Shown here: in pieces, positions 1-64,000 of the stretch
How the letters are laid out: the number at the start of each line of letters is the position of its first letter
Numbering within the stretch: position 1 is the first letter of the stretch
The notes under the pieces: generated by a model
The model's input: the letters and a program-made list of their open reading frames with translations, nothing else
Told to the model about the DNA's origin: nothing
Databases searched by the model: none
Program-made: the position numbers and the translations under genes
From: Patescibacteria group bacterium
GTDB lineage: Bacteria > Patescibacteriota > UBA1384 > CAJBMM01
Reading direction: 5' to 3'
DNA length: 64,000 nt
Assembly: GCA_041660565.1 (NCBI GenBank)
Contig: JBAZWC010000002.1
Location: 149,520-213,519, forward strand

Positions 1-296
1 ACGCGTTGATCGGTTTTGAGCACCGCAATTTGGATAAAGCGAAAAGTGTAATAAAACGGTCTAAACCGGCCGGTACCAAAAATATCGGAGTGAATATAGC
101 CATATGCGTGATTAATAAAGCCCAAACTGGCGGTGGTGGCGTTGTGATAGAGTTCAATAATTTCGTGATCGTCGGTTAGATGGAAACCAGATTTGTATGT
201 GCCGGTAATGGCGTAAAACAACGCCCAAAACACCAAAATTACCGCAAACGCCACGATGTAATGATGCTTTTGATAAAAGGTGCCAAGCTGCTGCAT
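1..296 (-). CDS. Hypothetical hydrophobic membrane protein, N-terminal part only (runs off the window edge).
   Basis: Minus-strand ORF opens with ATG at 294-296 (MQQLGTFYQKHHYIVAFAVILVFWALFY...) and stays open to position 1. It lies directly upstream of the next minus-strand gene. Confidence 0.4.
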   Translation of the reverse strand, partial: MQQLGTFYQKHHYIVAFAVILVFWALFYAITGTYKSGFHLTDDHEIIELYHNATTASLGFINHAYGYIHSDIFGTGRFRPFYYTFRFIQIAVLKTDQR

Positions 297-1070
297 TTAA
301 TCCACTTTCCGGGCCAGAGTTAACGTGGCAAATGATAGTTTGCGACCAATTAGATTTCGCATAAATAATTTATCAACCGCAAAACTAGCCTTTACCAGCC
401 ATTTCCCGCCAATGTTTAACCATGGGAATACATCCGGATTGTAAAATAAGATATATGACAACAATCCGGGGTACATTTGATCTATAACCTCTAAGCGATG
501 ATCTGACATTAATTTATTTAGATCTTTTAAGTCAAAAGCGCGCTCGGTCTCTTCATCAAAAAAATCATTTTTCTGATATGTTTTGGCCCGAATACGCTTA
601 AACAATCGGTTATTTTGGGTTGGCTCAAGCGCAATAAAATAACCGCCTTTATTTAGCCCATCGCTCAAACTAGCCATCAAGGTCTCAACGTAGTCAGGGA
701 CATGATGCAATCCGCCGATCACAATAATTAAATCGTATTTTTTCGTCGGCTTAAAAGTGGTGGCATCACCGACAAAAATTCGACTGTCAGGATGTTTTTT
801 TTGCGCCGCTTCCACCAAGAACTCACTGATATCAAAACCTTCATAAACCACTTTGGTTTTTAGATGATCTTCAAGGATTTCTTTACCCTCTCCGTACCCA
901 CACAACGGCTCTAACACCAACATCTGATCTTTTTTGATCGATTGATGGCGTTTCAAAAAATGACCCCACATTAGATCTTTTAACAGCAAATGGTTGGGTA
1001 GCTGACGACTAGTAAAATATTTTTCGGATACGCTCTTAAAATGCTTGGCCTGCTGTTCCACTTTCGACAT
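297..1070 (-). CDS. Class I SAM-dependent methyltransferase.
   Basis: 257-aa ORF. Gly-rich motif I 'VLEPLCGYGEG' and motif II-like 'DLIIVIGGLHHV' are present. Confidence 0.55.
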   Translation of the reverse strand: MSKVEQQAKHFKSVSEKYFTSRQLPNHLLLKDLMWGHFLKRHQSIKKDQMLVLEPLCGYGEGKEILEDHLKTKVVYEGFDISEFLVEAAQKKHPDSRIFVGDATTFKPTKKYDLIIVIGGLHHVPDYVETLMASLSDGLNKGGYFIALEPTQNNRLFKRIRAKTYQKNDFFDEETERAFDLKDLNKLMSDHRLEVIDQMYPGLLSYILFYNPDVFPWLNIGGKWLVKASFAVDKLFMRNLIGRKLSFATLTLARKVD

Positions 1071-1075
1071 TTTTA

Positions 1076-1411
1076 TTACCCCTTTCGCCCATCTAAATAA
1101 AATAACACAATGCCGCTTAATACCAACAAGATGGCGACTAGTTTTAACGAACTGAATTTTTCGCCAAGTGCAAAATAACCTACCAGCTGTGTAGCGATAA
1201 TCAAAGAACTGGCGGCAATCGGAAAGGCGGTTGAAAGCGGATTAAGTTTAAGAATAATAATCCAAATCACAAAACCGGCACCGTAGCAAAACAGTCCGAA
1301 TAAAAATGGGAAACCAAAATATCCACCACCCGCATTTTTAATTTGAAATAATCCATACGAGCTCACAATTACATAAAATAGATACAACAAGATGTCTCTG
1401 TATATCACCAA
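1076..1411 (-). CDS. Small four-TM membrane protein, SMR/ArnE-ArnF-like candidate flippase subunit.
   Basis: 111 aa and almost entirely hydrophobic, with four predicted helices. Overlaps the downstream GT2 gene by 7 nt, which is operon-like. Confidence 0.4.
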   Translation of the reverse strand: MVIYRDILLYLFYVIVSSYGLFQIKNAGGGYFGFPFLFGLFCYGAGFVIWIIILKLNPLSTAFPIAASSLIIATQLVGYFALGEKFSSLKLVAILLVLSGIVLFYLDGRKG

Positions 1412-2376
1412 ATCTCCTCATCTTTAATAAATCGTGGGCGCTTTTTGACTTCTTGATATATTTTGCCAATATATTCACCCACCACTCCCAAAGAGAGTAG
1501 CTGCACCCCACCAATAAAGTAGATCGGCAGTACAGTAGATGCCCATCCCGGAACAGTGTGATTCACTACTACCGATTCATACAAAACATATCCACCCATT
1601 ATCAGACTAAGTAGAAAAATTATAAAACCGATTAGTGCCACCACCCGCAGCGGCACCACGCTAAACGAGGTCACCCCGTTTAAGGCAAAGGAAATCATCT
1701 TTCGCATATTGTATTTGGATTTACCCAAAGCGCGATCTGTAACGTCAAAATAGACAATCGCTGTTTCGTACCCAAGGTCGGTAACGATGCCACGCAAAAA
1801 CAGGTTTGTTTCTTGATATTCCGCCAAGGTGTCCAAAGCACGTTTAGAAATTAAGCGATAGTCGGCGTGATTGCGAATCACCCCCGTGCCCATTAATTTC
1901 ATGAATCGATAGAAGAATAACGCCGTCAGCTTTTTGATCATACTGTCGGTTTGGCGATTAGACCTAATGCCATAAACAATATCTGCTCCATCCAGATATT
2001 TCTGCACAAATTGATGGATCGCTTTTTGATCCTGTTGCAAATCGGCATCAATCGAAATTACACAATCAGCTTTATCTTTAACAGACAACAGCCCGGCCAG
2101 CAGTGCGTTCTGATGCCCGACGTTTTTGGCTAACTTTAGTCCTTTAACCCGATCGTTTTGGCGGTTAGTTTGAGTAATAATTTGCCATGTAGAGTCTTTG
2201 CACCCGTCATCAACCAAAAACAAAAAGCTGTCATTGTGAATCGATTTTTGGCATTTTAGTTCATCAACCACCTTTAATAACTTGGCAATGGTGGTAGGAA
2301 GCACCTCTTCTTCGTTAAAGCACGGCACCACAATGGCTAAAATTGGTTGAGCTGTTTTTTGCGATCGAGCCATCAC
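1405..2376 (-). CDS. GT2 polyprenyl-phosphate glycosyltransferase (ArnC/DPM-synthase-like) with C-terminal TM helices.
   Basis: 323 aa. 'IVVPCFNEE' GT2 start, 'VDDGCKDST', 'ISIDADLQQD' (DxD), and two C-terminal hydrophobic helices. Confidence 0.7.
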   Translation of the reverse strand: MMARSQKTAQPILAIVVPCFNEEEVLPTTIAKLLKVVDELKCQKSIHNDSFLFLVDDGCKDSTWQIITQTNRQNDRVKGLKLAKNVGHQNALLAGLLSVKDKADCVISIDADLQQDQKAIHQFVQKYLDGADIVYGIRSNRQTDSMIKKLTALFFYRFMKLMGTGVIRNHADYRLISKRALDTLAEYQETNLFLRGIVTDLGYETAIVYFDVTDRALGKSKYNMRKMISFALNGVTSFSVVPLRVVALIGFIIFLLSLIMGGYVLYESVVVNHTVPGWASTVLPIYFIGGVQLLSLGVVGEYIGKIYQEVKKRPRFIKDEEIW

Positions 2377-2382
2377 TCCACC

Positions 2383-3300
2383 TTATTTTTTAATATAAAC
2401 CGCGGTGACGGTATGCCCATACGGTGCCGTTTTTACCGACATTCCGCGCTTGAAAAACAATGCCAAAACTTCTGCTTTAATTAGCGACAGCCAAAACACA
2501 ATCGAAGTATCAACTACACGCTGTTTACGCCAAAATAATTTGTAAAAACTTTTCATAAAGATCGTCCGCAAATACAGTTTGTACTGGGTTGGTGGCAGGG
2601 TTTCGTGATAAATGTCCTTCATTTCAAGATTAAACAAGGTAGCTATCCCGGCTAGTGCGCCATCCGTCCATCTGGTTTGATGATGAGGCGGTAGGTTTAA
2701 TGCCCCATTAATAATTTCGCCAACATAGCTATCTTCACTTGGCACCGACATTATTAACGTGCCACCTTTTTTCAAACATTTCACCGCAGACTGTAAAAAT
2801 TCGCGCGGATTTTCGATATGCTCCAATACTTGAAAAGAGCAAACCACGTCGTACTTTTCGGCGTTAGACTTAGCGTGAGTGGCGATATCCTCTATCAAGA
2901 TCTGAGGATTTTGCTTGGCCGCCTCTTTATTGATCTCTAACCCAACATATTTTTTAGTCGGAATCAGTTTAGAAAAATACCCGTTGCCGCTACCGATACT
3001 TAACACATGGTCAGATTCAGAAATCAGTTTTTTGGCATAATCATATTCATCTTTATGCTGAGCGTAATACCAAGGAATTGCAGATAATTTGTGATAAAAA
3101 CCACCGTCGCCCACAATCGCCGGAGTATAAAATCTCAGTTGGCATCCCTCGCATTGCATCAGATTAACTCGTGAAATCTCTTTGGGCATTTCGATATTCA
3201 GTTTCAAAGAAATCCGATACAAAAATTTAATACTACGCGTAGAAATCGACTGAACGGACGTTAAATTTTGACTCTGGCAAAGCGGGCAAGTATTTTTCAT
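2383..3300 (-). CDS. SAM-dependent methyltransferase with N-terminal zinc ribbon.
   Basis: 305 aa. 'CPLCQS...CEGCQ' Cys4 ribbon and 'VLSIGSGNGYFS' MTase motif I. Confidence 0.55.
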   Translation of the reverse strand: MKNTCPLCQSQNLTSVQSISTRSIKFLYRISLKLNIEMPKEISRVNLMQCEGCQLRFYTPAIVGDGGFYHKLSAIPWYYAQHKDEYDYAKKLISESDHVLSIGSGNGYFSKLIPTKKYVGLEINKEAAKQNPQILIEDIATHAKSNAEKYDVVCSFQVLEHIENPREFLQSAVKCLKKGGTLIMSVPSEDSYVGEIINGALNLPPHHQTRWTDGALAGIATLFNLEMKDIYHETLPPTQYKLYLRTIFMKSFYKLFWRKQRVVDTSIVFWLSLIKAEVLALFFKRGMSVKTAPYGHTVTAVYIKK

Positions 3301-5147
3301 GGTTTAATCTCGTATAATTGGCTGTTAGGGTTATTTACTATTAATGTAGCGTGACTGATAAAATACTGCTCAAGGGCAATTCCGTTATCGGTATAAGCGC
3401 CCCAATTTTTTAAGTCAATAAACTTTTGGCGCAATCGCACGTCAACCGCCAGTAATTTGATCTTATTTTGGCTGATAAAACCGGCATAATCTGAATCGCT
3501 AGGGACGGCATAGGTGTAACTATTACCGTTTTCTAAATAATACTGAGCGGTGTGATTCCAAATATTCAACGTTACGACACCTTGATAATGATGGTTAATG
3601 TAATCCGTCACCAGTGCAAAATCGCCCAGCTTATAACGCAAATAGGCGCTTTCACCAATGCGCCCGGTGGCGTACGCCGCTTCTTCCACCTTAAATGTAT
3701 CATAAAATAGGGAATTTAGAATACGTCTGGTCGGAACAAAAGGATTTAGACTGTTAATTATCACTACCGCGATCAGAATAACTCCACCGACTTTGTAGGC
3801 AATCGGCTTTAGGTTTGACAAAGTGATGGCAGATAAAATTGATAGTACTACCAACGCCGGAAACAAAAATCGCTGTTGGTGACTAATGACAAAAAACCAC
3901 GCCACAATGTCGACTACGACCAAGGAAGACAATAGCAGTGTAGTGCGACGATTTTTAGGATTGAGAAGGGCAAACGGGGCGAAAAATGATGAAAAGATGA
4001 ATAGATTATAATATCCGGCGGTATTCTGCCAAAATATCTCCGGAATACGTAGAAAATTGGTCAACGTGCGCGGAACTGAGAAGTTTTTGATCGCCGCGTT
4101 TAAGGTATTAATTTCATTATCGGTATATCCCGGGTGAACCAAAATTAGCGGATAGGTGGGATTATGAAATACGATCCAGTTTTTGACGTACCAAAACCCA
4201 CCTACCAGCGCGGCGATTCCGGTAAAATACAACATAGTTTTAAGAAATTTCGCCGACCACTGACGACGAACCGTTAAGAATATTGCTACCACCACCACTG
4301 TGGTCAAAATACCATAAAAAGCCGAGTATTTGATTCCCGCTGCTGCCCCAAAAAAGAATCCGGATAACCAAATATAACGCTCGGATTTTGATTCAAGCCA
4401 CGCTGTCATCGATAAAATAGCCATTACCTCCATCACCGCCTCGCCTGCGTCGATGTAACCACTAGTGGCGTTCTCGATTAGTTGAGGCACAAAAAATATC
4501 AATATAGCAGCAATAAGGCCGGTATTGAGCGAATACCTCTTGTGCAAGAACCCAATAATTGCCACCATCATCGCCAAAAAGTAGCTAAAGTGCAGCAAAT
4601 GCATTAACGATACACCTTTAACCATCATTCCAAACGCAAAGAGGGTCTCCATGGATATTGGCAAATTGCCATAAAATTTCGACCCGCCTAGCGGCAAAAC
4701 GAATCCGGATTGATGAACGATGTAATTTGCTTCGGGTAAATGATAAGCCACCTCATCCCAGGCAGTGGCAGGCGCAAAACAAGCTAAAATGTTTACACCG
4801 GCTAAGATAATCAACGGGATAAGCAGCCATTTTTGTTTCTTAATTTCCGCTAAAATATTCCGGCGGTCTATGCGGCGTTTGCGCAGTTGTTTAATTTCGC
4901 CCAGAGCGACTAGAAACATCGCCACAGCGGCAATTGAAACAGTCCAGCCGTTAAACCACCTTAATATGCCCAAAAACTCAAGTAGGAGTACGAATATGGT
5001 CAAGCCAATAAGATACGAAGACGCGACGACAAACAACTTACTTTCGGGTAAATTAAATACCAACCGCCATACCCTTTGCCCCGCGAGTGTAACCACAGCA
5101 ATAAATAACAAAAAAATTGATAGGGTAATAAGCAAATTTAAGATCAT
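3297..5147 (-). CDS. GT-C fold membrane glycosyltransferase (ArnT/PMT, GT39/GT83-like).
   Basis: 616 aa with more than 10 TM helices in the N-terminal two-thirds and a soluble C-terminal domain. Loop motif 'WDEVAYHLPEA' carries the DE motif of the PMT/ArnT family. Confidence 0.5.
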   Translation of the reverse strand: MILNLLITLSIFLLFIAVVTLAGQRVWRLVFNLPESKLFVVASSYLIGLTIFVLLLEFLGILRWFNGWTVSIAAVAMFLVALGEIKQLRKRRIDRRNILAEIKKQKWLLIPLIILAGVNILACFAPATAWDEVAYHLPEANYIVHQSGFVLPLGGSKFYGNLPISMETLFAFGMMVKGVSLMHLLHFSYFLAMMVAIIGFLHKRYSLNTGLIAAILIFFVPQLIENATSGYIDAGEAVMEVMAILSMTAWLESKSERYIWLSGFFFGAAAGIKYSAFYGILTTVVVVAIFLTVRRQWSAKFLKTMLYFTGIAALVGGFWYVKNWIVFHNPTYPLILVHPGYTDNEINTLNAAIKNFSVPRTLTNFLRIPEIFWQNTAGYYNLFIFSSFFAPFALLNPKNRRTTLLLSSLVVVDIVAWFFVISHQQRFLFPALVVLSILSAITLSNLKPIAYKVGGVILIAVVIINSLNPFVPTRRILNSLFYDTFKVEEAAYATGRIGESAYLRYKLGDFALVTDYINHHYQGVVTLNIWNHTAQYYLENGNSYTYAVPSDSDYAGFISQNKIKLLAVDVRLRQKFIDLKNWGAYTDNGIALEQYFISHATLIVNNPNSQLYEIKP

Positions 5148-7060
5148 TATTTTTTAACCAAGTGATAAAACTGTAAATCTTCATTTTCATAGTATAGTTG
5201 GTATTGGCCAAATTGTTCCATCGATTTAATTTTCTGATTATTCGCTTCATTTTTTTGTTTCAATTTTTCTTGCTTGGCATCAAACGAGCTCAACCCTTTG
5301 GCATCTGCTACCGCAATTTGGGCTAACACCGGATTAGTAGGGTACGGCTGTTTTTCAAAAATCAGAAAAACCTGATCGGTACCATAATTCTTTTTCAAAT
5401 TTTCATCGTTAAGCTTGCCGTAAGCTAAACGCTCAGACATCATTGTAAAATCACGGCAACTATCATTGGCTAAAAGCAAAATATGACTGCTTGGAAAATC
5501 ACGGGCAATTTTGGCACTTTCATCAAACCCGGAAGTATAATATCCGCGATAAAAATGAGCCGGGTAAATAAACGGTGATACCCACAGAGCCACTAATAAG
5601 ATATAAAGCGCAATGCGGAATTTCTGACGGTAGAATTCGTCAAAGGCATAAGTAAGCCCGAGTATTGACAACAGCAGCAGATACCACCCGCTTCGTCCGC
5701 GATACAACATCAATTCAAATACTCCGGTTTGGGTGGAGAAACCCAACACCAAACAGAATATGGAAATGATAAATAGTGGCAGGCGTTTTTTAATTAACGC
5801 ATAAATTAGCAACCCAAGCGACAAAATCATCCATAAATACGCTCCGACTGAGAGAATATTATTCATCGGCCGAATGTTTTTAATTTTGACCCAATCTTTG
5901 CCGGTACGTATTGCGGGGGCAATATATCGTTTATAAAATTTGCTGCTAACAAAACCACTCGGTTTGCTACTTATGCTAGGCGGACTGCTGGTAAAGGTAT
6001 TCGGAGCCTGATTTGACTCCAATACAATCTGGCCGTCGGAAGTGGTAGATGATACCGCAACGTTCGGGAATCCGCCGTATCTGCTTAAAACTGTGGCTTG
6101 CAAATAAACATGACCAAACGATAGCAGTAAGCCGATGGCTGCGATAGCGACAAACGTTACCAAATACTTGAAATAGTCGTGATTCCACCGACGCTTAAAA
6201 ATAAAGCCCAACAGCGTCGCAACCAACAGAGCCGGAATGTATTGAACAAAAAAATACGGCACCGTAATTGCCAGCGCGGCCGAAAACCACAGTCCCAGTG
6301 CCACTGAACGTAAAAAGCCAACTGTTTTGACTGAATAAATTAGATAAAGCAAGGGCACAAATAGCATAAAACTTAGAACTGAGGAGAAAAAGCTAATCGT
6401 TTGCAAAGTAAGTTGGTTATAAATCGGACAAGCCAGCAGCAGAAGCAAAAGTATCATCATTATTTGATGCTTAAAGGTGTCTCTCAGCAATAAATAAACT
6501 GACAGCAGAAAGATCAACCCGATCGCTGGTCCGGCATATCGAAAAATCTCGGTGATGCTAACAAAATGAAATAAAGGAAATAAAAATATATGAAACCCTG
6601 GCGCGTAATACCCGGTACTTAAACGCCCCAAAGTTCTTAAACTATCTAACAACACATAATGGCCAAAAGTATCGTTTGCTCCGGGATACATAAAATTATA
6701 TGCGTCGTAGCAGCGCGAATAAAGCAACGGAATTAGTATCGCAACCACCCACCCCACTTGGCGAGGCTTCCATCGTTTGATCCGAGCAACAATGTCTTTC
6801 ATCTTAATTTCTAAAACAAAAGATGCGTATACGTTTACCACAAACACCAGTATCAACCAAGCCGCCGGGTAATATTTGATGATATTCAAATTATAAAAAA
6901 TGTAGCCAAACAAAATTTGGGCGGAGATAGAGACCGGAACGGTGAATTTTTGCGCCATTTTGGCGTCTTTGAAAATGAGAATTAACGGCAAATAGGCAGT
7001 CACCGAGCACAATCCCAAAACGGCAATGATAATTAATGCTGATAGATAGGTGTTCATCAT
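5147..7060 (-). CDS. Large polytopic membrane protein, probable GT-C-like glycosyltransferase.
   Basis: 637 aa, multi-TM N-terminal region followed by a hydrophilic C-terminal domain. Its start overlaps the stop of the upstream gene. No named motif recognised. Confidence 0.35.
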   Translation of the reverse strand: MMNTYLSALIIIAVLGLCSVTAYLPLILIFKDAKMAQKFTVPVSISAQILFGYIFYNLNIIKYYPAAWLILVFVVNVYASFVLEIKMKDIVARIKRWKPRQVGWVVAILIPLLYSRCYDAYNFMYPGANDTFGHYVLLDSLRTLGRLSTGYYAPGFHIFLFPLFHFVSITEIFRYAGPAIGLIFLLSVYLLLRDTFKHQIMMILLLLLLACPIYNQLTLQTISFFSSVLSFMLFVPLLYLIYSVKTVGFLRSVALGLWFSAALAITVPYFFVQYIPALLVATLLGFIFKRRWNHDYFKYLVTFVAIAAIGLLLSFGHVYLQATVLSRYGGFPNVAVSSTTSDGQIVLESNQAPNTFTSSPPSISSKPSGFVSSKFYKRYIAPAIRTGKDWVKIKNIRPMNNILSVGAYLWMILSLGLLIYALIKKRLPLFIISIFCLVLGFSTQTGVFELMLYRGRSGWYLLLLSILGLTYAFDEFYRQKFRIALYILLVALWVSPFIYPAHFYRGYYTSGFDESAKIARDFPSSHILLLANDSCRDFTMMSERLAYGKLNDENLKKNYGTDQVFLIFEKQPYPTNPVLAQIAVADAKGLSSFDAKQEKLKQKNEANNQKIKSMEQFGQYQLYYENEDLQFYHLVKK

Positions 7061-8265
7061 ATTTGATATGTTTTAATTAATTTTGATACCGAATTTGAGA
7101 GAGAAAAGTGGTCTACAAAGCGAACCGTATTTTTTTGCAATGTCTTTTGCAGATCAGTATTGCTTAATATTTGTGATGCCGCTTCAACGGCTGACCCAAC
7201 GTCATCCACTACCCTACCAACGCCCATCTGTTCGATCTCGGGTAGATTACAATCTTTGGAACAAACTACCGGCACCCCTAACGCCGAAGCTTCAAGAACG
7301 GTCATAGGAATACCCTCCGATCGCGACATCAGCAAAAACAAATCGGAGCTTTTCACTACAGATAGTTTTTCTTTGCCCGACAATAAACCAGTATATATTA
7401 CATTATCTGAGATTTTCAATTCTAAGGCAAGTTTGTCTAAATTGGCTTTTTCACCTTCATCCGGGCCAATAATCAAAAAAACCACGTTCATGCCGGGTTT
7501 TTTTAATTGTTTGATAACCTGAAAAGCAATATCCAGTCCTTTAATGTACTGAATTCGCCCCACGAACGAAATCACTTTTGACTCCGGCGCAAGATCAAAT
7601 TTTTGCACCAAGTTAACTTTTGGCACATCTAAAAATTCTAATGGATCCACTCCATTGGTAACAACGACCACCTTACTTTTGACACTCGGATAAAGTACTG
7701 AAATATCTGATAGTTCTTTGGGTGAAAGCGCAATGACCGCGTTCGCACGATCAACAATGCGATGAAATAACCGAATAAATGTAGTTTTGACCCACGATAG
7801 TTTGGCTTGGCGACTAACCAATGATAACACACCATGAGGTTGGACCACGTATGGCACATCATTTGCAACGCAAACACGACTGGTAATGATGTTTTGGACC
7901 GTAAAATAATCGTGACAGTGCACTACGTCAAAATTTTTAACATTTTTTTTCATCCACCCCGCAAACCCGAACGGTAGATAAAAGTTATGAAATTTCGCCA
8001 AATTGTTGCTGGGATTACGAAAACGAACAATTTGGATGCCGTCGATAGTCTCTGCGGTTTTGTTAATGCGATGAGGTGCGTCTCCGGCGTCAGAGGTAGC
8101 CACCGTTACCTTTATCCCCCGCTTTACCAATTCGCAAGCTTGATTATACGCTACCCGTACCACCCCACCGTAACTCCATGCCGGTGCAAAATACGGAATC
8201 ACCATTAGCACGCTTTTTATCTGACGCGGCTTCGGCCCTAAATCAATCTCGCTCTTAGCCATCAC
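7057..8265 (-). CDS. GT4 (GT-B fold) glycosyltransferase.
   Basis: 402 aa. C-terminal 'EGIPMTVLEASALGVPVV' matches the GT4 'EGFGlpvlEAmacGvPVV' signature. Confidence 0.7.
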   Translation of the reverse strand: MMAKSEIDLGPKPRQIKSVLMVIPYFAPAWSYGGVVRVAYNQACELVKRGIKVTVATSDAGDAPHRINKTAETIDGIQIVRFRNPSNNLAKFHNFYLPFGFAGWMKKNVKNFDVVHCHDYFTVQNIITSRVCVANDVPYVVQPHGVLSLVSRQAKLSWVKTTFIRLFHRIVDRANAVIALSPKELSDISVLYPSVKSKVVVVTNGVDPLEFLDVPKVNLVQKFDLAPESKVISFVGRIQYIKGLDIAFQVIKQLKKPGMNVVFLIIGPDEGEKANLDKLALELKISDNVIYTGLLSGKEKLSVVKSSDLFLLMSRSEGIPMTVLEASALGVPVVCSKDCNLPEIEQMGVGRVVDDVGSAVEAASQILSNTDLQKTLQKNTVRFVDHFSLSNSVSKLIKTYQI

Positions 8266-9068
8266 TTTGTCATCCGGTACGCGAGCTTAATTAAGCCGTT
8301 ATGGACAAAATGCAAAAAGATCAAAAAACTATTACTGGAATACTTTTTTACGCTCAAATAATCTTGGTCAAACTGCTTAATGTAGGCCGTTTTGCCTTTA
8401 GAGGCGCTGTGAATACGAAAATTGGCCAAAAATTGTTTGATAATCACCGGACGGTTTACCTTACCAATTTTTAACCAATAGTCATAATCCATAGTGTAGT
8501 GCAGACTTTCATCAAAAAAGCCGAACTGATCCAAAGCTTCTCGACGCCAAAAGGTGGCGGGTTGGCAAACATAATTTAAAACCTGCAGCGTGACGTAAGA
8601 ATATCGCTTCAACCAGAAGTTTTTGTATCGCGTCACCAAGTTCGAAATCAACCGGCCATTCTCGTCAATAATATGACAGTATCCGGTAGCCCATAGTGAT
8701 TTGGGATGATCTGAAAACGCCTTAACTACCTGATCAAACGCACCCGCGCAATAAGTGTCGTCCGAGTTAATGTAGGCAATGATGTCTCCAGATGCGATAC
8801 GCATCCCTTTATTAATCGCATCTGACTGCCCGTGATCTTTTTCGCTATGCCAAATAAAATCAACCAGGTTAGATTGCTTTAACTTTGTCTCATACTCTTG
8901 TAGCACCTTCACGGAATGATCGGTGGAACCGCCGTCCATCACAATATATTCAATCTTAAAATCCCCTTCTTGGTTGATTACGCTTTCGATAGTTTGGCGT
9001 AAAAAATCAGCTTGATTAAAAGAAGGGGTAATAACGCTAATTTTTCTTTGTTTTTTTATTGTCATCAA
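8262..9068 (-). CDS. GT2 family glycosyltransferase.
   Basis: 268 aa. 'ISVITPSFNQADFLRQTIESVINQ', 'YIVMDGGSTD', 'DDTY' (DxD). Confidence 0.7.
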   Translation of the reverse strand: MMTIKKQRKISVITPSFNQADFLRQTIESVINQEGDFKIEYIVMDGGSTDHSVKVLQEYETKLKQSNLVDFIWHSEKDHGQSDAINKGMRIASGDIIAYINSDDTYCAGAFDQVVKAFSDHPKSLWATGYCHIIDENGRLISNLVTRYKNFWLKRYSYVTLQVLNYVCQPATFWRREALDQFGFFDESLHYTMDYDYWLKIGKVNRPVIIKQFLANFRIHSASKGKTAYIKQFDQDYLSVKKYSSNSFLIFLHFVHNGLIKLAYRMTK

Positions 9069-9402
9069 TTTCCCTTAATGATAAATCGCGAATCGTTTTC
9101 TCTAAAGTTTTTCGCAAACGATCCAAATTAACGTAAGTGTAAAACGAAATCCCCAAAACAACCGTAAACCCGAGTACCGAAAAAAGGTCAAAAGCGCGCG
9201 CCGTGCCTAAATTGCTACTAAAAACTTGAAACATGTTCGGGTAAAGAGTAACTAAAACAAAACAAACCCAAATAGTCTGCCATCCTAAATATTCGCGAAT
9301 GGTAAATTGGGTGCGTTTATAGGCTAAATAAGTAAAATAGCTTAAAACTAAACCAAAAAGGACTCCAATGATTTGAATTCCCGAGACCATAATAACCTCC
9401 AC
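9037..9402 (-). CDS. Small membrane protein (DUF2304-like partner of a polyprenyl-phosphate GT2).
   Basis: 121 aa with 3-4 TM helices. Overlaps the end of the upstream GT2 gene, a common arrangement for the DPM-synthase-like GT2 plus small membrane protein pair. The true start may lie at the internal Met (MVSG...). Confidence 0.35.
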   Translation of the reverse strand: MEVIMVSGIQIIGVLFGLVLSYFTYLAYKRTQFTIREYLGWQTIWVCFVLVTLYPNMFQVFSSNLGTARAFDLFSVLGFTVVLGISFYTYVNLDRLRKTLEKTIRDLSLREIDDNKKTKKN

Positions 9403-10058
9403 TTCAACAACGTTCGCAAGATACGCAAACCATCAACAACCGTTGTGCCTTTAAAATTATCTAAGTATATTGTATCGATTTCGACTTCGTGACAGGGGAT
9501 GCGACGATAAGTTGATAATATCAGCATCTCGGTCTCCATGCCATAGTCACTAGATCGCCAGCGAATTTGCGGATAAATTTCGGCGGGAAATGCTCGAAAA
9601 CCGGATTGAGTGTCTCTGACATGAATGTTAAATAGCATTTGAGACAAAAACGAGAGCGACCAATTGGCAAAACGCATGGTCATCGGCATCGCCTTGCATC
9701 GCGGACGGGAACCAATTACTAACGCTGATCGTGATTCCAAAACTGGCGCCACCATTTTGGGAATGTCGTTTACCCGATGCTGGCCATCGCCATCCATTAA
9801 CACAATGACGTCGGCTTTCATTTTGCATGCCGCATCACAACCGGTTTTGGCCGCTGCCCCCTTGCCCAGATTTGTAACGTGCCTAAGTACCGTCACGCCT
9901 TTAACCGATTTGGCATGCCTTGAGGTGTCATCTTTTGAACCGTCGTCAACCACAATCGCACACAGTTCGTGCCCATTAATAAACTGCGGCATTTGCTCAA
10001 GTAATGCTTTGATATGTTTGGATTCGTTGTAGGCCGGAATTACGACCGCAATTTTCAT
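9348..10058 (-). CDS. GT2 dolichyl/polyprenyl-phosphate sugar synthase-like glycosyltransferase.
   Basis: 236 aa. 'KIAVVIPAYNE', 'VVDDGSKDDT', 'LMDGDGQH' (DxD). Confidence 0.7.
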   Translation of the reverse strand: MKIAVVIPAYNESKHIKALLEQMPQFINGHELCAIVVDDGSKDDTSRHAKSVKGVTVLRHVTNLGKGAAAKTGCDAACKMKADVIVLMDGDGQHRVNDIPKMVAPVLESRSALVIGSRPRCKAMPMTMRFANWSLSFLSQMLFNIHVRDTQSGFRAFPAEIYPQIRWRSSDYGMETEMLILSTYRRIPCHEVEIDTIYLDNFKGTTVVDGLRILRTLLKWRLLWSREFKSLESFLV

Positions 10059-10330
10059 ATCTTTATAATGCCAAAAACCAGCTGAAATACAAGGACAGGA
10101 GAAATTGTCTTAATTGGAGTCATCGGAATTTGGAGTTTTTTACATAAATTCCGGGTACTTCTCGCAACCTTGCGGTTGGAGTCGTTAGTTCCTAAAGGAA
10201 CAATCAAGCCCGTAATGACAGTGATGGCGCTTGCAAAACGATTGATTTACTGTCATTATGACCTGTTCTGGGAGGGGCACAAAAAATAATTTTAAATTTT
10301 CAATTTGAAATTTTAAATTGGAGCCCCACC

Positions 10331-11176
10331 ATGTTAGTTCAACCGAAAATTTTAACCGTAATTATTGCTAGTCCGGACAGCGCTAAAACCTACACTACTA
10401 TTCGTAGTGTGCAACAAATGCGCTATCGTAATCACGAAATCGTTTGCACCGTTCCTTACGAGCGCGATTTATTGCGTCACAATTTATTACGTGATTTTAA
10501 TTGGTTACCGTTAATTACCGCCCCGCGCGCTTCACTAAGTACCCTGTTATCAATTGCAGTTGAGCGCGGCCGATATTCCAATGTCGATGCGGTCTGTTTT
10601 ATTCAATCGGGCTGCACGCCCGAACGTGAATTCCTAGCCGAGATGGCGGTACCTTTACGCACTCACACCAATATTGATTTATTTATGCCCTCCATGGTGC
10701 GCCCAGATGATAAGGGAATTGTTTTTGGCGCCACGCGTTTTGGCAAGTGGCCACATCAGATGAAATCGGTTATCGAAATACCCGAAGACGAATTAAACAT
10801 CGCCAACAGTCACTTCTTGGGGCATTCCGTGTTAGTGAGATTATCAACCTGCTTGAAAAATCAGTTTTCCGATATTAACGACGATCTAACGTTGTTATAC
10901 TGGACTGAAAAAATCATTAACAACAAGCACCAAACCATGGCCATTTCATCAATCAAAATATTTTTTGATGGCGTCATTTTTCCCGATCTTTCCAGCGCGC
11001 TGGTTGTGCCTAAGGGGTGGTATAAGGATATGGAGCGCTATATTCAAATATACGGCTCGTGGTATGATAAAGTAGGTTTTGTGTTGCGATATCGTTGGCG
11101 CCGCGAGGGCAGTCTGTTCTCACGGCTGGTTGATAGCTGGTGGCAAAACCAAGCAGCATACAAGCGCGAATTTTAA
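10331..11176 (+). CDS. Hypothetical protein, possible GT2-like glycosyltransferase.
   Basis: 281 aa. N-terminus 'LTVIIASPDSAKTYTTIRSVQQ' resembles a GT2 Rossmann start, but no DxD motif is obvious. Confidence 0.35.
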   Translation: MLVQPKILTVIIASPDSAKTYTTIRSVQQMRYRNHEIVCTVPYERDLLRHNLLRDFNWLPLITAPRASLSTLLSIAVERGRYSNVDAVCFIQSGCTPEREFLAEMAVPLRTHTNIDLFMPSMVRPDDKGIVFGATRFGKWPHQMKSVIEIPEDELNIANSHFLGHSVLVRLSTCLKNQFSDINDDLTLLYWTEKIINNKHQTMAISSIKIFFDGVIFPDLSSALVVPKGWYKDMERYIQIYGSWYDKVGFVLRYRWRREGSLFSRLVDSWWQNQAAYKREF

Positions 11177-11254
11177 ATTTTTAATTTTAAATTTTAAAAA
11201 ATTCCAATCAGCCCAATTTATCCAATTTGACCAATTGACGAGCAAGGAAATTTT

Positions 11255-12667
11255 GTGAAAAAAATCTATCTGATTACTCTAACTTTACTACTAGCCACGG
11301 TCTCCGGCTTCTTCTTTGCCCACGATTTGGCCATTGTACCAGCGTTAATTTTGGGCGGGCTGGTTTTTATTTTCTTTTTGACAATTATCATTCCAAATCC
11401 CAAGTTTGGCTTACTGGCCTTAATTTTTGCCCTGCCATTTGAACGTATCCCCTCAATGGCTATCGGAGGCACTACCGTACGTATGAGCCAGATCATTCTG
11501 GGCGGTTTGATTATCACCGCCATTGCCCGACTAATTAAAAACCGGCACGCAAAAATTAAATTTTCTCCCTATTTTTATCCCTACATCCTATTTATCATCT
11601 CGATGCTATTATCATTTCAAAATATGGAGAACCTTGGTCGCGGTGTAATGGTGTTCACATTCATTTTATTCACTTCATTGACCATTTGGATTGTGCCATC
11701 CCTGCTAAAAACTTCAGCCGACTTAGATAAAGTGATTCGAGTATTGTTTATTGTTACAATTCTAATCTCGATATTCGGCTTATATCAATTTGCGGGCGAT
11801 ATGATCGGGCTACCAACATCACTTACCGGCTTACGCGAGCTATATACAAAAATTGTTTTTGGCTATCCACGCGTACAATCAACTGAGCTTGAGCCACTAT
11901 ATTTAGCCAACTTCTTGATCATCCCACTCACCCTTGCCTTTACCTTTGTGGTACGTCGCGCCAACTATTTTTCAGCTTGGATGAACTGGGGGGTGATCGG
12001 GTTTGCCGGGCTAGCGTTTATCTTAACCATCTCTCGTGGTGGATATTTAGGGTTGGCATTTAGCTTCTTACTAGTGATATTGGCCAGCGTGTTTGTCTTT
12101 TTGCGACCAAAATTAATCTTTGGTATTACCACCGGTTTGATCATTTTGAGCGTAGTTGCAGTTGTGGCGCTAAATGTTAGCGATATCGGGCAAAAGACTA
12201 TTGCCATTACTGAAAAGCACTTTTTTGAGGCAACACAGACCGCATCAACTCAATTTCGCTTTAACGCCTATAGCCAAGCGCTTGAAGCATTTAGCCAACA
12301 CCCTATTACCGGCGTCGGTATTGGCAATTTTGGCCCGTGGGTGGCAAACTATCCCGACAAATTGCCTGTTAGCGGTTGGGCAATTGTGAATAATCAGACT
12401 TTAGAATCTTTAGCGGAAACCGGCGTGGTCGGGTTGGCCGCATTGGTGATATTTATTTTGATATTATTGATACGGTCTGTTGCGGCATTTTTCCACGCTA
12501 CCGATCCAAAGCTACGCGCTGTGACGATAGGACTGTTCGCAGCGATGATTGGGGTATTAGTGCAATATCAGTTCTTTTCAACTCTTTATGTGATGCATAT
12601 TTGGGTTCTGACAGCACTCATGATTGCAGTTCAAAACATCATTTTAATTCCGGATAAATCAGAATGA
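11255..12667 (+). CDS. O-antigen ligase (Wzy_C)-like polytopic membrane protein.
   Basis: 470 aa with more than 10 TM helices. 'ISRGGYLGLAFSFLLV' motif and periplasmic loop typical of WaaL/O-antigen-ligase domain proteins. Confidence 0.5.
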   Translation: MKKIYLITLTLLLATVSGFFFAHDLAIVPALILGGLVFIFFLTIIIPNPKFGLLALIFALPFERIPSMAIGGTTVRMSQIILGGLIITAIARLIKNRHAKIKFSPYFYPYILFIISMLLSFQNMENLGRGVMVFTFILFTSLTIWIVPSLLKTSADLDKVIRVLFIVTILISIFGLYQFAGDMIGLPTSLTGLRELYTKIVFGYPRVQSTELEPLYLANFLIIPLTLAFTFVVRRANYFSAWMNWGVIGFAGLAFILTISRGGYLGLAFSFLLVILASVFVFLRPKLIFGITTGLIILSVVAVVALNVSDIGQKTIAITEKHFFEATQTASTQFRFNAYSQALEAFSQHPITGVGIGNFGPWVANYPDKLPVSGWAIVNNQTLESLAETGVVGLAALVIFILILLIRSVAAFFHATDPKLRAVTIGLFAAMIGVLVQYQFFSTLYVMHIWVLTALMIAVQNIILIPDKSE

Positions 12668-13908
12668 AAATTTCAAATTTAGTCGCCATTCTTCCTGGTC
12701 TAACCATCTTATATCTGATCAAGCTGACAATTTTCGGTTTACCTACCAATTGGTGGGAGATTTTGGTTTATCTGTGCGCGTTCGTCTTTCTCTTTATCAA
12801 AAAATCGACTCGACTTAAAAAATCCGAGATTGCATCAATTGCACTTATTACGCTCATAACACTTATCGCCACCTATACTTCGCCCGAGAAACGAGAGGCG
12901 CTGGGCATAATTAAAGGCTGGATTGTCCCGGCAATTTTGCTTTACTGGATGCTTAAAAACGCCTGGGCTGATCCAAAGAATATCACGCTGACTATAAAAG
13001 CGATGGTTTACCAAGGCATTTTAGTGGCGCTAGTTGCCATTTTGCAAACTATCCCCGCTATCTCCAACTGGTGGATTACTCGCGCTCCAGATTTAGCCCA
13101 ATATCTAAACACCGGGCGATACACTAGCATTTTTAACTCGCCCAATTCGGCGGCAATGATTTTAGCCCCAGCGTTAATTTTAGCTCTATATTGTCATTTC
13201 GACCCGGGGAGCTGGCTCGAGCGACCACGTTGGCCTCTGGCTCTACTAGCCGATAGGCTCGGAGAGAGAAATCTTAAGAAAGAATCCCTTCCTCTGCTTG
13301 CATCGCTAGTCATAATTATCGGATTGGTCCTAACCCATTCCCGCGGTGGCATCGTCGCGGCCATAATCGGGATTGCTCTACTAGCGCTCAGTCGATTCGA
13401 TAAAATCAGCCGAGCGTGGGCAGTGGTGATTGCCGCCTTGTCGTTACTTATTTTTAACCCCATTATTTTATCACTGTCGGCCTTAAACGACCCTAACCAC
13501 AGCGACATTCGCATTTTAATTTGGCAAAAAAGCTGGCAGATGGTGAGTCAGCACCCAATTTGGGGTATCGGGCTAGGCCATTTTCATCAAGCTTTCGCCT
13601 CCTTCACCCTACATCAGCCTAACTTTGACGAATTTATTACACCTTATGCTCTTCACCCTCATAACGTGATTTTATACGTTTGGTTGAGCTTCGGGATAAT
13701 TGGGTTAATTGGACTAATTGGGTTGATTGGAGCTTCGGTTCGAGCGTTTTTACGAGACAAATCACCGTTACGCGCGTTAGGTTTTGCCTTGCTAGTAGTG
13801 ATGCTGACTCAGGGTATGGTAGATACTACAATTTTTAAAAACGATCTGATAATTTGGTTTATTATTGCGGTTTTATTAACATTCAGACAGTCGGAAAACA
13901 CAAAATGA
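12664..13908 (+). CDS. O-antigen ligase-like membrane protein, paralog of the previous gene.
   Basis: 414 aa, multi-TM. 'LTHSRGGIVAAIIGIALL' motif. Contains an in-frame 9-bp x 3 tandem repeat (GLIGLIGLIG) and a GC-rich internal patch. Confidence 0.5.
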   Translation: MKISNLVAILPGLTILYLIKLTIFGLPTNWWEILVYLCAFVFLFIKKSTRLKKSEIASIALITLITLIATYTSPEKREALGIIKGWIVPAILLYWMLKNAWADPKNITLTIKAMVYQGILVALVAILQTIPAISNWWITRAPDLAQYLNTGRYTSIFNSPNSAAMILAPALILALYCHFDPGSWLERPRWPLALLADRLGERNLKKESLPLLASLVIIIGLVLTHSRGGIVAAIIGIALLALSRFDKISRAWAVVIAALSLLIFNPIILSLSALNDPNHSDIRILIWQKSWQMVSQHPIWGIGLGHFHQAFASFTLHQPNFDEFITPYALHPHNVILYVWLSFGIIGLIGLIGLIGASVRAFLRDKSPLRALGFALLVVMLTQGMVDTTIFKNDLIIWFIIAVLLTFRQSENTK

Positions 13909-14891
13909 CAACAATCGGAATTGATACATTATTGCTCGGGAGTTCCGAGCTTAATGATTATTTTATCTATGGCTTTTTAAATCAACTCGTCAAAAGTAAC
14001 GCCGAGCTTGTTTTTATTATTTTAATTCCCAAGAAACAAGAAAAACGGTGGACAAGCACCGACAAAATTAAATTCGTACCGATTGACCCAGAAGTTAAGA
14101 TTTTTAAAAAAGAGATTACACGATATAGAAAAGATCCCGCCATCTCACTATGGTTGTGTCTAAACGGCCAGGTTAGGTTTGATGGCCGCAAATCGATCTT
14201 ATTTTTAGATCAGCTTCCCGTAATTAAACCACCCGTAGTCAAACATATTATCGCCACTTCGGTTCAACTTAAACGACAGCTAGTGCAAAAATTTCATCTT
14301 GAAGCAAGCCGGATATCGGTTATCTATCCGGGTGTTAACCCACTCTCAGCTAATCCCGAACCAAATCAAATTACCGTCGTTAGCGGCGGATCGGCAAACG
14401 AACTAATAAATGTGGTTGATATTGTGGCAACGTCGGCACTAAAGCACCGCACCAGACATTTTAATTTATTGGTAAACGAGGCGCGAGTTTTAACCACTCG
14501 TGCCAAAGTAGATGCGCGACGCGTTGGAAACATCTCGGTATTGCCAAATCGACCGGATCAATTAGAATCAACTCTGTCGTACACTCAATTTGTGATTGCC
14601 GATCACCTAAAGCCGGATACGCTACCATTAGCCCTGATTGTTTTGTCGTTCGGTATTCCCACTTTATGCGACAAAAACAGTTTTAATTTAGAAATTTTTG
14701 AGGATGGCGCATTATACTGCAACACCGCAGACACGGTAGAGATGGTGGACCAAATTAGCCATACCATTAAACAGACCGGCTTGCGCCAAATTTTATCCGA
14801 AAAAGCCGCGGAACAAAAAAAACGGTTTACTTGGGATGGCTGTGTCGATGCGGTCATTAATCTTATTCGCAATCAAATTTCTAATGACTAA
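13905..14891 (+). CDS. Hypothetical GT-B-like glycosyltransferase.
   Basis: The ORF track gives 13854; I prefer ATG 13905 (MTTIGIDTLL...) to avoid a 55-nt overlap. No strong motif recognised; placement is by genomic context within the glycosylation cluster. Confidence 0.35.
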   Translation: MTTIGIDTLLLGSSELNDYFIYGFLNQLVKSNAELVFIILIPKKQEKRWTSTDKIKFVPIDPEVKIFKKEITRYRKDPAISLWLCLNGQVRFDGRKSILFLDQLPVIKPPVVKHIIATSVQLKRQLVQKFHLEASRISVIYPGVNPLSANPEPNQITVVSGGSANELINVVDIVATSALKHRTRHFNLLVNEARVLTTRAKVDARRVGNISVLPNRPDQLESTLSYTQFVIADHLKPDTLPLALIVLSFGIPTLCDKNSFNLEIFEDGALYCNTADTVEMVDQISHTIKQTGLRQILSEKAAEQKKRFTWDGCVDAVINLIRNQISND

Positions 14892-14897
14892 TGCCTA

Positions 14898-16379
14898 ATG
14901 TCTAATCAATTTCTAATTTTAAAATTTCTAAGCCGTTTCAATATTCGGATTTCGAATTTCAATCGACATTCGTTATTAGTTATTCGTCATTGTTTGTCGT
15001 GGTTCAAGCAAAATTGGCATTGGGTGGCTCTGACGGCGATTATTGTTCTAGGCGCATTTTTAAGATTTTATTTGCTCTATTCCGGAATGCATTTTGATGT
15101 AGACGAAGCAAATCATGTTAAATCCGTCTACGGTATATGGACAAATCATCAGCTGCTAACCCAGGGGCCACCAACATCCAGCGGTCTGGGATTATATCAC
15201 GGCGCATATTACTATTATTTGTTACTAATCCCAGCTGTCATTGGAGAAGGCAACCCGTTAGCGGTCGTTACTTTCTGCGCTTTGTTGAGTACCTTAGCCG
15301 TATTTTTCATCGGCAGTGCGGTGATGAAACAGTATGGGAAGCTACCGGGGATCTTGGCGGCACTGTTGATGGCGGCGTCATTCGACCTAGTCCAATACGG
15401 ACGATGGATCTGGAATCCAAATTTAATCCCGTTTTTTATGGCGTTATCTCTTTTTGCCCTGGTAAAAACTAGCCCAAAACGCCCCAAATACCTAATACTG
15501 TTCTCGTTCGCACTAAGCAGTATTACTCAACTGCACCTGGGCGGCTTTGTGTTTGTACCAATTTATCTACTATTAATTCCATTTCTGATTAGAGTGGTTA
15601 AGAATAAGCGCATTTGGGCAATCAGTATTCTGGCATTCATTATCCCGTGGACGCCTACCATCTATTACGAAACCACCCACAACTTTGAGATGTTTCGAGG
15701 AATTATCTCCTTGCTTTCGGCGCAATCTAATATATCGTTTTGGCAACATCTAACCACCGGCTATAACTATATGTTATTTATGTTTGACCGAACGCTGCAT
15801 CTACCCGAAATCACCCGCTCGATATTTATTTATTCCGGAATTGCAGCTCTGTTACTACAGCTTAAAAACTGGCGCCATGCCGAATCGGTTTTACTGCCCA
15901 TTTATTTATTAATTTCGCTAATTTTTACCTTTTTGATCGTTTCTTTCTACCCGGATTATTTGTACGTTCATTTGGCCGAACAGTTGTTTGTGATTTATAT
16001 CGTGCTAGTCGTATTTATTTTGCAAATATTATTTATGCATAATGAGACCATTATCGTTTCGCTACTGATTTTGGGATTCTTTTTGCAACAAAATCTGACC
16101 CTGTTTCAAGATAAGATTGTAAACGGCAGCCATCAATACGAAATAATCGATAAAGCGTGCCGATCGTTAAAAGATCAGCATTTAGACAACGTTGAGATGA
16201 TGGTTAATAATCAGAAAAATCCGGTTTATCTAACGTACGTTTGTTTAAACCAATACGGCGTTCACACCGGTAGTAAATTCACCCTCACACTGTCACCGGA
16301 TCAAGCAAAAGGACTGGGGCGCCCGATTGAACAATATATGTTCAATAATAAGGTGATAGACCCGAGCATTAAAAATTAG
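14898..16379 (+). CDS. GT-C fold membrane glycosyltransferase (PMT_2/ArnT-like).
   Basis: 493 aa, multi-TM. First loop contains 'HFDVDEANHV' (DE motif). Confidence 0.45.
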   Translation: MSNQFLILKFLSRFNIRISNFNRHSLLVIRHCLSWFKQNWHWVALTAIIVLGAFLRFYLLYSGMHFDVDEANHVKSVYGIWTNHQLLTQGPPTSSGLGLYHGAYYYYLLLIPAVIGEGNPLAVVTFCALLSTLAVFFIGSAVMKQYGKLPGILAALLMAASFDLVQYGRWIWNPNLIPFFMALSLFALVKTSPKRPKYLILFSFALSSITQLHLGGFVFVPIYLLLIPFLIRVVKNKRIWAISILAFIIPWTPTIYYETTHNFEMFRGIISLLSAQSNISFWQHLTTGYNYMLFMFDRTLHLPEITRSIFIYSGIAALLLQLKNWRHAESVLLPIYLLISLIFTFLIVSFYPDYLYVHLAEQLFVIYIVLVVFILQILFMHNETIIVSLLILGFFLQQNLTLFQDKIVNGSHQYEIIDKACRSLKDQHLDNVEMMVNNQKNPVYLTYVCLNQYGVHTGSKFTLTLSPDQAKGLGRPIEQYMFNNKVIDPSIKN

Positions 16380-16783
16380 TGCGAAAACGTCCAGGTTCGA
16401 TTAGCAAAAAAGTTCCAGAACATCGCCACAGCCGTAGCGGTGGCAAGCCCGTATATTGTGTCCAAATTGAGCATTTGCGGGGAAGTGATAATAAAAAATA
16501 TCGAGTTGTTTATCACTAAGCCAACCAATGCGACCAATAAAAATTTGAGCGCCTCACGCCGAATTTGCGGATTAGTCGACCTAAATGTCCAACTTCGATT
16601 CATCGCATAGCTTGAAGATGCCGAGAATACGAACGACATCGCTTTAGCAATTTGAGCGCCAACCTGACCGGCTGGCCTGAGTGACAAGTGAAAAACATAA
16701 AAAAGCGCCCAATCTAGGGCGGTATTAATTGCCCCAACTATCGCAAATTTAACAAATTGTCTAACGGCTGGCTTGTCTCTCAT
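16376..16783 (-). CDS. GtrA-family small membrane protein.
   Basis: 135 aa. 'FVKFAIVGAINTALDWALFYV' GtrA-like N-terminal helix and four TM helices. Convergent and overlapping with the upstream gene end. Confidence 0.6.
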   Translation of the reverse strand: MRDKPAVRQFVKFAIVGAINTALDWALFYVFHLSLRPAGQVGAQIAKAMSFVFSASSSYAMNRSWTFRSTNPQIRREALKFLLVALVGLVINNSIFFIITSPQMLNLDTIYGLATATAVAMFWNFFANRTWTFSH

Positions 16784-16831
16784 TAAAATCCTTCATTTGA
16801 ACAGATCAATCATAACTGATATTATGCGTTT

Positions 16832-17554
16832 ATGGAAGAAAAGAAACCTCAATACAAGACATTATCAATCGTCATTCCGGCATACAACGAAGCCGCTACC
16901 ATTGAGCAACTGATTGATCGGGTCAAAAAAGCCAAATGTTTCGGGATGCAAAAACAGATTATTGTAGTTAACGATTGTTCTAAAGACAAGACCAAGGACG
17001 TGGTGGCTAAAATCGCCGACATCAAATTAATCAATCAAAAAGTCAACGGCGGTAAGGGAAAAGCGTTAAAAACAGGTTTTGAAGCCGCGGACGGCGACAT
17101 TATTATGATTCAAGACGCCGATTTGGAATACAATCCAGATGAATACGAAATTTTACTTGATCCCATTCTGCATGGCACCGCAGATGTAGTTTATGGTTCG
17201 CGTTTTATGGGTGATCACCCTCACCGCGTCCTTTACTATTGGCACAGCGTTGGTAACAGTTTTATTACCTGGCTTTCCAATATGATGACCAACTTAAACA
17301 TCTCCGATATGGAAACCTGCTATAAAGTGTTTAAAAAAGATGTATTAAAACAAATTGTACCTAAATTGACCTCTCCACGTTTTGGGTTTGAGCCCGAGGT
17401 AACCGCCCGTATTGCCCACCTAAAACCGCGAGTTCAAATTTATGAGGTTGGTATTTCTTATGCGGGCCGCACCTACGAAGAAGGTAAAAAAATCAACTGG
17501 AAAGACGGCTTCGAAGCGATCTATTCGATTATCAAATTTAATCTGTTTCGATAG
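16832..17554 (+). CDS. GT2 polyprenyl-phosphate sugar transferase (soluble, DPM1-like).
   Basis: 240 aa. 'LSIVIPAYNEA', 'VVNDCSKDKT', 'IQDADLEY'. Confidence 0.7.
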   Translation: MEEKKPQYKTLSIVIPAYNEAATIEQLIDRVKKAKCFGMQKQIIVVNDCSKDKTKDVVAKIADIKLINQKVNGGKGKALKTGFEAADGDIIMIQDADLEYNPDEYEILLDPILHGTADVVYGSRFMGDHPHRVLYYWHSVGNSFITWLSNMMTNLNISDMETCYKVFKKDVLKQIVPKLTSPRFGFEPEVTARIAHLKPRVQIYEVGISYAGRTYEEGKKINWKDGFEAIYSIIKFNLFR

Positions 17555-17568
17555 CCAGGCTAATAAAT

Positions 17569-19479
17569 ATGACAGGCGACCAATTTCTGATAATTTCTGG
17601 CTATTTTTTGATCGTATTTATCGCCGCATTTTGTTTGGGCACTTTGGCTGCTCAATTTATCCGATATGTTCTCAAGCGATTCAAAATCAACCTAAACTCA
17701 GACGATTCACCCACTTTTTACGGCGTGAATTTAATGGTCGGAATGGGGCTGCTCAGTAATTTATGGTTGGTTTTGGGGTTGTTGGGCTGGTTCACTCGGC
17801 CGGTAATTTTATCTAGCCTAATTTTAGTCGTATTTTTGTTTATTGGCATTTACTGGAAACGAATTCCCAGGCGCTTCACCATCAAACCAGTCGATCTTCG
17901 TCATCTTTCATACATTCACCTAGTCCTAATTGGCATTGCAACTTACTTTTTACTAACGTTTTATGCTGCCGCCATGCTACCTCCGCACTTATGGGACGAG
18001 CTCTCTTATCACTTGCCTGAAGCCGGTAACATCGTGCAACATCATCGCATATTCCCTCATTTTGAGGCGTATCTGTTTTTCGGCAACATCCCCAAATTAA
18101 TGGAGGTTTTATACGCCGGCGCAATTTCGTTAAGCGGCACTACGGCGGTTGGAGCGTTGGCGCATTTGATGCATTTCACCGTGATTTTAGGATTGTTAAT
18201 GTTGGTGTACCAATGGCTTCGCCATAGATTTGGCACCAGAACGGCGGCAATTGGCTTGATAATGCTCGTTCTGTGCGATCAACTGATGCAAAATGGGATT
18301 ATCGGATATATCGACGCCGCAACCGCCGCATTTGAAGTGGCGGCTGTAATTATGGCAATTGAGTGGATAATTAGCAAAAACACTTACGCACTATCACTAT
18401 CGATGCTGTTAATTGGTTTTGGATTAGCATCTAAATACTCCGCGTCTCCTTCCTTTTTGGCTGTTTTGGCATTGTTAGCTGGAGGACTATTTAGATTTAA
18501 ACTACCCCAAGTACAAATTAAAAAACTGGCAGTCTGGTTAATATTATTGTTCGTATTTGCGTGCGGTTATTGGTATATCAAAAACATCTATTTTTATGGC
18601 AATCCGTTTTATCCGTTATATTTTGGCCACCGCTTTATTAGTGATTCGGAATACCTCGAGATACTGGCTTCGGTGCGACAAATAAGCGACCGCAGCTTAT
18701 CCGGAATTATCGAGATTGTGACTAATTTTCTGACCCCGGCCAACTTTAACGTATTTTGGGCCATTATTTTATTTCCAATTGCCTTATTGGTGCGCAAATC
18801 TCGATCAATTACTGCCATTTTAGTAGTGTACGCAGCCAGCTATTTTGCATACTGGTATTTCTTTGCCTCACGCCAAGATCGATTTATGATCGCCGCAATC
18901 GTGGCCGCCACCATTTTGATTGCGATATTACTTGGCTCAATTCGTTATCGATGGTCAATTCCGATAGTGGCAGTTTTTCTGATAATGTCGTATTTCTTAA
19001 TCAATCACCACGCCAATGGAGTGGTAGAATACCGCAAAGCGTTAAAAGAAAAGCGAAACCAAGTTGGTGTACAATACGTTCTTGGCCAGGTCTCAACCAG
19101 ACAGTATATGAGTAGCTTATTTGGCTGCGCGTATCTCACTTTTGATGATATGAAAATTAATGGCTGGAACGGCAACGTAATTGATAACTGGACGGTCTGG
19201 CACGACCCAAACGTCGGTTTCTTCGCCACCAACATCGGGTTAGTTCAATTTAATGCCCCATTAGGCACTACCGACGCTCAATTAAATGAAATGGTGCACA
19301 AGCAAAGTCTCAAATTTTTGTACTTTAACCAAGGGACCAAAGAGCGATTTGCTCAAGAGACAAACACGGGAATGGTGGAATACCGCCAAGGCCGAGCAGA
19401 AGTGGAAGCTAGATTGCTGCAAAACGCCACACTGATTAGTCAGCAAGGGCCGTGCATGCTATACAAATTAAATTATTGA
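17569..19479 (+). CDS. GT-C fold membrane glycosyltransferase, paralog of 3297..5147.
   Basis: 636 aa, multi-TM. Loop motif 'WDELSYHLPEA' is near-identical to 'WDEVAYHLPEA' in 3297..5147. Confidence 0.5.
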   Translation: MTGDQFLIISGYFLIVFIAAFCLGTLAAQFIRYVLKRFKINLNSDDSPTFYGVNLMVGMGLLSNLWLVLGLLGWFTRPVILSSLILVVFLFIGIYWKRIPRRFTIKPVDLRHLSYIHLVLIGIATYFLLTFYAAAMLPPHLWDELSYHLPEAGNIVQHHRIFPHFEAYLFFGNIPKLMEVLYAGAISLSGTTAVGALAHLMHFTVILGLLMLVYQWLRHRFGTRTAAIGLIMLVLCDQLMQNGIIGYIDAATAAFEVAAVIMAIEWIISKNTYALSLSMLLIGFGLASKYSASPSFLAVLALLAGGLFRFKLPQVQIKKLAVWLILLFVFACGYWYIKNIYFYGNPFYPLYFGHRFISDSEYLEILASVRQISDRSLSGIIEIVTNFLTPANFNVFWAIILFPIALLVRKSRSITAILVVYAASYFAYWYFFASRQDRFMIAAIVAATILIAILLGSIRYRWSIPIVAVFLIMSYFLINHHANGVVEYRKALKEKRNQVGVQYVLGQVSTRQYMSSLFGCAYLTFDDMKINGWNGNVIDNWTVWHDPNVGFFATNIGLVQFNAPLGTTDAQLNEMVHKQSLKFLYFNQGTKERFAQETNTGMVEYRQGRAEVEARLLQNATLISQQGPCMLYKLNY

Positions 19480-19522
19480 TCGTAATTTTGCTTAAACGCC
19501 TAATTTAACCTAAAATAGAGTT

Positions 19523-20560
19523 ATGCTAAAAAAACTGTTAATCGCCGGTGTAGCCATCACCCTAATTGGGGTGATTGTTTTGGTCGTCCTAAATTATCGA
19601 AGTAAGAACAGTAGCTCATCCCAAACTCCGGTAGTGGTCAGCCCCATCGCCGCACCAACCGACTTTCACTGGGGGGCGCAACTTAGAGCATACAATTTGT
19701 CTACTTTTGATGCTGCTGAAGTACACCAATCAATTGCAGATCAAATTGCTTTGGCAAAAGAGCTAAAATTAACCGATATTCGAGCCAATATAGAAGCAAG
19801 CGACGTAGTTAACGATGACTTTGTGAATCAAACCATCGCCGCCGGTCTGAATCCGGTAGTAATTATTGAACCCAATTATTCTGTGGCCGGATTTAATCGC
19901 CAAAGCGCCTACGATTATGCCTATAAATACGCATTACGGTATAAGGGCAAGGTTCATTATTATCAACTAGCCAACGAAGCCAGCGGAGTTACACTCAAAC
20001 CGACTCATGGTGGCGATAAAACAGACGACTACGATGTTGCTAAATATCAAGCATTTAAAGAGCTACTACTTGGATTTAGCGAGGGTGTGTATGCCGCTGA
20101 TCCGGCTGCAAAGCGTATTATTAGCTCAAATTGGGTTGGGGTAGCGGTAATTGATAAGTTAATTACCGACCAAGTTAAATTCGAGGTGATTGGTTGGAAT
20201 TGGTACTCCAGTATGGGCAACGATTTAATCGTCAAAGCAAGCGGAAACACGCTGAATATTCCCGAATATCTTAAAAAATACGGCAAACCAATTTGGGTGG
20301 TTGAGTTGAACCGAACCGAGGGCACCCTAGACGGCAACTTGTCCGCTCAATCAGACTTTTTATATACGTTCATCAACAATACCCTTTCACATAACAATAT
20401 TAATGGGATCTTCGTTTACTTATTAACCGATCAATGTGCTGAACTGAGCAAGGGCGTCGGCAACATGGGTATTGTAAAGCTAATCAAATCCGGCACCACC
20501 TGCACTCTGGGTGACAAAAAGCCGGCATTTACAACCTACAAGAATATCATTAGTCAATAG
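19523..20560 (+). CDS. Membrane-anchored secreted protein, possible TIM-barrel glycoside hydrolase.
   Basis: 345 aa. N-terminal TM helix (LLIAGVAITLIGVIVLVVL), then a domain with 'YQLANE' and 'WVVELN' acid/nucleophile-like motifs. Weak call. Confidence 0.3.
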   Translation: MLKKLLIAGVAITLIGVIVLVVLNYRSKNSSSSQTPVVVSPIAAPTDFHWGAQLRAYNLSTFDAAEVHQSIADQIALAKELKLTDIRANIEASDVVNDDFVNQTIAAGLNPVVIIEPNYSVAGFNRQSAYDYAYKYALRYKGKVHYYQLANEASGVTLKPTHGGDKTDDYDVAKYQAFKELLLGFSEGVYAADPAAKRIISSNWVGVAVIDKLITDQVKFEVIGWNWYSSMGNDLIVKASGNTLNIPEYLKKYGKPIWVVELNRTEGTLDGNLSAQSDFLYTFINNTLSHNNINGIFVYLLTDQCAELSKGVGNMGIVKLIKSGTTCTLGDKKPAFTTYKNIISQ

Positions 20561-20647
20561 ACTTTTTAAAGAACTTCCGATTGTTTAAAAATTTAAAATT
20601 TAAAATTTAAAATTTTCTATGTTACTCTAAATACGGAGGGGTTTATT

Positions 20648-22252
20648 GTGCCCAACAACGTCGGTGACAAAATTTTACAGTTAGACCGAGATCAAGAAGA
20701 GGTTCAGGCTAAAATTAAAGCCGAGGCTCTTAAAATGCCGTACATTAATTTGTCCGGACGGCACATTGACGAAAATATTCTAAAACTAATTCCCAAAGAA
20801 CAGATTGAGGGTTTGCAGTGCGTACCGATCGCACTAGCCGGTCACCTTTTAACTGTCGGCGTAGTTGATCCACAAAGCCAGGGTGTGGTAGATGGGTTGA
20901 AAACTCTGCAAGAAATGACCGGCTATCAAATTAAAACCGCACTCGTATCTGCCACCAGTTTTGCTTACGGCAAAAAGTCATACGATCTTCTAGTTAAAAC
21001 CAACGAGGGTGAACGCCCGGTTGTGCTTGATAGTAAAAATCAAGACGAGCTTTTGCAACTATCTGCGCAGCTTAAAAGTGGCAAAGTTGACCGAGAAGTA
21101 ACGGTGTCGGATTTATTTCTGGCGATTATGGCCGAAGCGGTGCAGCAAAAATCATCGGATATTCACTTTGAACCAGATTCAGAAAGCTTAAAAATCCGCT
21201 TCCGCATTGACGGTGTTTTACATTTGGTAATGGAGCGCCCAACCGGCGATTATCACGGTCTGGAATCTCGCATCAAATATCTGGCAAAGATGCCCTTATC
21301 TGCCACCTCAAAGCCGCAGGACGGCCGTTTTACCATCCAAGTGTCAGACGCGGCACTAGATCTCCGCGTAGCCAGTCTGCCCACCGTATACGGCGAGATG
21401 ATGGTAATTAGAATTCTAAATCAAAGCCAAGTAATGCTGCCACTTAGCCAACTGGGCTTAAGGCCAGACCTGGAGCAGATGGCCAGAAGCGCGTTTACCA
21501 AACCGCACGGACTAATTCTAGTTACCGGCCCTACCGGATCTGGTAAAACCACTACCCTGTATGCCATCTTGCAAGAGTTAAACACGCCCGAGCGCAAAAT
21601 TATTACTATTGAAGATCCGGTGGAATATAAAATTGCCGGGCTAGAACAAAGTCAGGTAGATGCCGAGCGTGGCTATGATTTTGTCGATGCTTTGCGCGGC
21701 GCACTGCGCCAAGACCCAGACATTATTATGATCGGTGAAATTCGCGATAAAGAAACCGCCAACATTGGCATCCGTGCCGCTTTAACCGGACACATCGTGT
21801 TAGCTACGTTGCACAGTAACACCGCTCCGGCATCGTACAGTCGATTACTAGAAATGGAAATTGAACCATTTTTGTTTTCCGGCAGCATCAATCTAATTAT
21901 TGCTCAACGATTAGTGCGACTGCTTTGCCCAAACTGCAAAAAGGGGCGCGAAGTCACCAGTCAGGAAGCAAAAACCTTTCAAAAAGAGATTGGCCGCATT
22001 CCCAGCCAAATTTTTGACGCGGTTGGTTGTAGTCAGTGCCGCAATATCGGCTACTCCGGCCGCACCGCAATTTTAGAGGCATTCACACCTAGCCGAGCCA
22101 TCGAGCAAATGGCCATCTTACAGGCATCGGTAGCCGACTTTGAGCAACAGGCGCACAAAGACGGCATGATCACCATGACTCAAGATGGATTATTGAAAGT
22201 AGAACAAGGCATCACCACGATATCAGAGATCTATCGGGTAACGGCTGAATAA
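20648..22252 (+). CDS. pilB: Type IV pilus assembly ATPase PilB (GspE family).
   Basis: 534 aa. Walker A 'GPTGSGKTTT', 'DPDIIMIGEIRD', His box, and the C-terminal tetracysteine 'CPNC...CSQC' typical of PilB/GspE. Confidence 0.85.
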   Translation: MPNNVGDKILQLDRDQEEVQAKIKAEALKMPYINLSGRHIDENILKLIPKEQIEGLQCVPIALAGHLLTVGVVDPQSQGVVDGLKTLQEMTGYQIKTALVSATSFAYGKKSYDLLVKTNEGERPVVLDSKNQDELLQLSAQLKSGKVDREVTVSDLFLAIMAEAVQQKSSDIHFEPDSESLKIRFRIDGVLHLVMERPTGDYHGLESRIKYLAKMPLSATSKPQDGRFTIQVSDAALDLRVASLPTVYGEMMVIRILNQSQVMLPLSQLGLRPDLEQMARSAFTKPHGLILVTGPTGSGKTTTLYAILQELNTPERKIITIEDPVEYKIAGLEQSQVDAERGYDFVDALRGALRQDPDIIMIGEIRDKETANIGIRAALTGHIVLATLHSNTAPASYSRLLEMEIEPFLFSGSINLIIAQRLVRLLCPNCKKGREVTSQEAKTFQKEIGRIPSQIFDAVGCSQCRNIGYSGRTAILEAFTPSRAIEQMAILQASVADFEQQAHKDGMITMTQDGLLKVEQGITTISEIYRVTAE

Positions 22253-22350
22253 AATTCTAAATTCGAAATCCGAAGCACGAAACAAACATCAAGCACAAAA
22301 CCTCAAATTCAAAATTTTTCGAATTTCGAGTTTCGAATTTCGTGCTTAAA
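22253..22350. repeat. About 100-bp AT-rich dispersed intergenic element with inverted 'cgaagcacgaaa/tttcgtgctt' ends, copy A.
   Basis: 'aaattcgaaatccgaagcacgaaacaaa...ttcaaaatttttcgaatttcgagtttcgaatttcgtgcttaaa'. A related copy is at 42141-42262 and a partial one at about 60925-60990. Confidence 0.65.
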
Positions 22351-22356
22351 AGTTAT

Positions 22357-22671
22357 TTACATGAACATTCTGGCGACGGTCTTTTCGATCACGAACGCTA
22401 ACACAATCACAATAATACCAATAACCGCGTTGACAATACCTTGTCGAGCTTTTCCGGCTTTGGCTTCGTCTCCACCGGCAGTAATGTATTGAATACCGGC
22501 AATTAACAGGTAAATAACGGCTAATGCACCGGCGATGAATAGAATATCACCGATAATAATGTCAACCAAAGCGCTGAACGTGTAGTTTCCGGTTAGAGGT
22601 TGTAATGGCGAGAAGTTAGCTGAATACCCTAGGTTCTGTGCATGTGCGGTGGCGATGTGGAATAGTGACAT
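22357..22671 (-). CDS. Two-TM hairpin small protein, VirB2/T4SS-pilin-like (paralog 1 of 5).
   Basis: 104 aa: TM1 - 'GIQYITAGGDEAKAGKARQG' loop - TM2. No class III (type IV pilin) leader. Confidence 0.5.
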   Translation of the reverse strand: MSLFHIATAHAQNLGYSANFSPLQPLTGNYTFSALVDIIIGDILFIAGALAVIYLLIAGIQYITAGGDEAKAGKARQGIVNAVIGIIVIVLAFVIEKTVARMFM

Positions 22672-22694
22672 ATTGTCCCCTTTGTTAATTATTA

Positions 22695-23105
22695 TTAAAG
22701 AGATATTTGATCAGATACTGGAGTTGGTGAGGATGTCGAGGTTGAATCACCTTTGAAAATTCGGGTTGCGGCGGCCTGAATGGCTACTGCCAACAGAATG
22801 ATAACAATTCCAATGATAGCATTCAAGATGGTGTTACGTGCCTTAGTCGCCTTCGACTCGTCGCCGGCCGAGGCAATGTAGCTAATACCTCCCCAAAGCA
22901 GGAAAATAATCGCCACCACGCCACCCACATAAAAAAGAATATTTAACACGGTGTCTATAATGTTGCCAATGCTCCAACCGCTATCTAAAACCGGCACCAA
23001 CTTGGTGTAATATTTAAGGCCACTGCCTAATTCTTTATTAACGTTGGCGTTAATGTCGGTAGCTGCGTGTACAGCAGCGATATGAAACAAATTCGAAAAA
23101 ATCAT
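22695..23105 (-). CDS. Two-TM hairpin small protein, VirB2/T4SS-pilin-like (paralog 2).
   Basis: 136 aa. 'WGGISYIASAGDESKATKARN' loop between two hydrophobic helices. N-terminus 'LFHIAAVHAAT' parallels paralog 1's 'LFHIATAHAQ'. Confidence 0.5.
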   Translation of the reverse strand: MIFSNLFHIAAVHAATDINANVNKELGSGLKYYTKLVPVLDSGWSIGNIIDTVLNILFYVGGVVAIIFLLWGGISYIASAGDESKATKARNTILNAIIGIVIILLAVAIQAAATRIFKGDSTSTSSPTPVSDQISL

Positions 23106-23164
23106 AATAACCTCTCTGATAATAGCTTAGATTAAAAAGCAAATGGTTGTCAAATGGTGTGGCG

Positions 23165-23461
23165 TTATGAAAGAATTCGGCCGATTACTTCTATCATCGT
23201 AAACGACAATATCACAATCATCATTCCAATTAACCCGTTAATGGCTGCTTGGCGGCCCTTTTTGGCTTTAGCTTCATCACCCGCCGAAGAAATATACAAG
23301 ATTCCACCCCAAACAATCGCCACCACCGTTACCACGCCGGCGAGTGTTAATAAAATGTTAATCCCGATAATTGCAAAAGACACCAAATAGCTGCTCGAAC
23401 CATCACCCGGATTCGGTGAGTTAATGGGGGTAAATAATTTGGCTAAAGCGGCTAAATCCAT
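23165..23461 (-). CDS. Two-TM hairpin small protein, VirB2/T4SS-pilin-like (paralog 3).
   Basis: 98 aa. 'WGGILYISSAGDEAKAKKGRQ' loop between two TM helices. Confidence 0.5.
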   Translation of the reverse strand: MDLAALAKLFTPINSPNPGDGSSSYLVSFAIIGINILLTLAGVVTVVAIVWGGILYISSAGDEAKAKKGRQAAINGLIGMMIVILSFTMIEVIGRILS

Positions 23462-23818
23462 TTAATTTCCTAGCGGCGAAACCACGTTCACCGGAATTGG
23501 GTTGATGTTTGATGCGGGCATAATGAATCGCAACACTTCATAGATTATCACATTGGCTAGAATGATAATAATCATCCCGATAAAAATATACAAAATACGC
23601 TTCTTTGCCGTTTCGGCCTTGGCTTCGTTGCCATACGCCGTAAAGTAGGTGATAGACGCCATAATCAATCCGACAAAAGCGGAAACGGCGCCAATCCAAA
23701 TTAGTAGGGTACGAGCATAATCTAAAATGTTTTGTACATCGGACAACGTTAAGCTGGTCGGATCTTTCCCGCCCGTGACAATCTCGATAATAGTTTTTCC
23801 GGTGTTCATTCCTGCCAT
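23462..23818 (-). CDS. Two-TM hairpin small protein, divergent paralog 4.
   Basis: 118 aa. 'ITYFTAYGNEAKAETAKKR' loop between two TM helices. Directly abuts paralog 3. Confidence 0.45.
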   Translation of the reverse strand: MAGMNTGKTIIEIVTGGKDPTSLTLSDVQNILDYARTLLIWIGAVSAFVGLIMASITYFTAYGNEAKAETAKKRILYIFIGMIIIILANVIIYEVLRFIMPASNINPIPVNVVSPLGN

Positions 23819-23849
23819 GTTTCTATCCTAGCATCCTTATTCTAATCAC

Positions 23850-24992
23850 CTATTGAATATAATTTACTAGCCGACTGACTATCGTGATAACGGTTATCGA
23901 AGAAATCATTATCGCCACCCCAATTGACGCCCAAACCAAATTTTTCTTCGCTTTTTCCGCTTTTGCCGCATCTCCAAACGATAATCCGTACTGTATGCCA
24001 CTAACAATGAACGCAATTCCGGCTAGTAAGCTGGCAATAATAATAAACAGGTCAATCACCGTTTTGGCTAGCCAAACAATGATTTCAGAACCGGTTTTGC
24101 CTTTCAGTGTGGATAAATCTGGCACGGAAAATGAAATGGGCGAAAGAGATCCGGAGCCACCTGAGCCTCCAGAATCTGGCGGAGTGACACCATCTTTGCT
24201 GGTGGTTGTCACGGTGTTATCGTTGTTTTTATACGCGATGAAATCTGCCCCCGTCACCAACGATCCGGTTGATCCGGATTGAAAACGGGCGTTTAGGGTG
24301 TGAGCGCCTGCGGCACTGCCCGATGCGTCCCAAGTAAACGTCATCGCTCCACCCGATAGTTTATAATCAGCGGTTTTGTCCACGCCATCAACTAACAAAT
24401 GGAACTGGTTGCCAGAAGTGTAAGCAGTCAAGTTTGATGCCGAAACCGACACTGTCACACTCGCCTGACCCCCGCTAATCCCCGATATTGCCAGATCACT
24501 GGCGTTAGGCACAATCTCGCTACTTGACGCGGCACAACCACCTTTGTAGCTGGCGATCACAAACGAGGTGGTAGCAAGGTCGTTCGTCACACTCGGCAAG
24601 CTGGCCAAACCGGTGCCTCGTAATATTATGGTGATATTTCCGTTAGTAAAGTCTTGATTACCGGCGCACAAATCCCAAGTATACGGAGAGTTAAAAACCT
24701 TGGTTTTGTCGCCACCATGTTTTTTGAATTCAGAACCACCGTTCATAATATACAGATCGTATATATTGTATAAACGTTCCGTTGGGCCTGATACCGAAAT
24801 GGTAATTTGCGGATGACTGCCGCTTTCAAAAGTGTACGACGAAGTACCCAAGGTACTACCGGGGGTTGGTGATAAAGTGATGCTGTAATCAGCCGCGTGA
24901 ACCGGCTTGGCTAGAAAAATGAACGCGAAAAGAAATAAGAAGCTTAAGTTTCTTAAGATACTTAACGTCTTGGAAATTTGTTTATATTTCAT
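23850..24992 (-). CDS. Extended pilin-like surface protein: signal peptide, Ser/Thr/Gly-rich domain, and C-terminal two-TM pilin module.
   Basis: 380 aa. Signal peptide '...FLAKPVHA/ADYS'. About 270 aa rich in S/T/G (GGSGGSGS linker). C-terminus 'VSGIQYGLSFGDAAKAEKAKKN' flanked by two TM helices, the same module as the four upstream paralogs. Confidence 0.5.
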   Translation of the reverse strand: MKYKQISKTLSILRNLSFLFLFAFIFLAKPVHAADYSITLSPTPGSTLGTSSYTFESGSHPQITISVSGPTERLYNIYDLYIMNGGSEFKKHGGDKTKVFNSPYTWDLCAGNQDFTNGNITIILRGTGLASLPSVTNDLATTSFVIASYKGGCAASSSEIVPNASDLAISGISGGQASVTVSVSASNLTAYTSGNQFHLLVDGVDKTADYKLSGGAMTFTWDASGSAAGAHTLNARFQSGSTGSLVTGADFIAYKNNDNTVTTTSKDGVTPPDSGGSGGSGSLSPISFSVPDLSTLKGKTGSEIIVWLAKTVIDLFIIIASLLAGIAFIVSGIQYGLSFGDAAKAEKAKKNLVWASIGVAIMISSITVITIVSRLVNYIQ

Positions 24993-25018
24993 AATTATTT
25001 AAAATTGTGATTTGTTTT

Positions 25019-26392
25019 TCACTTCTGCAACAAATCAGTAACAGTATTGGCGGCGGCATCGATGGATTGCTGCAACGGTTGCCCCTTTAGCACGTTGTTA
25101 ATCATATCGTTAAAGGCCGCAGTTACTTTTTCTGGTGATTTACCTTGTTCCCAAGTAGTAGATGTAGTTACCTGATCGATAAACGGATCTGAAGTTTTGG
25201 GGTTTCGCGGATCTGGCAATAACGCCGAGGTACGCTTGGTGGCATTCAAATAGCTATTGGCGTGTGTGGCAGCATAAGCCAGAAAGTCCCAAGCAGTTGA
25301 TTGATTTCGACTGTTGTTTGTTACGGTCTCGGTCCAATAATTGGCGTAATTAACCGTGGTTGCGCCTTTAACTTGAGGCATATACGTAACTTGATATTGC
25401 AACGTAGGTGCTTGTTGCTTTAAGGTTTGAGCGATGTATTGGTAGCCAATCATCATTGCCAGCTGGCCGTTCTCGAATGCTTGCAGAGCATTAGGCTGGC
25501 TATTGTTCCATGTGTAGTTACTTTTTGCAGGGTTAGAAAAACTGGTATAGAAATCAAGAGCGTTAGTGCCATTATAAATTGGTTTACCGGATGCATCGTT
25601 GACCAGAGTATTAAACCGCGCCGATTTTGTTGGAGTATCAACCATGGTAGTGCCGTTTTGCATCATCAACAGAGACAAAATGTCAGCCGAGAACGACGTA
25701 TTATTAGCGGTGCCAAGCGCAATGCCACCTTGGGTGATGTTGCCACTTGCATCCTTTTTAGTCAAATATGGCAGTTCAGCCAACAGCTCATCCCATGTAC
25801 CCGGGAAATTGCGGAAAAGCGAGTCATCAAAGCTTTGATTATTCGAGTTTGCTTTGCGATAGGCGCTGCGGCCGTTATCCCATAGTTGCTGGTTAACGTA
25901 TAACGCTAAGTTATCTACGTACATTGGCAATCCATAAATCTTACCATCGATAAGATTATCGTTGGACACGATTTTAGCGAACGTTTGACTGTAATAATCT
26001 TGATTGTTACGCGTCTCTTTCTTGGTCTTAAAGAAGTCGTCCGGCATCGTAACCAGCTTATCCAAATCTCGCGGGATCCAGGTGTTGTTAATACTCCAAA
26101 TATCCGGCCCGGTACCGGCCGCCAAAGCATTTATTGTGGCATCTTCGTAATCTGCCAAATCTTTTTTAACATATTTGATAGTAACGTTGGGGTGAGCTTC
26201 TTGATAGTTCTGGATAATCTGAGAATACGTGTAATCTTCATCAAAAGTGCGCCACACGGTTAGCGTAATGTTACCGTTGGTTGTGGGGGTGGTGGTTTTT
26301 GTTTTGCCGCTAGACAACGCAAAAATCACAATAATTACCACAATAATTAGAGCAAATATCGCAATTGCCGCCGCAATCAGTTTGTTGTTCAT
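25019..26392 (-). CDS. Extracellular solute-binding protein (ABC transporter SBP family 1, sugar-type), membrane-anchored orphan.
   Basis: I prefer the internal start MNNKLIAAAIAIFALIIVV (ATG 26390-26392) over the track's 26440. N-terminal anchor, then SBP_bac_1-like features ('WRTFDEDY', 'PDIWSINNTWIP'). No permease or ATPase gene is adjacent. Confidence 0.55.
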   Translation of the reverse strand: MNNKLIAAAIAIFALIIVVIIVIFALSSGKTKTTTPTTNGNITLTVWRTFDEDYTYSQIIQNYQEAHPNVTIKYVKKDLADYEDATINALAAGTGPDIWSINNTWIPRDLDKLVTMPDDFFKTKKETRNNQDYYSQTFAKIVSNDNLIDGKIYGLPMYVDNLALYVNQQLWDNGRSAYRKANSNNQSFDDSLFRNFPGTWDELLAELPYLTKKDASGNITQGGIALGTANNTSFSADILSLLMMQNGTTMVDTPTKSARFNTLVNDASGKPIYNGTNALDFYTSFSNPAKSNYTWNNSQPNALQAFENGQLAMMIGYQYIAQTLKQQAPTLQYQVTYMPQVKGATTVNYANYWTETVTNNSRNQSTAWDFLAYAATHANSYLNATKRTSALLPDPRNPKTSDPFIDQVTTSTTWEQGKSPEKVTAAFNDMINNVLKGQPLQQSIDAAANTVTDLLQK

Positions 26393-26484
26393 CCCACCCC
26401 TTACTCGACTTTGTCGAAAAAATTCTAACCAAACTTCCAATTATCTCAATCCAGCCAATCAGTCCAATCTAGACCGATCGACAT

Positions 26485-27354
26485 TCACAGCTTCCCCAGA
26501 TACTTTCGTAAATCTTCCCCAATATCAGGGCGCTGCAATGCAAATTCTATGTTGGCTTTAATATATTCCAATTTGTTACCACAATCGTAATGACGCCCAT
26601 TTTGGACATCATACGCCAACACACTACCATTCTGCGCTAATTGGTTAATGGCGTCAACTAACCAAATCTCGCCATTTTTACCCGGGGTGATTGATTCTAA
26701 AGCGTCAAAAACCTCAGGATTAAAAACATAACCTCCGACACTAACAGCGTAAGGTGGGATTGCAGACGATCCGGGTTTTTCGATTACCGATTTAAGCTTA
26801 ATCAGTCGATCATCTACTTTTTCCCCAACTGCGATTGCGTACAAATCAGTCACCTTTGGATCTGTGCTTTGGTAAGTCATAATGATATTGGTTTGGTGCT
26901 GATTGTAAGCATCGATTAACTGCTTAATTCTGGGAGGATTTGCCTGAAACAGTTCATCACCCCAAACTACTACAAACGGAGAATCGCCAATAACCGATTT
27001 AGCTTGCAAGACAGCGTGGCCGTTACCTAATTGTTCGCGTTGGCGAATATAAACAAACCGCGCCATATCTGAAATGGCCCGGATTTCTTCGTACTGCTCA
27101 GTTTTTCCCGATCGTTTTAACAACTCTTCTAACTCAAAGTTATAATCAAAATGATCCTCAATCGGGCGCTTGGTACTACCGGTAATCAACACCACTTCTT
27201 CGATGCCCGAAGCAACGGCTTCTTCTACGATGTATTGAATAACCGGTTTATCCACAATCGGCAGCATCTCTTTTGGACTGGCTTTGGTCACCGGCAAGAA
27301 ACGAGTACCGAATCCGGCGGCCGGAATGACAATTTTAGTTACTTTTTTAGCCAT
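26485..27354 (-). CDS. galU: UTP-glucose-1-phosphate uridylyltransferase.
   Basis: 289 aa. 'KIVIPAAGFGTRFLPVTKASPKEMLPIVDKPVIQYIVEEA' is the canonical GalU N-terminus. Confidence 0.85.
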   Translation of the reverse strand: MAKKVTKIVIPAAGFGTRFLPVTKASPKEMLPIVDKPVIQYIVEEAVASGIEEVVLITGSTKRPIEDHFDYNFELEELLKRSGKTEQYEEIRAISDMARFVYIRQREQLGNGHAVLQAKSVIGDSPFVVVWGDELFQANPPRIKQLIDAYNQHQTNIIMTYQSTDPKVTDLYAIAVGEKVDDRLIKLKSVIEKPGSSAIPPYAVSVGGYVFNPEVFDALESITPGKNGEIWLVDAINQLAQNGSVLAYDVQNGRHYDCGNKLEYIKANIEFALQRPDIGEDLRKYLGKL

Positions 27355-27726
27355 TTATCCCGCCTGCACCGTTACAACTTTAGTACGGGAACGCGCGTCT
27401 TTTGGTACAGTAATGGTTAAAATGCCTTCTTTGAGAAGCGCGTTAGCTTTGTCGGCAATCACCAGCGCCGGCAAGGTATATGTGCGTGAAAATGGCCCCC
27501 AGTAGCACTCTTGAACTAAATAATCGCCTGCATCAGCTTGGTTTTGATTATGTCTCTCACCTTTAATGATAATGGTTTCGTCGGTGATAGAGATGTCCAA
27601 ATCTTCGGGACGAACTCCGGCAATCGGGGCTTTTAATACGATGTTCTCGACAGACTGATAAACATCAATGGCCAGTTGGCCGTCTTCGGTGTTTTCTGGG
27701 CTATTTGCTTCCATAAAAACCTCCAC
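27355..27726 (-). CDS. Hsp20/alpha-crystallin small heat-shock protein.
   Basis: 123 aa. 'LAIDVYQ...IVLKAPIAGVRPEDLDISI...GILTITVPK' alpha-crystallin domain pattern. Confidence 0.75.
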   Translation of the reverse strand: MEVFMEANSPENTEDGQLAIDVYQSVENIVLKAPIAGVRPEDLDISITDETIIIKGERHNQNQADAGDYLVQECYWGPFSRTYTLPALVIADKANALLKEGILTITVPKDARSRTKVVTVQAG

Positions 27727-27846
27727 TTCTTACAAATATTATACCTTAAATACAAATATTTTTCACATGTCATTCCCGCGAAGGCGGGAATCCAGTCTAT
27801 AAATAAAATATTCAATCATTTCAAATTTTAAATTTTAAATTGTTTT

Positions 27847-28548
27847 TTATACTCTCGCCACTGTAACACCAACCACTTTTTTTGCTCCGGCGTGCTTTAA
27901 CGCCGCCGCGCAAGCGGATAAAGTTGACCCGGTGGTGGCAATATCGTCGATCAAGAAAACGGTCTGATTTTGCATCTCTAAGCACTCAAAAACACCTTCG
28001 AGATTGTGTAAACGGCCGCGTCGTTGCAGTTTCATTTGGGGGATGGTGTAAACGGTGCGAAACAATCGATTAGATAAAATGGGCAAACCAAACTGATCCG
28101 CAAAAATGCGGGCAATTAAATCACTTTGATTAAAACCACGCCACCACAATCTCTGGCGATAAAGTGGGACTGGCACGATTATACTGTCGGGTTTGATCAA
28201 AGAGTTAAGATCTTTGATAACGGTTTGATTTTGGTTGATGATTTGCTTAAAACTATTTAGTGCATCGACGCGGCCTTCGTATTTGTACTGATGCATTGCT
28301 TCTTTAATTGGCCCTTCGTAATAGGCAAAAGCGAGTAAGTTATCGAGCTCTGAATGCTCGCGACATTTGGGGCAAGTGCGGCCAAGCGAAGATAATTTTT
28401 CACACCTCACGCAGCGCTGTTTAAGCATCAGCGTTATTTGATCAAAACATTTGGGGCAAATAGTCTGGTCTGCCTCACCACACCCTACACACAGCCGCGG
28501 AAACACCGTGTCAACTATGGGCGTGATGATTTTCTCTGCGATTCTCAT
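27847..28548 (-). CDS. comFC: ComF/ComFC-family phosphoribosyltransferase-domain protein.
   Basis: 233 aa. N-terminal double zinc ribbon (CVGC...CPKC; CVRC...CPKC) and C-terminal PRTase motif 'VFLIDDIATTGSTL'. Confidence 0.7.
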   Translation of the reverse strand: MRIAEKIITPIVDTVFPRLCVGCGEADQTICPKCFDQITLMLKQRCVRCEKLSSLGRTCPKCREHSELDNLLAFAYYEGPIKEAMHQYKYEGRVDALNSFKQIINQNQTVIKDLNSLIKPDSIIVPVPLYRQRLWWRGFNQSDLIARIFADQFGLPILSNRLFRTVYTIPQMKLQRRGRLHNLEGVFECLEMQNQTVFLIDDIATTGSTLSACAAALKHAGAKKVVGVTVARV

Positions 28549-28674
28549 AGCTCAATAATACGCTTCACTTTACGGCCAGTGTAGGGGCAATTCACGTTGA
28601 CCGGTAGGTCATCCGATGCGTTAGCTAGGACGGCGCCCGTCTAATTGAAAATATCCATCATTAGTCTAGAATAA

Positions 28675-29061
28675 TTGGTGTCGGAGAGGAAAAATATGAA
28701 TAAATATCAATCACAAATCAAAGATTTTGCCGTCGAACGGGACTGGAGTCAATTCCACAACCCCAAAGACCTACTACTTGGAATCGTAGAAGAGATCGGA
28801 GAAATTAGAAACATTATCAAATGGGAACAAGATCCAGAGACCTTACGCAAAGTGCTAAATGATAACAAGGCGAAGCTAGAAGACGAAATTGGCGATATCT
28901 ATTGGTTTTTGGCTTTACTGGCAAACGGTACAGATATTGATATTGATCAGGCAATTGAGAATGTGATTGCGAACAATAAAAAAAGATTTCCGGTTAAGAA
29001 AGTAAAATCACGCCATACCAACCTGTACCTCGGTGGCTCCGACGGCCAATACGAAAAATAA
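28675..29061 (+). CDS. MazG-like nucleotide pyrophosphohydrolase (small, all-alpha NTP-PPase).
   Basis: 128 aa. 'LLLGIVEEIGEI' and 'EDEIGDIYWFLALLA' are the paired EExxE/D metal-binding helices of the MazG/HisE fold. Confidence 0.6.
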   Translation: MVSERKNMNKYQSQIKDFAVERDWSQFHNPKDLLLGIVEEIGEIRNIIKWEQDPETLRKVLNDNKAKLEDEIGDIYWFLALLANGTDIDIDQAIENVIANNKKRFPVKKVKSRHTNLYLGGSDGQYEK

Positions 29062-29155
29062 CCGAAGCCATCGCAGTTTTTATTGTACATTAGCTCAAAA
29101 AATGTTATTGTAAGTGTGCTGTTAATTGTTAATTGTCAGCCGTTAATAGTTGTAT

Positions 29156-29248
29156 GGAGAGGTACCCAAGTGGCTGAAGGGGCGGGTTTGCTAAACCTGT
29201 AGTAGGCCGTAAGGCTTAGCGAGAGTTCGAATCTCTCCCTCTCCGCCA
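29156..29248 (+). tRNA. tRNA-Ser (anticodon GCT), type II with long variable arm.
   Basis: GGAGAGG acceptor, GCT anticodon in the 'TTGCTAA' loop, long extra arm, GTTCGAATC T-loop, G73 discriminator, encoded CCA. Confidence 0.85.
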
Positions 29249-29350
29249 TCCTTCGCTAACGCTTCGGAATGGCAAGCCATTTTGGAGCGATTAGTGAAGG
29301 AAAAGGAGAATTGGTATTCCGTAGCATTTGCGTAGGATACCTCTCCGCCA
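29239..29350. repeat. 112-bp perfect inverted repeat, left arm: tRNA-Ser 3' end plus 92-nt trailer plus a second copy of the 10-nt tRNA 3' end.
   Basis: 29239-29350 is the exact reverse complement of 30662-30773. Both arms begin and end with 'ctctccgcca' (the tRNA-Ser 3' end). Confidence 0.85.
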
Positions 29351-29391
29351 CGCTTAGCGTGGCATTTGGGACGCTCAGCGTCCCGCCATAT

Positions 29392-29467
29392 GTGCCTGTA
29401 GCTCAGTGGATAGAGCGTCAGATTGCGGATCTGAAGGTCGGAGGTTCAAGTCCTCCCAGGCATACCA
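29392..29467 (+). tRNA. tRNA-Arg (anticodon GCG as read).
   Basis: GTGCCTG acceptor (G1:U72), 'TAGCTCAGTGGATAGAGCG' D-arm typical of tRNA-Arg, anticodon loop 'TTGCGGA', GGTTCAAGTCC T-arm, encoded CCA. Confidence 0.75.
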
Positions 29468-29521
29468 AGCCAAAATTTCAAATTTTAAATTCTAAATTTT
29501 AAAACATTAAGGAAGCTCTTA

Positions 29522-29974
29522 ATGGATCAAGCGGAGTATCGTTCTAATCCTAACAATCTCTATCACATTTCTTGTGGCGGCGTGGTTTATCGTCAAAATA
29601 ATCAAAAAACTGAAATCGCTCTCCTCTACAAGAACAAGCGCACTGCATGGAATTTACCAAAAGGAACATTGCATCACAATGAAACTCTTGAACGCTGCTG
29701 CCTGCGCGAAATCAAAGAAGAAACTGGCTTCGAAACTATCGTTGAACAGTATCTTGGTGCGCTGACAGACCAGTGGTTCGATGAAACCCAAGGATACGAC
29801 ATCGATAAAACAGTGCATTATTTTCTGTGCAAATACGTTCCGTCTGGCAGCGAGATAATGGATGAAGAACACGACCGTGTTGAGTGGCTTGATGTCACGA
29901 AAGTTAGAGAACTCCTAACCGAGGGTCCAAAAAACGAGCATTTGATTATTGATCGAGCTGCTTTGCATTTTTGA
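29522..29974 (+). CDS. NUDIX hydrolase.
   Basis: 150 aa. Nudix box 'GTLHHNETLERCCLREIKEETGF' (Gx5Ex7REUxEExGU). Confidence 0.75.
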   Translation: MDQAEYRSNPNNLYHISCGGVVYRQNNQKTEIALLYKNKRTAWNLPKGTLHHNETLERCCLREIKEETGFETIVEQYLGALTDQWFDETQGYDIDKTVHYFLCKYVPSGSEIMDEEHDRVEWLDVTKVRELLTEGPKNEHLIIDRAALHF

Positions 29975-29978
29975 TTGA

Positions 29979-30224
29979 TTGTGCCAGAATATAAATATGG
30001 CAGATGATAACGACAAAAAACCAATTGAAAGCGATTTAGGGCAAGTTTTTGCATTCAAAAACGATATTCGCTGGTATGCCAGTGCGTTTGGCATTGCTGT
30101 AATTTTGATCGCTATTGCCTTTGTAGCGAAAGATTATCTGTTAATTTCACCCTGGATAACCGTTGCCGCCATTACTGTTTGTCTGATAGCTTTAATAGCA
30201 CACGGCCTGCAGCAGAAAAAATAA
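29979..30224 (+). CDS. Small membrane protein (two TM helices).
   Basis: 81 aa. Acidic N-terminus, then 'WYASAFGIAVILIAIAFVAK' and 'WITVAAITVCLIALIAHGL' helices. Confidence 0.35.
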   Translation: MCQNINMADDNDKKPIESDLGQVFAFKNDIRWYASAFGIAVILIAIAFVAKDYLLISPWITVAAITVCLIALIAHGLQQKK

Positions 30225-30256
30225 TTATTTAGTATTTTCATTGACCAAACCACCAT

Positions 30257-30499
30257 ATGGTGGTATTTTGTTGTTGGAAGGGAGACGGACTAATGGACGA
30301 AGTGTCTGGAGTAGTGAAGGGCATTGATCCGACCATGGGTCATATCGCCGTGGACGTTCTCGACGAAGGCATCCGACACGTTGTTCGCGCAAAGGTGCGT
30401 GATAAGGTCTCAGAAGGCGATCCGGTGGTGGTAACCAGAGCTCGCGGAACCGAGATCATCACAAGCGTTCGTCTGGCAAACTCGGGCGTTAGCAGGTAG
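30257..30499 (+). CDS. Small hypothetical protein.
   Basis: 80-aa ORF followed by two hairpins and a T-tract (terminator). Composition slightly GC-richer than the flanks. Confidence 0.3.
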   Translation: MVVFCCWKGDGLMDEVSGVVKGIDPTMGHIAVDVLDEGIRHVVRAKVRDKVSEGDPVVVTRARGTEIITSVRLANSGVSR

Positions 30500-30550
30500 C
30501 GACGCCACACTCCCTATTCAATCATCGGCCGAAAATTTCGGCCGCTCCAC

Positions 30551-30579
30551 GACGGCCGGCCTCCGGTCGTCTTTTCTTA
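30551..30579 (+). terminator. Rho-independent terminator candidate downstream of 30257..30499.
   Basis: Hairpin 'gacggccggcctccggtcgtc' followed by 'ttttctt'. It is preceded by a second perfect 9-bp-stem hairpin, 'cggccgaaaatttcggccg', at 30526-30544. Confidence 0.5.
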
Positions 30580-30630
30580 ACAAAAAAGGATTGAGTATTT
30601 AATCAATCCTCTATTCTCCACATTCCAAAT

Positions 30631-30773
30631 TGGCTTGCCATTCCGAAGCGCTAGCGAAGGATGGCGGAGAGGTATCCTACGCAAATGCTACGGAATACCA
30701 ATTCTCCTTTTCCTTCACTAATCGCTCCAAAATGGCTTGCCATTCCGAAGCGTTAGCGAAGGATGGCGGAGAG
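30631..30773. repeat. Right arm of the 112-bp inverted repeat (30662-30773) plus a 41-bp tandem partial copy (30631-30671).
   Basis: Arm 30662-30773 is the reverse complement of 29239-29350. The sequence 'tggcttgccattccgaagcg(c/t)tagcgaaggatggcggagag' occurs at 30631-30671 and again at 30733-30773. Confidence 0.85.
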
Positions 30774-30853
30774 GGTGGGATTCGAACCCACGAGGAGCTT
30801 GCACCCCTGACAGTTTTCAAGACTGCTGCACTAGACCACTATGCGACCTCTCC
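30764..30853 (-). tRNA. tRNA-Ser (anticodon TGA), type II.
   Basis: The reverse complement reads GGAGAGGTCGCATAGTGGTCTAGTGC...CTTGAAA (anticodon TGA)..., a long variable arm, ...GGGTTCGAATCCCACCCTCTCCGCCA. Confidence 0.85.
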
Positions 30854-30991
30854 ATTAATATAATCATAACATAAATTAACATCTGCGTCTATTAACGCGA
30901 AAACAACATTATAAATAATCGAATTAGTCACATTTTTTGTTAACAAAACCGACCCAGAACCACTGGCGAATGAAAAATTATTCATTAGCCG

Positions 30992-32206
30992 TTAGTTATT
31001 AGCTTGAATAATTTCTAGATATTTCTCGGCGCTAGGGAAAGTACCGCCGCTATTAGTCTTGCTCATGTCTGTGCGGAAATCATCAAACGTATAACGGGTA
31101 AAGAAAATGCGCTCGGCTCCAGCCGCAATCGCACCAGACACGCTAGTCTTAGTACTTTGGTAATTTTCTTCCCCGGTAGTACCGTAAAATGCCTCGGCTT
31201 CTGTGACCCAAATTGGCTTGGCTGTCACACCAGCATCTGAGAGCATTTTTTTGTACGCAGCCACATTAAAATCATGAGTCATACGATCATTAGAAATGCA
31301 ATGAACGTTGCCGATATCAAACGACGTCAACGCTTCAGCGTTAGTAAATACTTGACGATAAAAATTCAGCATCCGGCTATCTGCACCTGCCGCGCCAGCG
31401 ATTAAAACGTTCGCATTTGTGTCAGATTTCTTTACCGCTTGGTATGTTTTAACTAGCAACTGAGCGTATTCATCTGGTCCTTGTTTATAAAAATTCAGAC
31501 TACTTTCACCTGCCTGCGGTAGATTGTTTTGATATTGTAAATCGGGCTCATTCATTACTTCCCAGTACTTTACCGGCATTACCAGCCCGGGCATATCGTT
31601 TACCCCATCGCCGTCGTACCGCTCTACAATTTTTTGCACAAAAGTTTGGTACGCTACCCAGTCGCTCGGATTACATCGATACTGGGGAATATATGCTCCG
31701 CGACCCTTTTTATCATTCTTAGACAAAAACTCATCATTATCACCAACTTTGCAGGCTACGGGGTTGGTAAGTTTTTGTTGATCCCAATCTGCAAACGGCC
31801 AGATTGTTACCATTATTGCCACATTATTTTTCGAATAATTCTGGATTTCTTGATCGGCTAGGGTAAAATCGATCTCGCTACTAGCTGATTTCTGCATTGC
31901 ATCCCATACAAACGAACCGGGGTGCGGCCGAACCCACGCACCTCCTCGATCGATAATCGTCGACCCATCGTCTTCAGCGCCACCACCTAACCAACCAAAT
32001 TTATTTGTCAAAATCTTTTGTGATATTGATACAGGCGCGCCTGAGCTGGCGGTTGCGGATGCAGCGGTAGAGGTGCTATTTTTCTCGTTGCCTGACCGGT
32101 CTTTGACAACAAAAAACCAGATTAAAAATCCGGCGACTATTAGTACAAGTAAAGAGACGAACACCCACAACCATACCCTTGAACCATTTTGTTTATTTTC
32201 ATCCAT
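30992..32206 (-). CDS. Membrane-anchored glycoside hydrolase, GH5-like (TIM barrel).
   Basis: 404 aa. N-terminal TM anchor plus Ser/Ala-rich linker. 'KYWEVMNEPD' is the conserved NEP catalytic-acid motif of clan GH-A/GH5. A 'TEAE' candidate nucleophile region is present. Confidence 0.5.
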   Translation of the reverse strand: MDENKQNGSRVWLWVFVSLLVLIVAGFLIWFFVVKDRSGNEKNSTSTAASATASSGAPVSISQKILTNKFGWLGGGAEDDGSTIIDRGGAWVRPHPGSFVWDAMQKSASSEIDFTLADQEIQNYSKNNVAIMVTIWPFADWDQQKLTNPVACKVGDNDEFLSKNDKKGRGAYIPQYRCNPSDWVAYQTFVQKIVERYDGDGVNDMPGLVMPVKYWEVMNEPDLQYQNNLPQAGESSLNFYKQGPDEYAQLLVKTYQAVKKSDTNANVLIAGAAGADSRMLNFYRQVFTNAEALTSFDIGNVHCISNDRMTHDFNVAAYKKMLSDAGVTAKPIWVTEAEAFYGTTGEENYQSTKTSVSGAIAAGAERIFFTRYTFDDFRTDMSKTNSGGTFPSAEKYLEIIQANN

Positions 32207-32293
32207 ATTTCCCTCCCTTGTTTAATTATACAACCATATTTCAGCCCTGTACCAGAGTTGGCACAGGGCTGTTTCAGACATTGCGCTTAAAGT

Positions 32294-34069
32294 TCAGCGC
32301 TTCACCGGCGCCAGCGTCATCGTCCCACCCGGGACTAGTTTGGCGCCAAGGTTGACCGATCGCGGTGTTGACGGTCCCGACCCGTCCTTGTCTAGCAGTT
32401 GGAACCGCTTATGGGACGAGAACGGCCGATTGGCGCTGTCAGTACCATTCACCCACAGGTCAATGGTCTTGGCATGGGAATCGTACGATGTGTTTCCATA
32501 CGAATTCCAGTACTTGTCGAAAGTACACCCGATGAGCGGCAACGCATACTCGCCGTCTCGCGGCACCGTTATGTCAACCAGCGTCCGGGTATCTGGGAAA
32601 TACCCGCCGAAGAAATTGGTAGCGTACCACTGCCTCCAATATTCGGTTCCGCTCCGGTTGGAGGTTTTGAAGATGATCTCGTTAACATGGTAAGGTGCAC
32701 CGACCGTTTGCCCTCCCAACAGGTCAACGTAATAGTTCCAGCCGCTGTCAGTCGGCTTGCCGTAGTTGGTGCCGATAACAGTGATAGATGGGCCATTATT
32801 CAGCTTGGTGGCGATCAGTAAGTCAATCAACTTGTTGCTTAGACTGACGGACCAGAAATCCGTATGACCGCAACCCCACCTCCGGCTCGTATCGCGCGGC
32901 CCAAGCGTTGCTCCATCGGGCAGATGAGCGGCGCTCCCCACGGTAACAAACTGGTCATTGGTCCCACCAACCGTGTAGTATGACACGCTGTTCAGATGAT
33001 TGGTCGGGTAGTCCAGATCGTGGATGAAAGTGGACCAAGTCAGCATCTGCGTGATCGATAGCGCGATGGACTTGAGGCTGGACCACTGGCAGTCGGCGCT
33101 TTCCGGATTCATCACAGCGTCGTCACGCAGGGCAGTCAGAATCACATCAGCTTGTAACGACCCTGCGTTAGGTGTGGCCAACATGACCAGTTCTTGGACA
33201 TGATTCGACGCCCTATCTGACAGGTCAGTGTCTTGCTCAAGAGCGTAGCGAGACACCAAACCGCCCATAGAATGGGCAATCATGACGACCCGCTGTTCTT
33301 TTGGTTGTAGTTTGAGTAGGCGATTCAGCTCTTGTGCGTTCAGTGTGATATCGATCGCCCATGGATATTCGAAGGCATAAACCGCCTTGAATCCCCCTTG
33401 ACTGACAAGCGCCTGAGCAGTTGACTTCAGTTTGGAAGCGTCAGTCCACATACCGTGTACTAGCAACGCCACTCGACCGGTCGACGGGAAGACATGAGCG
33501 TCTCCTGTACCTGCAAGTAGCGAAATCTGGCAGACGGTTTCCTTTTGGTCAGAAAACGCAAGCAAGACGCCGTAGATGATAAACTGCGCCACGCCGCGGC
33601 TGGAGGATGACACTGGCATGGCAATCGTGGCCTTGCCGCCGGACTCGGTAACGTCTGCCCACTTCCACGTGGTACCATCAGACAAACGATACGCGCCCAC
33701 CAACACCGTGTTGGCTGGGTGAGTTGATGGCATGGACACAGTTGCCACACCATCGTTCACCGTCGTCGCCGTCTTGGCTTCGAACGCCAGTATCGGATTC
33801 GGAGCCGATGGTGGTTTGGACGGGATTGACGCGCCCTTGTACACCGTCGCGGTTACCGTGCCATTGGCATTCAACACGCCCGATGGGACAGAGACCGAGA
33901 CGCCGGTTGCACCTACATCAATCGTACCACCCGACGGAGTCATATCCTTGGTCACCGAGAACTTGTTCGACGCTGGCGGGGCGGGCGTTCCGCCTCCTCC
34001 ACCGCCACATCCAGACAACGTCGGCGCTGTGAACAACACGCCGATCAAGCAGACCCACGAAAGCTTCAT
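32294..34069 (-). CDS. Lipoprotein with alpha/beta-hydrolase (lipase-like, GxSxG) domain, encoded on a GC-rich island.
   Basis: 591 aa. Lipobox 'TLSGC' followed by a poly-Gly linker. 'IAHSMGGLV' nucleophile elbow. The DNA is markedly GC-richer than its surroundings. Confidence 0.5.
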   Translation of the reverse strand: MKLSWVCLIGVLFTAPTLSGCGGGGGGTPAPPASNKFSVTKDMTPSGGTIDVGATGVSVSVPSGVLNANGTVTATVYKGASIPSKPPSAPNPILAFEAKTATTVNDGVATVSMPSTHPANTVLVGAYRLSDGTTWKWADVTESGGKATIAMPVSSSSRGVAQFIIYGVLLAFSDQKETVCQISLLAGTGDAHVFPSTGRVALLVHGMWTDASKLKSTAQALVSQGGFKAVYAFEYPWAIDITLNAQELNRLLKLQPKEQRVVMIAHSMGGLVSRYALEQDTDLSDRASNHVQELVMLATPNAGSLQADVILTALRDDAVMNPESADCQWSSLKSIALSITQMLTWSTFIHDLDYPTNHLNSVSYYTVGGTNDQFVTVGSAAHLPDGATLGPRDTSRRWGCGHTDFWSVSLSNKLIDLLIATKLNNGPSITVIGTNYGKPTDSGWNYYVDLLGGQTVGAPYHVNEIIFKTSNRSGTEYWRQWYATNFFGGYFPDTRTLVDITVPRDGEYALPLIGCTFDKYWNSYGNTSYDSHAKTIDLWVNGTDSANRPFSSHKRFQLLDKDGSGPSTPRSVNLGAKLVPGGTMTLAPVKR

Positions 34070-34216
34070 AGTCTCTCTCCCCCGAGAAAAGTGTTGTTCA
34101 CGTACACTAGCTCAGCCATTACATCAACTTTGTTATAGCAGAAAAATGCATACCTGTCACGAAACTTTTGACTTTTTTTACATCATTCTTTACACTTAAA
34201 TAAATAAGGAGGGCAA

Positions 34217-34801
34217 ATGCATGTTCCCATAGAGAACATCGTTTCGGTTAGTTCTATGAAGGATAAATTAGAGAAGGCTGTTAATGATATGGGGCGTGAT
34301 GATATTTACGTCATCACTCACGGCGATAAGCCAGCTGCTGCGTTAGTTAGCATGGATCATCTTAAAAGTTTGATGAACAAAAGCGGCGAGAATGTTGATG
34401 TTCCGGCGCCAAAACCATCATCACCTTTGCCTCCACCGCCATCATTTAACTCAAACCCAACTCCGCCACCAGCTCCGATGGCGCCAAAACCATTACCGCC
34501 GCTACCGCCACTGCCTCCTTTGCCACCGGCACCTAAACCGATGATCGATGAGAAACCGGCCGATGCGCCGCTAGTAACTGAAAAAGAAGCCGACAAAGCG
34601 GTCTCAACCGGCACAGTTCTACCACCGCTACCTCCTTTGCCTCCTATCGGATCGACCCCAACTCCTCCACCAGCACCTAAACCATTTGCTCCTGAGCCAC
34701 CAAAAGTGACATCACCGTTTAGTAATTTGCCAAGCGCAGACATCAACGCTTCCAAACCGGCCGACGAGCCAGAGGAAGAAGATGGGGATAGCATACTATA
34801 G
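34217..34801 (+). CDS. Phd/YefM-like N-terminal domain fused to a long proline-rich acidic tail.
   Basis: 194 aa. The N-terminal 55 aa ('...DDIYVITHGDKPAAALVSMDHLKSL') resemble the Phd/YefM antitoxin fold. The rest is PLPPLPPLPP/PxxP repeats ending in an acidic tail. Confidence 0.4.
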   Translation: MHVPIENIVSVSSMKDKLEKAVNDMGRDDIYVITHGDKPAAALVSMDHLKSLMNKSGENVDVPAPKPSSPLPPPPSFNSNPTPPPAPMAPKPLPPLPPLPPLPPAPKPMIDEKPADAPLVTEKEADKAVSTGTVLPPLPPLPPIGSTPTPPPAPKPFAPEPPKVTSPFSNLPSADINASKPADEPEEEDGDSIL

Positions 34802-34907
34802 TAAAATTTTAAATTCTAAATTTTTAATATTAAAACAATGATGAAGAGCGGACCGAAACGTCCGCTTTTCTTGTGTTTTTGTGCTACATTAATAGAAAAG
34901 GAGAGTT

Positions 34908-35294
34908 ATGAACGAACAAGGATTTGGATCACCGGAAAAAGAAGTAAAAAGCCCTGAAGAGGCTAGAGCGGAGGCAGCTGATCGAGATTTGCGAAAGCTG
35001 GCCGAGTTAAGAGAATCCGGAGAGATCGAACCAGAAGATTTTCCGATCGACACTCTATTACAGCTTAATGAATACGACCAGCCAGTGGCTCGCAAAGATG
35101 CTGGGAATCAGGCAATCGTGATTAACCCTGGCCAATTCGAAGAGTTAGGATACATTGACTTTGTTGGGGCGGGCGGAGAGTTAATTACACTCGACTTTGA
35201 AGATCAAGTTACAACGCACCCGCTGATAATTTTCCCATCCGAACTCGGCGACTTACCAGAAAATGTCATTCCGGGCCCGGCTCAGAATTTATAA
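34908..35294 (+). CDS. Acidic hypothetical protein.
   Basis: 128-aa ORF, strongly acidic (E/D-rich), no recognisable motif. Confidence 0.3.
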   Translation: MNEQGFGSPEKEVKSPEEARAEAADRDLRKLAELRESGEIEPEDFPIDTLLQLNEYDQPVARKDAGNQAIVINPGQFEELGYIDFVGAGGELITLDFEDQVTTHPLIIFPSELGDLPENVIPGPAQNL

Positions 35295-35820
35295 TAATAA
35301 AGTTTACTTTTCCAGCATAATTATCTCGCACAGTGTATATCCCAAGGCTATGCCCGGCTTGATAGCCATTTATCGTGTTTGGGAGAGCTTGAATAGAATA
35401 TGAGTTACACAGACTGTTGAGTCTGATTAATTCTTGAAAATCCGTATCGTTTGAGACGACTACTACTCGGTTAGATACCAGCAGTACTCGTACTATTTCA
35501 GGATTAATTTGATTAAGTAACATGTCAATCTTATTCTTGACGGTGATATTCAGCTGTTCGACATTGCCTTTTCCTCGATTGCATAATAGACACAGGGTTT
35601 GATAGTTATTCAGATCTCCCGATCCCCCCTTGGAGAAAGGCTTAATGTGGTCAGCCTCCAGTTTGACCGCGTCGATCTCCAACTCAGGGTATAAAGAAGG
35701 AGACTTGCCACAAGACCGACAAGTAAAATTATCCCGTTGCAAAATTTGTAATCTTTTTTTGGCCGAAACAGGTGGCCGGCGCTTATTCTCCATTTGTTTA
35801 AAATCCCTTAACGATATCAA
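35266..35820 (-). CDS. HNH endonuclease-domain protein.
   Basis: 184 aa. 'CRSCGKS...LEADHIKPFSKGGSGDLNNYQTLCLLCNRGKGN' is the HNH motif with its Cys4 zinc site. Confidence 0.65.
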   Translation of the reverse strand: MISLRDFKQMENKRRPPVSAKKRLQILQRDNFTCRSCGKSPSLYPELEIDAVKLEADHIKPFSKGGSGDLNNYQTLCLLCNRGKGNVEQLNITVKNKIDMLLNQINPEIVRVLLVSNRVVVVSNDTDFQELIRLNSLCNSYSIQALPNTINGYQAGHSLGIYTVRDNYAGKVNFIIINSEPGPE

Positions 35821-36280
35821 CTTCTTTTTCTAGCACCGTGTCGCCCTCACCAAAGACAAACTTGGCTTTTAGCTTTTTGCCCTCTATTACCTGCGGCAAC
35901 CAAAAAATATCGTCTGGCCACATTTCTTTATATGGTAGCTTATTTACCTCAAACCATTTTGGAGACATCTCTTCAGATTCGGTTGGCTCCCCTGTCCACT
36001 TTTCGCACAAATAAGCATAGACAATTTGATTCCACTCCGGTTTATGCGGAAAAGTAAAATCTATTTCCGCAACTTTGTCTAAATCTTTTACATCAACATC
36101 AATTTCTTCTTTGGCTTCTCTAATAGCAGCTTGTTCCACCGTCTCACCTTCGTCAATTTTGCCACCAACCCCGTTCCAACGATTAACCCCGAACCCGCGC
36201 TTTTTCATCGCCAGACAAATTTGGGTTATCTTTCCCCCATCACGTTTGATTAGAAATACCAACGTAGCATTTTTCATCAT
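35798..36280 (-). CDS. NUDIX hydrolase, paralog of 29522..29974.
   Basis: 160 aa. Nudix box 'GGKIDEGETVEQAAIREAKEEIDV'. Confidence 0.7.
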   Translation of the reverse strand: MMKNATLVFLIKRDGGKITQICLAMKKRGFGVNRWNGVGGKIDEGETVEQAAIREAKEEIDVDVKDLDKVAEIDFTFPHKPEWNQIVYAYLCEKWTGEPTESEEMSPKWFEVNKLPYKEMWPDDIFWLPQVIEGKKLKAKFVFGEGDTVLEKEVDIVKGF

Positions 36281-36630
36281 CAGCCTTTCGTGATATTATT
36301 CTCCGCGTTTTTGTGGTTGTATTTAGCTAAAATCTCGGTTTTAACCTGATTAAATGCACTTTCGATATCCACATCTAGCTGATTAGCCAACCGGCACGTC
36401 GCAAAAAACAGATCACCGATACCGTCTACAAATATCTCTTTATTTTCTTGCACAAATTTGATGCGCTCCGGCTCAGACTTGTATCGCAAATGCTGTGACA
36501 TTTCAATCAACTCTTCATGCAAGTGATCAAATTTATCGACGTTGGGCACGTCTTTCCAGCCGTTTCGTTCGGCAAAAAACCGCAGCAACTCCTGCGCCTC
36601 TTTCAAGGTGGAAATTCGCTTATCTTTCAT
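36280..36630 (-). CDS. MazG-like nucleotide pyrophosphohydrolase, paralog of 28675..29061.
   Basis: 116 aa. 'HLHEELIEMSQHL' and 'VDGIGDLFFATCRLA' paired acidic helices. Its start overlaps the NUDIX stop, so the two are translationally coupled. Confidence 0.6.
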   Translation of the reverse strand: MKDKRISTLKEAQELLRFFAERNGWKDVPNVDKFDHLHEELIEMSQHLRYKSEPERIKFVQENKEIFVDGIGDLFFATCRLANQLDVDIESAFNQVKTEILAKYNHKNAENNITKG

Positions 36631-36644
36631 TTATACTCCAACAT

Positions 36645-37193
36645 TTATTCAATAACATAATCCCAACCCGGTTGCCAAGCTTTTCTTTTGCGCCAATCTT
36701 CCGCAAACGCCTGCTCCCATGATTTACCCTTGAGTAATACATCAAGCGCTAATTGCGGCGCTTTGTGAGCAACTATAGCCACAGTTTTGCCATCATAGTC
36801 ATCTTTTAGGAAACTGACGAAATTGGATATACGATTTTTAACATCCTCGTAACTCTCGCCTTCTGGAAATGGCTCGGAAATGCACTTTTCTTGCATGGGC
36901 TCGACAATTTCTGATGATTGAGCGTTAAATTTTCCATAATTGCACTCTCTTAACCGCTCGTCTATTACGATCGGCACGATCCCCTTGAAAGTCAAGTTTG
37001 CAGAGTCAATGGCTCGTTTTAAATCGGAGCAGAACACTGCATCAAACTTCTTACCCACGATTTGCTCTTTGAGATCAATTGACTGCTTGACGCCTAAGCC
37101 TGATAAGCCAACATCAAACCAACCAGACGACACCCCTTTTTCATTGTCTGTTGTAGTGCCATGAACGAAATAAGTAATGTTTATCGACATCAC
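36645..37193 (-). CDS. Histidine phosphatase superfamily (phosphoglycerate-mutase-like) protein, atypical.
   Basis: 182 aa. 'YFVHGTTTDNE' sits at the position of the RHG motif, but has V in place of R, so activity is uncertain. Confidence 0.4.
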   Translation of the reverse strand: MMSINITYFVHGTTTDNEKGVSSGWFDVGLSGLGVKQSIDLKEQIVGKKFDAVFCSDLKRAIDSANLTFKGIVPIVIDERLRECNYGKFNAQSSEIVEPMQEKCISEPFPEGESYEDVKNRISNFVSFLKDDYDGKTVAIVAHKAPQLALDVLLKGKSWEQAFAEDWRKRKAWQPGWDYVIE

Positions 37194-37972
37194 GATTTCT
37201 TTTCTAATTGCTTAACCAAATCCTTAACTCGTTCGTGGGCGTAAAGCCGGCCGGTTTCACGAATCCGAGGCATTTGCGAAAAGTCATACCAACTGAACTC
37301 TTGTACCATCGGTGTAAAGACAAAATCTGCCTTGTCTAGCTCGTAAGCGTTGATACGGCTTTCCATAATATCAAACGCGCGCGAGGCAATTTGCACTCGG
37401 CTGGGGCGACGCAGTTGTTTATTAAAATCCGCTAGTTTATATACCGATGATACGATCACAAAACCAACTCCTTGATCTTTTAATGGGCTAACAGGCAAGT
37501 TTAGGCTGATTCCCCCATCTATATAGTGATGCTCACCCACTTTTTGTATTGGGAATAACCCCGGATACGCGGCCGAAGCGATGACGCACTTAACCGGATC
37601 TCCGGTAGTAAACAATTTAACCTCACCGCTAATAATATCGGTAGCAACACACGAAAAATGAATTGGCAGCTGGTCAAATCGATCAACTTTTACAATCTTG
37701 CGAATAATTTCTTCCAGTTGTTTGAATATTCTTTCCGGACGGCGCAGGCGGATGACGTTCTTAAACGTAAAAATGCCCAGCTTATCCAGTTGGACAAAAA
37801 ATTCATCTATACCATCACTACCTTTCGCAGCGTATAAAACGCCCGCGATTGCACCTACCGATGTACCGCAAACACTGTTTATTTTGATGTGATTTTTCTC
37901 TAGACTTTCAATCACACCGGCGTGTGCCGCGCCCAGAACTCCCCCACTACTTAACGCTAATCCAATTTTCAT
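37190..37972 (-). CDS. Patatin-like phospholipase.
   Basis: 260 aa. 'LSSGGVLGAAHAG' oxyanion Gly-rich loop, 'CGTSVGAIAG' GxSxG, and 'IDGG' catalytic Asp motif. Confidence 0.7.
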   Translation of the reverse strand: MKIGLALSSGGVLGAAHAGVIESLEKNHIKINSVCGTSVGAIAGVLYAAKGSDGIDEFFVQLDKLGIFTFKNVIRLRRPERIFKQLEEIIRKIVKVDRFDQLPIHFSCVATDIISGEVKLFTTGDPVKCVIASAAYPGLFPIQKVGEHHYIDGGISLNLPVSPLKDQGVGFVIVSSVYKLADFNKQLRRPSRVQIASRAFDIMESRINAYELDKADFVFTPMVQEFSWYDFSQMPRIRETGRLYAHERVKDLVKQLEKKS

Positions 37973-38017
37973 AAGTTAATAATATCATAATATGAAATTA
38001 TTGAAGCGGTGGTGAAA

Positions 38018-38593
38018 TTATGATGGCTTTTGAATAATCAACTCTAATACCTTATGCTTATGCTCAACAGGTACGTAGTCAGTCCGTTCGAATACAACTT
38101 GATCAATGAGGCTAAATTTTGCAGTTAATCCCGCCACATCTTCTAGTTTATACGAATAATCGACTTTACCAGTTTTGTCAGATATTTCGATATTAAAATG
38201 AACAAAGAAATAGCCGTTTGGTTTTAGCGCTCTAACAATCTCCGAGATCGCTTTTTCTTTATCCACGTAGTGGATTACATTAATCATATAAAACGCATCT
38301 ACCGAATTGTCAGCAAGTTTCAATTTTTCTACATCTTGAACTTCAAACGTTAACTCCGGGTAATTTTTACGCGACAGGGCAACCTCATCGGTTTTGTTGT
38401 CGACCCCGATGGAACGAAATCCCATTTTGACAAAACAATCTACGTCGCGCCCATTTCCACATCCAATATCGACTAATAATCCGCCAAAGCCAACCTCTTT
38501 GAGAAATTTCGCAAAAGTCTCGGCATACACGGTTGGGTGGTTTTCCCAATGACGTCCATTAGAATATTTTTGGTAAAGTTTTTCTGATTTCAT
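38018..38593 (-). CDS. Class I SAM-dependent methyltransferase.
   Basis: 191 aa. 'LLVDIGCGNGRD' motif I; 'LKPNGYFFV' motif. Confidence 0.6.
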   Translation of the reverse strand: MKSEKLYQKYSNGRHWENHPTVYAETFAKFLKEVGFGGLLVDIGCGNGRDVDCFVKMGFRSIGVDNKTDEVALSRKNYPELTFEVQDVEKLKLADNSVDAFYMINVIHYVDKEKAISEIVRALKPNGYFFVHFNIEISDKTGKVDYSYKLEDVAGLTAKFSLIDQVVFERTDYVPVEHKHKVLELIIQKPS

Positions 38594-38615
38594 AGCGTAA
38601 TGTTAGCACATTTTG

Positions 38616-39191
38616 CTAGATAACTTGTAGGACGTCTGTTAGTTGTTTGATCCGGATGATGTTTTTGTGATCTGAAACGCCATGGTTCCACGGCCTGTCA
38701 AACAGCAACACCCTCACCCCGGAATTGGCGCATTTCTCTGCCCATTCCGGCGAATCGTCAATTATCAGATCAACTTTTTCACGTAAACAAACATCGTTTT
38801 TCTCTCCTCGTGCGTTACCGTCATTAGAAAAATGATGGGTCAAAATAATCTTAGAGAATCGTTGTGGAAAATGGCTGTCTAACCAGCTTGTAGTCTCAGC
38901 GGTTAACTGTGTTGGACGGGAAGTGATAACAATTAATTCGTGATCTTTTGATAATTTTTCCACCACGTCGACCGCTTTGTTCTGAGGTTGCAATGACTTA
39001 AGACTGCCCGATTGGTAAAACTTAAATACCTTATCGACTATCTCTGCGTGAGGGCGCTTGAACAACGGCTGTAAATCGTATTCAAGAACGTCTGATAATA
39101 CAAAACTCGTGCCGTCGTTTTCGTTGCAGTAGCGCAAAAACTCAGACACAAAGTCGGTTAGCACATCATCAAAATCAAAAGCAATTTTCAT
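38616..39191 (-). CDS. HAD-superfamily 5'(3')-deoxyribonucleotidase-like phosphatase.
   Basis: 191 aa. 'MKIAFDFDDVL' is the HAD motif I (DxD) at the N-terminus; length and architecture are NT5C-like. Confidence 0.5.
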   Translation of the reverse strand: MKIAFDFDDVLTDFVSEFLRYCNENDGTSFVLSDVLEYDLQPLFKRPHAEIVDKVFKFYQSGSLKSLQPQNKAVDVVEKLSKDHELIVITSRPTQLTAETTSWLDSHFPQRFSKIILTHHFSNDGNARGEKNDVCLREKVDLIIDDSPEWAEKCANSGVRVLLFDRPWNHGVSDHKNIIRIKQLTDVLQVI

Positions 39192-39209
39192 AAAGCCATA
39201 TTAGCACAT

Positions 39210-39785
39210 TTAGGAAACGCCGGCCTCATCTTCCGAGTTAATCTGATGAAAATACTTCATTACGGATTCTCCAATAATGTCTAGGTCCGTCAATAATTCT
39301 TCGCGATCATCTTTTGGATCAATAATTCCTTTTGCCTGCGATGGAGATAAAATATAGTAAATCGGCATATCCATAGATGTATTGGCGCTATAAACTTCAA
39401 TAAGCCACGGGAATTTCTTGTGTACAGTTCGCCTATAAACTACTTCGATGATATCCTTTAATAATTGTTTATCGTCGCAAGCAAACCAAATTACTGGTAA
39501 TTCCTCGCCGTGACCCTCACAAGATTCTACGGTTATAAGACCGTTGTTTGTCAACACCTGACAAATTCTTTTCATTGGTTCGTCTGTGATTGGTAAGTTC
39601 AGTTCAATATCTCTGTACCGCTGAACTGATTTCTCGGTTTCCGCTCTGTATTGCGCAATTCCCTCCGGGGACCATCTTTCATCACATATTCGACTAACAA
39701 TTAAGTCAGCACTAATTCTTGGCTTTACGCCTGATTGACCAACCTCGGATTCGCCTGAGATATATTCATTCATTTGTGACTCCAA
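39210..39785 (-). CDS. Hypothetical protein, flanked by 33-bp direct repeats.
   Basis: 191-aa ORF, no motif recognised. Identical 33-bp sequences at 39183-39215 and 39793-39825 bracket it. Confidence 0.3.
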   Translation of the reverse strand: MESQMNEYISGESEVGQSGVKPRISADLIVSRICDERWSPEGIAQYRAETEKSVQRYRDIELNLPITDEPMKRICQVLTNNGLITVESCEGHGEELPVIWFACDDKQLLKDIIEVVYRRTVHKKFPWLIEVYSANTSMDMPIYYILSPSQAKGIIDPKDDREELLTDLDIIGESVMKYFHQINSEDEAGVS

Positions 39786-39828
39786 ATGATTTAATTTTCA
39801 TAAAGCCATATTAGCACATTTAGGATTG

Positions 39829-39866
39829 TTAGGGGATTTGGGGGGATTGGGGGCTTTTGGGAAGTG
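39829..39866. repeat. G-rich half-element of the same family.
   Basis: 'aggggatttggggggattgggggcttttgggaagtg' between the 33-bp direct repeat and tRNA-Ser(CGA). Confidence 0.55.
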
Positions 39867-39906
39867 ACAATTCCATCCTCCATCTTCTATTTTCCATCCT
39901 CTGATA

Positions 39907-39996
39907 TGGCGGAGACGAGAGGATTTGAACCTCTGAAGGGCTTGCACCCTTACCGCGTTTCGAATGCGGCGCAATCAACCACTATGCGACGTCTCC
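39907..39996 (-). tRNA. tRNA-Ser (anticodon CGA as read), type II.
   Basis: The reverse complement reads GGAGACGTCGCATAGTGGTTGATTGCG... anticodon loop TTCGAAA ... long variable arm ... GGTTCAAATCCTCTCGTCTCCGCCA, with G73 discriminator. One mismatch in the anticodon stem. Confidence 0.7.
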
Positions 39997-40251
39997 ATTT
40001 AACTTCGTTATTATATCACGATATTGCTGTTTTAGTAACCGCTTCCCCTCAGTCGTTTTTAGAAATCTTTCGCGCCTCTGTGCATCGGTTTTAAGCGCGT
40101 AGCACTCGTACCCGATTAAGGTTAATGGTCGCTTGAATTTTGTCGACGTTACGCCACCTTGATTATGTTGACCAACGCGTCTTTTTAAATCGCTGGCACT
40201 ACCAGTATAAATATGACTGTCGTTTTGCATTAAAAAATAAACATAGTACAT
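39982..40251 (-). CDS. GIY-YIG nuclease-domain protein (YhbQ/UPF0213-like).
   Basis: 89 aa. 'YYVYFLMQNDSHIYTGSASDLKRRVGQHNQG' is the GIY-YIG signature. The last ~20 codons run through a duplicated segment and 15 nt of the tRNA-Ser(CGA) 5' end, so the functional CDS probably ends earlier. Confidence 0.55.
   Translation of the reverse strand: MYYVYFLMQNDSHIYTGSASDLKRRVGQHNQGGVTSTKFKRPLTLIGYECYALKTDAQRRERFLKTTEGKRLLKQQYRDIITKLNGDVA
39984..40043. repeat. About 60-bp direct repeat, copy 1: tRNA-Ser(CGA) 5' end plus upstream flank.
   Basis: 'atgcgacgtctccatttaacttcgttattatatcacgatattgctgttttagtaaccg' recurs at 40433-40492 with two mismatches. Confidence 0.8.
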
Positions 40252-40325
40252 GGCTTCATAATTTTACCGCATTTCGCCCTATCATTCGATAGCGCGCCCT
40301 GTCGCATGACAGGGCGAAACCGGAG

Positions 40326-40351
40326 CACTAGGCCACTATGCGACCTCTCCA
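40326..40351 (-). pseudogene. tRNA-Ser 5' fragment (pseudo-tRNA) followed by a cloverleaf-like palindrome.
   Basis: The reverse complement 'GGAGAGGTCGCATAGTGGCCTAGTGC' matches the first 26 nt of tRNA-Ser(TGA) at 30764-30853, then diverges into nested palindromes with no T-arm. Confidence 0.4.
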
Positions 40352-40432
40352 GATAACAGTTAACATTTAACTTGAAACAATTAACAGGATCGACAAGGGA
40401 AAATAAGGGATTGCGATGGATTCCACAAAGGG

Positions 40433-40492
40433 ATGCGACGTCTCCATTTGACTTCGTTATTATATCACGATATTGCTGTTTTAGTAACCGTT
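40433..40492. repeat. About 60-bp direct repeat, copy 2 (displaced tRNA-Ser 5' end plus flank).
   Basis: Near-identical to 39984-40043. Lies at the left edge of the GC-rich patch 40500-40920. Confidence 0.8.
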
Positions 40493-40518
40493 TCTTCCTG
40501 GCTTGATTTGTTTCGACT

Positions 40519-40914
40519 TTGCGCATAAAATCAATTCGGAGCAACACTGTCTCAGAGGAGATAACGATGCAGATGATTGGAGACGTGAATCTGCTATCGC
40601 AATACTCGGGTTACGGCAACCTGCTAGCCCATCTAAGGAACCTCCCAGAAATGCTGGAGTTATACAGCGGTTACTGTTTCGAGAAGGGAAGCCGTGGCAG
40701 GGGAAATGGGCAAGCATCATCACCGCTTGCTGGGAGTAACATTTGGCTTGCGGACGAAGACGAGTGCGTCATCATTTGCCAAGCCGAGAGAGGCCGCGGC
40801 GCGCTGGTAATCCGTGTCTACACGCTTAACCATGGTTCGAAGTGTCTTAGTCAGCGCATTTGGCAGATCATTCATCAGCACAACCTGCCTTACGCCATCA
40901 CTGGCTCGCCGTAA
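40519..40914 (+). CDS. Hypothetical protein on a small GC-rich island.
   Basis: 131-aa ORF in a roughly 420-bp GC-rich patch immediately beside the tRNA-Ser fragments. Confidence 0.3.
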   Translation: MRIKSIRSNTVSEEITMQMIGDVNLLSQYSGYGNLLAHLRNLPEMLELYSGYCFEKGSRGRGNGQASSPLAGSNIWLADEDECVIICQAERGRGALVIRVYTLNHGSKCLSQRIWQIIHQHNLPYAITGSP

Positions 40915-41021
40915 AAGCGGGCCAGCTATTTTTTTATTCAATTAACAGGGTGCTTTTAGATATTTAGGAATTAGACATTTTTCTATATAGATTCAAAGGT
41001 CTTGCCCGGAATGACAGGTGA

Positions 41022-41861
41022 TTATTTTTTCTTCACCGTAACCGTAACGCCGCCTTTTTTCTTCTCCACCTTCACCGGGGCAGATGAAGTGGGCGCACTC
41101 GAGGTTGTTTTTTCGGCTTTATCAATTGTCTTTTCAGTTCGGGTGGCTTCTTTTTGCAGCTCTTGAAGCGTCAAACCCTGTTTTTTAAGCACATATTGCT
41201 GTTGAGCCACGCCAAACAAGTTGGTCACCGCCCAGTAAAGCGGCAGGGCGGCCGGCAAACTACGGGCAATTATTAAGGTGATTAACGGCGCCAAATAAAT
41301 CATTTGTTTCGAAAACGCCGCTGTTGGATCGTCTGGATTGTTGTTCGGGATAAAGGTTACTTTGGTTTGCCAGTACTGAGTTAGCCCGGCAATGATAGGT
41401 AAAATGTACAGATCTGGTTTAGCTAGATTGATGCCAAAAAAGTTAGTATTTACGTCTGACGGGCGCAAGGTGAACGAATAGAGCTGATCAAAATGCGCGG
41501 TAGTTAAACCGTTACGGAAGACTTGGTACAACACCACCAAAATTACCAGCTGTACGATCATCGGCAAACAACTTGAGAACGGGCTAACGCCCTCTTCTTT
41601 ATACAGCGCCATTAACGCCTGAGACTGCAGAGCTTTGTCTTCTTTGTGCTTAGCGCGTAGCTCGTCTATCTTTGGTTGCAGCAATCTCATTCTCACCTGA
41701 ACCCGAGCGGTGTGAACTGTAACCGGCAAAAGTACGATGCGGATTATTAAGGTAAGAATGATGATAGCCCATCCCAGCTCGTGTCCCGGCATAATTGCCA
41801 TCAAAAATACCAAAAAATTGAACATTGGTGTGTATAAAATGGTGGTGAATAATTTGATCAT
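41022..41861 (-). CDS. yidC: Membrane protein insertase YidC (short, Gram-positive/CPR type).
   Basis: 279 aa, five TM helices with a 60-kDa_IMP-like core and a lysine-rich C-terminal tail. Conserved position yidD-yidC. Confidence 0.8.
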   Translation of the reverse strand: MIKLFTTILYTPMFNFLVFLMAIMPGHELGWAIIILTLIIRIVLLPVTVHTARVQVRMRLLQPKIDELRAKHKEDKALQSQALMALYKEEGVSPFSSCLPMIVQLVILVVLYQVFRNGLTTAHFDQLYSFTLRPSDVNTNFFGINLAKPDLYILPIIAGLTQYWQTKVTFIPNNNPDDPTAAFSKQMIYLAPLITLIIARSLPAALPLYWAVTNLFGVAQQQYVLKKQGLTLQELQKEATRTEKTIDKAEKTTSSAPTSSAPVKVEKKKGGVTVTVKKK

Positions 41862-41876
41862 TGTTGTCCTTAAATT

Positions 41877-42134
41877 TTATGGAACTGGATCGTGGCCAAC
41901 CTCGTGCCAAGGGTTACATCTTAAAATTCGGGCCGTTCCCAATCGTACGCCCTTAACAATACCATATTTTGCCACTGCCTGATAGGTGTATTGGCTGCAC
42001 GTTGGGGTAAACCGACAAACGCCACTGGGATAAAATACCCTTACCCAGCTGTGGTCAGGCGACAAAGTGTACTGATAGATAACGATCAGCATCAATACAA
42101 TTTTCCGTGGCAAAAGATATATTTTTTTTAACAT
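41877..42134 (-). CDS. yidD: Membrane protein insertion efficiency factor YidD.
   Basis: 85 aa. 'YQYTLSP...CRFTPTCSQYTYQAVAKYG...RCNPWH' is the YidD (haemolytic-domain) signature. Confidence 0.8.
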   Translation of the reverse strand: MLKKIYLLPRKIVLMLIVIYQYTLSPDHSWVRVFYPSGVCRFTPTCSQYTYQAVAKYGIVKGVRLGTARILRCNPWHEVGHDPVP

Positions 42135-42140
42135 ATAGTT

Positions 42141-42262
42141 ATAAATTCGAAACTCGAAGCACGAAATAAATTCGAAAGTTCAAAATCAGAAATTCAAATT
42201 TTTGGATTTTTTTATTTTTTGTACTTGTTTCGGATTTCGGATTTAGTGCTTCGTGCTTAAAC
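42141..42262. repeat. About 100-bp AT-rich dispersed intergenic element, copy B (yidD-rnpA spacer).
   Basis: 'aaattcgaaactcgaagcacgaaataaattcgaaa...aaattcaaatttttgga...tcggatttcggatttagtgcttcgtgcttaaa'. Confidence 0.65.
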
Positions 42263-42589
42263 TTTTTGGATTTGCCCAAAAAGTTCCATGCACTCTTGCT
42301 TAATATCCACACCGGCGCCGTAGTTGCTAACATAAACACACAAATCGAATGCTAGAGCTGGATTATCTTTGATAAATTGATCAAATTGAGCACGAATTTG
42401 GCGCTTGACTCTGTTACGATCCGTGGCGTGCTTGATGGTTTTAGTGCCCACGATAACCGTGAATCTAATGTGCCCGGAGCGATTTGGTAAAATTTGGATA
42501 CGTAAATTGCGCCCGGACAGCTTTTTGCCTTTTTGCTGTACCCGACGCACATCGCGGTTACTTTGCAATCGATATTTTCGACTGACCAT
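42257..42589 (-). CDS. rnpA: Ribonuclease P protein component.
   Basis: 110 aa, basic. 'RLQSNRDVRRVQQKGKK' RNase P protein motif. Immediately downstream of rpmH. Confidence 0.8.
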   Translation of the reverse strand: MVSRKYRLQSNRDVRRVQQKGKKLSGRNLRIQILPNRSGHIRFTVIVGTKTIKHATDRNRVKRQIRAQFDQFIKDNPALAFDLCVYVSNYGAGVDIKQECMELFGQIQKV

Positions 42590-42598
42590 TATTAGATC

Positions 42599-42733
42599 CT
42601 ACACAGTTAACTTAGCGCGACCTTTGTTTCGACGTCTTTGTAGTACGTTTTGACCGTCTTTATTGGACATACGCGCCAAAAAGCCGTGATCCTTTTTAGA
42701 TTTGACGTTCTTGTGTTTATAATTTAGAAACAT
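42599..42733 (-). CDS. rpmH: 50S ribosomal protein L34.
   Basis: Hand-translated 44 aa: [44 protein letters not shown]. Missing from the ORF track because it is under 60 aa. Confidence 0.85.
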
Positions 42734-42758
42734 TACATTGCTCCGCTGTTGTTTGTCT

Positions 42759-42794
42759 TAAAATATCACGTTTCGGCTAAAAAAGCAAACGGCG
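42759..42794. repeat. 36-bp direct repeat, copy 1 (left boundary of the GC-rich rpmH-dnaA island).
   Basis: 'taaaatatcacgtttcggctaaaaaagcaaacggcg' recurs at 43809-43844 with one mismatch (g/a). Confidence 0.8.
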
Positions 42795-42847
42795 ACCCCC
42801 TACAAGTAGAAGGCCGCCGAATTGTGTCTTCATGCCGATTCCTTAGC

Positions 42848-43255
42848 CTAACTCTCTGCCACCGTCACCAAGATGGCATTGCAGCCCTGGTACTTCACAA
42901 ACAGAACGTCGTTGAACGCAATGTCGACGGCATGGAGGCCGCCCCCGATCGGGGAACAGTCAGCAAAGTGAAGCCATTTCGGTCCCCGATAGAATCGCAC
43001 CCTCCATCGTTCTCCGTCGAGACGAACTATGCGCATTTTGTTGTGTTCGTTGATGGCCTGGTAGGCATCCTCCGGAAATACGGCCTTGATTGCCGGCCAC
43101 CAGCCATCAACATGGTCGTCGTTGACCTGCCTCAGACGAACCAGGACCGCGCCTGCTGGAATAAGCGCGTCGCGAACCGCTGCCCTGATCTTCATGTGCA
43201 CGTACGCTAGAAATACAACAGCCAGCGCCGCCGCAATCCAGAAACTCGCGTGCAT
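42848..43255 (-). CDS. Hypothetical membrane-anchored protein on the GC-rich rpmH-dnaA island.
   Basis: 135 aa. N-terminal TM helix (FWIAAALAVVFLAYV). GC-rich coding sequence. Confidence 0.3.
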   Translation of the reverse strand: MHASFWIAAALAVVFLAYVHMKIRAAVRDALIPAGAVLVRLRQVNDDHVDGWWPAIKAVFPEDAYQAINEHNKMRIVRLDGERWRVRFYRGPKWLHFADCSPIGGGLHAVDIAFNDVLFVKYQGCNAILVTVAES

Positions 43256-43267
43256 CTCACCGCCCTC

Positions 43268-43939
43268 CTAGAGCTTCGGTAGATAGCTGGAAACCACGAT
43301 GCGGTCGCAACCGCACTCCGCTGCTAGCCGTAGACAGTTAGCGGTAATACGAGCCCCGCCAAGAGTCATTGGCGCATACTCAGCGTTGCTTTCGTCTAGG
43401 TACACTATGGTCGCGTCGCCCCGCTTGAACTCCACAACGACCTTAAGATATGATCGCTTGGCAAAGACATGCAACGCGTACTCCCCAGACACACAACTAG
43501 TCTCAAAGGAGGACTGAAGGGTGAATTGCTCGGGCGGGAAGAGACTCCTAATCCGTCCCCAGCACTCCTCACAGACACGCCCCTGAGTCAGACAATCACA
43601 GTCAAGGTCGATCGGCTCGTCCATCAGCCGCTTCTTGCGACCCCGACCTAGTGTCAAAGCAGCGCCGAATGCGATGACACAGATCGCCGCGAAGGCCACA
43701 CTCAAAACCCCGATCCCGATCACCAAAGGCACATCCACGGTCACTTTCGTAACCTTTCTGCCCCCAAATGGGCGGTATATGTTGTCAGGTACTGCGCTAT
43801 CAGATTGATAAAATATCACATTTCGGCTAAAAAAGCAAACGGCGGCCTTACTGTAATGGAAGACTGTCCATCCCCCATCCCCTATAGATACTATGCATCT
43901 AAGAGCCAAAAACTCACAGATTGAGGCTCTATTTACCAT
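43268..43939 (-). CDS. Hypothetical membrane-anchored Cys-rich protein on the GC-rich rpmH-dnaA island.
   Basis: 223-aa ORF. Central TM helix (LVIGIGVLSVAFAAICVIAF), then 'DLDCDCLTQGRVCEECWGR'. The true start may be an internal Met. Confidence 0.3.
   Translation of the reverse strand: MVNRASICEFLALRCIVSIGDGGWTVFHYSKAAVCFFSRNVIFYQSDSAVPDNIYRPFGGRKVTKVTVDVPLVIGIGVLSVAFAAICVIAFGAALTLGRGRKKRLMDEPIDLDCDCLTQGRVCEECWGRIRSLFPPEQFTLQSSFETSCVSGEYALHVFAKRSYLKVVVEFKRGDATIVYLDESNAEYAPMTLGGARITANCLRLAAECGCDRIVVSSYLPKL
43809..43844. repeat. 36-bp direct repeat, copy 2 (right boundary of the GC-rich rpmH-dnaA island).
   Basis: 'taaaatatcacatttcggctaaaaaagcaaacggcg'. AT-rich sequence resumes immediately after it. 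Confidence 0.8.
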
Positions 43940-43957
43940 CTTCCAAATATGCTATGC

Positions 43958-43966
43958 TGTGGATAA
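43958..43966 (+). promoter_or_regulatory. Consensus DnaA box (TGTGGATAA) in the dnaA upstream region.
   Basis: Perfect 9-mer TGTGGATAA lies 14 bp upstream of the dnaA start. Confidence 0.5.
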
Positions 43967-43979
43967 CTTTTAAGGCGAG

Positions 43980-45359
43980 GTGATTATGATCGACAACGAA
44001 AAATTATGGCAAACCGCTCTGGGAGAGTTTGAGGTTAGCTTAAGTAAAGGCAACTACACCACCTGGTTTAGGGGCTCGTTTATTTATAAAATTGATGATC
44101 ACTTGGCCACGATAGGCGTATTCAATAACTTCTCTCTTGAATGGCTGCGGAAGAAATTTCATCAGCAGATTATTGATACTCTTAACAAGCTAACCAAAGG
44201 ACAGGTTACCGAAGTTGAATACATGGTGGCTAGTAAAGACGAGCAGCCAAAGCACATCAATAGTTCTCCACTTATCAACAACCCTGTGGATAAAAAAGCG
44301 ACCCCTGTTAACCCAACATTAACACCGTTGAGCAAACCGCAATTGAACGCGAAATACACCTTTGACCACTACATTGTCGGCAACAGCAACCGCATGGCAC
44401 ACGCCGCCGCCGAAGCAGTAGCAGACAATCCCGGCCACGCTTACAACCCGTTATTTATTTGGGGTGGCGTTGGTTTGGGAAAAACTCACTTAATCCAAGC
44501 TATCGCGCATCGTGTGTTGCAAAAAGACAGCAATAAGAAGGTGGTCTATACCACTTCGGAACAGTTTACTAACAGCTTTGTAGATTCATTAAGAAAAGGT
44601 AAAGCGAACGAATTTAAGCACCTTTATCGGGGCGTCGACGTTCTTATCATCGACGATATTCAATTTATTGCCGGCAAAGAAGCGGTGCAAGAGGAATTTT
44701 TTCACACCTTTAACGCCCTGCACCAACAAAACAGTCAGATCATTATCACTTCTGATCGAATCCCCAAAGCCATTCCCACATTAGAAGATCGCTTGTCATC
44801 TCGCTTCGAAATGGGATTGATTGTGGATATCAATTTACCCGATGTCGAAACCAGAACCGCTATTATTAAATCTGCATGCGAAGAAAAGGGATTTGAGATT
44901 ACCGATGAAATCGTGAATTATTTGGCGGTTAGAATATCGCGGAATATTCGCGAAATCGAGGGAGCAGTAAACCGATTGGTAGCTTATTGTGGATTAAGCA
45001 ACATTGAGCCAACCGAAGCTTTAATCGAATCCACCTTACAGCAATATCTAAACAACGAAGAAACCAAACAAGTAACCGCCAACAAAATCATCAAAATGGT
45101 TGCATCGTTTTATAACATCACCGTTGATCAGATTTTGGGCCAACGTCGCACCAAAGACTTGGTGCACCCTCGCCAGGTAGCAATGCACTTACTTAGATCA
45201 GAACTAAACATCTCATTACCAAACGTAGGCAAAGAGATGGGTGGTAAAGATCATACTACGGTAATGTATGCCTGTAATAAGATTGAAAAAGAATTGCTTA
45301 AAAACAATACACTTCAACAAGAAATAGCTACTTTGAAAGAAAGATTGTATTCGGTATAG
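43980..45359 (+). CDS. dnaA: Chromosomal replication initiator DnaA.
   Basis: 459 aa. Walker A 'GGVGLGKTHL', 'VLIIDDIQF' Walker B, and the C-terminal DNA-binding domain 'HPRQVAMHLLR...GGKDHTTVMYACNKI'. Confidence 0.9.
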   Translation: MIMIDNEKLWQTALGEFEVSLSKGNYTTWFRGSFIYKIDDHLATIGVFNNFSLEWLRKKFHQQIIDTLNKLTKGQVTEVEYMVASKDEQPKHINSSPLINNPVDKKATPVNPTLTPLSKPQLNAKYTFDHYIVGNSNRMAHAAAEAVADNPGHAYNPLFIWGGVGLGKTHLIQAIAHRVLQKDSNKKVVYTTSEQFTNSFVDSLRKGKANEFKHLYRGVDVLIIDDIQFIAGKEAVQEEFFHTFNALHQQNSQIIITSDRIPKAIPTLEDRLSSRFEMGLIVDINLPDVETRTAIIKSACEEKGFEITDEIVNYLAVRISRNIREIEGAVNRLVAYCGLSNIEPTEALIESTLQQYLNNEETKQVTANKIIKMVASFYNITVDQILGQRRTKDLVHPRQVAMHLLRSELNISLPNVGKEMGGKDHTTVMYACNKIEKELLKNNTLQQEIATLKERLYSV

Positions 45360-45593
45360 ACATTAATATTATTTAATTAATATACCTAGTAGTAATAATA
45401 AGGGATGTTAATAGCGGGGATAAGTGGTATTTTAATCTTGATAATACCGGTAAAACGTCTAAAAACTCTGGGGAAAATAAAGGATAAGTTGGGTAGTTTT
45501 GCACAGGTTAGCGGTATTAACAAGATCAGGAAAATCTCTGTGGAAAACAATAAGAGTAATTAAATAATTATCAACAGGCAAAAAGGAGATAAA
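45360..45593. promoter_or_regulatory. Candidate oriC (dnaA-dnaN spacer) with an AT-rich unwinding element and degenerate DnaA boxes.
   Basis: AT-rich 'cattaatattatttaattaatata...' at 45360-45400. DnaA-box-like 9-mers 'tgtggaaaa' (45539-45547) and 'ctggggaaaa', and 'ggataag' repeats inside two similar ~30-bp units. Confidence 0.45.
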
Positions 45594-46700
45594 ATGAAGG
45601 TCGTAGTTACACAAGAAAACCTACATAAAGCGATGAACGCCATTAGTCGGGTGGTTAGTAACCGCGTTAGCCTGCCAATTTTAGGAAACGTTTTGTTACA
45701 AACCGATAACGGTCGGCTTAAATTATCGGCTACCGATCTTGAAATCGGCTTGACCACTCAAATTGGGGCCAAGGTTGAATCCGACGGGGCCATCACTGTG
45801 CCGTGTCGCGCCTTTAATGAATTTGTTGGCTCGGTGTTTGATTCCACCATCACCTTGGAAACATCAGAGTTGATTCTAAAGCTGTCCAGCGAACGTAATA
45901 AAGCTAATCTACGCGGTGTGGATGCGGAAGAATATCCGGTTATCCCAAGTGTGGATAAAAAGTCCGACTTATCGGTTACCGCCGCCGAATTCCTATCTGC
46001 CCTCAAACAAGTAACCATTGCCGCTGCCACCGACGATACACGTCCGGTATTGGCGGGGATATTGCTGAATTGGAGTGAGGATCAGCTTATTCTGGCCGCA
46101 ACCGACAGTTATCGCCTGGCCGAAAAGAGATTAAAGTTGGCCGAAAAGGTAGCCGAGGAGAAAGCGGTCATTGTGCCGATTCGCTGCGTTAACGAGCTAA
46201 TTCGAGTGCTATCCGGTTACACGCAAGAGAAGGTTAGCATTACCATTAAAGATAATCAGATTCTGTTTGCGTTTGGCGATGTTGAAATTGTGTCGCGTTT
46301 AATTGACGGCAAATATCCCGACTACGTCAAAATCATTCCTGACAAAAAAACCACCACTATTACCGTGAGCGCCGAGTTGTTTCGCCAAACATTACGTTCG
46401 GCCAGTATTTTCGCCAAAGAATCGGCCAATACCGCTAAATTAGTATTTAACACAGCAGGCACGTTGGCAATTAAATCGACCGCTTCGAATTTAGGTGATA
46501 CCGAAACCACCGCGGCGGTAGAGGTGGATGGGGAAGACGTAGAAGCGAATTTTAATATCAAATATCTGCTAGACGCGGTCAGCGTGATTACCGATGAAAA
46601 GGTAGAGTTTGGGCTGTCCGGCAAGTTCTCTGCCGCCCTGCTGGTTGGCGTCGGTTCACCAGACTTTAGATATGTAATAATGCCGCTTAAAACAGAGTAG
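45594..46700 (+). CDS. dnaN: DNA polymerase III beta sliding clamp.
   Basis: 368 aa, three-domain beta-clamp pattern. Conserved position after dnaA. Confidence 0.85.
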   Translation: MKVVVTQENLHKAMNAISRVVSNRVSLPILGNVLLQTDNGRLKLSATDLEIGLTTQIGAKVESDGAITVPCRAFNEFVGSVFDSTITLETSELILKLSSERNKANLRGVDAEEYPVIPSVDKKSDLSVTAAEFLSALKQVTIAAATDDTRPVLAGILLNWSEDQLILAATDSYRLAEKRLKLAEKVAEEKAVIVPIRCVNELIRVLSGYTQEKVSITIKDNQILFAFGDVEIVSRLIDGKYPDYVKIIPDKKTTTITVSAELFRQTLRSASIFAKESANTAKLVFNTAGTLAIKSTASNLGDTETTAAVEVDGEDVEANFNIKYLLDAVSVITDEKVEFGLSGKFSAALLVGVGSPDFRYVIMPLKTE

Positions 46701-46792
46701 GGGCAGTTAGGGGGGGGCTTAGGGAGATTTGGGGCATTGGGGGAACCGTTGGCTCTCCCAATCACCCCAATGTCCCCAATCCCCCTAATAGG
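46698..46792. repeat. G-rich/C-rich imperfect palindromic intergenic element of the TTAGGG/TTGGGG...CCCCAAT family.
   Basis: 'ggggcagttagggggggcttagggagatttggggcattgggggaacc...tcccaatcaccccaatgtccccaatccccctaatagg' in the dnaN-recF spacer. It shares 'aatcaccccaatgtccccaat' with 63821-63845. Confidence 0.7.
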
Positions 46793-46801
46793 CCTTTAAC
46801 T

Positions 46802-47869
46802 ATGATAACAAATTTAACTCTAAAAAATTGGAGATGCTACTCTGACGCTAGTTTTGACTTTGGTCAAACTACGGTAATTTTGGGACCAAACGGGGTGGGC
46901 AAAACAAACATCATTGAGGCAATTTATTATTTATCCACCGCGCGTTCGTTTCGTACTATTCATGACAAAGATTTAATCAAGGCCAAAGCGCCTTTTGCCC
47001 AAATTTCTTCGGGCCCGGTGCAAATTACTATCGTTGATGGTCTAAAAATCCAAAAACAGCTTAAAGTGCATCAAAAACCGGCGCGGATGTTGCAAATTTT
47101 AGGGGTGCAACCGTCGGTGCTGTTTACCCCGGAAAGTATGGCGCTTGCAAACGGCTCACCGAGCTTAAGACGGCTTTTTATGGATGTGGTGCTGTCCCAG
47201 ACCGATTTGGTTTATGCGCGCCAACTGATCGAATATCAGCGTGCTCTACGGCAGCGCAACTTACTACTACATCAAATTAAGCTAGGTACGTCCTCAACCG
47301 AATCGCTTAAAATGTGGGATGAGTTGTTGGTAACGTGTGCCATTCCGATTGTGCTGGCGCGTAAAAAATTTGTAAATCAGATGGCAGGCATCAACCAGTA
47401 CTATCGCCAAATTAGCCAAAGTGCCGGCGAGCTATCAGTTAATTATTTGTGTTCGATTGAGAGGCATGGGGCGGTGGTTGAAACCGAAGCGGCGCTAACC
47501 TCGCGATTTCATCAGCGTTTAATTGATCGCCGGGTAGCCGAAATGCAAAGTGCACGCACGTTGGTTGGCCCGCACCGAGACGATCTGGAAATTTTACTGG
47601 ATCAGAATTTGCTGGCGACGTTTGGCTCACGCGGGCAAATGCGCACCGCGGTAGTGGCGCTAAAGTTGTTTGAGTTTGAATATATGAAATCTCAGTCTGA
47701 TAGGGTGCCAACATTGTTGTTTGATGATGTTTTTTCCGAATTTGACTTAACACACCGCCGCCAGATGTTAGATTTGGCGCTTGGTGCTCAAATAATCTTC
47801 ACCGCCACTGATCTAAGCGGGTTAGGGGAGTTGGGGAAAGAAGTAAAGATTATAAACTTAGGGGCGTAA
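46802..47869 (+). CDS. recF: DNA replication/repair protein RecF.
   Basis: 355 aa. Walker A 'GPNGVGKTN' and an SMC-like signature region. dnaA-dnaN-recF synteny. Confidence 0.85.
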   Translation: MITNLTLKNWRCYSDASFDFGQTTVILGPNGVGKTNIIEAIYYLSTARSFRTIHDKDLIKAKAPFAQISSGPVQITIVDGLKIQKQLKVHQKPARMLQILGVQPSVLFTPESMALANGSPSLRRLFMDVVLSQTDLVYARQLIEYQRALRQRNLLLHQIKLGTSSTESLKMWDELLVTCAIPIVLARKKFVNQMAGINQYYRQISQSAGELSVNYLCSIERHGAVVETEAALTSRFHQRLIDRRVAEMQSARTLVGPHRDDLEILLDQNLLATFGSRGQMRTAVVALKLFEFEYMKSQSDRVPTLLFDDVFSEFDLTHRRQMLDLALGAQIIFTATDLSGLGELGKEVKIINLGA

Positions 47870-47950
47870 GGGTGGTTTGGGAAGTTAGGGGTGTTGGAAA
47901 AGCCGATGGTCTACCAACCGCCCAAACTACCCCAACGACCCTAACCGTCT
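47860..47950. repeat. G-rich/C-rich palindromic intergenic element (same family).
   Basis: 'ggggcgtaagggtggtttgggaagttaggggtgttgg...ccaaccgcccaaactaccccaacgaccctaaccg' downstream of recF. Confidence 0.65.
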
Positions 47951-48039
47951 TAGTTGACAAAAACTGGCAAAAAGTGTATAACCTAGTCAGCTAGGTTCTT
48001 TAAGATTGGCCCAAACCGTTGGGCCATTAACCGCCTCTT

Positions 48040-48645
48040 GTGGGGCAGAAAGAGACAGGGCTGACCATGTCTGATGACATGCTCGGCAAGGTTGTAAAGA
48101 AGCTCGCGAAGGTCCCCGAAATGTGGGGGTTGATCGACGACCTTCTGACGAAGATCGAGAATCCTGATATGCTCGCGGCCATTAAGCAGTGTTTGCGCGG
48201 GAGTAATCCTTGGCCGCGCACGCGGCGAGAACTGCTGCAGGCCTGCGCTAACGCTGGCATTTCGTTGTTTGGTGGGAGCGTTGAGTCGGCGGACCACGAA
48301 GGCCAACAGCTTCCGATCAGGGGTGATCTACCAGAGCTGCTGCGCGACTTCGACGAGGTCCTCCGATTGCAGGAACAAGGAAAATCGCCAGTCGACCCGA
48401 TCTTAGGTCAGCCTGACGATGACAACTGCCGACTGCTAAGTGTCGAAGAGACTCTCGTGGTTATTCTGGCGTGGTTTCGCAAGAACAAGCGGGCGCCGGA
48501 TAGAGTTGTTTATCTGAGGTGCCGCAACACCTGCGGCCGCGGCTTCTCGCTCCTCGTCTACTGGGGCCCCGATGACGGGCTGTGCGTCCGCTGGTACGGC
48601 AATGGCAATCGCGTTTCGGACGCCGGTGGGCTGCTCAGGGCGTGA
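48040..48645 (+). CDS. Hypothetical protein on a GC-rich island.
   Basis: 201-aa ORF. DNA is GC-rich relative to its flanks. Inserted between recF and the DUF721-like gene. No motif recognised. Confidence 0.3.
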   Translation: MGQKETGLTMSDDMLGKVVKKLAKVPEMWGLIDDLLTKIENPDMLAAIKQCLRGSNPWPRTRRELLQACANAGISLFGGSVESADHEGQQLPIRGDLPELLRDFDEVLRLQEQGKSPVDPILGQPDDDNCRLLSVEETLVVILAWFRKNKRAPDRVVYLRCRNTCGRGFSLLVYWGPDDGLCVRWYGNGNRVSDAGGLLRA

Positions 48646-48656
48646 CGGGGGACATG

Positions 48657-48692
48657 ACGGGTGTGGTGCAAGATGCACCGCACCCGTTTTCA
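48657..48692 (+). terminator. Rho-independent terminator candidate.
   Basis: GC-rich imperfect hairpin 'gggtgtggtgcaagatgcaccgcaccc' followed by 'gttttcatt'. Confidence 0.5.
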
Positions 48693-48722
48693 TTATCAAA
48701 AATAATCAGATAGAATCAAGCC

Positions 48723-48992
48723 ATGGATGACATTAAAGAACTATTACTAAAGCGGATGAATCAACATCATTTGGGTAGTGAAGCGATTGCCTCCCAAGTG
48801 TGCTACAGCATTAACCAAATTGCCGAAGGTAGATTTGAAGCCATTCGGTATAAAAATGGCGTGTTGACCGTTACAGTGCCGTCTAGCAGTGCCGCCAGCG
48901 ACCTTCAAGGTGGTATGTCGGCCTTAAAAATCAGATTATCACAAAGAGTCAGTCCGAATAGAATTATTAGAATAATTATAAAAACAAAATAA
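48723..48992 (+). CDS. DUF721/DciA-like small protein (candidate helicase-loader).
   Basis: 89 aa. The 'LGSEAIASQVCYSINQIA...EAIRYKNGVLTVTVPSSSAASDLQ' pattern and the position right after recF match the DUF721 family seen in dnaA-dnaN-recF-DUF721-gyrB neighbourhoods. Confidence 0.4.
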   Translation: MDDIKELLLKRMNQHHLGSEAIASQVCYSINQIAEGRFEAIRYKNGVLTVTVPSSSAASDLQGGMSALKIRLSQRVSPNRIIRIIIKTK

Positions 48993-49110
48993 TTCCAAAT
49001 TTCCAATCAAGCCAATTTATCCAATTTGGCCAATTGGATTTTTTTTATACAGATTTCTCCAACAGCTCGACAAGGCTCGCAGGGTCGAAATGACAGGCTG
49101 TGGCATTGGC

Positions 49111-52100
49111 CTAGAACCCTAGGTGAACTCTATCTGTCGTTTTATCAAACCATCCCGGGCCAATTTTGGCTGGACGGGTGGTTAGGTTGCCGTAGAGCGA
49201 TGTCGAAATTGTCTCAAACAAATTTAGGTCGTTGGTATCGTACGTGCCAATTTGATTTGGTTTAAGGTTGGTATTGCGGGTGCGATCTTTCATTAACAAT
49301 AACGAACCAATTACGCGCCGTACTTCGTATTGCGCCCCCGCTTTGATCCCTTTGCGATACGAATCGTTGCTGGTGCCGCTAAACTGGTTGGGTAGTTTAA
49401 GTTGTGAATCCAAGCTGGAGCTGGCGGTGATGTTAGCCGTTTCGGTAGTCTGACTGTTTAGAGCAGTTTTGAGTGCGGCTAACGAAGCGTTAGCTTGATT
49501 GGCGTCGGCTGATCCCGAAAGCGGGTAGTAGTCGATGGCGCAGGTAACGGTGGTTTTTCCCCAGATAAAGTTGAAGAAGATAAATAATCCTAAGCTAATT
49601 GGATCGGGATGAATTAGATATTGGATTAGGTAAATTAGCGTGCCGGATTGCAATCCCAGCACTGATTCAACTTGTCCAATTTGTTTTTGGAAGATCACGT
49701 TGGCTACCGCGGCAATAATCATCGATGTCTGGGTTTTAAACTGACGCGAGGCAGAGTTCATGTTACTGCTGGCGTTATCTAACGCTTCGTTAAACGCTTC
49801 GGTGCCCATGGTGCTGGCGTCTGACAGGCTTTGCATCGCTTGCATAGAGGCGTTTTGATAGGTGGCCAGGGCAGTTTGGTATTGGGTGATGCCTTGGTAG
49901 ATGGTCATTGTGGTGCCGGATTGCATCCCTAGCGTTTTATCGGCCCAGTTAAAAGCGGCACCTTGCCACGATGTCCACAAGTTGGCTTGCAATTTGGCAG
50001 TGTCGCCACTGAATGCGTATCCAACCAGCGCTGAGCCGGTGCCCGGGGCCAGATCGATGTTGAATACTTTGTTGGTTAGTCGATCAAAGCTGGTGCCCAG
50101 TTTATCGATGCCGGTGCGGCCGCCGGCGTCTCTGGCGGTTAGTTGAGTCTCGAGCCAAGCGTCATCACCGGAATGTGAAGTAACGTAGTCGGTTAAAATC
50201 CCCAGCGTGTCGGCCGGAATGCCCATATCTTTAAGAATTGGGATGTTGTTTACCGCGTAAGACACCATAAAGTCTTTGGCGTAGCGCCAGCGGGCGGCGT
50301 CGCCGGTTAGGCTGATCGTTTTGCCGGTGATATCAACGTAGGTGTATTGCCCGCCAATTAATGCTTTGGCGAATCCGGGCTGAATGAATTTGGCGACATC
50401 ATCAGGCAACAGTTTGCGCGCCTGATAATCCATATATTTGTACGATAGATTTTGGCGGGCGTTGTTCATAAACTGACGGTTTAGAGATTCTACATCGGAC
50501 ATATAAAGTAAGGCAATGTCGCCACCGGCGGCCGCTAGCTCAGGGTGAGCGGTTGCTAGTTGGGCGTTGATGTAATCTTGCTGTGCAATCGGATCGCCGA
50601 TAATCGAATTACGGATGTCGGCGTAGGTAATGCCAGCCTCTTTCATATCAGCGGTGTTAGCCATCATGGCGGCGCCGATGTAGGTCATGCCAATGGTAAA
50701 GTGACCATTAAATAGGTTTGCCGCATCCACGCTGGTAAACCCGTTAACGTTGACTATCTTAGCCGCTTCTTCGCTTAGAGCGTTAGTGTAGTTCCCTCGA
50801 AACATCATCTGGAGCGAAACGGTGCTAATGCCGGTGATTTGCGATAGTTTGAGAGCGCCTTGATAAATTAGAGTCCGTTTAAGCTCGGTAACGTTGTTCA
50901 TATTGGCCAGCAAGTGCGAAAAAGTACCCCTGTCCCAACCGACTTGCGCGTCAACATAAGTGCCACCAAAGCCGCCGACTAAATCTTGAAACGCTTTCAT
51001 ATTCTCACCGTTGGCCAACGCGCTGATTACGTCTTTGCCGAGAATCGAATATTTATCCGGAATACCTAAAATGCTAGCCAGCTCACCCGCAATGCCATCG
51101 GTAACGGCTTTCTTGCTGGTGGCTTGAACATAATCATCGGGTGATATGCCGCCTTGCATCATCTTCAAGGTCGAACCGCTTTCAATGCCTAACGATTGGT
51201 CGATAATATCAAATCGTTTTAGGGTGACATCAGAGAAATGACCTTCCGCGCCAACGCTTGGGCCGATGGTAGAGGTTAGATAATTGTAAACAATTTGGTC
51301 GCGCTGAGATTTCATCGCATTGGTGCTGTACGAAAAACTGACTGCGTTTAGTTGCGCTTGTACCGTGCTAGGTAAAATGATGCCGTACGCGCTGGCAAAC
51401 GATTCCGCACCGGTTTTCTTAGCCACATCTAGCACGGTATTACCGTAAAATGAACTTGCGCCGAAACCAAGTGCTTGTTCGATGGTTGACTGCCCGATGG
51501 CGGATTGTACACCGGCAATCGAATTGGCGTGGGATAGATCGATGGTGTTAAGGTGAAAGACCGAGGCGACTACGTTAGTACCTAAAGCATACAGGCTGAT
51601 GTTATCTGTTCCGGTTAGCAGAGAGGTTGCCAATGCACCCACCGGCAGACCGTGATTTTTTTCGGTGATGCGCTGGCCAATACGATTTAGGACGTTATAG
51701 TACGAACCATCAATCAAATCGTAGAAATCTTGTCCGCTTAAACGATAACCGGCTACTTTGACATCAAACTGCGACGCTAAAACCGATCCGGCATTATAAC
51801 GCAATTGAGCATTGCCAATGCGTTTTTTATAATCCGCAAAGGTGATTTTGCCGTCAAATAAATCTTTAGTCGAGCCGTAGTCGATGTGGTAATAATCATC
51901 GGTTGAGCCAAGTTGAGGCGCGATTGAGGTGAGATATCCACTGTCTTTGTTCACGATTTTAGTGTAATCAACGGACTGTAATCTGAATATTTGTTGCGCT
52001 TGTGATTGGGTTAGCGCCGATTGCCAGTTGTCACTATTTAGACTACCGGTCAATAATCCGGCAATGTTCTCTAAAGCGGATTGTCCCACGCCACCAACTC

Positions 52101-54912
52101 CGCTGTTACCGTTGGCGCCAAGTAAGTTGGCGGCAAACGAAAGGGCGGTTGGAGGCAGGTTAAGGGCGGTTGAAACCTTCATCGCGCCATATTGCAAAGC
52201 GATACTGTTTAAGGCGGTCGGGTTGTTGAGTAGCGAATAAACCAGATTCGGCGTAATTTCGGAAGGATTCGAGGCTTTAGTGGCAAGGGCGGTGTACTTG
52301 ATGGTGACGGTGTTGCTACCCAGGTTGTTGTATTGGTTGCTGGGTAGAGTAACGGTGGTGCCATCGGCGCTGACACTGTAGCTGGACGGCGAAAGCGGTG
52401 CCCCTTCGCGATCGGTAACTGTAACAGACGAAACTTTAACCGCTTTGTTTGATAGATGGTAGGTCAAAGCACTGGCGTCGCTGACCGGGAACGACTCAAT
52501 GGTTTCGCTGGTTGACGGCCGAGATCTGTCGTATTGATACAACAGATTAGCTAGGTTTTGATCGCCGATTGCTTTGGTAGCAATATTGCTGAAAGTGTAG
52601 TTCATTTGGCTTTCCGCAACTTGACGAATGGTGTTTTGGCGCTGGGTGGCCGCGGTCTGGTAGTTTTTTGATGATGAAGTTGGTGCCAAAAATGATCCGA
52701 CAACACTCAAAAACTGGTTTGGTGATAGATTTGAGGTTAGACTGGCGTTGGCGGCGGAAAAATTAAACGTCCGTTTGCCGTTAATGGCATCAAACACCAT
52801 TCCGGTATTTGATAGCACCGCATTATCTTTGTAGCTCTGGCTGAAGATTTTATCTGAGCTCATTTGCAGCGACTTGGCCACGGCATCAACCCCCAATGCT
52901 ACCCAGTAATTCTTATTGCCTTTAATCAGCTCGGATAAAAATTGATTTTGCGGATATTTGTGCAGAGTGGCGCTAGGTGGCACCGGGGTGGTTCCGCCGA
53001 AAATACTAGACTCAATACGCACGTTTGTGCCGTCAGACGTGGTGTAATAACTCGGTTGATCCATCGGTAGATCATAGGCGGTGGTGGTGCTTTGATATGC
53101 GCCGTATTGGTTTAATATTGACCCGTATCCCAACGCCGCTTCGTAATCGGGCAGGCTTAAATCACCCACTACAAAACGGTACGTCATATCGTTGCGGTCG
53201 GTATTTTTAATCTGGTCGATGTACGAAATGTAACCATCACTGAAAACCGATTTATTCTCGGTGTTAGACATATCCGGGAAAAGCTGTTGATCAAAATTAC
53301 TTAAGTTAGCTTTATATTTTTGGCCCTGGGCGCTGTTCCAAAACGAACTGTTTTTATTGGTCAAATCGCCTACCGACACGCTCGTTGGGATATTCAAGGC
53401 GCCTTTGATTAAACTGCTGGCGTAGCTAGAACTGGAACCGGTTAGACCTAATTTTCCGGTAATATTGTTGATGATGGTATTGATGGCCGAATTGGCTGAA
53501 TTAGACACATCGCCCGCACCGGTGGGTAGGTGATAATAGGTTTCCAGCTTTGCTTGCCCGATGGATAGTAATACGTTTTGCGGGCTATCTAGACTACCGC
53601 GCAGGCTTTGATTTTGCAGCCCCAAGCTTTTTTCTAGATAGCGCTGGCCGGCATTGGTCATTACTTCTTCTACAGAATTACCGTTTAAACTGCCAGCGGA
53701 CAAGTTCAGATTTTTTTCCACTGATCTGAGTAAACTGTTAGAAAGTAACGTTTCGACGTTGTTTTGGCTGGTGTTAAGTGGATTAGCGGTAGTGTCGGAA
53801 GCGTTGATGTAAGGATTAAAGACGGCCGAGTTAGGTAAATCCATTAGGTCGGCTAATGCAGCATAACCAAGAGTGCGATAATCGAGTGCGGCGGTGTTAG
53901 GATCAAACGTAGATGGTTTAATGCCCATTTGATTTGCCAACAAGTTATATCCCATCATGGTAAATGCGCCTTTTAAGGCTTGAGCTTGAAAAGTGCCATC
54001 AGACGATTCAAATCCGGCCAAAAACTGGTCTAGCCCGGCAGTGGTAGACATTGAGTCATAGGTGTTGCCGAACGGTGTTTGCACATTGGCTACGCCAGCG
54101 TCGGTTTGCCACGCCACTTTGACCGGCCGCGGCGCTTGCCGAGTGATTTTAGCACCAATCCCCATTACTCCACCCGATTTAGTGGTGCACATCACCAAGC
54201 CAGCCGCGGTAATGTCCGCCGCCTGGCCTTTTTTATGCACCGTAGACACGCCGTTGGGTTCAGTCTGCGCAGAGGTGTTTACGCTCGCGGCTTCGGTAAG
54301 CGGGGCGATGACCCCTGAGATCGACTTGTAAATCTTGATGGCGGCCGAGCTGTTAGATGGGCTAGCGCTAGCACTTGGTTGTGAGCTGGGCGCGGTTTTA
54401 AGTAACGGATAACCCGGGTTGTTTGGATCGGCTGTCTCGCCGTCAAATATTACCGGATAAGCGGTGCCAATTGAATCCGGTGAGTTCTCTTCGGCGCAAC
54501 TTTTACCAAAAGTCACATAAAGGTAAGTCATACCGGCGCCGCCATTGCTTACCGGAGTAACCAAGTAGTTTAGTGATTGCAGTACGCGCTGATCAATTTG
54601 ACCCGATCGTACCAGCTGTTGATCGCACTGAGACATCCCAATTTTGGGTAAGGTCTGATTGTTGTTGCTAAAGTTGGGGCGACGCGACTGCATATCCGAT
54701 AAATTGCTGTAAATATTGGCAATGTAGTTTGCGGATAAACTAGGAGTAAAATCTTGGGTGATATCATCTTCCCCATCTCCGGTGTCTATCTCGCCCGAGG
54801 TTACAATAGTATCACCAATACCACCCTCGGCACGCGCCTGGCCAAGTTGAGCCAACGCAATTGATGGCACCATAGTCAAACAAATTAAAATATAGGTTAT
54901 GACTTTTTGCAT
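49111..54912 (-). CDS. Giant secreted or surface protein (1933 aa), terminal gene of the T4SS-like operon.
   Basis: Uninterrupted 5.8-kb ORF. Signal peptide 'MQKVITYILICLTMVPSIALA/QLG'. S/T/N/G/A/Q-rich, largely hydrophilic, with one hydrophobic segment near the C-terminus (ISLGLFIFFNFIWG). Its start overlaps the stop of the upstream hydrolase gene. Confidence 0.6.
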   Translation of the reverse strand: MQKVITYILICLTMVPSIALAQLGQARAEGGIGDTIVTSGEIDTGDGEDDITQDFTPSLSANYIANIYSNLSDMQSRRPNFSNNNQTLPKIGMSQCDQQLVRSGQIDQRVLQSLNYLVTPVSNGGAGMTYLYVTFGKSCAEENSPDSIGTAYPVIFDGETADPNNPGYPLLKTAPSSQPSASASPSNSSAAIKIYKSISGVIAPLTEAASVNTSAQTEPNGVSTVHKKGQAADITAAGLVMCTTKSGGVMGIGAKITRQAPRPVKVAWQTDAGVANVQTPFGNTYDSMSTTAGLDQFLAGFESSDGTFQAQALKGAFTMMGYNLLANQMGIKPSTFDPNTAALDYRTLGYAALADLMDLPNSAVFNPYINASDTTANPLNTSQNNVETLLSNSLLRSVEKNLNLSAGSLNGNSVEEVMTNAGQRYLEKSLGLQNQSLRGSLDSPQNVLLSIGQAKLETYYHLPTGAGDVSNSANSAINTIINNITGKLGLTGSSSSYASSLIKGALNIPTSVSVGDLTNKNSSFWNSAQGQKYKANLSNFDQQLFPDMSNTENKSVFSDGYISYIDQIKNTDRNDMTYRFVVGDLSLPDYEAALGYGSILNQYGAYQSTTTAYDLPMDQPSYYTTSDGTNVRIESSIFGGTTPVPPSATLHKYPQNQFLSELIKGNKNYWVALGVDAVAKSLQMSSDKIFSQSYKDNAVLSNTGMVFDAINGKRTFNFSAANASLTSNLSPNQFLSVVGSFLAPTSSSKNYQTAATQRQNTIRQVAESQMNYTFSNIATKAIGDQNLANLLYQYDRSRPSTSETIESFPVSDASALTYHLSNKAVKVSSVTVTDREGAPLSPSSYSVSADGTTVTLPSNQYNNLGSNTVTIKYTALATKASNPSEITPNLVYSLLNNPTALNSIALQYGAMKVSTALNLPPTALSFAANLLGANGNSGVGGVGQSALENIAGLLTGSLNSDNWQSALTQSQAQQIFRLQSVDYTKIVNKDSGYLTSIAPQLGSTDDYYHIDYGSTKDLFDGKITFADYKKRIGNAQLRYNAGSVLASQFDVKVAGYRLSGQDFYDLIDGSYYNVLNRIGQRITEKNHGLPVGALATSLLTGTDNISLYALGTNVVASVFHLNTIDLSHANSIAGVQSAIGQSTIEQALGFGASSFYGNTVLDVAKKTGAESFASAYGIILPSTVQAQLNAVSFSYSTNAMKSQRDQIVYNYLTSTIGPSVGAEGHFSDVTLKRFDIIDQSLGIESGSTLKMMQGGISPDDYVQATSKKAVTDGIAGELASILGIPDKYSILGKDVISALANGENMKAFQDLVGGFGGTYVDAQVGWDRGTFSHLLANMNNVTELKRTLIYQGALKLSQITGISTVSLQMMFRGNYTNALSEEAAKIVNVNGFTSVDAANLFNGHFTIGMTYIGAAMMANTADMKEAGITYADIRNSIIGDPIAQQDYINAQLATAHPELAAAGGDIALLYMSDVESLNRQFMNNARQNLSYKYMDYQARKLLPDDVAKFIQPGFAKALIGGQYTYVDITGKTISLTGDAARWRYAKDFMVSYAVNNIPILKDMGIPADTLGILTDYVTSHSGDDAWLETQLTARDAGGRTGIDKLGTSFDRLTNKVFNIDLAPGTGSALVGYAFSGDTAKLQANLWTSWQGAAFNWADKTLGMQSGTTMTIYQGITQYQTALATYQNASMQAMQSLSDASTMGTEAFNEALDNASSNMNSASRQFKTQTSMIIAAVANVIFQKQIGQVESVLGLQSGTLIYLIQYLIHPDPISLGLFIFFNFIWGKTTVTCAIDYYPLSGSADANQANASLAALKTALNSQTTETANITASSSLDSQLKLPNQFSGTSNDSYRKGIKAGAQYEVRRVIGSLLLMKDRTRNTNLKPNQIGTYDTNDLNLFETISTSLYGNLTTRPAKIGPGWFDKTTDRVHLGF

Positions 54913-56261
54913 GATGCTACCTTTAATCTGGCAATAGTGTCGAGTATTTTGCTGTAACTTTTTGAGACTGTGGGATTGTGGCTACCGATTGAAGCGGCAG
55001 CGATCTGGCCATTGCCGATGTAAAAACCGACATGCCCGTATCCTCCGCCTACTTTCTTACCGTGCGAGTCGTATCTGATGGGGCTTTTGCCAGATCGGTA
55101 AAGTAAATCACCCTGGGCAAATTGTGAGTAAAAATCGGACCCGGACTTTGAGAAATCAACCTTAATTACTTCATAGCACGCTGTTTGTTGTTTGACGTAT
55201 AAATACTGATCGTAAGCGACACCAGTGAGGTTATCGTCAGCGTCGGTCTCGTGCATCACGCGAATGGCAAATGAGTTACAAGCGGTTTTATCACTAACAT
55301 CGCAAGTTGCGTATTTTTTAATTCCTTCCGGATCCGAGGCGTAATATCGAGCCAACTTAGCGATTTTTTGTCCGATTTCACTGGCTGGCACGCCACCGTA
55401 TCCCCAAATGTTTAGTTGATTAATATCATCCATCATTGCGATCAACGATTTTTTATCCACATCTGTGTCGTTGCTGGAGTAGGTAGCTAGTCGAGTGGAT
55501 AGATCGGTTAGCTTGTCTAGCGCAGCTTGATCTGGTTTTGGCCGTCCGGTTGGGGGATTGTTGGTGGCGGCACTTTGGGCGCTTTTGATTACATCGAGAA
55601 TGATTTGTTTACTGGCCGCGTCTAACTGACGGCGCGAGATTATATCCCCGGCATTCATTAAGGTGATGGTTTTTTCAGACGAGGCACTGGCTTGTTTAGG
55701 ACTACTGCCACCGTTTATTGAGACGGCGATAGCAATTGCGATCGCAATAATTATTAGTATAACCAGAAAAATAATCGCTGATACCGGATTTGCAAATAGC
55801 GCCATCGCCCCTCGCGCCACTCCTTGCCCGACTAACTTAACTCCCTGAGCTACGACTTTTGTTGCTTCAGTAGCGGCTTTTCCCGCTACTTTACCCACTT
55901 GCCCGGCGGCTTTACCGGTTTGGCTGGCTACTCTGGTGGTCTGCTCGGCCGCTTTACTGGCTTGGCTGGCAACTTTGGCTGATGCTTCAGTTGTTTTACC
56001 AACTTTGCCTACCGAGGAAGCCTCTGCCGTACTTTCCGGGCTATGCAAAAATCGATTAAAAATTGACTGACGCGGATTTACATCGTCATTAATGCCTTTA
56101 CTGGGAGTGCCGGTTGGGTTGCGGTTAATTGGTTTAAGGCCGGCTTGCTGGGCTTGGTCGTACCGGGTTTTCTGATCATCAGCATCGACAGCGCCAACCT
56201 CGCCCGTTGGTATTTCGGGAGTAACTTCATCGTCTACTATGTCAAAGTTTGGGTCTGGCAT
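54897..56261 (-). CDS. Bitopic membrane protein with C-terminal CHAP/NlpC-P60-like peptidoglycan hydrolase domain (PrgK/CwlT-like).
   Basis: 454 aa. Hydrophilic N-terminal region, central TM (VSAIIFLVILIIIAIAIAIAV). The C-terminal domain has conserved Cys ('ATCDVSDKTACNS') and 'GHVGFYIGNGQ' His motifs typical of CHAP/NlpC-P60. Confidence 0.45.
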   Translation of the reverse strand: MPDPNFDIVDDEVTPEIPTGEVGAVDADDQKTRYDQAQQAGLKPINRNPTGTPSKGINDDVNPRQSIFNRFLHSPESTAEASSVGKVGKTTEASAKVASQASKAAEQTTRVASQTGKAAGQVGKVAGKAATEATKVVAQGVKLVGQGVARGAMALFANPVSAIIFLVILIIIAIAIAIAVSINGGSSPKQASASSEKTITLMNAGDIISRRQLDAASKQIILDVIKSAQSAATNNPPTGRPKPDQAALDKLTDLSTRLATYSSNDTDVDKKSLIAMMDDINQLNIWGYGGVPASEIGQKIAKLARYYASDPEGIKKYATCDVSDKTACNSFAIRVMHETDADDNLTGVAYDQYLYVKQQTACYEVIKVDFSKSGSDFYSQFAQGDLLYRSGKSPIRYDSHGKKVGGGYGHVGFYIGNGQIAAASIGSHNPTVSKSYSKILDTIARLKVASCKKS

Positions 56262-56264
56262 ATT

Positions 56265-57518
56265 TTACTCGTAGGTTGGGGTGGTTAAGCTAATCGACAT
56301 TAATTGATTGCCAACAGTAAACATCACCCGATCGTCGTTTGGAATAGTAATCAAATTGTCGGGAGAAAAATCAATTCCGCTTGGCTTAGTGTATTGATAA
56401 TCTGTAACCGTGCCGTCAAGCGTCACATTGACCAGTTTTTGTCCGGTTGCGCTTGAAGTAACGGCAATGATCGATTTGCTACTATTCACCCAGGCAATTT
56501 TGGATACGCCGGATAGTTCTACGTTCAATGGTATAACACCACTGCCGTCAGATTTGGCCACCCACAGCAAGTTAGATGTTCCCCCGCTGGAAGTAGTGCC
56601 CGGAGCAACGTAAGCGACGTACTGGCCGTTTGGACTCCATTTTGCCCCTTCAACATCGCCCTCGGTGGTTAGACGGGTCATTTTTTGGGCAAAAATATCG
56701 TAAACATACAAATAGTTGGTTTTGGTCTGGGTGCTGTTTGATTTAAGGAAGATCTGCTGCCCGTCCGGTGACCAGGTAATAGTGGGGTGATCGATGTTGT
56801 CGATGGTCAAATTGTAAACGCGACGCAAGTTAGCGTTTTGGACATCGGACAAGATTAAAGTTTGCTCGCCATTGGTGCCGTAATAGGTGTATGCTGCTTG
56901 AATGGAGCTTGGCGACCACGCAAAATCATCAATATTGGTGCCCCATAAAGTGAGAGTTTGATTTAGTAAATCGTGGCGGGCAAAATCATATAAATACACC
57001 CCGTCTGCCTTTTTCATTAGCGCTACCGCTCCGTCCGGGCGCATTTGCACTTTGGAAATATCGGTGAGGCTGTCTGGAGTAAGCGCTACTACGTTAACGG
57101 CGGTCTGGCCGGTGACGGTTTGAGTGCGGTATAGGGTGTGCCCCAAATTTCCGACAAAATAGACGTCGCTTTTATCTAGCAACTTAGGCGAATTGGTGAC
57201 CGACGCGCTAAGCACTACCGGTGTGGGGATGTTTTTCATTAGCACGGGTAGCACCAGCTTTTGAGCGCGGGTTAAGGTGATTTTTTTCTGATAGGTTACG
57301 TATCCGTCGGCGGTTAGTTTGACCAAATGATCGCCAACCGTGGTAGTGATGGAATGGCTGTGAATAACGGCGTTATCAAAAGTGATCTCGGCGTTGTCCG
57401 GGCTAGATTGAATGATCAGCTTGGGTGAACTTAAGACAAAAGTGTACAACAAAAGCGCTCCGGCCAAAACGGCCAGCGTGGCGATAATTCCGATTAATAA
57501 GGCTTTATGTGCTTTCAT
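56265..57518 (-). CDS. Membrane-anchored TolB-like (PD40) beta-propeller protein.
   Basis: 417 aa. N-terminal TM. Repeated 'WSPDGQQIFL', 'WSPNGQYVAYVAP' and 'WSPSSIQAAY' PD40-type blades. Confidence 0.5.
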   Translation of the reverse strand: MKAHKALLIGIIATLAVLAGALLLYTFVLSSPKLIIQSSPDNAEITFDNAVIHSHSITTTVGDHLVKLTADGYVTYQKKITLTRAQKLVLPVLMKNIPTPVVLSASVTNSPKLLDKSDVYFVGNLGHTLYRTQTVTGQTAVNVVALTPDSLTDISKVQMRPDGAVALMKKADGVYLYDFARHDLLNQTLTLWGTNIDDFAWSPSSIQAAYTYYGTNGEQTLILSDVQNANLRRVYNLTIDNIDHPTITWSPDGQQIFLKSNSTQTKTNYLYVYDIFAQKMTRLTTEGDVEGAKWSPNGQYVAYVAPGTTSSGGTSNLLWVAKSDGSGVIPLNVELSGVSKIAWVNSSKSIIAVTSSATGQKLVNVTLDGTVTDYQYTKPSGIDFSPDNLITIPNDDRVMFTVGNQLMSISLTTPTYE

Positions 57519-57525
57519 TCATCTC

Positions 57526-58269
57526 CTACGACCCCGACAATGATGGTAAGGGAGACGCAAAATTATCTCGGGTGCAACCATTCCCTACATATATTGTAGC
57601 ACCAGAAACGTTTAAGTCACCTAGGTCGCCATTGGTTGAATTAATATAGCTTGAGTCGCTGGTGGCGATGTCAAAGTGAAATGGATTGTTACCAAATTCA
57701 CTAAATGCTCCGGTATCTACTATCCGAAACTCAATTCCTTTGCCGTTTAATTTTGCGGCAACACCGGCTTTTTTCTCTAAATCCGGAATATATGCCTTGG
57801 TACCGTATTTGTAAGTATTAGTGCTACCCTTTAATGTCTCCAGGTTGGCGGCCAAGCCTGCGTAATTGCCCTCCTTGGCACTTGAATATTTGCCATTAAG
57901 ATAATCTTCAAGTTTGTGTACTACTACGCCGCGAGCATCATTTACCCCTCCTTCAATGCCGCCTTTGCCAGGAACATAGGTGGTTGCCTCTTTTAGCGTG
58001 ACGGCGTTGCAATCCGGGCCAACGTTGACTGTTCCGCCGGCGACAGTTGAATTGCCGGTTGGTTTATTCCACGTGCCGCTGGGGTTGTAAAAAACAGCAA
58101 AGATCACGCCAAACATGATCAACGGGATAGCAATGGCGGCCACGCCTAAAATAATCATCAGAATTTTGCGTCCGGATTTCTTTGGTGCAGGTTGTTGATT
58201 TTCAGTCTCGTCAGGCATATAAACATCCAAACAATTTTTAATTTTTAATTTTAAATGAAAGGTAGCCAA
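57526..58269 (-). CDS. Membrane-anchored protein with possible 3D/DPBB (lytic) domain.
   Basis: 247 aa. TM (ILMIILGVAAIAIPLIMFGVIFAV). C-terminal 'FRIVDTGAFSEFGNNPFHFDIATSD' resembles the Asp-rich 3D domain of MltA/YuiC-type hydrolases. Weak call. Confidence 0.3.
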   Translation of the reverse strand: MATFHLKLKIKNCLDVYMPDETENQQPAPKKSGRKILMIILGVAAIAIPLIMFGVIFAVFYNPSGTWNKPTGNSTVAGGTVNVGPDCNAVTLKEATTYVPGKGGIEGGVNDARGVVVHKLEDYLNGKYSSAKEGNYAGLAANLETLKGSTNTYKYGTKAYIPDLEKKAGVAAKLNGKGIEFRIVDTGAFSEFGNNPFHFDIATSDSSYINSTNGDLGDLNVSGATIYVGNGCTRDNFASPLPSLSGS

Positions 58270-58355
58270 TTTTTAAATGACTAAATAAGGAACCATTTTT
58301 AAAATTTAATCATTCGGTACTTATTCATTTAAAATTTAGCCTTTAAAATTTAAAA

Positions 58356-60149
58356 TTATTCTTGTACTTTCTGTTGATCCATAATTTCTTGTGGGTTGGT
58401 GGTGATAATTTGGTGCTCGTTATAACTGGCGATAATCTTAATGGCCACGTGTTCTTGACCGGCAAAGAACAGCCCTTCACCAATGTCTGATTCTAATAGC
58501 AGCATTTTCTCACCGTCGGTTAAGCCAAATATTTGACTGATTTTTTCGATTGATGAGGTGGATTGTTTGAGCAAAATCTGTAATGACGAGTTGGAAACCA
58601 CCGCCTTACCATATTGCCCTTGCAAAAAATCCTCAACGTCTTGGCTGATAATGGTTAATCCTAAGAAATATTTACGCGATCGCTTGGCTAATCCGTACAA
58701 AAATCGCGCCGAATCTTCGTATTGCATCATGGTCCACGCTTCATCCACCACCATAATACGCTTCTTAAAGTTAAGTCTAATTTGAGTCCAAATGTAGTTC
58801 AAAATCACATACATTGCTACCGGTCGTAACTGCTCTTCCAAATCGCGAATGGAAAACACCACAAAGCCCTCACCCAAAGCAAAGTTGGTTGGTTGATTAA
58901 ACAGGCCGGCATAGGTGCCCTCAGTATATTTGGAGAGGCGCTTGGTTAGCGAATCTGTGCCCGAAAGGTTGGCCAGCACCGAGACTAAATCGGACATTAC
59001 CGGCGGCTCGTTAGTTTGAGTTTTTGGATCAACGGTAATATCTTTGATGGCGTAGGTTTCATACAGCGCTTTGTCCAAAATCGAATCTTCCTCGGGAGTT
59101 AAGCCGCCAGTCATCAGTGAAATTAGACCGTGTAAATCGGTGATAGTCGAACGTAAAACATCGTCACCGGTTTGATCGTTGTCGGCGTGCGGTAAATCAA
59201 ACGGGTTAATGCGTTTTTCGGAATTCAGGCTAACCTCAAGATAACTGCCTCCTACTGCATCACACAGTGCTTTGTACTCGTTTTCCGGATCAACAATAAT
59301 GATGTCGGTGCCTAGCATTAGGCTGCGCAGCACCTCTAACTTGACCACGTATGATTTTCCGGCGCCCGCCTTGGCAAAGACCACCGAGTTGGCGTTTTCC
59401 AACTTAAACCGATCAAATAAAATTAACGAATTATTGTGACGGTTAACGCCATACAAAATGCCTTCGTTGCTGGTCAGTGTGGCGGTGGTAAAGGGGAAGG
59501 TGGTGGAAAGCGAACCGGTGTCTAGGTTGCGGGTGATGTTTAGTTGATCGTTGTGCAAGGGCAGTGAGGCGTTAAAACCCTGCTCCATCTGATAAAGCGC
59601 CTGTTTGGTGTAAATTAACATTCCGCCAAGCACCGATTCCAGCTGTCTGGTGATGGTTTTCAAATCTTCGCGTGATTTAGCGTAAATAGTGAAATATAAC
59701 GCGTAGTGAAATAGGCGAGATTCGCCTTTTTGTAACACATCGCGCAACTCTTCGATATCACCCACCGCTGTTTCTAATTCGGGATCTCGCACCATCCCTT
59801 TTTCCTGTTTGATGGTGACGGACGATGAAAGTTGCCCCAACTCTTTTTTAAGATCGGTCATTACATCTTTGGTATCAAGCGGATAAATGAACATCGAAAT
59901 GTCCATTGGGATATCGTAGTCAATGATGTTAGCCAGCCAGTTAGTCTCCAAATAACGCGGGTAAGTGTAGGTGAACAGGGTTTTGACAAACTGTTCGCCC
60001 AGTTGAATATCGTTTGGCGACACTACAAAAACCGACGGCGCAATAATATCTAGCACGCTCGCCATGCCCTCGGTAAAGACTTGCTGGGCATTGTTTTGAG
60101 CCGCAACTGCTTGCTTGTCTAGTTTAATTGGGTTTGGCGTGTCGGTCAT
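58356..60149 (-). CDS. VirB4/TraC/ConE-family type IV secretion ATPase, C-terminal (ATPase) part.
   Basis: 597 aa. Walker A 'AKAGAGKSY', 'IIVDPENEY', Walker B 'MVVDEAWT'. Its ATG overlaps the stop of the upstream ORF as ATGA. Confidence 0.75.
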   Translation of the reverse strand: MTDTPNPIKLDKQAVAAQNNAQQVFTEGMASVLDIIAPSVFVVSPNDIQLGEQFVKTLFTYTYPRYLETNWLANIIDYDIPMDISMFIYPLDTKDVMTDLKKELGQLSSSVTIKQEKGMVRDPELETAVGDIEELRDVLQKGESRLFHYALYFTIYAKSREDLKTITRQLESVLGGMLIYTKQALYQMEQGFNASLPLHNDQLNITRNLDTGSLSTTFPFTTATLTSNEGILYGVNRHNNSLILFDRFKLENANSVVFAKAGAGKSYVVKLEVLRSLMLGTDIIIVDPENEYKALCDAVGGSYLEVSLNSEKRINPFDLPHADNDQTGDDVLRSTITDLHGLISLMTGGLTPEEDSILDKALYETYAIKDITVDPKTQTNEPPVMSDLVSVLANLSGTDSLTKRLSKYTEGTYAGLFNQPTNFALGEGFVVFSIRDLEEQLRPVAMYVILNYIWTQIRLNFKKRIMVVDEAWTMMQYEDSARFLYGLAKRSRKYFLGLTIISQDVEDFLQGQYGKAVVSNSSLQILLKQSTSSIEKISQIFGLTDGEKMLLLESDIGEGLFFAGQEHVAIKIIASYNEHQIITTNPQEIMDQQKVQE

Positions 60150-60835
60150 GTTGTCTTGTTTTCAGTTGATATTATATTTTCGGTTAACTCGGTTGGTTGC
60201 TCAACACGCTCAGATGCGGCAATGTCAAAGTTATAAGTGTTATAAAGCGATCGAATGATACCATCGGAGTCTAAAACAGTAGTCTTCAATCCAAAAGATG
60301 CCAAGCCGCTGGCAACCACGTTGGCTCGCTGCATCAACTCTTCGCGATGAATGTTAAATTGTGATTCGCTAATTTTTAAGTAAGATGGCGCTTTGCTCTT
60401 AAACAATCCGGCAAAAAGTGATTTGCTGTCCTGCACCACCGGCGAATACGAAATCACCACAAAAAATTTTTTATCCATAATGTTAGCCACCGTAATTAGC
60501 TCGCGCACATAGGCGACGTAATCGGTAGTCTGAGTTTTAATCAGCTCATTTTTCTGCCCCACGGTAGTAGATTCAAGCTGTTTTAAGTACGGCTCCAAAT
60601 CTAACGAACGTGATTGCATTACAATCTGAATTGAGTAATTAAGAGAGTTCAAAAAGTTTTGATAGGCCATTATGAGGGCGTTTTGTTCTTGCTCAGATTT
60701 CAACATAAAGTTGGTTGAGCCAACAGAAATTATGGCACGATAAGATCCATCGTGCATAATTACTACCCCGTTTTCAACTCCAACCAGAGGAAGGTGAGAC
60801 TGGGTGCTGGCCGGTTTGGCAGTTTTTTCTGCCAT
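60146..60835 (-). CDS. VirB4-family ATPase, N-terminal domain as a separate ORF (split VirB4).
   Basis: 229 aa. 'LPLVGVENGVVIMHDGSYRAIISVGSTNFMLKSEQEQNALIMAYQNFLNSL' matches the N-terminal domain of Gram-positive-type VirB4 (Tn916 Orf16/ConE-like). The stop overlaps the next ORF's start, and combined length is 826 aa. Confidence 0.6.
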   Translation of the reverse strand: MAEKTAKPASTQSHLPLVGVENGVVIMHDGSYRAIISVGSTNFMLKSEQEQNALIMAYQNFLNSLNYSIQIVMQSRSLDLEPYLKQLESTTVGQKNELIKTQTTDYVAYVRELITVANIMDKKFFVVISYSPVVQDSKSLFAGLFKSKAPSYLKISESQFNIHREELMQRANVVASGLASFGLKTTVLDSDGIIRSLYNTYNFDIAASERVEQPTELTENIISTENKTT

Positions 60836-60991
60836 TACAAAACCCCTCCTGATTTAAGGATAACACAATTATTTAATCTTTGTAATTTTCCTTTTAATCG
60901 TGTCGAGGGCGGTCAAAATAAAAAAGCACTAAGCACTAAATTCTAAATCCGAAATAAATTCAAATTGTAAATTGTAAATTTCAAATTCGGT

Positions 60992-62440
60992 CTATATCGG
61001 CACGTATTCCGTGACCCAGGTGATAATCAGCGCTACCATTTGTATAATCGCTTTTTGAATATACTTAGCCATTAATTTTAGCGCATTACCGATAGTGTTA
61101 TTGAGAGCCGTATTAACTGCGTCAGAATTTATTGTATTCCCCTGTGATGTAAATAAACCTTTTTTTGTATCAATTTGGCATCCCCCGGTAGCTTGTGTCA
61201 TAGCAATTGTGCCGAAATCTAAATCCGCAGTTGTAGTGGTGCTTTCTTGGGCTGATGTAATGGTTAAGCTTTTCTTTCCTTCGAAATTATCACTCCCAAC
61301 GGCTTTGCAGGCGTAAAGAAACACGGTTTGTCCTTGCGGAACATAATTTAATTGTATCGCTTCAGTACCGGACCCTGGCCAGGAAATGGTAGCGTTATTA
61401 TCCTCGCCTTCTAATTGAGGTTGGGATGGGACATCGACATGAAAGGTGACTCGTCCATCAGCGATGTCAGGGATACTGGCTTTGATGTTAAACTTTGCCA
61501 AATGACCACTAAGAAACTGATATCCTGGCGAATTATCACCGTTTATTCCATAGTCGCCCATCCAAACGAGTGGGGTATCGCCAGATAGCGCAGTCCATAT
61601 CCCACCAAATGAAGGAAGTGTTGCGTAAATATTCCAGTAATTCGGGCCAGCGGCTGCAACACATCCCGAACTTGAACAAAACGCATAAGCGTCACGTCTA
61701 ACTGGGCTCCCTCCTGACACTGCATTTCCTAATGCGGTGTAACTTGTGATGTGTACAACGCCAATGAATGCATAAGCGGTGTCTGCTTTTGAATATCGGT
61801 AAAGTGTTTTATAGGTGCGTGGGTCAAGAAAATATGGGTCAAGATCTTGATAACCACTATCTGACGCGTGGATTAGTATCAAGTGGGATGCGTCAATAAC
61901 ATCAGTCGAATGGTTGTTGATGTAGTTTGATAAATCAGATTGATATGGGTCGCTTAGATTGCTGGTTTTCTGGGTTGCCTGACCATTAGAGTCAAGAAAA
62001 TACAAACCATACTTAATTGAAGTTGGCGTTGTAGTCGACAGTATTATTCCGATATTAGTATTGGATAATTGGTAAATCGGCCCCGAGAAAGTACCCCCAC
62101 TATTATTGTCAGCAGGGATACTCGATGTTTTACCAGTATTTTGAAATTGTGCGGTCGATTCGGTAACATTACCATTAACCGTTGAAAGATATCTGTCTGT
62201 GATTGTGTTTTGCCCGTTGCTGTAATAAAAGTAATGGCTGAAAACATTAGTGCCAGATGGGGTTGGAATATTTGGCGTGTCGGCGCGGGCGGAGAGCTGA
62301 TAAATTGTGTATCCAACCACAGCCAAGATCACCAAAACCACGCCCACATTGACGTAGTCAATCGAGCGCTTTGTTAGCCATTTTCTTAAAACTTTTTGGC
62401 GCATTATCTTTAGCTTAAGACAAAGCGTCATTAGTTGCAA
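60992..62440 (-). CDS. Secreted/bitopic hypothetical protein, first gene of the T4SS-like operon.
   Basis: 482-aa ORF. N-terminal TM (VGVVLVILAVVGYTIY), S/T/N/G/Y-rich body, C-terminal hydrophobic helix (IIQMVALIITWV). The probable start is an internal Met (MRQKV...). Confidence 0.35.
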   Translation of the reverse strand: MQLMTLCLKLKIMRQKVLRKWLTKRSIDYVNVGVVLVILAVVGYTIYQLSARADTPNIPTPSGTNVFSHYFYYSNGQNTITDRYLSTVNGNVTESTAQFQNTGKTSSIPADNNSGGTFSGPIYQLSNTNIGIILSTTTPTSIKYGLYFLDSNGQATQKTSNLSDPYQSDLSNYINNHSTDVIDASHLILIHASDSGYQDLDPYFLDPRTYKTLYRYSKADTAYAFIGVVHITSYTALGNAVSGGSPVRRDAYAFCSSSGCVAAAGPNYWNIYATLPSFGGIWTALSGDTPLVWMGDYGINGDNSPGYQFLSGHLAKFNIKASIPDIADGRVTFHVDVPSQPQLEGEDNNATISWPGSGTEAIQLNYVPQGQTVFLYACKAVGSDNFEGKKSLTITSAQESTTTTADLDFGTIAMTQATGGCQIDTKKGLFTSQGNTINSDAVNTALNNTIGNALKLMAKYIQKAIIQMVALIITWVTEYVPI

Positions 62441-62501
62441 TAAAATGCGAAGACCGCCGTATGGAAACGTCCACGCGGCGGTCTATTAGGCGGATGATAC
62501 T

Positions 62502-63041
62502 TCATGATTGTTCGTATCGCCGATCGACGACCTTGTTTGTCGCTGGATCAACGATTATATACAGCACCTCAAGCACGGTGTGCGGGTCAGCGGTGCGATA
62601 TACGTCATATGGTACCCACACAAGCCCGCCGACCACCTTGGAGTCCTGGGTTCTCGAGCGCCCACTGAACTTATCCAGTCCGAACTTGGATGTGCCGCCG
62701 GTCAGGAAATCGGATGGGCTGAGCAATGCAAGCGACTTAGCGAACTCGGACGACATGTACTGAGTCGCGGCGTCGAAGGCAGCGGTGTCGGCGTCGCCCC
62801 ACCTGACGTTGTTCATCATCGTGATGGCGGCTTGAATTGCTGGGAAGTACTGGCTGTTCGATCCGACCGGCTGGTCGAAAACGACTTGATTGGTCGTTGA
62901 TGGTGCAGTTGTCGTGCGTGGCATGAACATTACTGCTAGCACAAGCAACACCGCACCGATGCTGATCCCGCCGGCGGCTTGAAAGACCACGGGCGGAATG
63001 CGGGAGCTGCTGACGCTCCCATGAGGATGTGCGACGGACAT
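62502..63041 (-). CDS. Hypothetical membrane-anchored protein on a GC-rich island.
   Basis: 179-aa ORF. TM (ISIGAVLLVLAVMFM). GC-rich DNA bounded by AT-rich flanks. Confidence 0.3.
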   Translation of the reverse strand: MSVAHPHGSVSSSRIPPVVFQAAGGISIGAVLLVLAVMFMPRTTTAPSTTNQVVFDQPVGSNSQYFPAIQAAITMMNNVRWGDADTAAFDAATQYMSSEFAKSLALLSPSDFLTGGTSKFGLDKFSGRSRTQDSKVVGGLVWVPYDVYRTADPHTVLEVLYIIVDPATNKVVDRRYEQS

Positions 63042-63201
63042 TGTAGTTTCTCCTACCCACGCGAAGTGGGTCTGGTATGGGCGGTTAAGCCCGAAGTTGT
63101 GAATGGGGCACGTAGTGAAGCCCCTCGATTGATATATTAACTATACACTATTACGCTTGATTTGTCAATCACGCACATAGTATGATGAGCGTGAGAATAG
63201 C

Positions 63202-63789
63202 TTATTGATCTCCATAATTTGGATCGAGCTCGAGTGCGTGCTGATGGGCGGTTGCGGCAATATCAGCATTATTTTTGGCTTTTGCGACAGTTTCTAAAAG
63301 TGCCCAACCATCGCGAAACTGGGGCCAAACAGTGGTTAAATTCTGAGCACAAACCAACGCCAGTTCTGGTTGATTCTGGTTATAAATATTTTGGCAGACG
63401 GCCAGGGCTGTTGGGGGAGTTAGGGCGGTTAGGGATTTTTGACTGGTTTGATCAAATAAATCAATCATTTTGGTATTACCTTGATCAATATAGAATTGGC
63501 GCAGGGTCAGCACGTCTTTTTGTCCATCTCGCGCCGTTTTTATCAAGCTGATGGCTTTAGCGTCACTCATTTTGATCAGGCGAAGTTTTTGATAATCGGT
63601 GATCGCTTGGGAATAGTTACCATTTGAGAGCGCGTTGTTGCCCGCTTTCATAATTTCACGGTAGGCGTGATTTTTTAACGGCTGCACGGCCAGAATTAGC
63701 ATTAAAACCATGGTCCAATAAAAAACCGACCAACGTTTTTTGGTGGAGGTGGTTTTTTTAATTAGGGATTTTAGGGAGATTAGGGTCAT
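63202..63789 (-). CDS. Membrane-anchored TPR-like repeat protein.
   Basis: 195 aa. N-terminal TM (WSVFYWTMVLMLILAV). The C-terminus ends in a TPR-like '...ALELDPNYGDQ'. The start codon lies inside the G-rich dispersed repeat. Confidence 0.35.
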   Translation of the reverse strand: MTLISLKSLIKKTTSTKKRWSVFYWTMVLMLILAVQPLKNHAYREIMKAGNNALSNGNYSQAITDYQKLRLIKMSDAKAISLIKTARDGQKDVLTLRQFYIDQGNTKMIDLFDQTSQKSLTALTPPTALAVCQNIYNQNQPELALVCAQNLTTVWPQFRDGWALLETVAKAKNNADIAATAHQHALELDPNYGDQ

Positions 63790-63850
63790 AAGGGTAATTG
63801 GGGGTTCTTATGTTCCCCCAATATCCCCAATCACCCCAATGTCCCCAATT
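63762..63850. repeat. G-rich/C-rich palindromic intergenic element (same family).
   Basis: 'tagggattttagggagattagggtcataagggtaattggggg...cccccaatatccccaatcaccccaatgtccccaattgg'. The G-rich half encodes the first residues (MTLISLKSL) of the upstream TPR-like ORF. Confidence 0.7.
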
Positions 63851-63857
63851 GGTCCTA

Positions 63858-64000
63858 TTATTCTGGCCACTTGGCCGATATAAGCATTGGTTCGGTGACC
63901 AATTTTTGCTTACTCAGTTCTTGCCAGATTGCTTCGGTCACAAACGGCATAAACGGATGAATTAGTTTTAATGACGTGGTTAGCGTGGTCAATAACGCGA
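63858..64000 (-). CDS. valS: Class I aminoacyl-tRNA synthetase C-terminus, probably valyl-tRNA synthetase (partial).
   Basis: The minus-strand reading 'LIHPFMPFVTEAIWQEL...' matches the conserved 'LHPFMPFITEELWQ' motif of ValRS. The ORF continues beyond the window edge. Confidence 0.5.
   Translation of the reverse strand, partial: ALLTTLTTSLKLIHPFMPFVTEAIWQELSKQKLVTEPMLISAKWPE

Follow-up and report, generated by a model that had tools for sequence, protein, structure and literature searches.

Several stretches of a Patescibacteria chromosome are richer in G and C than their flanks, and we asked whether they are foreign genes and, if so, what kind of source they came from. The initial annotation of the window (the whole 64,000-nt stretch of DNA analysed here) had marked five such islands in what it called an AT-rich genome. 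The maximal-scoring GC-rich segments of the window coincided with all five:

32244-34084: island 1 (I1) segment, GC 0.559, score 61.7
42790-43775: island 3 (I3) segment, GC 0.568, score 37.8
48008-48686: island 4 (I4) segment, GC 0.596, score 36.9
62447-63127: island 5 (I5) segment, GC 0.573, score 27.9
40607-40926: island 2 (I2) segment, GC 0.553, score 9.6, weak by raw GC

The islands do exceed their background, but the genome is only moderately AT-rich, with a window GC of 0.444 (sd 0.051 across 300-nt windows). Two other candidates were rejected as islands: 34403-34775 is GC-high but a Pro-rich region with GC3 of 0.40, and the GC-high stretches in a 1933-aa ORF are Ala/Ser/Thr/Gly-rich patches of a surface protein.

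Codon usage sets the islands apart more clearly. Synonymous GC3 was 0.638 for I1, 0.600 for I2, 0.646 and 0.636 for the two genes of island 3 (I3a and I3b), 0.689 for I4 and 0.667 for I5, compared with 0.429 ± 0.044 (maximum 0.525) in 54 background genes, corresponding to z-scores of 3.9-5.9 (I1 4.8; I2 3.9; I4 5.9; I5 5.4). Every island was better fitted by a pooled codon model of the remaining islands than by the background model, with log-likelihood z-scores of -2.5 to -3.9 for the island ORFs. The codon shares in islands and background were 0.83 and 0.25 for AAG, 0.74 and 0.23 for TTC, and 0.03 and 0.28 for TTA. GARP was 0.27-0.32 in island proteins (background 0.216) and K/(K+R) was 0.22-0.39 (background 0.62), I1 being the exception for the latter. 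Codon and amino-acid usage of the islands is foreign to the recipient genome and alike among the islands, and is marginal in a possible sixth cassette (I6) described below. ORFs with GC3 at least 0.12 above the median made up 6 of 61 in the window and 17 of 1206 in 83 low-GC dnaA loci, an approximately sevenfold enrichment (Fisher p = 5e-4). The island ORFs also showed GC1>GC2<GC3 periodicity, which was absent in I1 and in the 68-aa CDS of I6. The orphan ORFs are probably protein-coding, judging from this periodicity, SD-like sequences and transcription signals; conservation is no part of that basis.

These values bear on the possibility that the islands are native genes, inherited vertically, and that their high GC stems from amino-acid composition, from selection, or from GC-biased gene conversion in rapidly evolving genes for surface proteins. 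Some GC-high stretches of the window are indeed compositional (34403-34775 and the patches in the 1933-aa protein), homologues often go undetected for CPR surface proteins that evolve fast, and there is no sister genome to show absence of the islands. However, the island excess lies at synonymous sites (+0.17 to +0.26 GC3s, above the maximum of the 54 native genes) and is accompanied by GC-rich-type residues, and amino-acid composition alone is therefore an insufficient explanation. Reported effects of biased gene conversion are much smaller than this excess. Furthermore, I2 and I4 are not surface proteins, the island boundaries are sharp and coincide with promoter and terminator ends, and island 3 lies between the copies of a 39-nt duplication and leaves the ancestral spacer when it is removed (see below). 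We consider a native origin quite improbable.

The source is a MAG, and a sudden compositional shift is a classic warning sign that reads of a GC-richer organism have been joined chimerically into a contig. We compared the window with Logan contigs of SRR18595301, a unitig-based assembly of the sample assumed to be the source of the MAG reads, so that it may be independent in method only. Contigs matched at 100% identity over 30826-39212, 40461-44679, 44652-58262 and 58331-64000, and every island lay inside one contig together with both flanks. As this second assembler gave identical sequence across all twelve junctions, chimeric joins are very unlikely. The inserts are also exactly intergenic with intact neighbouring genes, each has a promoter-like site upstream, an SD-like sequence and a stable hairpin at its 3' end, and one is bordered by duplicated local sequence; five or six independent chimeras of such precision are implausible. 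We thus give an assembly or binning artefact almost no credence, and the earlier reading of the islands as real acquisitions gains from their foreign usage, precise intergenic insertion and contiguity.

The islands are built as cassettes, in which an SD-like sequence and an ORF are followed by a strong terminator hairpin, and a promoter-like site lies in the AT-rich DNA immediately upstream of each:

32244-34160, minus strand: island 1 cassette; CDS 32294-34069, predicted 591-aa lipoprotein alpha/beta-hydrolase
40503-40926, plus strand: island 2 cassette, the weakest of the five; CDS 40567-40914, 115 aa, no TM segment
42798-43808, minus strand: island 3 cargo, I3b and I3a, GC 0.568
47954-48688, plus strand: island 4 cassette in the recF-dciA interval; CDS 48067-48645, 192 aa, no TM segment
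62447-63168, minus strand: island 5 cassette beside a T4SS-like cluster; CDS 62502-63041, 179 aa
30241-30571, plus strand: possible sixth cassette (I6), missed in the initial annotation; GC-rich stretch 30280-30569, GC 0.583

Promoters of I2, I5 and I6 came from a scan that did not flag the sites of I1, I3 and I4; these were picked out by eye. For I1 these signals are GTGACA-17-TATAAC at 34160-34132, the SD sequence GGGGGAGAG (also by eye) and a 13-bp terminator-like hairpin at about 32248-32276 (-28.4 kcal/mol, z = -5.2). I4 has TTGACA-17-TATAAC at 47954-47982 and a 15-bp terminator at 48656-48688 (z = -4.2); an alternative GTG start at 48040 would give 201 aa. I5 has TTGACA-17-TATAGT at 63168-63140 (11 of 12 positions match), a GC-rich leader, the SD GGAGAA, a TM segment at approximately residues 15-46 and a terminator hairpin at about 62451-62484 (z = -4.0). 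The four strongest terminator-like sites within 30-49 kb are 3' ends of islands, and the 3' hairpins of all six cassettes are stable (z from -2.8 to -5.2). The abrupt transitions first noted from base composition proved to be sharp boundaries at promoter and terminator ends. Comparison of the cassette ends revealed no common motif.

Islands 3 and 4 interrupt a conserved gene block near the replication origin:

41022-48992: conserved origin-proximal backbone
42759-42797: left copy of a 39-nt repeat, which includes the island 3 terminator's T-run and, probably, the rpmH promoter
43809-43847: right copy of the 39-nt repeat, a duplicated promoter copy placed to drive I3b-I3a

By Pfam, the backbone comprises yidC, yidD, rnpA and rpmH on the minus strand and dnaA, dnaN, recF and dciA on the plus strand; oriC probably lies at 45360-45593, where GC is about 0.31 and the GC skew turns. 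The same order was found in four other CPR loci (L006, L073, L002 and L110). Interruption of the rpmH-dnaA and recF-dciA (DUF721) junctions, as had been claimed, was evident from their spacers of 1246 nt and 853 nt, far above comparators. In most CPR loci the rpmH-dnaA spacer measures 130-340 nt, with only 4 of 70 loci above 900 nt, and the recF-dciA interval is 0 nt in L073.

The two copies of the 39-nt repeat are identical at 37 of 39 positions and lie 1050 nt apart. A 35-mer of the repeat occurs at two places only in the window, both of them ends of island 3, with 0 expected. Removing the 1050-nt unit leaves an rpmH-dnaA spacer of 196 nt, the usual size in CPR loci. TTGCTT-N17-TATTTT-like hexamers suggest that the right copy is a promoter, and since the duplicated 39 bp holds the probable rpmH promoter, its copy would now drive I3b and I3a. 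I3b (43268-43744) encodes 158 aa from a GTG, in an ORF open to 43939, with an N-terminal TM segment and a Cys-rich CDC...CEEC stretch; I3a (42848-43255) encodes 135 aa, with the SD GGAGG and an N-terminal TM segment. The terminator at 42819-42790 has 13 pairs (z = -2.8). When flanking repeats were sought, only island 3 was bracketed, and I1, I4 and I5 had none.

The tRNA-Ser fragments reported beside island 2 are present, and belong to a rearranged locus:

39907-40494, minus strand: rearranged tRNA-Ser(cga) locus beside island 2; tRNA at 39907-39996

Here a 62-nt direct repeat (39984-40045 and 40433-40494) consists of the tRNA 5' end and upstream region, a GIY-YIG nuclease gene (39982-40251; Pfam 3e-14) lies between the copies, and a diverged tRNA-like fragment is found at 40315-40357. 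I2 itself has a promoter-like site at 40503-40531, the SD GGAG and a terminator at 40901-40925 (hairpin z = -4.1). I6 has a promoter at 30241-30269, a 68-aa CDS at 30293-30499 and two terminator hairpins, the last ending at 30571 (z = -4.4); it is convergent with tRNA-Ser(tga) and with duplications of that tRNA's 3' end. Its GC3s is 0.576 and the codon model gives no separation from background. I2 and I6 are the compositionally weak cassettes. Both adjoin rearranged tRNA-Ser loci, though the tRNA repeats do not bracket them.

Such surroundings raise the possibility that the islands derive from integrative mobile elements or phages, as cargo or as decayed remnants (CIME-like attL-cargo-attR units mobilised in trans, or phage morons), and are not direct cellular captures. 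The 39-nt repeat borders island 3 in attL/attR fashion, I2 and I6 adjoin tRNA-Ser genes with duplicated ends, a GIY-YIG gene lies beside I2, orphans are typical of mobile-element gene pools, and the cassette anatomy equals the definition of a moron (PMC2920897). On the other hand, no integrase, transposase or relaxase was detected in or next to the islands, or elsewhere, among window ORFs with a Pfam scan or precomputed annotation (approximately 15 smaller ORFs fall outside that set), and the only nuclease genes near the islands are one GIY-YIG and one HNH. IMG/VR held no relatives of I2, I3a, I3b or I5, plasmids none of I2, I3a or I3b, and I4 had no phage match. There were no PHROG structural matches, and the one PHROG match, marginal at E = 0.0014, linked the TM region of I3a to a holin. 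No flanking repeats border I1, I4 or I5, and the cassettes have no end motif in common. We regard a mobile-element origin in this sense as unlikely.

We next considered the donor. Searches of 5.8e9 or 1.84e9 proteins gave no homologue, actinobacterial or other, of I3b, I4 or I5: I4 found itself only among 5.8e9 proteins, and an exhaustive phmmer search of 1.84e9 representatives found no relative of I5. I1 gave two distant hydrolases, 26-27% identical, for which no taxon was given. I1, I3b, I4 and I5 are therefore orphans in billion-scale protein searches save for the two I1 matches; I2 and I3a were covered by narrower searches (plasmids, IMG/VR, 160 dnaA loci), and I2 had no match in Pfam, NCBIfam, PHROG or PADLOC. 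All copies of the island proteins trace to one MAG. As no donor homologue was found for any island protein searched, transfer is deduced from composition and synteny alone. The sole I1 relative of the same architecture (26% identical) comes from another sample, where its gene sits in a GC-rich islet (0.54-0.59) amid low-GC flanks.

It had been proposed that, if this organism is an episymbiont of the Saccharibacteria type, its high-GC actinobacterial host could have donated the islands, which would then specify surface proteins of host origin. The islands do exceed the genome in GC and have foreign codon usage, four of six products are envelope proteins, and Streptomyces plasmids are among the weak matches to the I1 hydrolase core. 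However, those plasmid matches are partial (26-30% identical over 22-30% of I1, catalytic core only; the best 26% over 30% of the protein) and do not surpass cyanobacterial or Agrobacterium matches. In the billion-scale searches no closest homologue was traced to Actinobacteria, the I1 relatives being only 26-27% identical and without a given taxon, and I3b, I4 and I5 having none; I2 and I4 are not envelope proteins. Composition argues in the same direction. A direct source in Actinobacteria would typically have a GC3 above 0.8, from the established relationship between GC3 and genomic GC; the island GC3 of 0.60-0.69 is far under this, lies below what a direct high-GC source would give and suggests a source of roughly 55-60% GC.

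Marker genes of the recipient also count against that proposal. The closest match of yidC, yidD, rnpA, dnaN and recF was one Berkelbacteria locus, and Saccharibacteria loci scored lower for yidC and recF (a marker comparison, without phylogeny), which makes an affinity with Berkelbacteria-like CPR look likelier than one with Saccharibacteria. We consider an actinobacterial host as donor very improbable. Genome and metagenome collections held no close relatives of this lineage (DnaA at most 48% identical) and an identical RpmH only in the same sample; the cassettes may have resided in the lineage for a long time.

Several known systems resemble the islands in part. Integron cassettes are likewise 0.4-1 kb, single orphan ORFs with a composition unlike the host genome; they are usually promoterless, carry attC and are arrayed beside intI. 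The islands instead have their own promoters, no common end motif and a dispersal over 33 kb, and with 3' ends lacking a shared motif and no integrase found in the window we rejected this identity. CIMEs are att-flanked, cis-mobilisable elements without an integrase, derived from integrative elements. The island 3 cargo similarly lies between 39-nt direct repeats (37/39) with no recombinase gene, and tRNA-Ser genes whose ends are duplicated adjoin I2 and I6; but island 3 is only 1050 bp, its repeat is a promoter region rather than the 3' end of a tRNA, neither a parent element nor a cognate integrase was found, and other islands lack repeats.

In build the islands resemble morons (PMC2920897; the Hendrix/Juhala concept), extra ORFs between adjacent conserved genes, with their own promoter and terminator and deviant GC. 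The islands share these signals (promoters by eye only for I1, I3 and I4) and the position between two adjacent genes, and membrane proteins or fitness factors are common among moron products. The moron concept, however, is defined for the genomes of phages and prophages, whereas the recipient here is a chromosomal housekeeping backbone, the flanks being rpmH, dnaA, recF, dciA and T4SS genes. Patescibacteria have a documented record of genomic islands and horizontal transfer (Gios et al. 2025, mSystems, PMC12455944): that study puts HGT at up to 13% of genome length, with donors often not recovered, and a passage on transfer rates includes a lysophospholipase gene in a gene list. Such islands are likewise compositionally atypical DNA in streamlined CPR genomes, but they are multi-gene. 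The units here are below 2 kb with one or two genes, lack a detectable donor or homologues apart from the distant I1 matches (narrower searches for I2 and I3a), cluster around oriC and the T4SS cluster, and are all GC-richer than the genome with common codon usage.

Taken together, the islands were probably acquired horizontally, as moron-like units, from a moderately GC-rich gene pool that is so far unsampled. One- or two-gene cassettes would have entered the chromosome in intergenic spacers of the origin-proximal backbone and beside tRNA-Ser genes, at least island 3 by a recombination that duplicated 39 bp of target. Their common codon and amino-acid usage would reflect a history in a pool of roughly 55-60% GC absent from current databases; candidates for it are a host or neighbour not yet sampled and the cargo of mobile elements.

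The products had been described as all membrane-anchored or secreted, and their enrichment for envelope proteins was partial. Four of six carry envelope signals, a lipobox in I1 and N-terminal TM segments in I3a, I3b and I5, but I2 and I4 have none. Comparable GC-rich ORFs without a Pfam match in other CPR-like contigs are likewise lipoproteins or TM-anchored. The cassettes would encode a lipase or esterase (I1), three small N-terminally anchored extracytoplasmic proteins and two or three small predicted cytoplasmic proteins. AF2 models had a pLDDT of 39 for I4 (single-sequence) and 36 for I5.

The I1 product has the lipobox LSGC followed by a GGGGGG linker, and matches DUF7379 (42 bits, cut-off 33), PGAP1 (32.2; 24.3) and LCAT (31.9; 21) above the Pfam gathering thresholds. 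The lipase motif noted earlier in this lipoprotein is present, but its nucleophile elbow reads AHSMGG and not GHSMGG as previously given. This GxSxG motif (AHSMG) aligned with AHSRGG of the nearest, weak PDB match, the putative lipase 7x2p. Beyond the lipobox and Gly linker, I1 differs from PGAP1-like/LCAT/DUF7379 lipases in an N-terminal domain of approximately 170 aa and a C-terminal extension of approximately 200 aa, neither with known domains. I1 is therefore a putative surface lipoprotein lipase or esterase of the PGAP1/LCAT/DUF7379 type, which would be a plausible means of attacking or scavenging lipids for an organism unable to make its own.

We delimited the GC-rich islands by maximal-scoring segments, using log-odds of a background GC of 0.43 against an island GC of 0.57. 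The five islands described in the initial annotation are real, and their coordinates were returned nearly to the base. The genome, which had been called AT-rich, is moderately so and no more than that, with 44.4% GC over the window.

Table. GC-rich segments returned by the segmentation
I1: 32244-34084, GC 0.559, score 61.7
I2: 40607-40926, GC 0.553, score 9.6 (weak by raw GC)
I3: 42790-43775, GC 0.568, score 37.8
I4: 48008-48686, GC 0.596, score 36.9
I5: 62447-63127, GC 0.573, score 27.9

Raw GC windows were dropped as a statistic, since stretches at least 0.09 over the mean were frequent in the comparator loci (167 in 1.56 Mb), and a sliding 60-codon GC3 was too noisy; we adopted whole-gene synonymous GC3 (GC3s) together with the maximal-scoring segments. 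Synonymous GC3 rather than raw GC is the decisive measure. The six island ORFs (I1, I2, I3a, I3b, I4 and I5) gave values of 0.60-0.69 vs 0.429 ± 0.044 in 54 background genes (maximum 0.525), corresponding to z = 3.9-5.9. ORFs whose GC3 exceeded the median by 0.12 or more were about sevenfold enriched, with 6/61 in the window compared with 17/1206 in 83 low-GC dnaA loci (p = 5e-4). For each island, a codon model pooled from the other islands beat the native model, with codon fractions differing strongly between islands and native genes (AAG, 0.83 vs 0.25; TTC, 0.74 vs 0.23; TTA, 0.03 vs 0.28). The island proteins are poor in Lys and rich in Gly, Ala, Arg and Pro, but the synonymous GC3 and the shared codon model indicate that the GC excess is no amino-acid artefact and that the islands are alike. 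No paralogy was found among them.

A Pro-rich stretch at 34403-34775 served as the contrast case: it is high in GC, yet its GC3 is only 0.40, so here the high GC comes from amino-acid composition. It lies in a 194-aa ORF (34217-34801) with an N-terminal domain resembling Phd/YefM antitoxins (short of the Pfam cut-off) and an extended Pro-rich tail of PPLPP repeats; gene callers picked an antisense Gly-rich 145-aa ORF (34357-34794) instead.

Chimeric assembly was checked against a second assembly. The window is part of a 374,447-bp MAG contig (locus tags WC773_03505 to WC773_03665). The Logan assembly of SRR18595301, made from the same sample by another assembler and with no binning, contained four contigs 100% identical to window positions 30826-39212, 40461-44679, 44652-58262 and 58331-64000. 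Every island lay with both its flanks inside one Logan contig. All inserts are exactly intergenic, and each has its own SD-like sequence and a stable hairpin at the 3' end. Given the identical contigs and inserts that carry their own signals, five or six such precise chimeras are very unlikely.

By their predicted signals, the islands are compact transcription units. Promoter-like sites were found in AT-rich DNA immediately upstream of the islands, either by scan or by eye:

I1: 34160-34132, GTGACA-17-TATAAC, read by eye
I2: 40503-40531, scan
I4: 47954-47982, TTGACA-17-TATAAC, read by eye
I5: 63168-63140, scan, 11/12 matches
I6: 30241-30269, scan

I6 is a sixth, weaker cassette (30241-30571), absent from the initial annotation. 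It contains a GC-rich segment (30280-30569, GC 0.583) and a 68-aa ORF (30293-30499) with a promoter-like site and a double terminator hairpin, and its codon signal is marginal. The four strongest sites in a terminator scan of 30-49 kb all coincided with island 3' ends (48656-48688, 42819-42790, 30551-30571 and 40901-40925), and all six 3' hairpins were far more stable than shuffled controls (z from -2.8 to -5.2). The start codons we prefer have SD-like sequences ahead of them, weaker ones for I3b and I4. No shared motif was found at the cassette ends. Hidden RNA genes as the cause of the high GC found no support: Rfam with an E-value threshold was empty over I2, I3, I4 and I5, and a scan at gathering threshold returned no RNA family for I1 and I6.

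The I1 product is a 591-aa lipoprotein with an LSGC lipobox, a Gly linker and an AHSMGG elbow, and its alpha/beta-hydrolase core matched DUF7379, PGAP1 and LCAT, all over their thresholds. I3a, I3b and I5 each carry one TM segment at the N terminus, and none is present in I2 or I4. The claim that all products are membrane-anchored or secreted thus stood for four of the six. The orphan island proteins had no matches in Pfam, NCBIfam, PHROGs or PADLOC, and no defence-system match was obtained. A marginal holin match of I3a was dismissed as TM-region noise and an LmuA match of I1 as hydrolase-core noise. For I4 and I5, AF2 modelling from the single sequence reached pLDDT of 39 and 36, respectively.

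Island 3, which lies between rpmH and dnaA, is enclosed by the two copies of a 39-nt direct repeat (42759-42797 and 43809-43847; 37/39 identical, spacing 1050 nt) with no further copy in the window. Within the repeat lie the probable rpmH promoter and the terminator T-run of island 3, and the duplicated copy is therefore positioned to drive I3b-I3a. The annotation of I3b (43268-43939) differs by source, with 74 aa from NCBI, 183 aa from JGI and 223 aa from Logan. Because the duplicated promoter copy falls inside the long ORF, a start near GTG 43744 is more likely than one at ATG 43939 and would give a protein of 158 aa.

When one 1050-nt unit is taken out, the rpmH-dnaA spacer measures 196 nt. 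Among 70 loci compared, most have a spacer of 130-700 nt, most of the CPR ones have 130-340 nt, and only 4 have more than 900 nt. The order yidC-yidD-rnpA-rpmH, followed by dnaA-dnaN-recF, is kept in four CPR comparator loci (L006, L073, L002 and L110). In L073 recF directly adjoins the DciA-like gene, whereas here the two are separated by an 853-nt gap containing I4. I1, I4 and I5 have no flanking repeats, and no integrase or transposase was found among the scanned ORFs of the window. Foreign acquisition of the islands is well supported.

Two of the cassettes are neighbours of tRNA-Ser genes. I2 adjoins a rearranged tRNA-Ser(cga) locus, in which, at 39982-40494, a 62-nt direct repeat (the 5' end of the tRNA plus its upstream region) brackets a GIY-YIG nuclease gene (Pfam 3e-14). 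The last ~20 codons of the nuclease ORF pass through the repeat into the tRNA, and a diverged tRNA-like fragment lies at 40315-40357. I6 and tRNA-Ser(tga) are convergent, and this tRNA gene has a duplicated 3' end. A nearly identical segment of ~91 nt, followed by the duplicated tRNA 3' end (CCTCTCCGCCA), is present at 29238-29353 and 30624-30774 in inverted orientation. Both tRNA-Ser(gct) and tRNA-Ser(tga) have it downstream, and a third, partial copy lies at 30624-30672. These segments resemble a very small scar of attL/attR type, or else a mini-element targeting tRNA-Ser.

We then consider where the islands came from. The initial annotation had proposed the actinobacterial host of a Saccharibacteria-type episymbiont as the donor, and this proposal is unsupported. 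I4 and I3b had no relative other than the query, I4 among 5.8e9 proteins and I3b in a billion-scale protein search, and an exhaustive phmmer search of 1.84e9 representatives gave none for I5. The billion-scale search returned two distant hydrolase relatives for I1, at 26-27% identity. Searches of IMG/VR, of phage and plasmid collections and of 160 dnaA loci yielded nothing but weak matches to the I1 hydrolase core, those from tblastn against plasmids and phages being in Streptomyces, cyanobacteria and Agrobacterium. Cluster sizes at 90% identity are uninformative, as native genes such as dciA are also singletons. By the established relationship between GC3 and genomic GC, the island values of 0.60-0.69 suggest that the source had ~55-60% GC, not 65-72%. 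The organism's own markers were closest to a Berkelbacteria locus (yidC 47%, yidD 58%, dnaA 47%, dnaN 42%, recF 36%), with lower scores for Saccharibacteria. The best DnaA matches in genome and metagenome contig collections were only 47-48% identical, an exact-protein look-up of RpmH found the same sample only, and no close relative of the lineage was present in any collection searched.

Comparable islets were found in other genomes. Only one relative of the I1 lipase shares its architecture, including the lipobox and a Gly run; it is 26% identical over 349 aa and is encoded on a contig of an unrelated sample (L166, Logan SRR23908894). There it belongs to a GC-rich two-gene islet (450-3100, GC 0.54-0.59, GC3s 0.61-0.71) with flanks of GC 0.33 and 0.43-0.46; the partner gene is a secreted 229-aa ORF. 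GC-rich ORFs that have no Pfam match and encode a lipobox or an N-terminal TM segment were also seen in three CPR-like dnaA loci:

L003: 7566-8597, directly adjoining yidD
L092: 4454-4933 and 18922-19452, two ORFs
L089: 1231-2055

No flanking repeats were found at the comparable islets in these other loci. Together with L166, the ORFs lend anecdotal support to the suggested enrichment for envelope products, to which I2 and I4 do not conform. They also motivate a broader reading, in which self-contained GC-rich orphan cassettes would be a class of their own that recurs among CPR and mostly encodes lipoproteins or N-terminally anchored small proteins. Such cassettes would be inserted in the origin-proximal backbone, adjacent to a conserved T4SS cluster, and serve as effector or host-interaction genes specific to a strain; they would be drawn from a shared unsampled GC-rich pool by an insertion route able to duplicate tens of bp of target. 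We regard this broader reading as unlikely.

The T4SS-like cluster (49111-62440) stands beside dnaA-dnaN-recF and is flanked by I4 and I5. This agrees with an arrangement published for many CPR, in which T4SS clusters are adjacent to dnaA, dnaN, rnpA and rpmH (bioRxiv 10.1101/2025.01.22.634366). Several further features were observed in the cluster and elsewhere in the window:

297-19479: large cell-surface glycan cluster of normal GC, with several GT2 and GT4 glycosyltransferases, two Wzy/O-antigen-ligase-like proteins, methyltransferases and a PMT_2-like protein
20648-22252: PilB-type ATPase
23850-24992: T4SS-pilin-like protein, like the PilB-type ATPase upstream of the T4SS-like cluster
37964-39825: three consecutive 191-aa ORFs (38018-38593, 38616-39191, 39210-39785), each preceded by a related 33-nt sequence (spacing ~600-620 nt; the two outer copies 100% identical), two having differing precomputed Pfam matches (NT5C; methyltransferase)
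49111-54912: 1933-aa ORF with no Pfam match, adjoining T4SS-like genes
56265-57518: PEGA/beta-propeller protein
58356-60149: VirB4/TraG-type ATPase
60146-60835: TraC-like gene

The 1933-aa ORF has patches of raised GC3 (0.62-0.64, e.g. 54014-54442 and 49795-50327) and a whole-gene GC3 of 0.527, among the highest of non-island genes; it may be a mosaic. G-rich repeats resembling TTAGGGG/TTGGGG occurred in 12 copies vs 0.68 expected (39829-39861, 46728-46788, 47822-47944, 63411-63434 and 63762-63776). Those after dnaN and after recF form inverted pairs (hairpins), and the repeats possibly represent an intergenic element of the REP-like type in this genome.

Patescibacteria are known to undergo horizontal transfer and to carry genomic islands, often with unrecoverable donors (PMC12455944), and the cassettes are probably horizontally acquired islets of this known kind. 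They resemble phage morons, which carry their own promoter and terminator, differ in GC and lie between adjacent genes (PMC2920897), the promoters here being sequence-predicted; unlike morons, they sit in the chromosome backbone with no phage context. Integron cassettes were ruled out, as there were no attC-like shared ends, no array and no intI. Island 3 resembles an att-flanked integrase-less element. What is notable is that orphan units, rich in GC and equipped with transcription signals of their own, are inserted at the most conserved origin-proximal junctions, in one case with a 39-bp target duplication that puts the probable rpmH promoter to new use.

The junctions rpmH-dnaA and recF-dciA are among the most conserved in bacteria, and even these take foreign DNA in these organisms. 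A practical lesson is that the donor is not identifiable from composition alone, and a story of genes stolen from an actinobacterial host is without support here. CPR bacteria, with their tiny genomes, rely on other cells. Because they encode a predicted surface lipase and small anchored proteins and are sited by the replication origin and a conserved T4SS cluster, the putatively strain-specific cassettes offer concrete candidates for genes that mediate this dependence.

Follow-up and report, generated by a model that had tools for sequence, protein, structure and literature searches.

CIMEs and other decayed integrative elements are integrase-less and hold foreign DNA between near-identical att direct repeats. 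Phage morons, by comparison, are autonomous promoter-gene-terminator units that are inserted between conserved genes (PMC3594210). PeSLs, composite motifs of an early promoter and a stem-loop, lie on either side of ORFans in T4-like phages; less than 50 bp of homology is enough for them to recombine and set ORFan minicircles free. A single phage genome has many copies of this conserved family, and both the recombination and the minicircles have been shown experimentally (PMC2839356, PMC4122927). We compare these systems with a cassette of about 1 kb that lies between rpmH and dnaA in a Patescibacteria genome, using the whole 64-kb stretch of DNA that was analysed (the window).

With the morons the cassette shares its own predicted promoter and factor-independent terminator, a position between genes that are adjacent in relatives, a differing composition, and a cargo unrelated to the flanking functions. 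It differs from them in lying in a bacterial core region (rpmH, dnaA) and not in a phage or prophage, with the flanks rpmH-rnpA-yidD-yidC and dnaA-dnaN-recF collinear with those of relatives. Its promoter, moreover, appears to have been copied from the host gene next to it and not imported with the cargo, and the cassette has direct repeats on both sides, a feature by which morons are not defined. The cassette works like a moron, but it does not belong to that family. The likeness to PeSL cassettes lies in ORFan cargo between directly repeated regulatory sequence, in which a sigma-70-type promoter directly follows a terminator stem-loop; as with PeSLs, the expression of the neighbouring genes would be undisturbed by the insertion, and the short homology could permit the excision of the cassette as a small circle. 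The stem-loop and promoter are found in full in copy 1 of the repeat, while copy 2 has the promoter and the 3' arm without the 5' arm. In contrast to the PeSLs, the repeat of the cassette has two copies only in the window and lies in a cellular chromosome. Like the genomic islands and horizontally transferred genes of Patescibacteria (PMC12455944, where we find no mention of direct repeats), the cassette has an atypical composition and is specific to its lineage within the CPR. At 1 kb and two genes, however, it is far below the common size of called islands, and its structure, including a promoter duplication and a hybrid terminator, is known at base-pair level. The cassette resembles CIMEs in having foreign DNA within near-identical direct repeats and no recombinase inside, but its repeat is a promoter and not the conserved end of a gene, remnants of mobile elements are absent, and the repeats of the adjoining inserts (33 and 58-62 nt) are unrelated. 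Phage morons and PeSL cassettes are the closest analogues.

The account of this locus that we consider probable is that a foreign insertion duplicated the rpmH promoter and so formed an autonomous promoter-genes-terminator unit (features in Table 1). The resident sequence duplicated by the insertion, 36-39 bp long, would be the rpmH core promoter. Transcription of ORF B and the coupled ORF A would start from the dnaA-proximal copy of the repeat, and the newcomer genes would be expressed from a ribosomal-protein promoter. A terminator composed of the last nucleotides of the insert and of the first 8 nt and the T-tract of copy 1 would stop the cassette transcript. The rpmH-proximal copy would fire rpmH-rnpA from an unchanged distance, and dnaA would keep its DnaA box and divergent promoter at the former distance. 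Because the signals of rpmH and dnaA are kept at their original distances, the cassette would be nearly regulation-neutral for two essential loci. If this is true, a streamlined uncultured CPR bacterium adds orphan genes beside two highly constrained loci and harms neither; with the host promoter copied, the resident gene is expressed along with the newcomer, and the terminator insulates them from each other. The cassette is then a tidy example of gene acquisition, and not of the disruption of a replication origin.

Table 1. Features of the rpmH-dnaA region, with positions in the window; promoter and terminator assignments are predictions.
Feature	Position	Strand	Remarks
rpmH (ribosomal protein L34)	42599..42733	-	Pfam PF00468, E = 3.6e-17
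Repeat copy 1, putative working rpmH core promoter	42759..42797	-	consensus and conserved position
Cassette intrinsic terminator (predicted)	42790..42819	-	13-bp stem, 4-nt loop, then TTTGCTTTTT
ORF A	42848..43255	-	135 aa; NCBI MFA6082466.1, WC773_03595, hypothetical protein
ORF B	43268..43744	-	158 aa from GTG at 43744, RBS AGAAAGG
ORF B 5' untranslated leader	43745..43808	-	promoter-proximal end of foreign DNA
Repeat copy 2, putative second rpmH promoter	43809..43847	-	positioned to drive ORF B and ORF A
dnaA promoter-proximal region	43949..43966	+	putative extended -10 TGCTATGCT, directly followed by DnaA box TGTGGATAA
dnaA	43980..45359	+	Pfam Bac_DnaA, E = 3.7e-72; NCBI ATG at 43986, 457 aa
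dnaA-dnaN spacer, likelier oriC	45360..45593	.	30% GC, 6 DnaA-box-like sites, up to 2 mismatches

The repeat pair on which this account rests had been given in the first-pass annotation as 36 nt with 1 mismatch (42759-42794 and 43809-43844); the coordinates hold, and the pair can be extended to 39 nt with 2 mismatches (42759-42797 / 43809-43847). None of 100 dinucleotide-preserving shuffles reaches a repeat match. As to whether the repeat belongs to a larger intergenic family, which would have spoken against an insertion, the 64-kb window holds the two copies and no third, and the next-best match of the 39-mer (23/39) is at chance level. The two mismatches could equally come from the age of the insertion or from heterologous parents. 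The source is a metagenome-assembled genome and its composition shifts abruptly at the repeats, as would be seen if a GC-rich contig of another organism had been chimerically joined via the common repeat. We regard such an assembly artefact as extremely improbable. The longest exact run common to the two copies is 24 nt, and a repeat-mediated misassembly is unlikely because this is below the usual assembly k-mers. An independent assembly from Logan (run SRR18595301; L081, 4219 bp) spans both repeats and the insert and is 100% identical to positions 40461-44679 of the window, although the two assemblies may share their reads. In addition, the foreign organism would need the same 39-mer at both ends, and the terminator is built jointly from nucleotides of the insert and of the repeat.

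The bracketed DNA (42798-43808) was first described as GC-rich, and it has 56% GC versus about 43% for the window, with the GC step at the repeat boundaries. Its reading frames have a normal coding periodicity, and the GC3 of its ORFs is 0.65-0.67 versus a window mean of 0.47 (sd 0.07). Judged by composition, the insert reads as foreign, horizontally acquired DNA. Searches of the insert against phage and plasmid collections and IMG/VR (blastn, tblastn) give no credible match and no donor; the single tblastn match, of ORF B to phage MT836766, is spurious, being antisense to a histidine kinase gene. In Rfam the insert has no match at E up to 1. The recombinase that had been reported as absent is indeed not found among the domains of the insert in Pfam, PHROG, PADLOC or NCBIfam.

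The cargo had been read as two membrane-protein ORFs on the rpmH strand, and the translations agree: both ORFs are on the minus strand and each starts with one N-terminal hydrophobic helix. In ORF A (GC1/2/3 = 0.64/0.40/0.67) the transmembrane (TM) helix is followed by basic residues and then by a domain of ~105 aa that is predicted from hydropathy to be cytoplasmic. In ORF B (GC1/2/3 = 0.59/0.45/0.65) the single TM helix is followed by GRGRKKR and then by a domain of ~120 aa, also predicted to be cytoplasmic, which contains a cysteine cluster (C-x-C-x7-C-x2-C). Among 5.8 billion proteins, each of the two matches only itself (P0001 for ORF B). ORF A has no match in Pfam, NCBIfam, PADLOC or PDB, and its PHROG holin match (E = 0.0014) is weak, TM-driven and confined to the TM helix. 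For ORF B there is nothing, or matches at noise level, in Pfam, PHROGs, PADLOC, NCBIfam and the PDB sequences; HMMER, run exhaustively over 1.84 billion representatives, gives P0123-P0125, which we reject as internally repetitive matches of low identity with repeat-inflated scores. Paralogy is rejected as well, as ORF A is not similar to ORF B and neither is similar to other GC-rich ORFs of the window. The single-sequence AlphaFold models of the insert proteins (pLDDT ~48) are unusable. Both products are predicted to be ORFan small single-pass membrane proteins with cytoplasm-facing domains. Our guess is an accessory membrane-associated role, for example in exclusion or defence, or an envelope function. 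Because the stop codon of ORF B overlaps the AGGAGG Shine-Dalgarno sequence of ORF A, and an AGAAAGG precedes the GTG of ORF B, the two genes appear to be translationally coupled in an operon structure. The leader of ORF B has no significant RNA structure and no Rfam match.

The proposal that this DNA is an insertion can be judged from the rpmH-dnaA spacer, which measures 1246 bp in the window and 196 bp when the insert and one repeat are taken out. In the four closest relatives (DnaA 66-68% identical) the spacers are 171, 331, 150 and ~79-157 bp long, contain no ORF, and align at the DnaA box only; in about 20 CPR genomes among the sampled loci the spacers are 141-344 bp. Because the relatives have short, ORF-less spacers and 196 bp is left after removal, the cassette is best read as a lineage-specific insertion, as the first-pass annotation had proposed. 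That annotation also counted the rpmH/dnaA junction among the most conserved in bacteria; it is not inviolable, since 2 of the 64 other sampled genomes have genes there. The collections searched contain no species- or genus-level relative: the DnaA identity is 47-50% at most among GTDB representatives and 68% for the best relative anywhere, and the exact L34 protein is on two contigs only, both with a filled site. With relatives this distant (DnaA at most 68% identical), the loss of genes in their lineages is possible, and ORF A and ORF B could then be ancestral genes lost in all the sampled relatives, next to a repeat that is an unrelated local promoter duplication. We see hardly any chance of this: the GC3 of the two ORFs is ~0.2 above the host mean, the GC step falls exactly at the repeat boundaries, homologues are found nowhere, and the sampled CPR spacers are all short.

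Copy 1 of the repeat starts 25 nt upstream of the rpmH ATG, in accord with the distance given before. On the minus strand it contains a -35-like TTGCTT (42788-42783), a 17-nt spacer, and an extended -10 TG-A-TATTTT (42768-42760; TGATATTTT), 26 nt upstream of the ATG of rpmH, the first gene of the rpmH-rnpA-yidD-yidC cluster. This is a single TGnTAnnnT motif, and in three relatives (L082, L086 and L087) the corresponding motif is 25, 25 and 31 nt from the ATG. Because the extended -10 is single and has a matching geometry in three relatives whose spacers otherwise do not align, we infer, from consensus and conserved position, that the repeat is the rpmH core promoter, which bears out the earlier claim of rpmH promoter sequence within it. 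A strict sigma-70 scan does not call the repeat a promoter, the -35 matching at 3/6 positions. The bases before the -10 are TGTG in copy 2 and CGTG in copy 1. From its sequence and position, copy 2 can probably drive ORF B and ORF A.

At the other end of the cassette, the insert supplies the 5' arm and the loop of the terminator, and copy 1 supplies 8 nt of the 3' arm: the promoter-distal 8 nt of this copy (GGTCGCCG) and TTTGCTTTTTT double as the 3' arm and the T-tract. The RNA fold has an energy of -27.5 kcal/mol (z = -4.5), which 0 of 200 shuffles equal. Copy 2 is without the 5' arm, and its equivalent context is unstructured (z = -0.3). The terminator is predicted to end the cassette transcript just before rpmH's own promoter; its activity, like that of the promoters, is predicted from consensus features. 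The duplication of 36-39 nt is not independent of the end of the insert, because its first 8 nt pair with the hairpin arm of the insert. Alternatively, the hairpin could be ancestral, and a promoter-led cassette could have been placed upstream of it. Such an alternative arises because there is more than one way to divide a repeat-flanked insert into its parts; in L082 there is a small GC hairpin just upstream of the rpmH -35.

On the other side of the cassette is dnaA. The first-pass annotation had placed the insertion across the presumptive origin and suggested an effect on the regulation of dnaA and rpmH; neither suggestion holds up well. The rpmH-dnaA spacer has one DnaA box, beside dnaA, in the window and in three relatives, whereas the dnaA-dnaN spacers of the window and of L082, L086 and L087 have 6-7 boxes (up to 2 mismatches) at 30-42% GC. 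The cumulative GC-skew minimum is at 44-45 kb. The most likely place for oriC, from these sequence features, is downstream of dnaA, ~1.5 kb from the insert. Because the DnaA-box cluster sits in the dnaA-dnaN spacer, the insert would not lie across oriC, and our knowledge of replication origins is not changed. The perfect DnaA box noted at 43958-43966 is there and is kept in relatives, and TGTGGATAACTT is the sole conserved block when the spacer is aligned with theirs. The insertion has left this conserved box and the putative dnaA promoter intact. Regulation is unlikely to be disturbed, since rpmH and dnaA both keep their original promoter-proximal contexts after the duplication.

Two more inserts are found within 3.6 kb, one bracketed by a 33-nt repeat (39183/39793) and the other by a repeat of 58-62 nt (39984/40433). 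These repeats are unrelated sequences, and each contains an extended -10 promoter together with the first part of the minus-strand gene that lies downstream. Counting the cassette, three inserts in 4.7 kb duplicate a promoter; they lie upstream of rpmH, of tRNA-Ser(cga) and of an NT5C-like gene. Repeat pairs of this kind number 4 in this 64 kb versus 0.72 per 64 kb over 973 kb of comparable loci. If our account of the cassette is right, the recurring signature at adjacent sites suggests a general way of gaining genes in bacteria where mobile-element machinery is mostly lacking.

For the way of integration we offer, tentatively and at somewhat below even likelihood, a recombinase-independent, duplicative illegitimate insertion of taken-up DNA. 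It is suggested because the neighbouring inserts duplicate downstream promoters using unrelated repeats. One joint would be at the GC-rich microhomology GGyCGCCGTTT (GGTCGCCGTTT) that the foreign terminator shares with the resident site, as deduced from one side only, and the expected empty site would have a single repeat copy in ...ACAGTAA-GGCCGCCG...TATTTTA-AGACAAAC.... We infer, with less certainty, that neither transposition nor site-specific integration took place. An IS, transposon or MITE is rejected, there being no transposase domain and a best terminal inverted match of 5 nt that is equalled in 297/300 shuffles. A target-site duplication would be short, fixed in length and unlike the element ends in sequence, but here it is 36-39 nt and tied to the hairpin of the insert.

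Site-specific integration deserves a closer look, as the repeats had been likened to attL/attR or to a promoter duplication. The second half of this suggestion is upheld by the extended -10 in the repeat, while the first half fares poorly. In its fullest form, the repeats would be attL and attR of a decayed, CIME-like integrative element (prophage, ICE or IME) with an att site overlapping the rpmH promoter, the recombinase being since lost or encoded elsewhere and later deletions leaving 1 kb. Near-identical repeats of att-like length around foreign DNA absent from relatives are what such an element would leave, and att-like scars are present in the genome (a 49-nt pair at tRNA-Ser(tga), 30624/30726). 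The flanking repeats could be taken as an att core (39 nt, 2 mismatches), a feature that is not family-specific. Yet neither an integrase nor a recognisable mobile-element gene is found in the insert, which is also without a match in the phage and plasmid collections. The repeat is a promoter and not a tRNA or the 3' end of a gene, and what the insert forms is no ragged remnant but a promoter-genes-terminator unit that is compact and complete. Moreover, the adjacent inserts have the same architecture with different repeats, and three separate site-specific systems would be needed. We consider an att origin very unlikely.

A PeSL-like origin would take a different course: a small circle that already had both ORFs and a terminator-promoter module would integrate in the Campbell manner, by short-homology recombination over 36-39 bp near-identical to the resident promoter. 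The repeats would then be the homology that recombined, and the reverse reaction could excise the circle. Copy 1 as a composite of stem-loop and promoter has exactly the PeSL architecture, the 3' arm of the terminator is expected inside the repeat if the circle carried the whole module, and two mismatches fit non-identical parental sites. This course is nonetheless unlikely in our estimate. The repeat is not multi-copy (two in 64 kb), and metagenome and viral contigs gave no match in a 24-mer scan, which also missed the source contig itself. The exact identity of the two copies is limited to 24 nt, copy 2 has no 5' arm of the stem-loop, and both neighbouring inserts use unrelated repeats. A cassette of 56% GC would also have to carry in advance 39 bp of the host's 36%-GC rpmH promoter, which only moves the primary event back.

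If the duplicative insertion that we prefer is extended to the adjacent sites, the three inserts could be the footprint of an undescribed, recombinase-independent route in Patescibacteria for the capture of foreign or shuffled genes that is centred on extended -10 promoters. At present this is speculative, and we think it distinctly unlikely. If it were true, each newcomer would automatically gain a host promoter while the resident gene keeps its own, and the route would be the cellular-chromosome counterpart of the shuffling of PeSLs or morons in phages. A GIY-YIG nuclease is encoded in the middle of the cluster of three inserts and might stimulate such capture. The other GC-rich islands have no common end motifs or direct repeats of at least 9 nt, save for an 11-nt match flanking 40519-40914. 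In L026 there is also a repeat upstream of dnaA, which we reject as a further case because it sits in paralogous pilin-like coding sequences. As a separate observation, the 49-nt pair of the window lies at the 3' end of its tRNA-Ser(tga) and has the form of a classic att-like scar.

The GC-rich DNA in the rpmH-dnaA spacer (42798-43808, the insert) is enclosed by two direct repeats, copy 1 beside rpmH and copy 2 beside dnaA, as shown in the table. The 36-nt repeats with one mismatch recorded in the first-pass annotation turn out to be the core of a 39-nt repeat with two mismatches, for which 0/100 dinucleotide-preserving shuffles yield any match. No third copy is found across the 64-kb window, where the next-best match to the 39-mer is 23/39. 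The GC content of the insert is 56%, compared with ~43% in the surroundings, and the step in GC falls at the repeat edges. The same annotation had placed two membrane-protein ORFs on the rpmH strand of this DNA, and two minus-strand genes (ORF A and ORF B), each with one N-terminal hydrophobic helix, are indeed present. The contig comes from an NCBI/JGI metagenome-assembled genome labelled 'Patescibacteria group bacterium'. A misassembly via the repeats is very unlikely, because an independently made Logan assembly of SRR18595301 agrees with 40461-44679 at 100% identity, both junctions included, and because the longest exact identity between the two copies is 24 nt.

Features of the rpmH-dnaA insert and of related elements (window coordinates)
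Feature	Position	Strand	Details
Direct repeat copy 1	42759-42797		39 nt, 2 mismatches vs copy 2
Direct repeat copy 2	43809-43847		39 nt, 2 mismatches vs copy 1
Hairpin terminator	42819-42790	-	13-bp stem then TTTGCTTTTT; directly 3' of ORF A
ORF A	42848-43255	-	135 aa; AGGAGG Shine-Dalgarno; locus tag WC773_03595
ORF B	43268-43744	-	158 aa; GTG start preceded by AGAAAGG
33-nt direct repeat	39183-39215 / 39793-39825		perfect; encloses insert 39216-39792
58-62-nt direct repeat	39984-40045 / 40433-40494		1-2 mismatches
GC-rich moron-like unit	~47940-48700		59% GC, GC3 0.70; 201-aa ORF 48040-48645
GC-rich ORF	62502-63041	-	GC3 0.68; no Pfam match
GC-rich ORF	40519-40914	+	GC3 0.61; no Pfam match
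Alpha/beta-hydrolase gene (DUF7379/PGAP1-like)	32294-34069	-	591 aa; lipoprotein-like N-terminus; GC3 0.65
CCAAT arrays	11204-11236; 13699-13730 (-); 39837-39861 (-); 46757-46780; 49003-49035; 63817-63849		
AT-only motif	10285, 11167, 20580, 27807, 29464, 34788, 58323, 60953		

Species- or genus-level relatives are absent from the collections searched, in which the GTDB representatives have 47-50% DnaA identity and the best relative in any collection has 68%. The four nearest relatives are collinear with the window (yidC-yidD-rnpA-rpmH followed by dnaA-dnaN-recF), and their rpmH-dnaA spacers of 171, 331, 150 and ~79-157 bp contain no genes. The spacer in the window is 1246 bp, or 196 bp once the insert and one repeat are subtracted, and this comparison supports the insertion that had been proposed. 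In a sample of 64 genomes in which rpmH and dnaA diverge, 62 have a spacer of 117-1037 bp (141-344 bp in the CPR genomes of the sample). The other two, a Paenibacillus and a Thermoanaerobacterales MAG, have GntR-type regulators at the junction along with transporter or kinase genes, so that gene insertion there is rare but not unprecedented and the junction is not universally gene-free. Of these two unrelated Firmicutes-type genomes (loci L073, 3541-5363, and L032, 1212-5157), one has a GntR and a DUF5808 protein and the other a GntR/FCD regulator, a GntP permease and an FGGY kinase.

The next question is what the repeat contains. Read on the rpmH strand, it is GGyCGCCG-TTTGCTTTTTT-AGCCGAAAyG-TG-A-TATTTT-A, with a -35-like TTGCTT separated by a 17-nt spacer from an extended -10 that ends 26 nt ahead of the rpmH ATG. 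Each of three relatives has a single TGnTAnnnT motif, at 25, 25 and 31 nt upstream of the rpmH ATG, in a spacer that otherwise does not align. Because of this conserved position, together with the consensus, the repeat is predicted to be the rpmH core promoter, in agreement with the first-pass suggestion that it includes rpmH promoter sequence duplicated by the insertion; a strict sigma-70 scan does not call it as a promoter. Copy 2 is 65 nt upstream of ORF B. The bases before the -10 are TGTG in copy 2, comparable with TATG in the relatives, and CGTG in copy 1.

The Shine-Dalgarno of ORF A overlaps the stop codon of ORF B, which couples their translation. Their GC1/2/3 values (0.59/0.45/0.65 for ORF B, 0.64/0.40/0.67 for ORF A) follow normal coding periodicity, with GC3 ~0.2 over the window mean of 0.47. 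In each protein the hydrophobic helix is followed by a basic cluster, and by the positive-inside rule the remaining domain of ~100-120 aa should be cytoplasmic; ORF B has a cysteine cluster, C-x-C-x7-C-x2-C. A search of 5.8 billion protein clusters returns only the self-match for each, and exhaustive HMMER with ORF B over 1.84 billion representatives gives only repeat-inflated noise. Comparison of both with Pfam, PHROGs, PADLOC, NCBIfam, PDB, phage, plasmid and IMG/VR collections gives nothing or spurious matches, their AlphaFold models are unusable (pLDDT 48), and the insert has no match in Rfam.

The terminator behind ORF A (RNA fold -27.5 kcal/mol, z = -4.5) is a hybrid. The insert supplies the 5' arm and the loop together with 5 nt on the 3' side, and the 3' arm is completed by 8 nt that, like the T-tract, are the first nucleotides of copy 1. 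The corresponding nucleotides upstream of copy 2 lack a pairing partner and show no significant structure. Since 8-nt complementarity at a fixed junction has a chance probability of ~1e-4, passive fill-in of a target-site duplication does not account for the repeat. Two origins are left: the module was present in full on the incoming DNA, or a foreign terminator and the resident GGCCGCCGTTT were already (micro)homologous and the joint formed there. Directly upstream of the rpmH -35 in the relative L082 (~4860-4900, minus strand) is a small GC hairpin, GGGC-TTAT-GCCC. It hints that a stem-loop beside the rpmH promoter may be ancestral in the lineage, which would bear on how the repeat and hairpin of the window are decomposed.

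Combining these elements, ORF B and ORF A would be transcribed from promoter copy 2 and their transcript ended by the hybrid terminator, and copy 1, which partly overlaps the terminator T-tract, would initiate rpmH-rnpA at the ancestral distance. On the other side, dnaA retains the perfect DnaA box TGTGGATAA (43958-43966), whose survival had been noted and which is the sole block conserved across all the relatives' spacers, and also a putative extended -10 (TGCTATGCT); a divergent promoter would still face dnaA at the ancestral distance. Judged by this anatomy, the insertion would, owing to the duplication, have almost no effect on two essential loci, which would explain why it is tolerated here. 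The suggested effect on dnaA/rpmH regulation finds no support, as both loci keep their ancestral signals. Nor does the insertion appear to lie across the origin, as had been claimed. One DnaA box is present in the rpmH-dnaA spacer of the window and of three relatives, and in the same four the dnaA-dnaN spacer (45360-45593 and 30% GC in the window) contains 6-7 boxes with up to 2 mismatches. The latter is most probably oriC, and the insert would thus adjoin the origin region without interrupting it; the cumulative GC-skew minimum is at 44-45 kb.

We turn our attention to the route of insertion. Family searches of the insert find no recombinase, as first reported, and no transposase, and its ends have no terminal inverted repeats. 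Two more inserts within 3.6 kb have the same promoter-duplicating signature with unrelated repeats. The 33-nt repeat includes an extended -10 (TGCTAATAT) 6 nt before the ATG, implying a leaderless transcript, and the first 9 nt of an NT5C-like gene (38616-39191). It encloses a 191-aa ORF (39210-39785, minus strand) of host-like GC that matches no Pfam or NCBIfam family. In the 58-62-nt repeat, TGATATAAT is accompanied by the 5'-terminal 13 nt of tRNA-Ser(cga), and the Logan contig described above (L081) terminates inside this repeat. It encloses a tRNA-Ser-like 5' fragment (40315-40357), whose first 26 nt match tRNA-Ser(tga) at 25/26 (read by eye), and a small gene for a GIY-YIG nuclease (39982-40251) that takes its C-terminal codons from the repeat. 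This locus looks like a nuclease cassette repeatedly targeting tRNA-Ser 5' regions. Such repeat pairs number 4 in the window, compared with 0.72 per 64 kb over 973 kb of comparable loci, a rate that includes some paralogous coding sequences.

Because the three inserts use three different repeats, site-specific recombination is disfavoured, and with no recombinase in the insert the earlier attL/attR reading is not sustained. The different repeats favour a general, duplicative and recombinase-independent insertion of taken-up DNA, which we propose with limited confidence. Pili and competence genes are the proposed DNA uptake route in Patescibacteria, where horizontal transfer is documented (PMC12455944). 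The main rival is Campbell-type integration of a circle bearing the module, similar to the PeSL of T4-like phages (PMC2839356, PMC4122927). The insert resembles PeSL in its terminator-promoter repeat, complete at copy 1, but does not qualify as a member of that family: the repeat has two copies across the window and is not a multi-copy family there, copy 2 has the promoter and the 3' arm of the stem-loop but no 5' arm, and the context is not a phage genome. Campbell-type integration would still need an earlier primary event. Under duplicative insertion, any duplication of 30-60 bp would cover the promoter because the spacers here are short and mostly promoter, and insertions between promoter and gene without duplication would be lethal for rpmH-rnpA or the tRNA.

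Among known systems, the phage moron (PMC3594210) is similar in its promoter, cargo and terminator, its deviant composition and its location between genes adjacent in relatives, but the insert is outside any phage genome. It qualifies neither as an IS/MITE (no transposase or inverted repeats) nor as an integrase-borne element (no recombinase in the insert). The most fitting label is a small islet, horizontally acquired by a CPR chromosome, whose promoter-duplicating architecture is unusual. In one genome, it gives a base-pair-resolved case of an uncultured lineage tolerating gene gain next to essential loci.

The insert is one of several GC-rich acquisitions in the window (host GC3 mean ~0.46-0.47), distinct by its position and clean repeat. 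The 201-aa ORF, with no Pfam match, is served by a TTGACA-17-TATAAC promoter of its own and by a strong hairpin terminator (~48658-48690). It separates recF from a DciA-like gene, and in a relative only 158 bp lie between those two genes. Around these other GC-rich ORFs there are no flanking repeats of at least 9 nt except one 11-nt match around 40519-40914. The ORFs show no relationship to each other, pointing to repeated acquisitions from donors of higher GC.

A 49-nt direct repeat with 2 mismatches (30624-30672 / 30726-30774, copies 102 bp apart), whose second copy comprises the last 11 nt of tRNA-Ser(tga) and 38 nt downstream, is either an att-like scar or a small tandem duplication at the tRNA 3' end. 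CCAAT-containing units occur 3-4 per array with a 9-nt period (e.g., CCCAATCACCCCAATGTCCCCAAT, identical at 46757 and 63826); at least four arrays are intergenic by the ORF list, such as that between dnaN and recF, and one is just upstream of the repeat copy at 39826. An AT-only periodic motif family (AAATTTTAAATTTTAAATT-like) is dispersed in the window in 9 copies of 69-100% identity, which might be terminator or promoter-upstream elements.

Follow-up and report, generated by a model that had tools for sequence, protein, structure and literature searches.

A dnaA-proximal T4SS operon of a Patescibacteria bacterium with a conserved gene for a giant signal-bearing protein at its end

The DNA analysed here, referred to as the window, comprises 64,000 nt (positions 149,520-213,519, forward strand) of the 374-kb contig JBAZWC010000002.1 of a Patescibacteria group bacterium. 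Between positions 49111 and 62440 of the window, a first-pass annotation had described seven tightly packed ORFs, all on the minus strand, as a T4SS-like operon. All seven were found at exactly these coordinates. In the order of transcription, they specify a protein of 482 aa (WC773_03660; 60992..62440), a TrsD/TraC-like protein of 229 aa (60146..60835), a VirB4-type ATPase of 597 aa (58356..60149), a protein of 247 aa (57526..58269), a PEGA and beta-propeller protein of 417 aa (56265..57518), a putative hydrolase of 454 aa (54897..56261), and a giant protein of 1933 aa (WC773_03630; 49111..54912). The start of the giant gene overlaps the stop of the hydrolase gene by 16 nt, as had been noticed before, and the TrsD and VirB4 genes overlap by 4 nt. 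The hydrolase and propeller genes are 3 nt apart, the propeller and 247-aa genes 7 nt; two wider gaps, of 86 nt and 156 nt, were placed before VirB4 and before TrsD. A gene for a bitopic protein of 179 aa (WC773_03665; 62502..63041, minus strand; TM at about residues 15-46) is possibly the first of the transcription unit. Inside the 160-nt gap 5' of it lies a candidate operon promoter (63140..63168, minus strand), TTGACA-17-TATAGT, which is the best sigma-70-like match of the region (11/12), obtained by a consensus scan that is no proof of function.

Profile searches bore out the earlier VirB4 assignment of the N-domain and ATPase ORFs. The 597-aa ORF matched the NCBIfam family conju_CD1110 at 1e-108 (364.6 bits, curated cut-off 325) and Pfam P-loop_TraG at 6.5e-29, and it contains the Walker A motif GAGKS (59352-59366, residue 262) and the Walker B motif DEAW (58734-58745, residue 469). 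The 229-aa ORF is the equivalent of the VirB4 N-terminal domain, with matches to TrsD (9.1e-7) and VirB4_plasma (9e-10, positions 106-228) and a precomputed annotation as TraC-like (PF26593). Since it covers N-terminal positions of the CD1110 profile (11-137, the ATPase ORF covering 178-734) and resembles TrsD, the two ORFs form a split VirB4/TrsD pair. In one related locus, L014, TrsD and VirB4 are fused in a single ORF of 893 aa.

The next three genes encode membrane-anchored, extracytoplasmic proteins. For the 247-aa protein (slot A; NCBI start at 58218, 230 aa), the membrane anchor reported earlier was recovered, but not the 3D-domain-like C-terminus, as no match was obtained in Pfam or the PDB. 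In relatives, slot A proteins belong to Amidase_2 (n = 3), Glucosaminidase (n = 2), or Amidase_3 (n = 1). The 417-aa protein is a membrane-anchored TolB/PD40-like propeller, as described before; besides a TM segment at its N-terminus, it has a PEGA domain (1.4e-7) and matches to PD40, DPPIV_N and TolB, and its gene is kept in the operon of every relative examined. The bitopic 454-aa protein (slot B) combines a TM region (148-188) with a C-terminal NlpC/P60-like cysteine peptidase domain containing a Cys motif, ACNSF (55269-55283, residue 327), and a His motif, YGHVGFY (55020-55040, residue 408). The window copy itself reached only E = 0.089 against NlpC/P60, below the Pfam threshold, but proteins in the same slot of two related loci matched NLPC_P60 at up to 9.4e-7, in agreement with the proposed hydrolase. 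In all, slot B proteins of relatives are of the M23 (n = 4), NlpC/P60 (n = 2), or C39-like (n = 1) type, LAS/M15-like domains occur in further lineages, and LAS-type motif pairs are present in slot proteins of seven loci. By these sequence comparisons, both slots exchange domains between lineages while retaining a wall-lytic function; in the window, slots A and B are under the Pfam thresholds.

The giant protein begins with a hydrophobic Sec-type signal-like segment (54829-54912, IALA-Q), followed by an N-domain (54043-54660) that is conserved across its family and defines it, including the motifs HxxGQAxD (54214-54237) and WQT (54103-54111). The composition (S 10.5%, A 9.8%, L 9.1%, T 8.5%, G 8.2%, N 7.3%) fits the S/T/N/G-rich, signal-bearing protein described earlier. 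Structure prediction, which had been suggested as a check, yielded a mostly alpha-helical protein. Besides helical repeats, the giant has one Ig-like domain (about 52258-52530), an all-alpha region (49738-52215), a conserved hydrophobic hairpin (49543-49731), and a conserved C-terminal tail (49114-49395). The C-terminal 1,033 aa were predicted to be all-alpha with a mean pLDDT of 70, and the fold of the N-terminal 400 residues, family signature included, was predicted with pLDDT below 50. Conservation peaks in the hairpin, at residues 1751-1800. The hairpin arms of the window protein are short (11-14 residues) and mildly hydrophobic (Kyte-Doolittle 1.1-1.4), so that membrane anchoring by this element is uncertain. 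Searches with the giant against Pfam, PHROGs, PDB sequences, PDB folds, and BFVD gave no significant match.

The N-domain family comprises 248 representative clusters at E<=1e-3 and 103 at <=1e-30, nearly all members being 1,400-3,200 aa long with the domain close to the N-terminus. In 14 related loci, a VirB4 operon ends with the giant gene, which answers the proposed synteny check. The order TrsD-VirB4-slot A-propeller-slot B-giant is found in L002-L006, L008, L009, and L011-L014. It is identical in L082, L084, and L085, the only three loci with flanks long enough to score convergence on DciA/recF/dnaN/dnaA, which all three display; their giants are 23-43% identical to that of the window. 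Among labelled relatives, Berkelbacteria and MAGs with the label Saccharibacteria are closest to the clade that carries this version of the system. The propeller and the giant had been called non-standard T4SS parts. This is correct relative to classical T4SS but not within the present operon type, of which both are conserved members across lineages whose giants share about 23% identity.

The 5' part of the unit is more variable. In relatives, PrgI is encoded directly 5' of TrsD, as is a TrbL/VirB6-like protein where the flank is long enough. In the window, this PrgI/VirB3 and VirB6 position is occupied by the genes for the 482-aa and 179-aa proteins, both orphans without homologues in 80 related loci. 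The former (470 aa with start at 62404 according to NCBI) consists of an N-terminal TM segment, an S/T/N/G/Y-rich exterior part of about 410 aa, and a hydrophobic C-terminal tail; the latter has no PDB match, and calling its topology VirB8-like is only a guess. No VirD4, relaxase or VirB6 was detected by Pfam among window ORFs of at least 250 aa, as had been stated before, and VirB6 and PrgI proteins of relatives found no match in the window by tblastn. The absence of VirB6/VirB3 is peculiar to the locus of this genome, not to the system. The window covers 64 kb of a contig of 374 kb, and with these genes absent from it, the machine is perhaps incomplete here. A decaying remnant is also conceivable, in which loss of the VirB6/VirB3 channel module, with two orphans instead, would leave no working secretion machine. 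This is doubtful, since all eight genes are intact, catalytic and family-invariant residues are kept, and T4SS genes are frequently dispersed in Patescibacteria (PMC12102498).

The pilin genes are also intact. Five genes for VirB2-like T4SS pilins (22357..24992, minus strand; PF18895 at 5.5e-13 and 1.5e-5) are located 24 kb from the operon and specify proteins of 104, 136, 98, 118, and 380 aa, and in the last one the pilin domain is preceded by a signal peptide and an extra N-terminal stretch. The motif Y-I/L-x-x-G-D-E/A-x-K-A is common to all five. The array probably provides the filament of the same T4SS. In the earlier inventory of T4SS parts, the missing channel and relaxase were recorded correctly; the pilin array was overlooked, as was the adjacency to the replication origin.

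One flank of the operon is formed by genes for a DciA-like protein, RecF, DnaN, DnaA, and YidC, and the cumulative GC-skew minimum at 42-44 kb adjoins dnaA. Directly past the window end on the other side, a class I aminoacyl-tRNA synthetase and TsaD are encoded. The operon is thus chromosomal, lies between housekeeping genes, and is not within an ICE. An ICE or plasmid with relaxase, VirD4, and integrase just past the window had been named as a possible refutation, and the VirB4 families matched (CD1110, Mbov_0397, TraC) bear names from ICE or plasmid conjugation. Such an origin is highly improbable: besides the housekeeping genes on both sides, chromosomal neighbours are kept in loci with giants only about 23% identical, and no GC discontinuity was seen across the operon. 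The candidate was largely refuted on these grounds. Transcription of the operon runs head-on against replication, an odd fit with a simple argument of gene dosage or high expression.

The system might be an uptake machine of the ComB/Ced type, scavenging nucleotides by taking up DNA or RNA of the host, instead of one for export or effector delivery, with the giant and the hydrolases breaching the host envelope. Nucleotide synthesis is missing in Patescibacteria, relaxase and T4CP are absent from the window by Pfam search, and an RNA-feeding mode of life involving T4SS-like tubes was proposed (bioRxiv 10.64898/2026.06.21.733656). The match of VirB4 to the archaeal DNA-import ATPase CedB, however, is weak (8e-14), far under the cut-off and far under the conjugative VirB4 families; the essentiality of the S. 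epibionticum T4SS is independent of ComEC-mediated DNA uptake (PMC12857230); and transport direction is not fixed by sequence. Import is considered rather improbable.

The giant itself had been proposed to be cargo or tip. Its Sec-type signal, the coupling of its gene to that of the hydrolase, and its membership in a conserved family instead of a variable effector class make cargo the less likely half of this proposal. Delivery remains the strongest challenge: the giant could be a tape-measure-like translocon or effector that leaves through the T4SS pilus or along it. Its N-domain would then bind or cut host peptidoglycan, and its hairpin would enter the host membrane and form a passage for nutrients or for nucleic acids. 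Phage T5 Pb2 unites tape-measure, membrane-inserting, and muralytic functions in one protein and offers a precedent. Like the giant, phage tape-measure proteins such as Pb2 are very long, almost wholly alpha-helical, and possess a hydrophobic segment and, in some cases, a muralytic motif. The giant is encoded last in its operon, its hairpin is its best-conserved segment, and the invariant (S)xHxxGQAxD of the N-domain has the same form as the first LAS/M15 zinc motif, found in slot B elsewhere. The second LAS motif is absent, however, with WQ in place of HxH or MHF, and hhalign of the N-domain against LAS covered 17 residues only, at a probability of 30%. Top BFVD matches were mostly phage tape-measure proteins, none of them significant (E>=0.026, TM about 0.08). 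No PHROGs match was obtained, phage genes are not found nearby, and the giant gene always lies within a VirB4 operon. The Sec signal speaks against T4SS export, and fixed synteny and the overlap with the hydrolase gene resemble a permanent machine part. Delivery of the giant is therefore judged unlikely, if conceivable.

We favour, with moderate confidence, an origin-proximal chromosomal Patescibacteria T4SS in host interaction, in which the giant is a Sec-exported structural or host-contact component and not cargo; for the giant this is the best, though unproven, reading. VirB4 would power the building of a channel or pilus that crosses the monoderm envelope, and slots A and B would jointly replace two-domain VirB1-like hydrolases (PrgK/CwlT) in opening the wall locally. 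The giant would leave via Sec and serve as a stoichiometric envelope-spanning or surface scaffold or as a host-contact element, not as soluble T4SS cargo, held in place by its hairpin and C-terminal tail. The system would mediate host attachment or exchange of macromolecules in an epibiotic lifestyle, not conjugation, and the VirB3/VirB6 module may have been relocated elsewhere in this genome or lost from the locus. The earlier suggestion of host interaction is supported by the chromosomal position and the lack of relaxase and coupling protein, and agrees with the non-conjugative role proposed for Patescibacteria T4SS (PMC10633639, PMC12102498). In another cultivated member, tubes, perhaps T4SS pili, were observed to extend to the envelope of the host (bioRxiv 10.64898/2026.06.21.733656), which also speaks for this reading.

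This kind of system has been published already: an MPF-FATA-derived, relaxase-less, dnaA-proximal Patescibacteria T4SS with a separate TrsD gene. In Southlakia epibionticum, a T4SS of the same kind (SEML1_0006-0019) is essential for epibiotic growth (PMC10633639). The locus of strain ML1, SEML1_0004-0019 (Wang et al. 2023, PMC10633639), was compared by annotation. Like the locus in the window, it adjoins dnaA-dnaN-recF, lacks relaxase and coupling protein, and has a TrsD-like gene 5' of virB4 and an array of VirB2-like pilins. A further shared feature is that an exported PEGA-domain protein and wall hydrolases (in ML1, one lysozyme-like with a Cys peptidase, one with a DD-peptidase domain) are encoded 3' of virB4. 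In ML1, virB4 is contiguous with PrgI, a pair of VirB6-like genes, an NTF2-like gene, and the pilins, whereas the window locus is devoid of PrgI and VirB6 and its pilins are 24 kb off. The PEGA protein of the window, unlike that of ML1, bears a beta-propeller, and from virB4 to recF no protein in the ML1 annotation table exceeds 1,114 aa, whereas the terminal gene of the window specifies 1,933 aa of a separate family.

The survey of Quinonero-Coronel et al. 2025 (PMC12102498) describes T4SS that are widespread in Patescibacteria and resemble the window locus in their MPF-FATA-like VirB4, the abundance of TrsD next to it, a location near dnaA/dnaN/rnpA/rpmH, arrays of pilin genes, the rarity of relaxases, and variable, poorly detected hydrolases. 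A giant terminal protein, the propeller, and systematic domain swapping in two hydrolase slots are not mentioned in the sections consulted, and genes without profile match are grey in its synteny figure. The terminal helical, putative surface protein of about 1,900 residues is conserved, without known relatives, and previously undescribed.

The resemblance to Gram-positive conjugation machinery recognized earlier is explained by MPF-FATA ancestry. Monoderm conjugative T4SS (pGO1/pSK41 Trs, the C. difficile CTn CD1110 family, pCF10 Prg, ICEBs1 Con) share the VirB4 family, with CD1110 above cut-off, and membrane-anchored wall hydrolases with activities as in PrgK/TraG/CwlT; pGO1 too has a separate TrsD-like gene. 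In contrast to these, the window system is chromosomal and vertically conserved, without relaxase, T4CP or oriT, has VirB2-like pilins, distributes the hydrolase activities over two genes, and includes the propeller and the giant. Extended VirB6 proteins, for example of rickettsiae (PMC12857230), resemble the giant in being encoded at a T4SS locus and in joining large hydrophilic domains to a hydrophobic segment. The giant, however, matches no TrbL/VirB6 profile and has only a short hairpin, not at least five TM helices, and relatives encode it alongside genuine TrbL/VirB6-like genes.

All seven minus-strand open reading frames of the first-pass annotation were recovered at exactly the coordinates it gave, and they are as tightly packed as it described. 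The terminal gene, WC773_03630 (49111-54912), specifies a giant protein of 1,933 aa. Its ATG overlaps the stop codon of the preceding hydrolase gene by 16 nt; gaps of 3 and 7 nt are seen at the two neighbouring junctions, and 4 nt are shared by the genes for TrsD and VirB4. With a further gene for a 179-aa protein as its possible first member, the whole operon extends over positions 49111-63041. Upstream of the 179-aa gene, a consensus scan detected a strong match to a promoter-like site, which is considered a candidate. The genes of the operon carry the locus tags WC773_03630 to WC773_03665 and are located on a contig of 374 kb.

The identification of VirB4 held in profile searches. The 597-aa protein matches the NCBIfam model conju_CD1110 with 364.6 bits (1e-108; cut-off 325 bits), placing it in a monoderm, MPF-FATA-like type, and the Pfam model P-loop_TraG with 6.5e-29; its Walker motifs GAGKS and DEAW are found at residues 262 and 469. 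The 229-aa ORF in front of virB4 matches TrsD (9.1e-7, below the curated cut-off), aligns with N-terminal positions of VirB4 models, and is precomputed as PF26593, TraC-like. The proposal that VirB4 is split over two ORFs is right, since the 229-aa ORF (11-137) and the VirB4 ORF (178-734) tile the CD1110 model and both are fused into a single ORF of 893 aa in one related locus (L014, 9128-11809). This arrangement equals the known TrsD/VirB4 pair.

Among the other products, the 417-aa propeller protein does possess an N-terminal transmembrane segment and a TolB/PD40-like propeller, along with a PEGA domain. The 454-aa protein is bitopic, as proposed, and the giant has the signal-like N-terminus and the composition rich in Ser, Thr, Asn, and Gly ascribed to it. 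For the 247-aa protein, a C-terminal 3D-like domain had been suggested. Neither Pfam (E<=0.1) nor a PDB sequence search returned a match, so that a 3D or DPBB lytic domain is unsupported.

To place the operon among its relatives, VirB4 was used for a scan of one genome per species, yielding 80 loci. The closest 80 VirB4 relatives stem almost exclusively from metagenome-assembled genomes of Patescibacteria, and the nearest ones, with 79-82% identity, bear the label Berkelbacteria or Saccharibacteria. In every locus with a VirB4 of at least 60% identity and sufficient flanking sequence the order of genes is constant: TrsD, VirB4, an N-terminally anchored protein, the PEGA-propeller, a bitopic hydrolase, and a giant homologue of 1,450 to 2,060 aa. 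In these same relatives PrgI/VirB3 is encoded directly upstream of TrsD (Pfam values up to 1.9e-11). Further upstream, where the flank suffices, a polytopic protein of 890 to 1,465 aa follows, with matches to TrbL/VirB6 in L011 (8.6e-8) and L004 (0.0017). In the window, neither VirB3/PrgI nor VirB6 was detected by Pfam or by tblastn with the proteins of the relatives, and the position of PrgI/VirB6 is held by two orphan membrane proteins of 482 and 179 aa. These two were considered as diverged versions of conserved components and rejected, as no homologue was found in the 80 loci with phmmer --max and no match in the PDB. A hidden VirB6 was also sought in the polytopic ORFs at 3297-7060 and 14898-16379, but these have no Pfam match, are unlike VirB6 of the relatives, and reside inside a glycosyltransferase cluster. 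The absence of the VirB3/VirB6 module from the locus is peculiar to this genome.

Two positions of the operon are filled in a variable manner, slot A after virB4 (the 247-aa protein in the window) and slot B before the giant (the 454-aa protein). The match of the 454-aa protein to NlpC/P60 is weak, with E=0.089 and 13.2 bits where the model requires 23, and Cys and His motifs are present; in related loci, two proteins from this slot attain values of up to 9.4e-7. Slot B is NlpC/P60-like in L002, in L014, and, with the weak score just given, in the window; four loci have Peptidase_M23 there, and one has a C39-like papain fold. In others, LAS/M15-type domains with both the motifs SxHxxGxAxD and HxH or MHF are found. 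In the relatives, slot A encodes Amidase_2, Amidase_3, or Glucosaminidase. Enzymes of different types replace one another in the slots, so that what is conserved is the hydrolysis of the wall by a membrane-anchored enzyme rather than any particular enzyme family. Complete LAS/M15-type motif pairs in membrane-anchored proteins encoded downstream of virB4 were observed in seven loci (L003, L011, L018, L019, L024, L050, and L084). For the two of them scanned, those of L003 and L011, Pfam did not report the M15 family. Judged by their motifs, these seven proteins suggest a diverged, T4SS-associated subfamily of LAS peptidases.

Word-indexed searches with the giant returned only 15 relatives, all from Patescibacteria and without Pfam domains, and a profile re-search added just three proteins, making an exhaustive HMMER search necessary. 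With the N-terminal domain (residues 85-520) as query, 248 cluster representatives were obtained at E<=1e-3, 103 of them at <=1e-30. Nearly all members are 1,400 to 3,200 aa long and carry the domain near the N-terminus. All 14 related loci with a giant place it in the context of a VirB4 operon. Three family members, two of which are only 23-24% identical, were inspected in their contigs (L082, L084, and L085). In each case, the giant gene closes an operon of the order TrsD-VirB4-propeller-hydrolase, which runs convergently towards the genes for DciA, recF, dnaN, and dnaA; two of them, L082 and L084, encode PrgI directly upstream of TrsD. With this terminal position and the orientation towards dnaA kept even in the distant members, the giant is an old, fixed part of the operon. 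In L082, the propeller and hydrolase genes are separated by an inserted gene of the 23S_rRNA_IVP family (8171-8566).

Structure prediction with AlphaFold2 gave a mean pLDDT of 58 for residues 1-900 of the giant, with residues 1-400 unreliable (<50) and residues 410-880 helical apart from one Ig-like domain. Residues 901-1933 reached a mean of 70 and are nearly all alpha-helical. Four stretches stand out by their conservation, namely the N-domain, residues 1000-1150, the last 90 residues, and, conserved best, a hydrophobic hairpin at about 1730-1790. Both a short motif of the type LGLxxGSL and a profile segment occur repeatedly in the giant, suggesting degenerate helical repeats. No match was obtained with Pfam for 26 diverse family members, with PHROGs for the window giant and two distant members, or with a PDB sequence-profile search of the giant. 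Foldseek comparisons of the models to PDB and BFVD returned nothing significant; the non-significant matches comprised Ig domains, helical repeats of a generic kind, and, in BFVD, tape-measure proteins (E>=0.026, TM about 0.08). A phage tape-measure protein, the outcome that would have spoken against a secretion component, is rejected on the PHROGs result, the BFVD values, and the VirB4-operon context. That the giant, largely helical in its models, is itself a delivered, tape-measure-like translocon is regarded as rather improbable.

The N-domain is marked by the family signature DxR..L..YLVTP..GGAG ... (S)xHxxGQAxDI ... PIKVxWQ(T/S). Its middle motif is shaped like the first zinc motif of LAS/M15 peptidases, and H226 and D233 are nearly invariant throughout the family. 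The second His motif (HxH or ExxH) is absent in the giants; at the expected place stands WQ(T/S) with an invariant Gln. Genuine LAS domains are encoded in slot B of other loci and, according to PMC10633639 (Table S2), in SEML1_0007 of Southlakia epibionticum, a protein of 1,114 aa with a DD-peptidase domain. Pfam reported only Extensin-like_C, with E=0.24 in one of 11 members, PDB profiles gave no match, the AlphaFold2 pLDDT of the domain is below 50, and an hhalign comparison to LAS aligned 17 columns, the motif alone, with a probability of 30%. A LAS/M15 identity was therefore not adopted, the support being at the level of the motif and the domain going undetected by Pfam and PDB profiles. 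From its sequence, the N-domain is possibly a peptidase-derived binding module.

On the 3' side of the giant, a DciA-like gene, a gene for a 201-aa protein of unknown function, recF, dnaN, and dnaA are located on the opposite strand, followed by yidC. Between the 3' side of the 201-aa gene and the DciA-like ORF, a strong terminator-like hairpin with a 15-bp stem was noted (48656-48688, plus strand). A distance of 3.8 kb separates the stop codon of the giant gene from the 3' end of dnaA. Cumulative GC skew has its minimum at 42-44 kb, with dnaA at 43980. The turn of the skew and the gene order place the operon 4 to 18 kb from the origin (region 42000-45400), on the lagging strand and transcribed towards the origin, head-on to replication. 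Past the end of the window, a 9.4-kb contig of the same organism encodes a class I aminoacyl-tRNA synthetase and TsaD, and Logan contigs covering 3.9 kb beyond one end and 3.2 kb beyond the other contain no T4SS genes. The statement that the window lacks a relaxase, a coupling protein, and TrbL/VirB6 agrees with Pfam searches of all its ORFs of at least 250 aa. An integrative element or plasmid of the conjugative MPF-FATA type, with its missing genes just outside the window, was the main alternative; it is rejected, since housekeeping genes flank both sides and no relaxase or T4CP was matched by Pfam in the window.

Five consecutive VirB2-like T4SS pilin genes, missing from the first-pass list and not contiguous with virB4, were detected at 22357-24992 on the minus strand. 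Assignment is based on PF18895 (5.5e-13 and 1.5e-5) and on the motif Y-I/L-x-x-G-D-E/A-x-K-A common to all five. In the 380-aa protein of the array, the pilin domain is preceded by a signal peptide and a long N-terminal extension. Beside the array, a PilB/T2SSE-type ATPase is encoded on the plus strand (20648-22252). In the distant members L084 and L085, rnpA, yidC, and PilB come after dnaA, the same ATPase (25574-27244 and 25247-26896, respectively) following yidC near the T4SS-dnaA block. In L085, a T4SS pilin gene lies just past the PilB ATPase. The oriC-T4SS-PilB-pilin neighbourhood looks ancestral, stretched in the window by about 16 kb of inserted genes.

Other parts of the window are of a different nature. 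Two tRNA-Ser genes, tga (30764-30853) and cga (39907-39996), delimit some 9 kb of genes that look accessory, and the region 30764-39996 may be a small genomic island. It contains a lipase-like alpha/beta hydrolase of 591 aa (32294-34069) in a patch of 54% GC, a Phd/YefM-like ORF, an HNH endonuclease, NUDIX, a histidine phosphatase, patatin, a methyltransferase, and NT5C. Three consecutive ORFs of 191 aa at 38018-39785 (minus strand) were considered as a paralogue or pilin array, but they specify a methyltransferase, an NT5C nucleotidase, and a third, unmatched protein; their equal lengths are coincidence. At 297-20560, an envelope-glycan cluster is found with four GT2 genes, GT4, two Wzy_C, methyltransferases, and a PMT_2-like polytopic protein, and within it three further large polytopic proteins without Pfam match (3297-5147, 5147-7060, and 14898-16379).

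The anatomy and conservation of the locus favour, with some reserve, a pilus or channel machine that is not conjugative; the giant would be exported by Sec and serve as a structural or host-contact component. A far bolder picture, to which we give little credence, would make the giant family the missing host-facing T4SS element, a tape-measure-like helical protein of about 2,000 residues threaded outward. Its degenerate LAS-type (zinc-peptidase-derived) N-domain would dock on host peptidoglycan, and the conserved hairpin would enter the host membrane as a conduit for extracting nucleic acids or metabolites. Few machines have been demonstrated to be essential for Patescibacteria to live as epibionts, and the T4SS is among them. 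Our data leave the established view of the system as it was; they single out specific proteins for testing and offer three handles: a fixed, lineage-spanning operon grammar of split VirB4, slot A, PEGA-propeller, slot B, and giant; wall hydrolysis as the conserved requirement, with slots taken by interchangeable enzymes; and about 250 clusters of giant proteins of unknown fold that are tied to the machine and are obvious candidates for its envelope-spanning or host-contact part.

In S. epibionticum ML1, the only organism for which a need of the T4SS for epibiotic growth is known, the essential system is encoded by SEML1_0006-0019 beside dnaA-dnaN-recF and comprises PrgI, VirB6-like genes, pilins, a PEGA protein, and wall hydrolases, without relaxase or coupling protein (Wang et al. 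2023, PMC10633639). Passages of Quinonero-Coronel et al. (2025, PMC12102498) describe the Patescibacteria T4SS as widespread, MPF-FATA-related, TrsD-associated, dnaA-proximal, and relaxase-poor, with pilin arrays, and a 2025 review regards it as unique among monoderm systems (PMC12857230). Tubular structures reaching the host, perhaps T4SS pili, are reported in a 2026 preprint (bioRxiv 10.64898/2026.06.21.733656). The giant family, the propeller protein, and the slot-wise swapping of hydrolases are not mentioned in the literature passages on Patescibacteria T4SS. The window resembles the published type in its VirB4, the adjacent TrsD, the proximity to dnaA without a relaxase, and the VirB2-like pilins, and differs from it in having neither VirB3/PrgI nor VirB6 near virB4. 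The activities combined in the two-domain VirB1-like hydrolases of Gram-positive T4SS are matched here by slots A and B together. The kind of system is already known, and the locus is a variant of the published Patescibacteria T4SS, distinguished by the absent VirB3/VirB6 module, by wall-lytic functions distributed over two slots, and by a conserved giant terminal gene combined with a PEGA-propeller.
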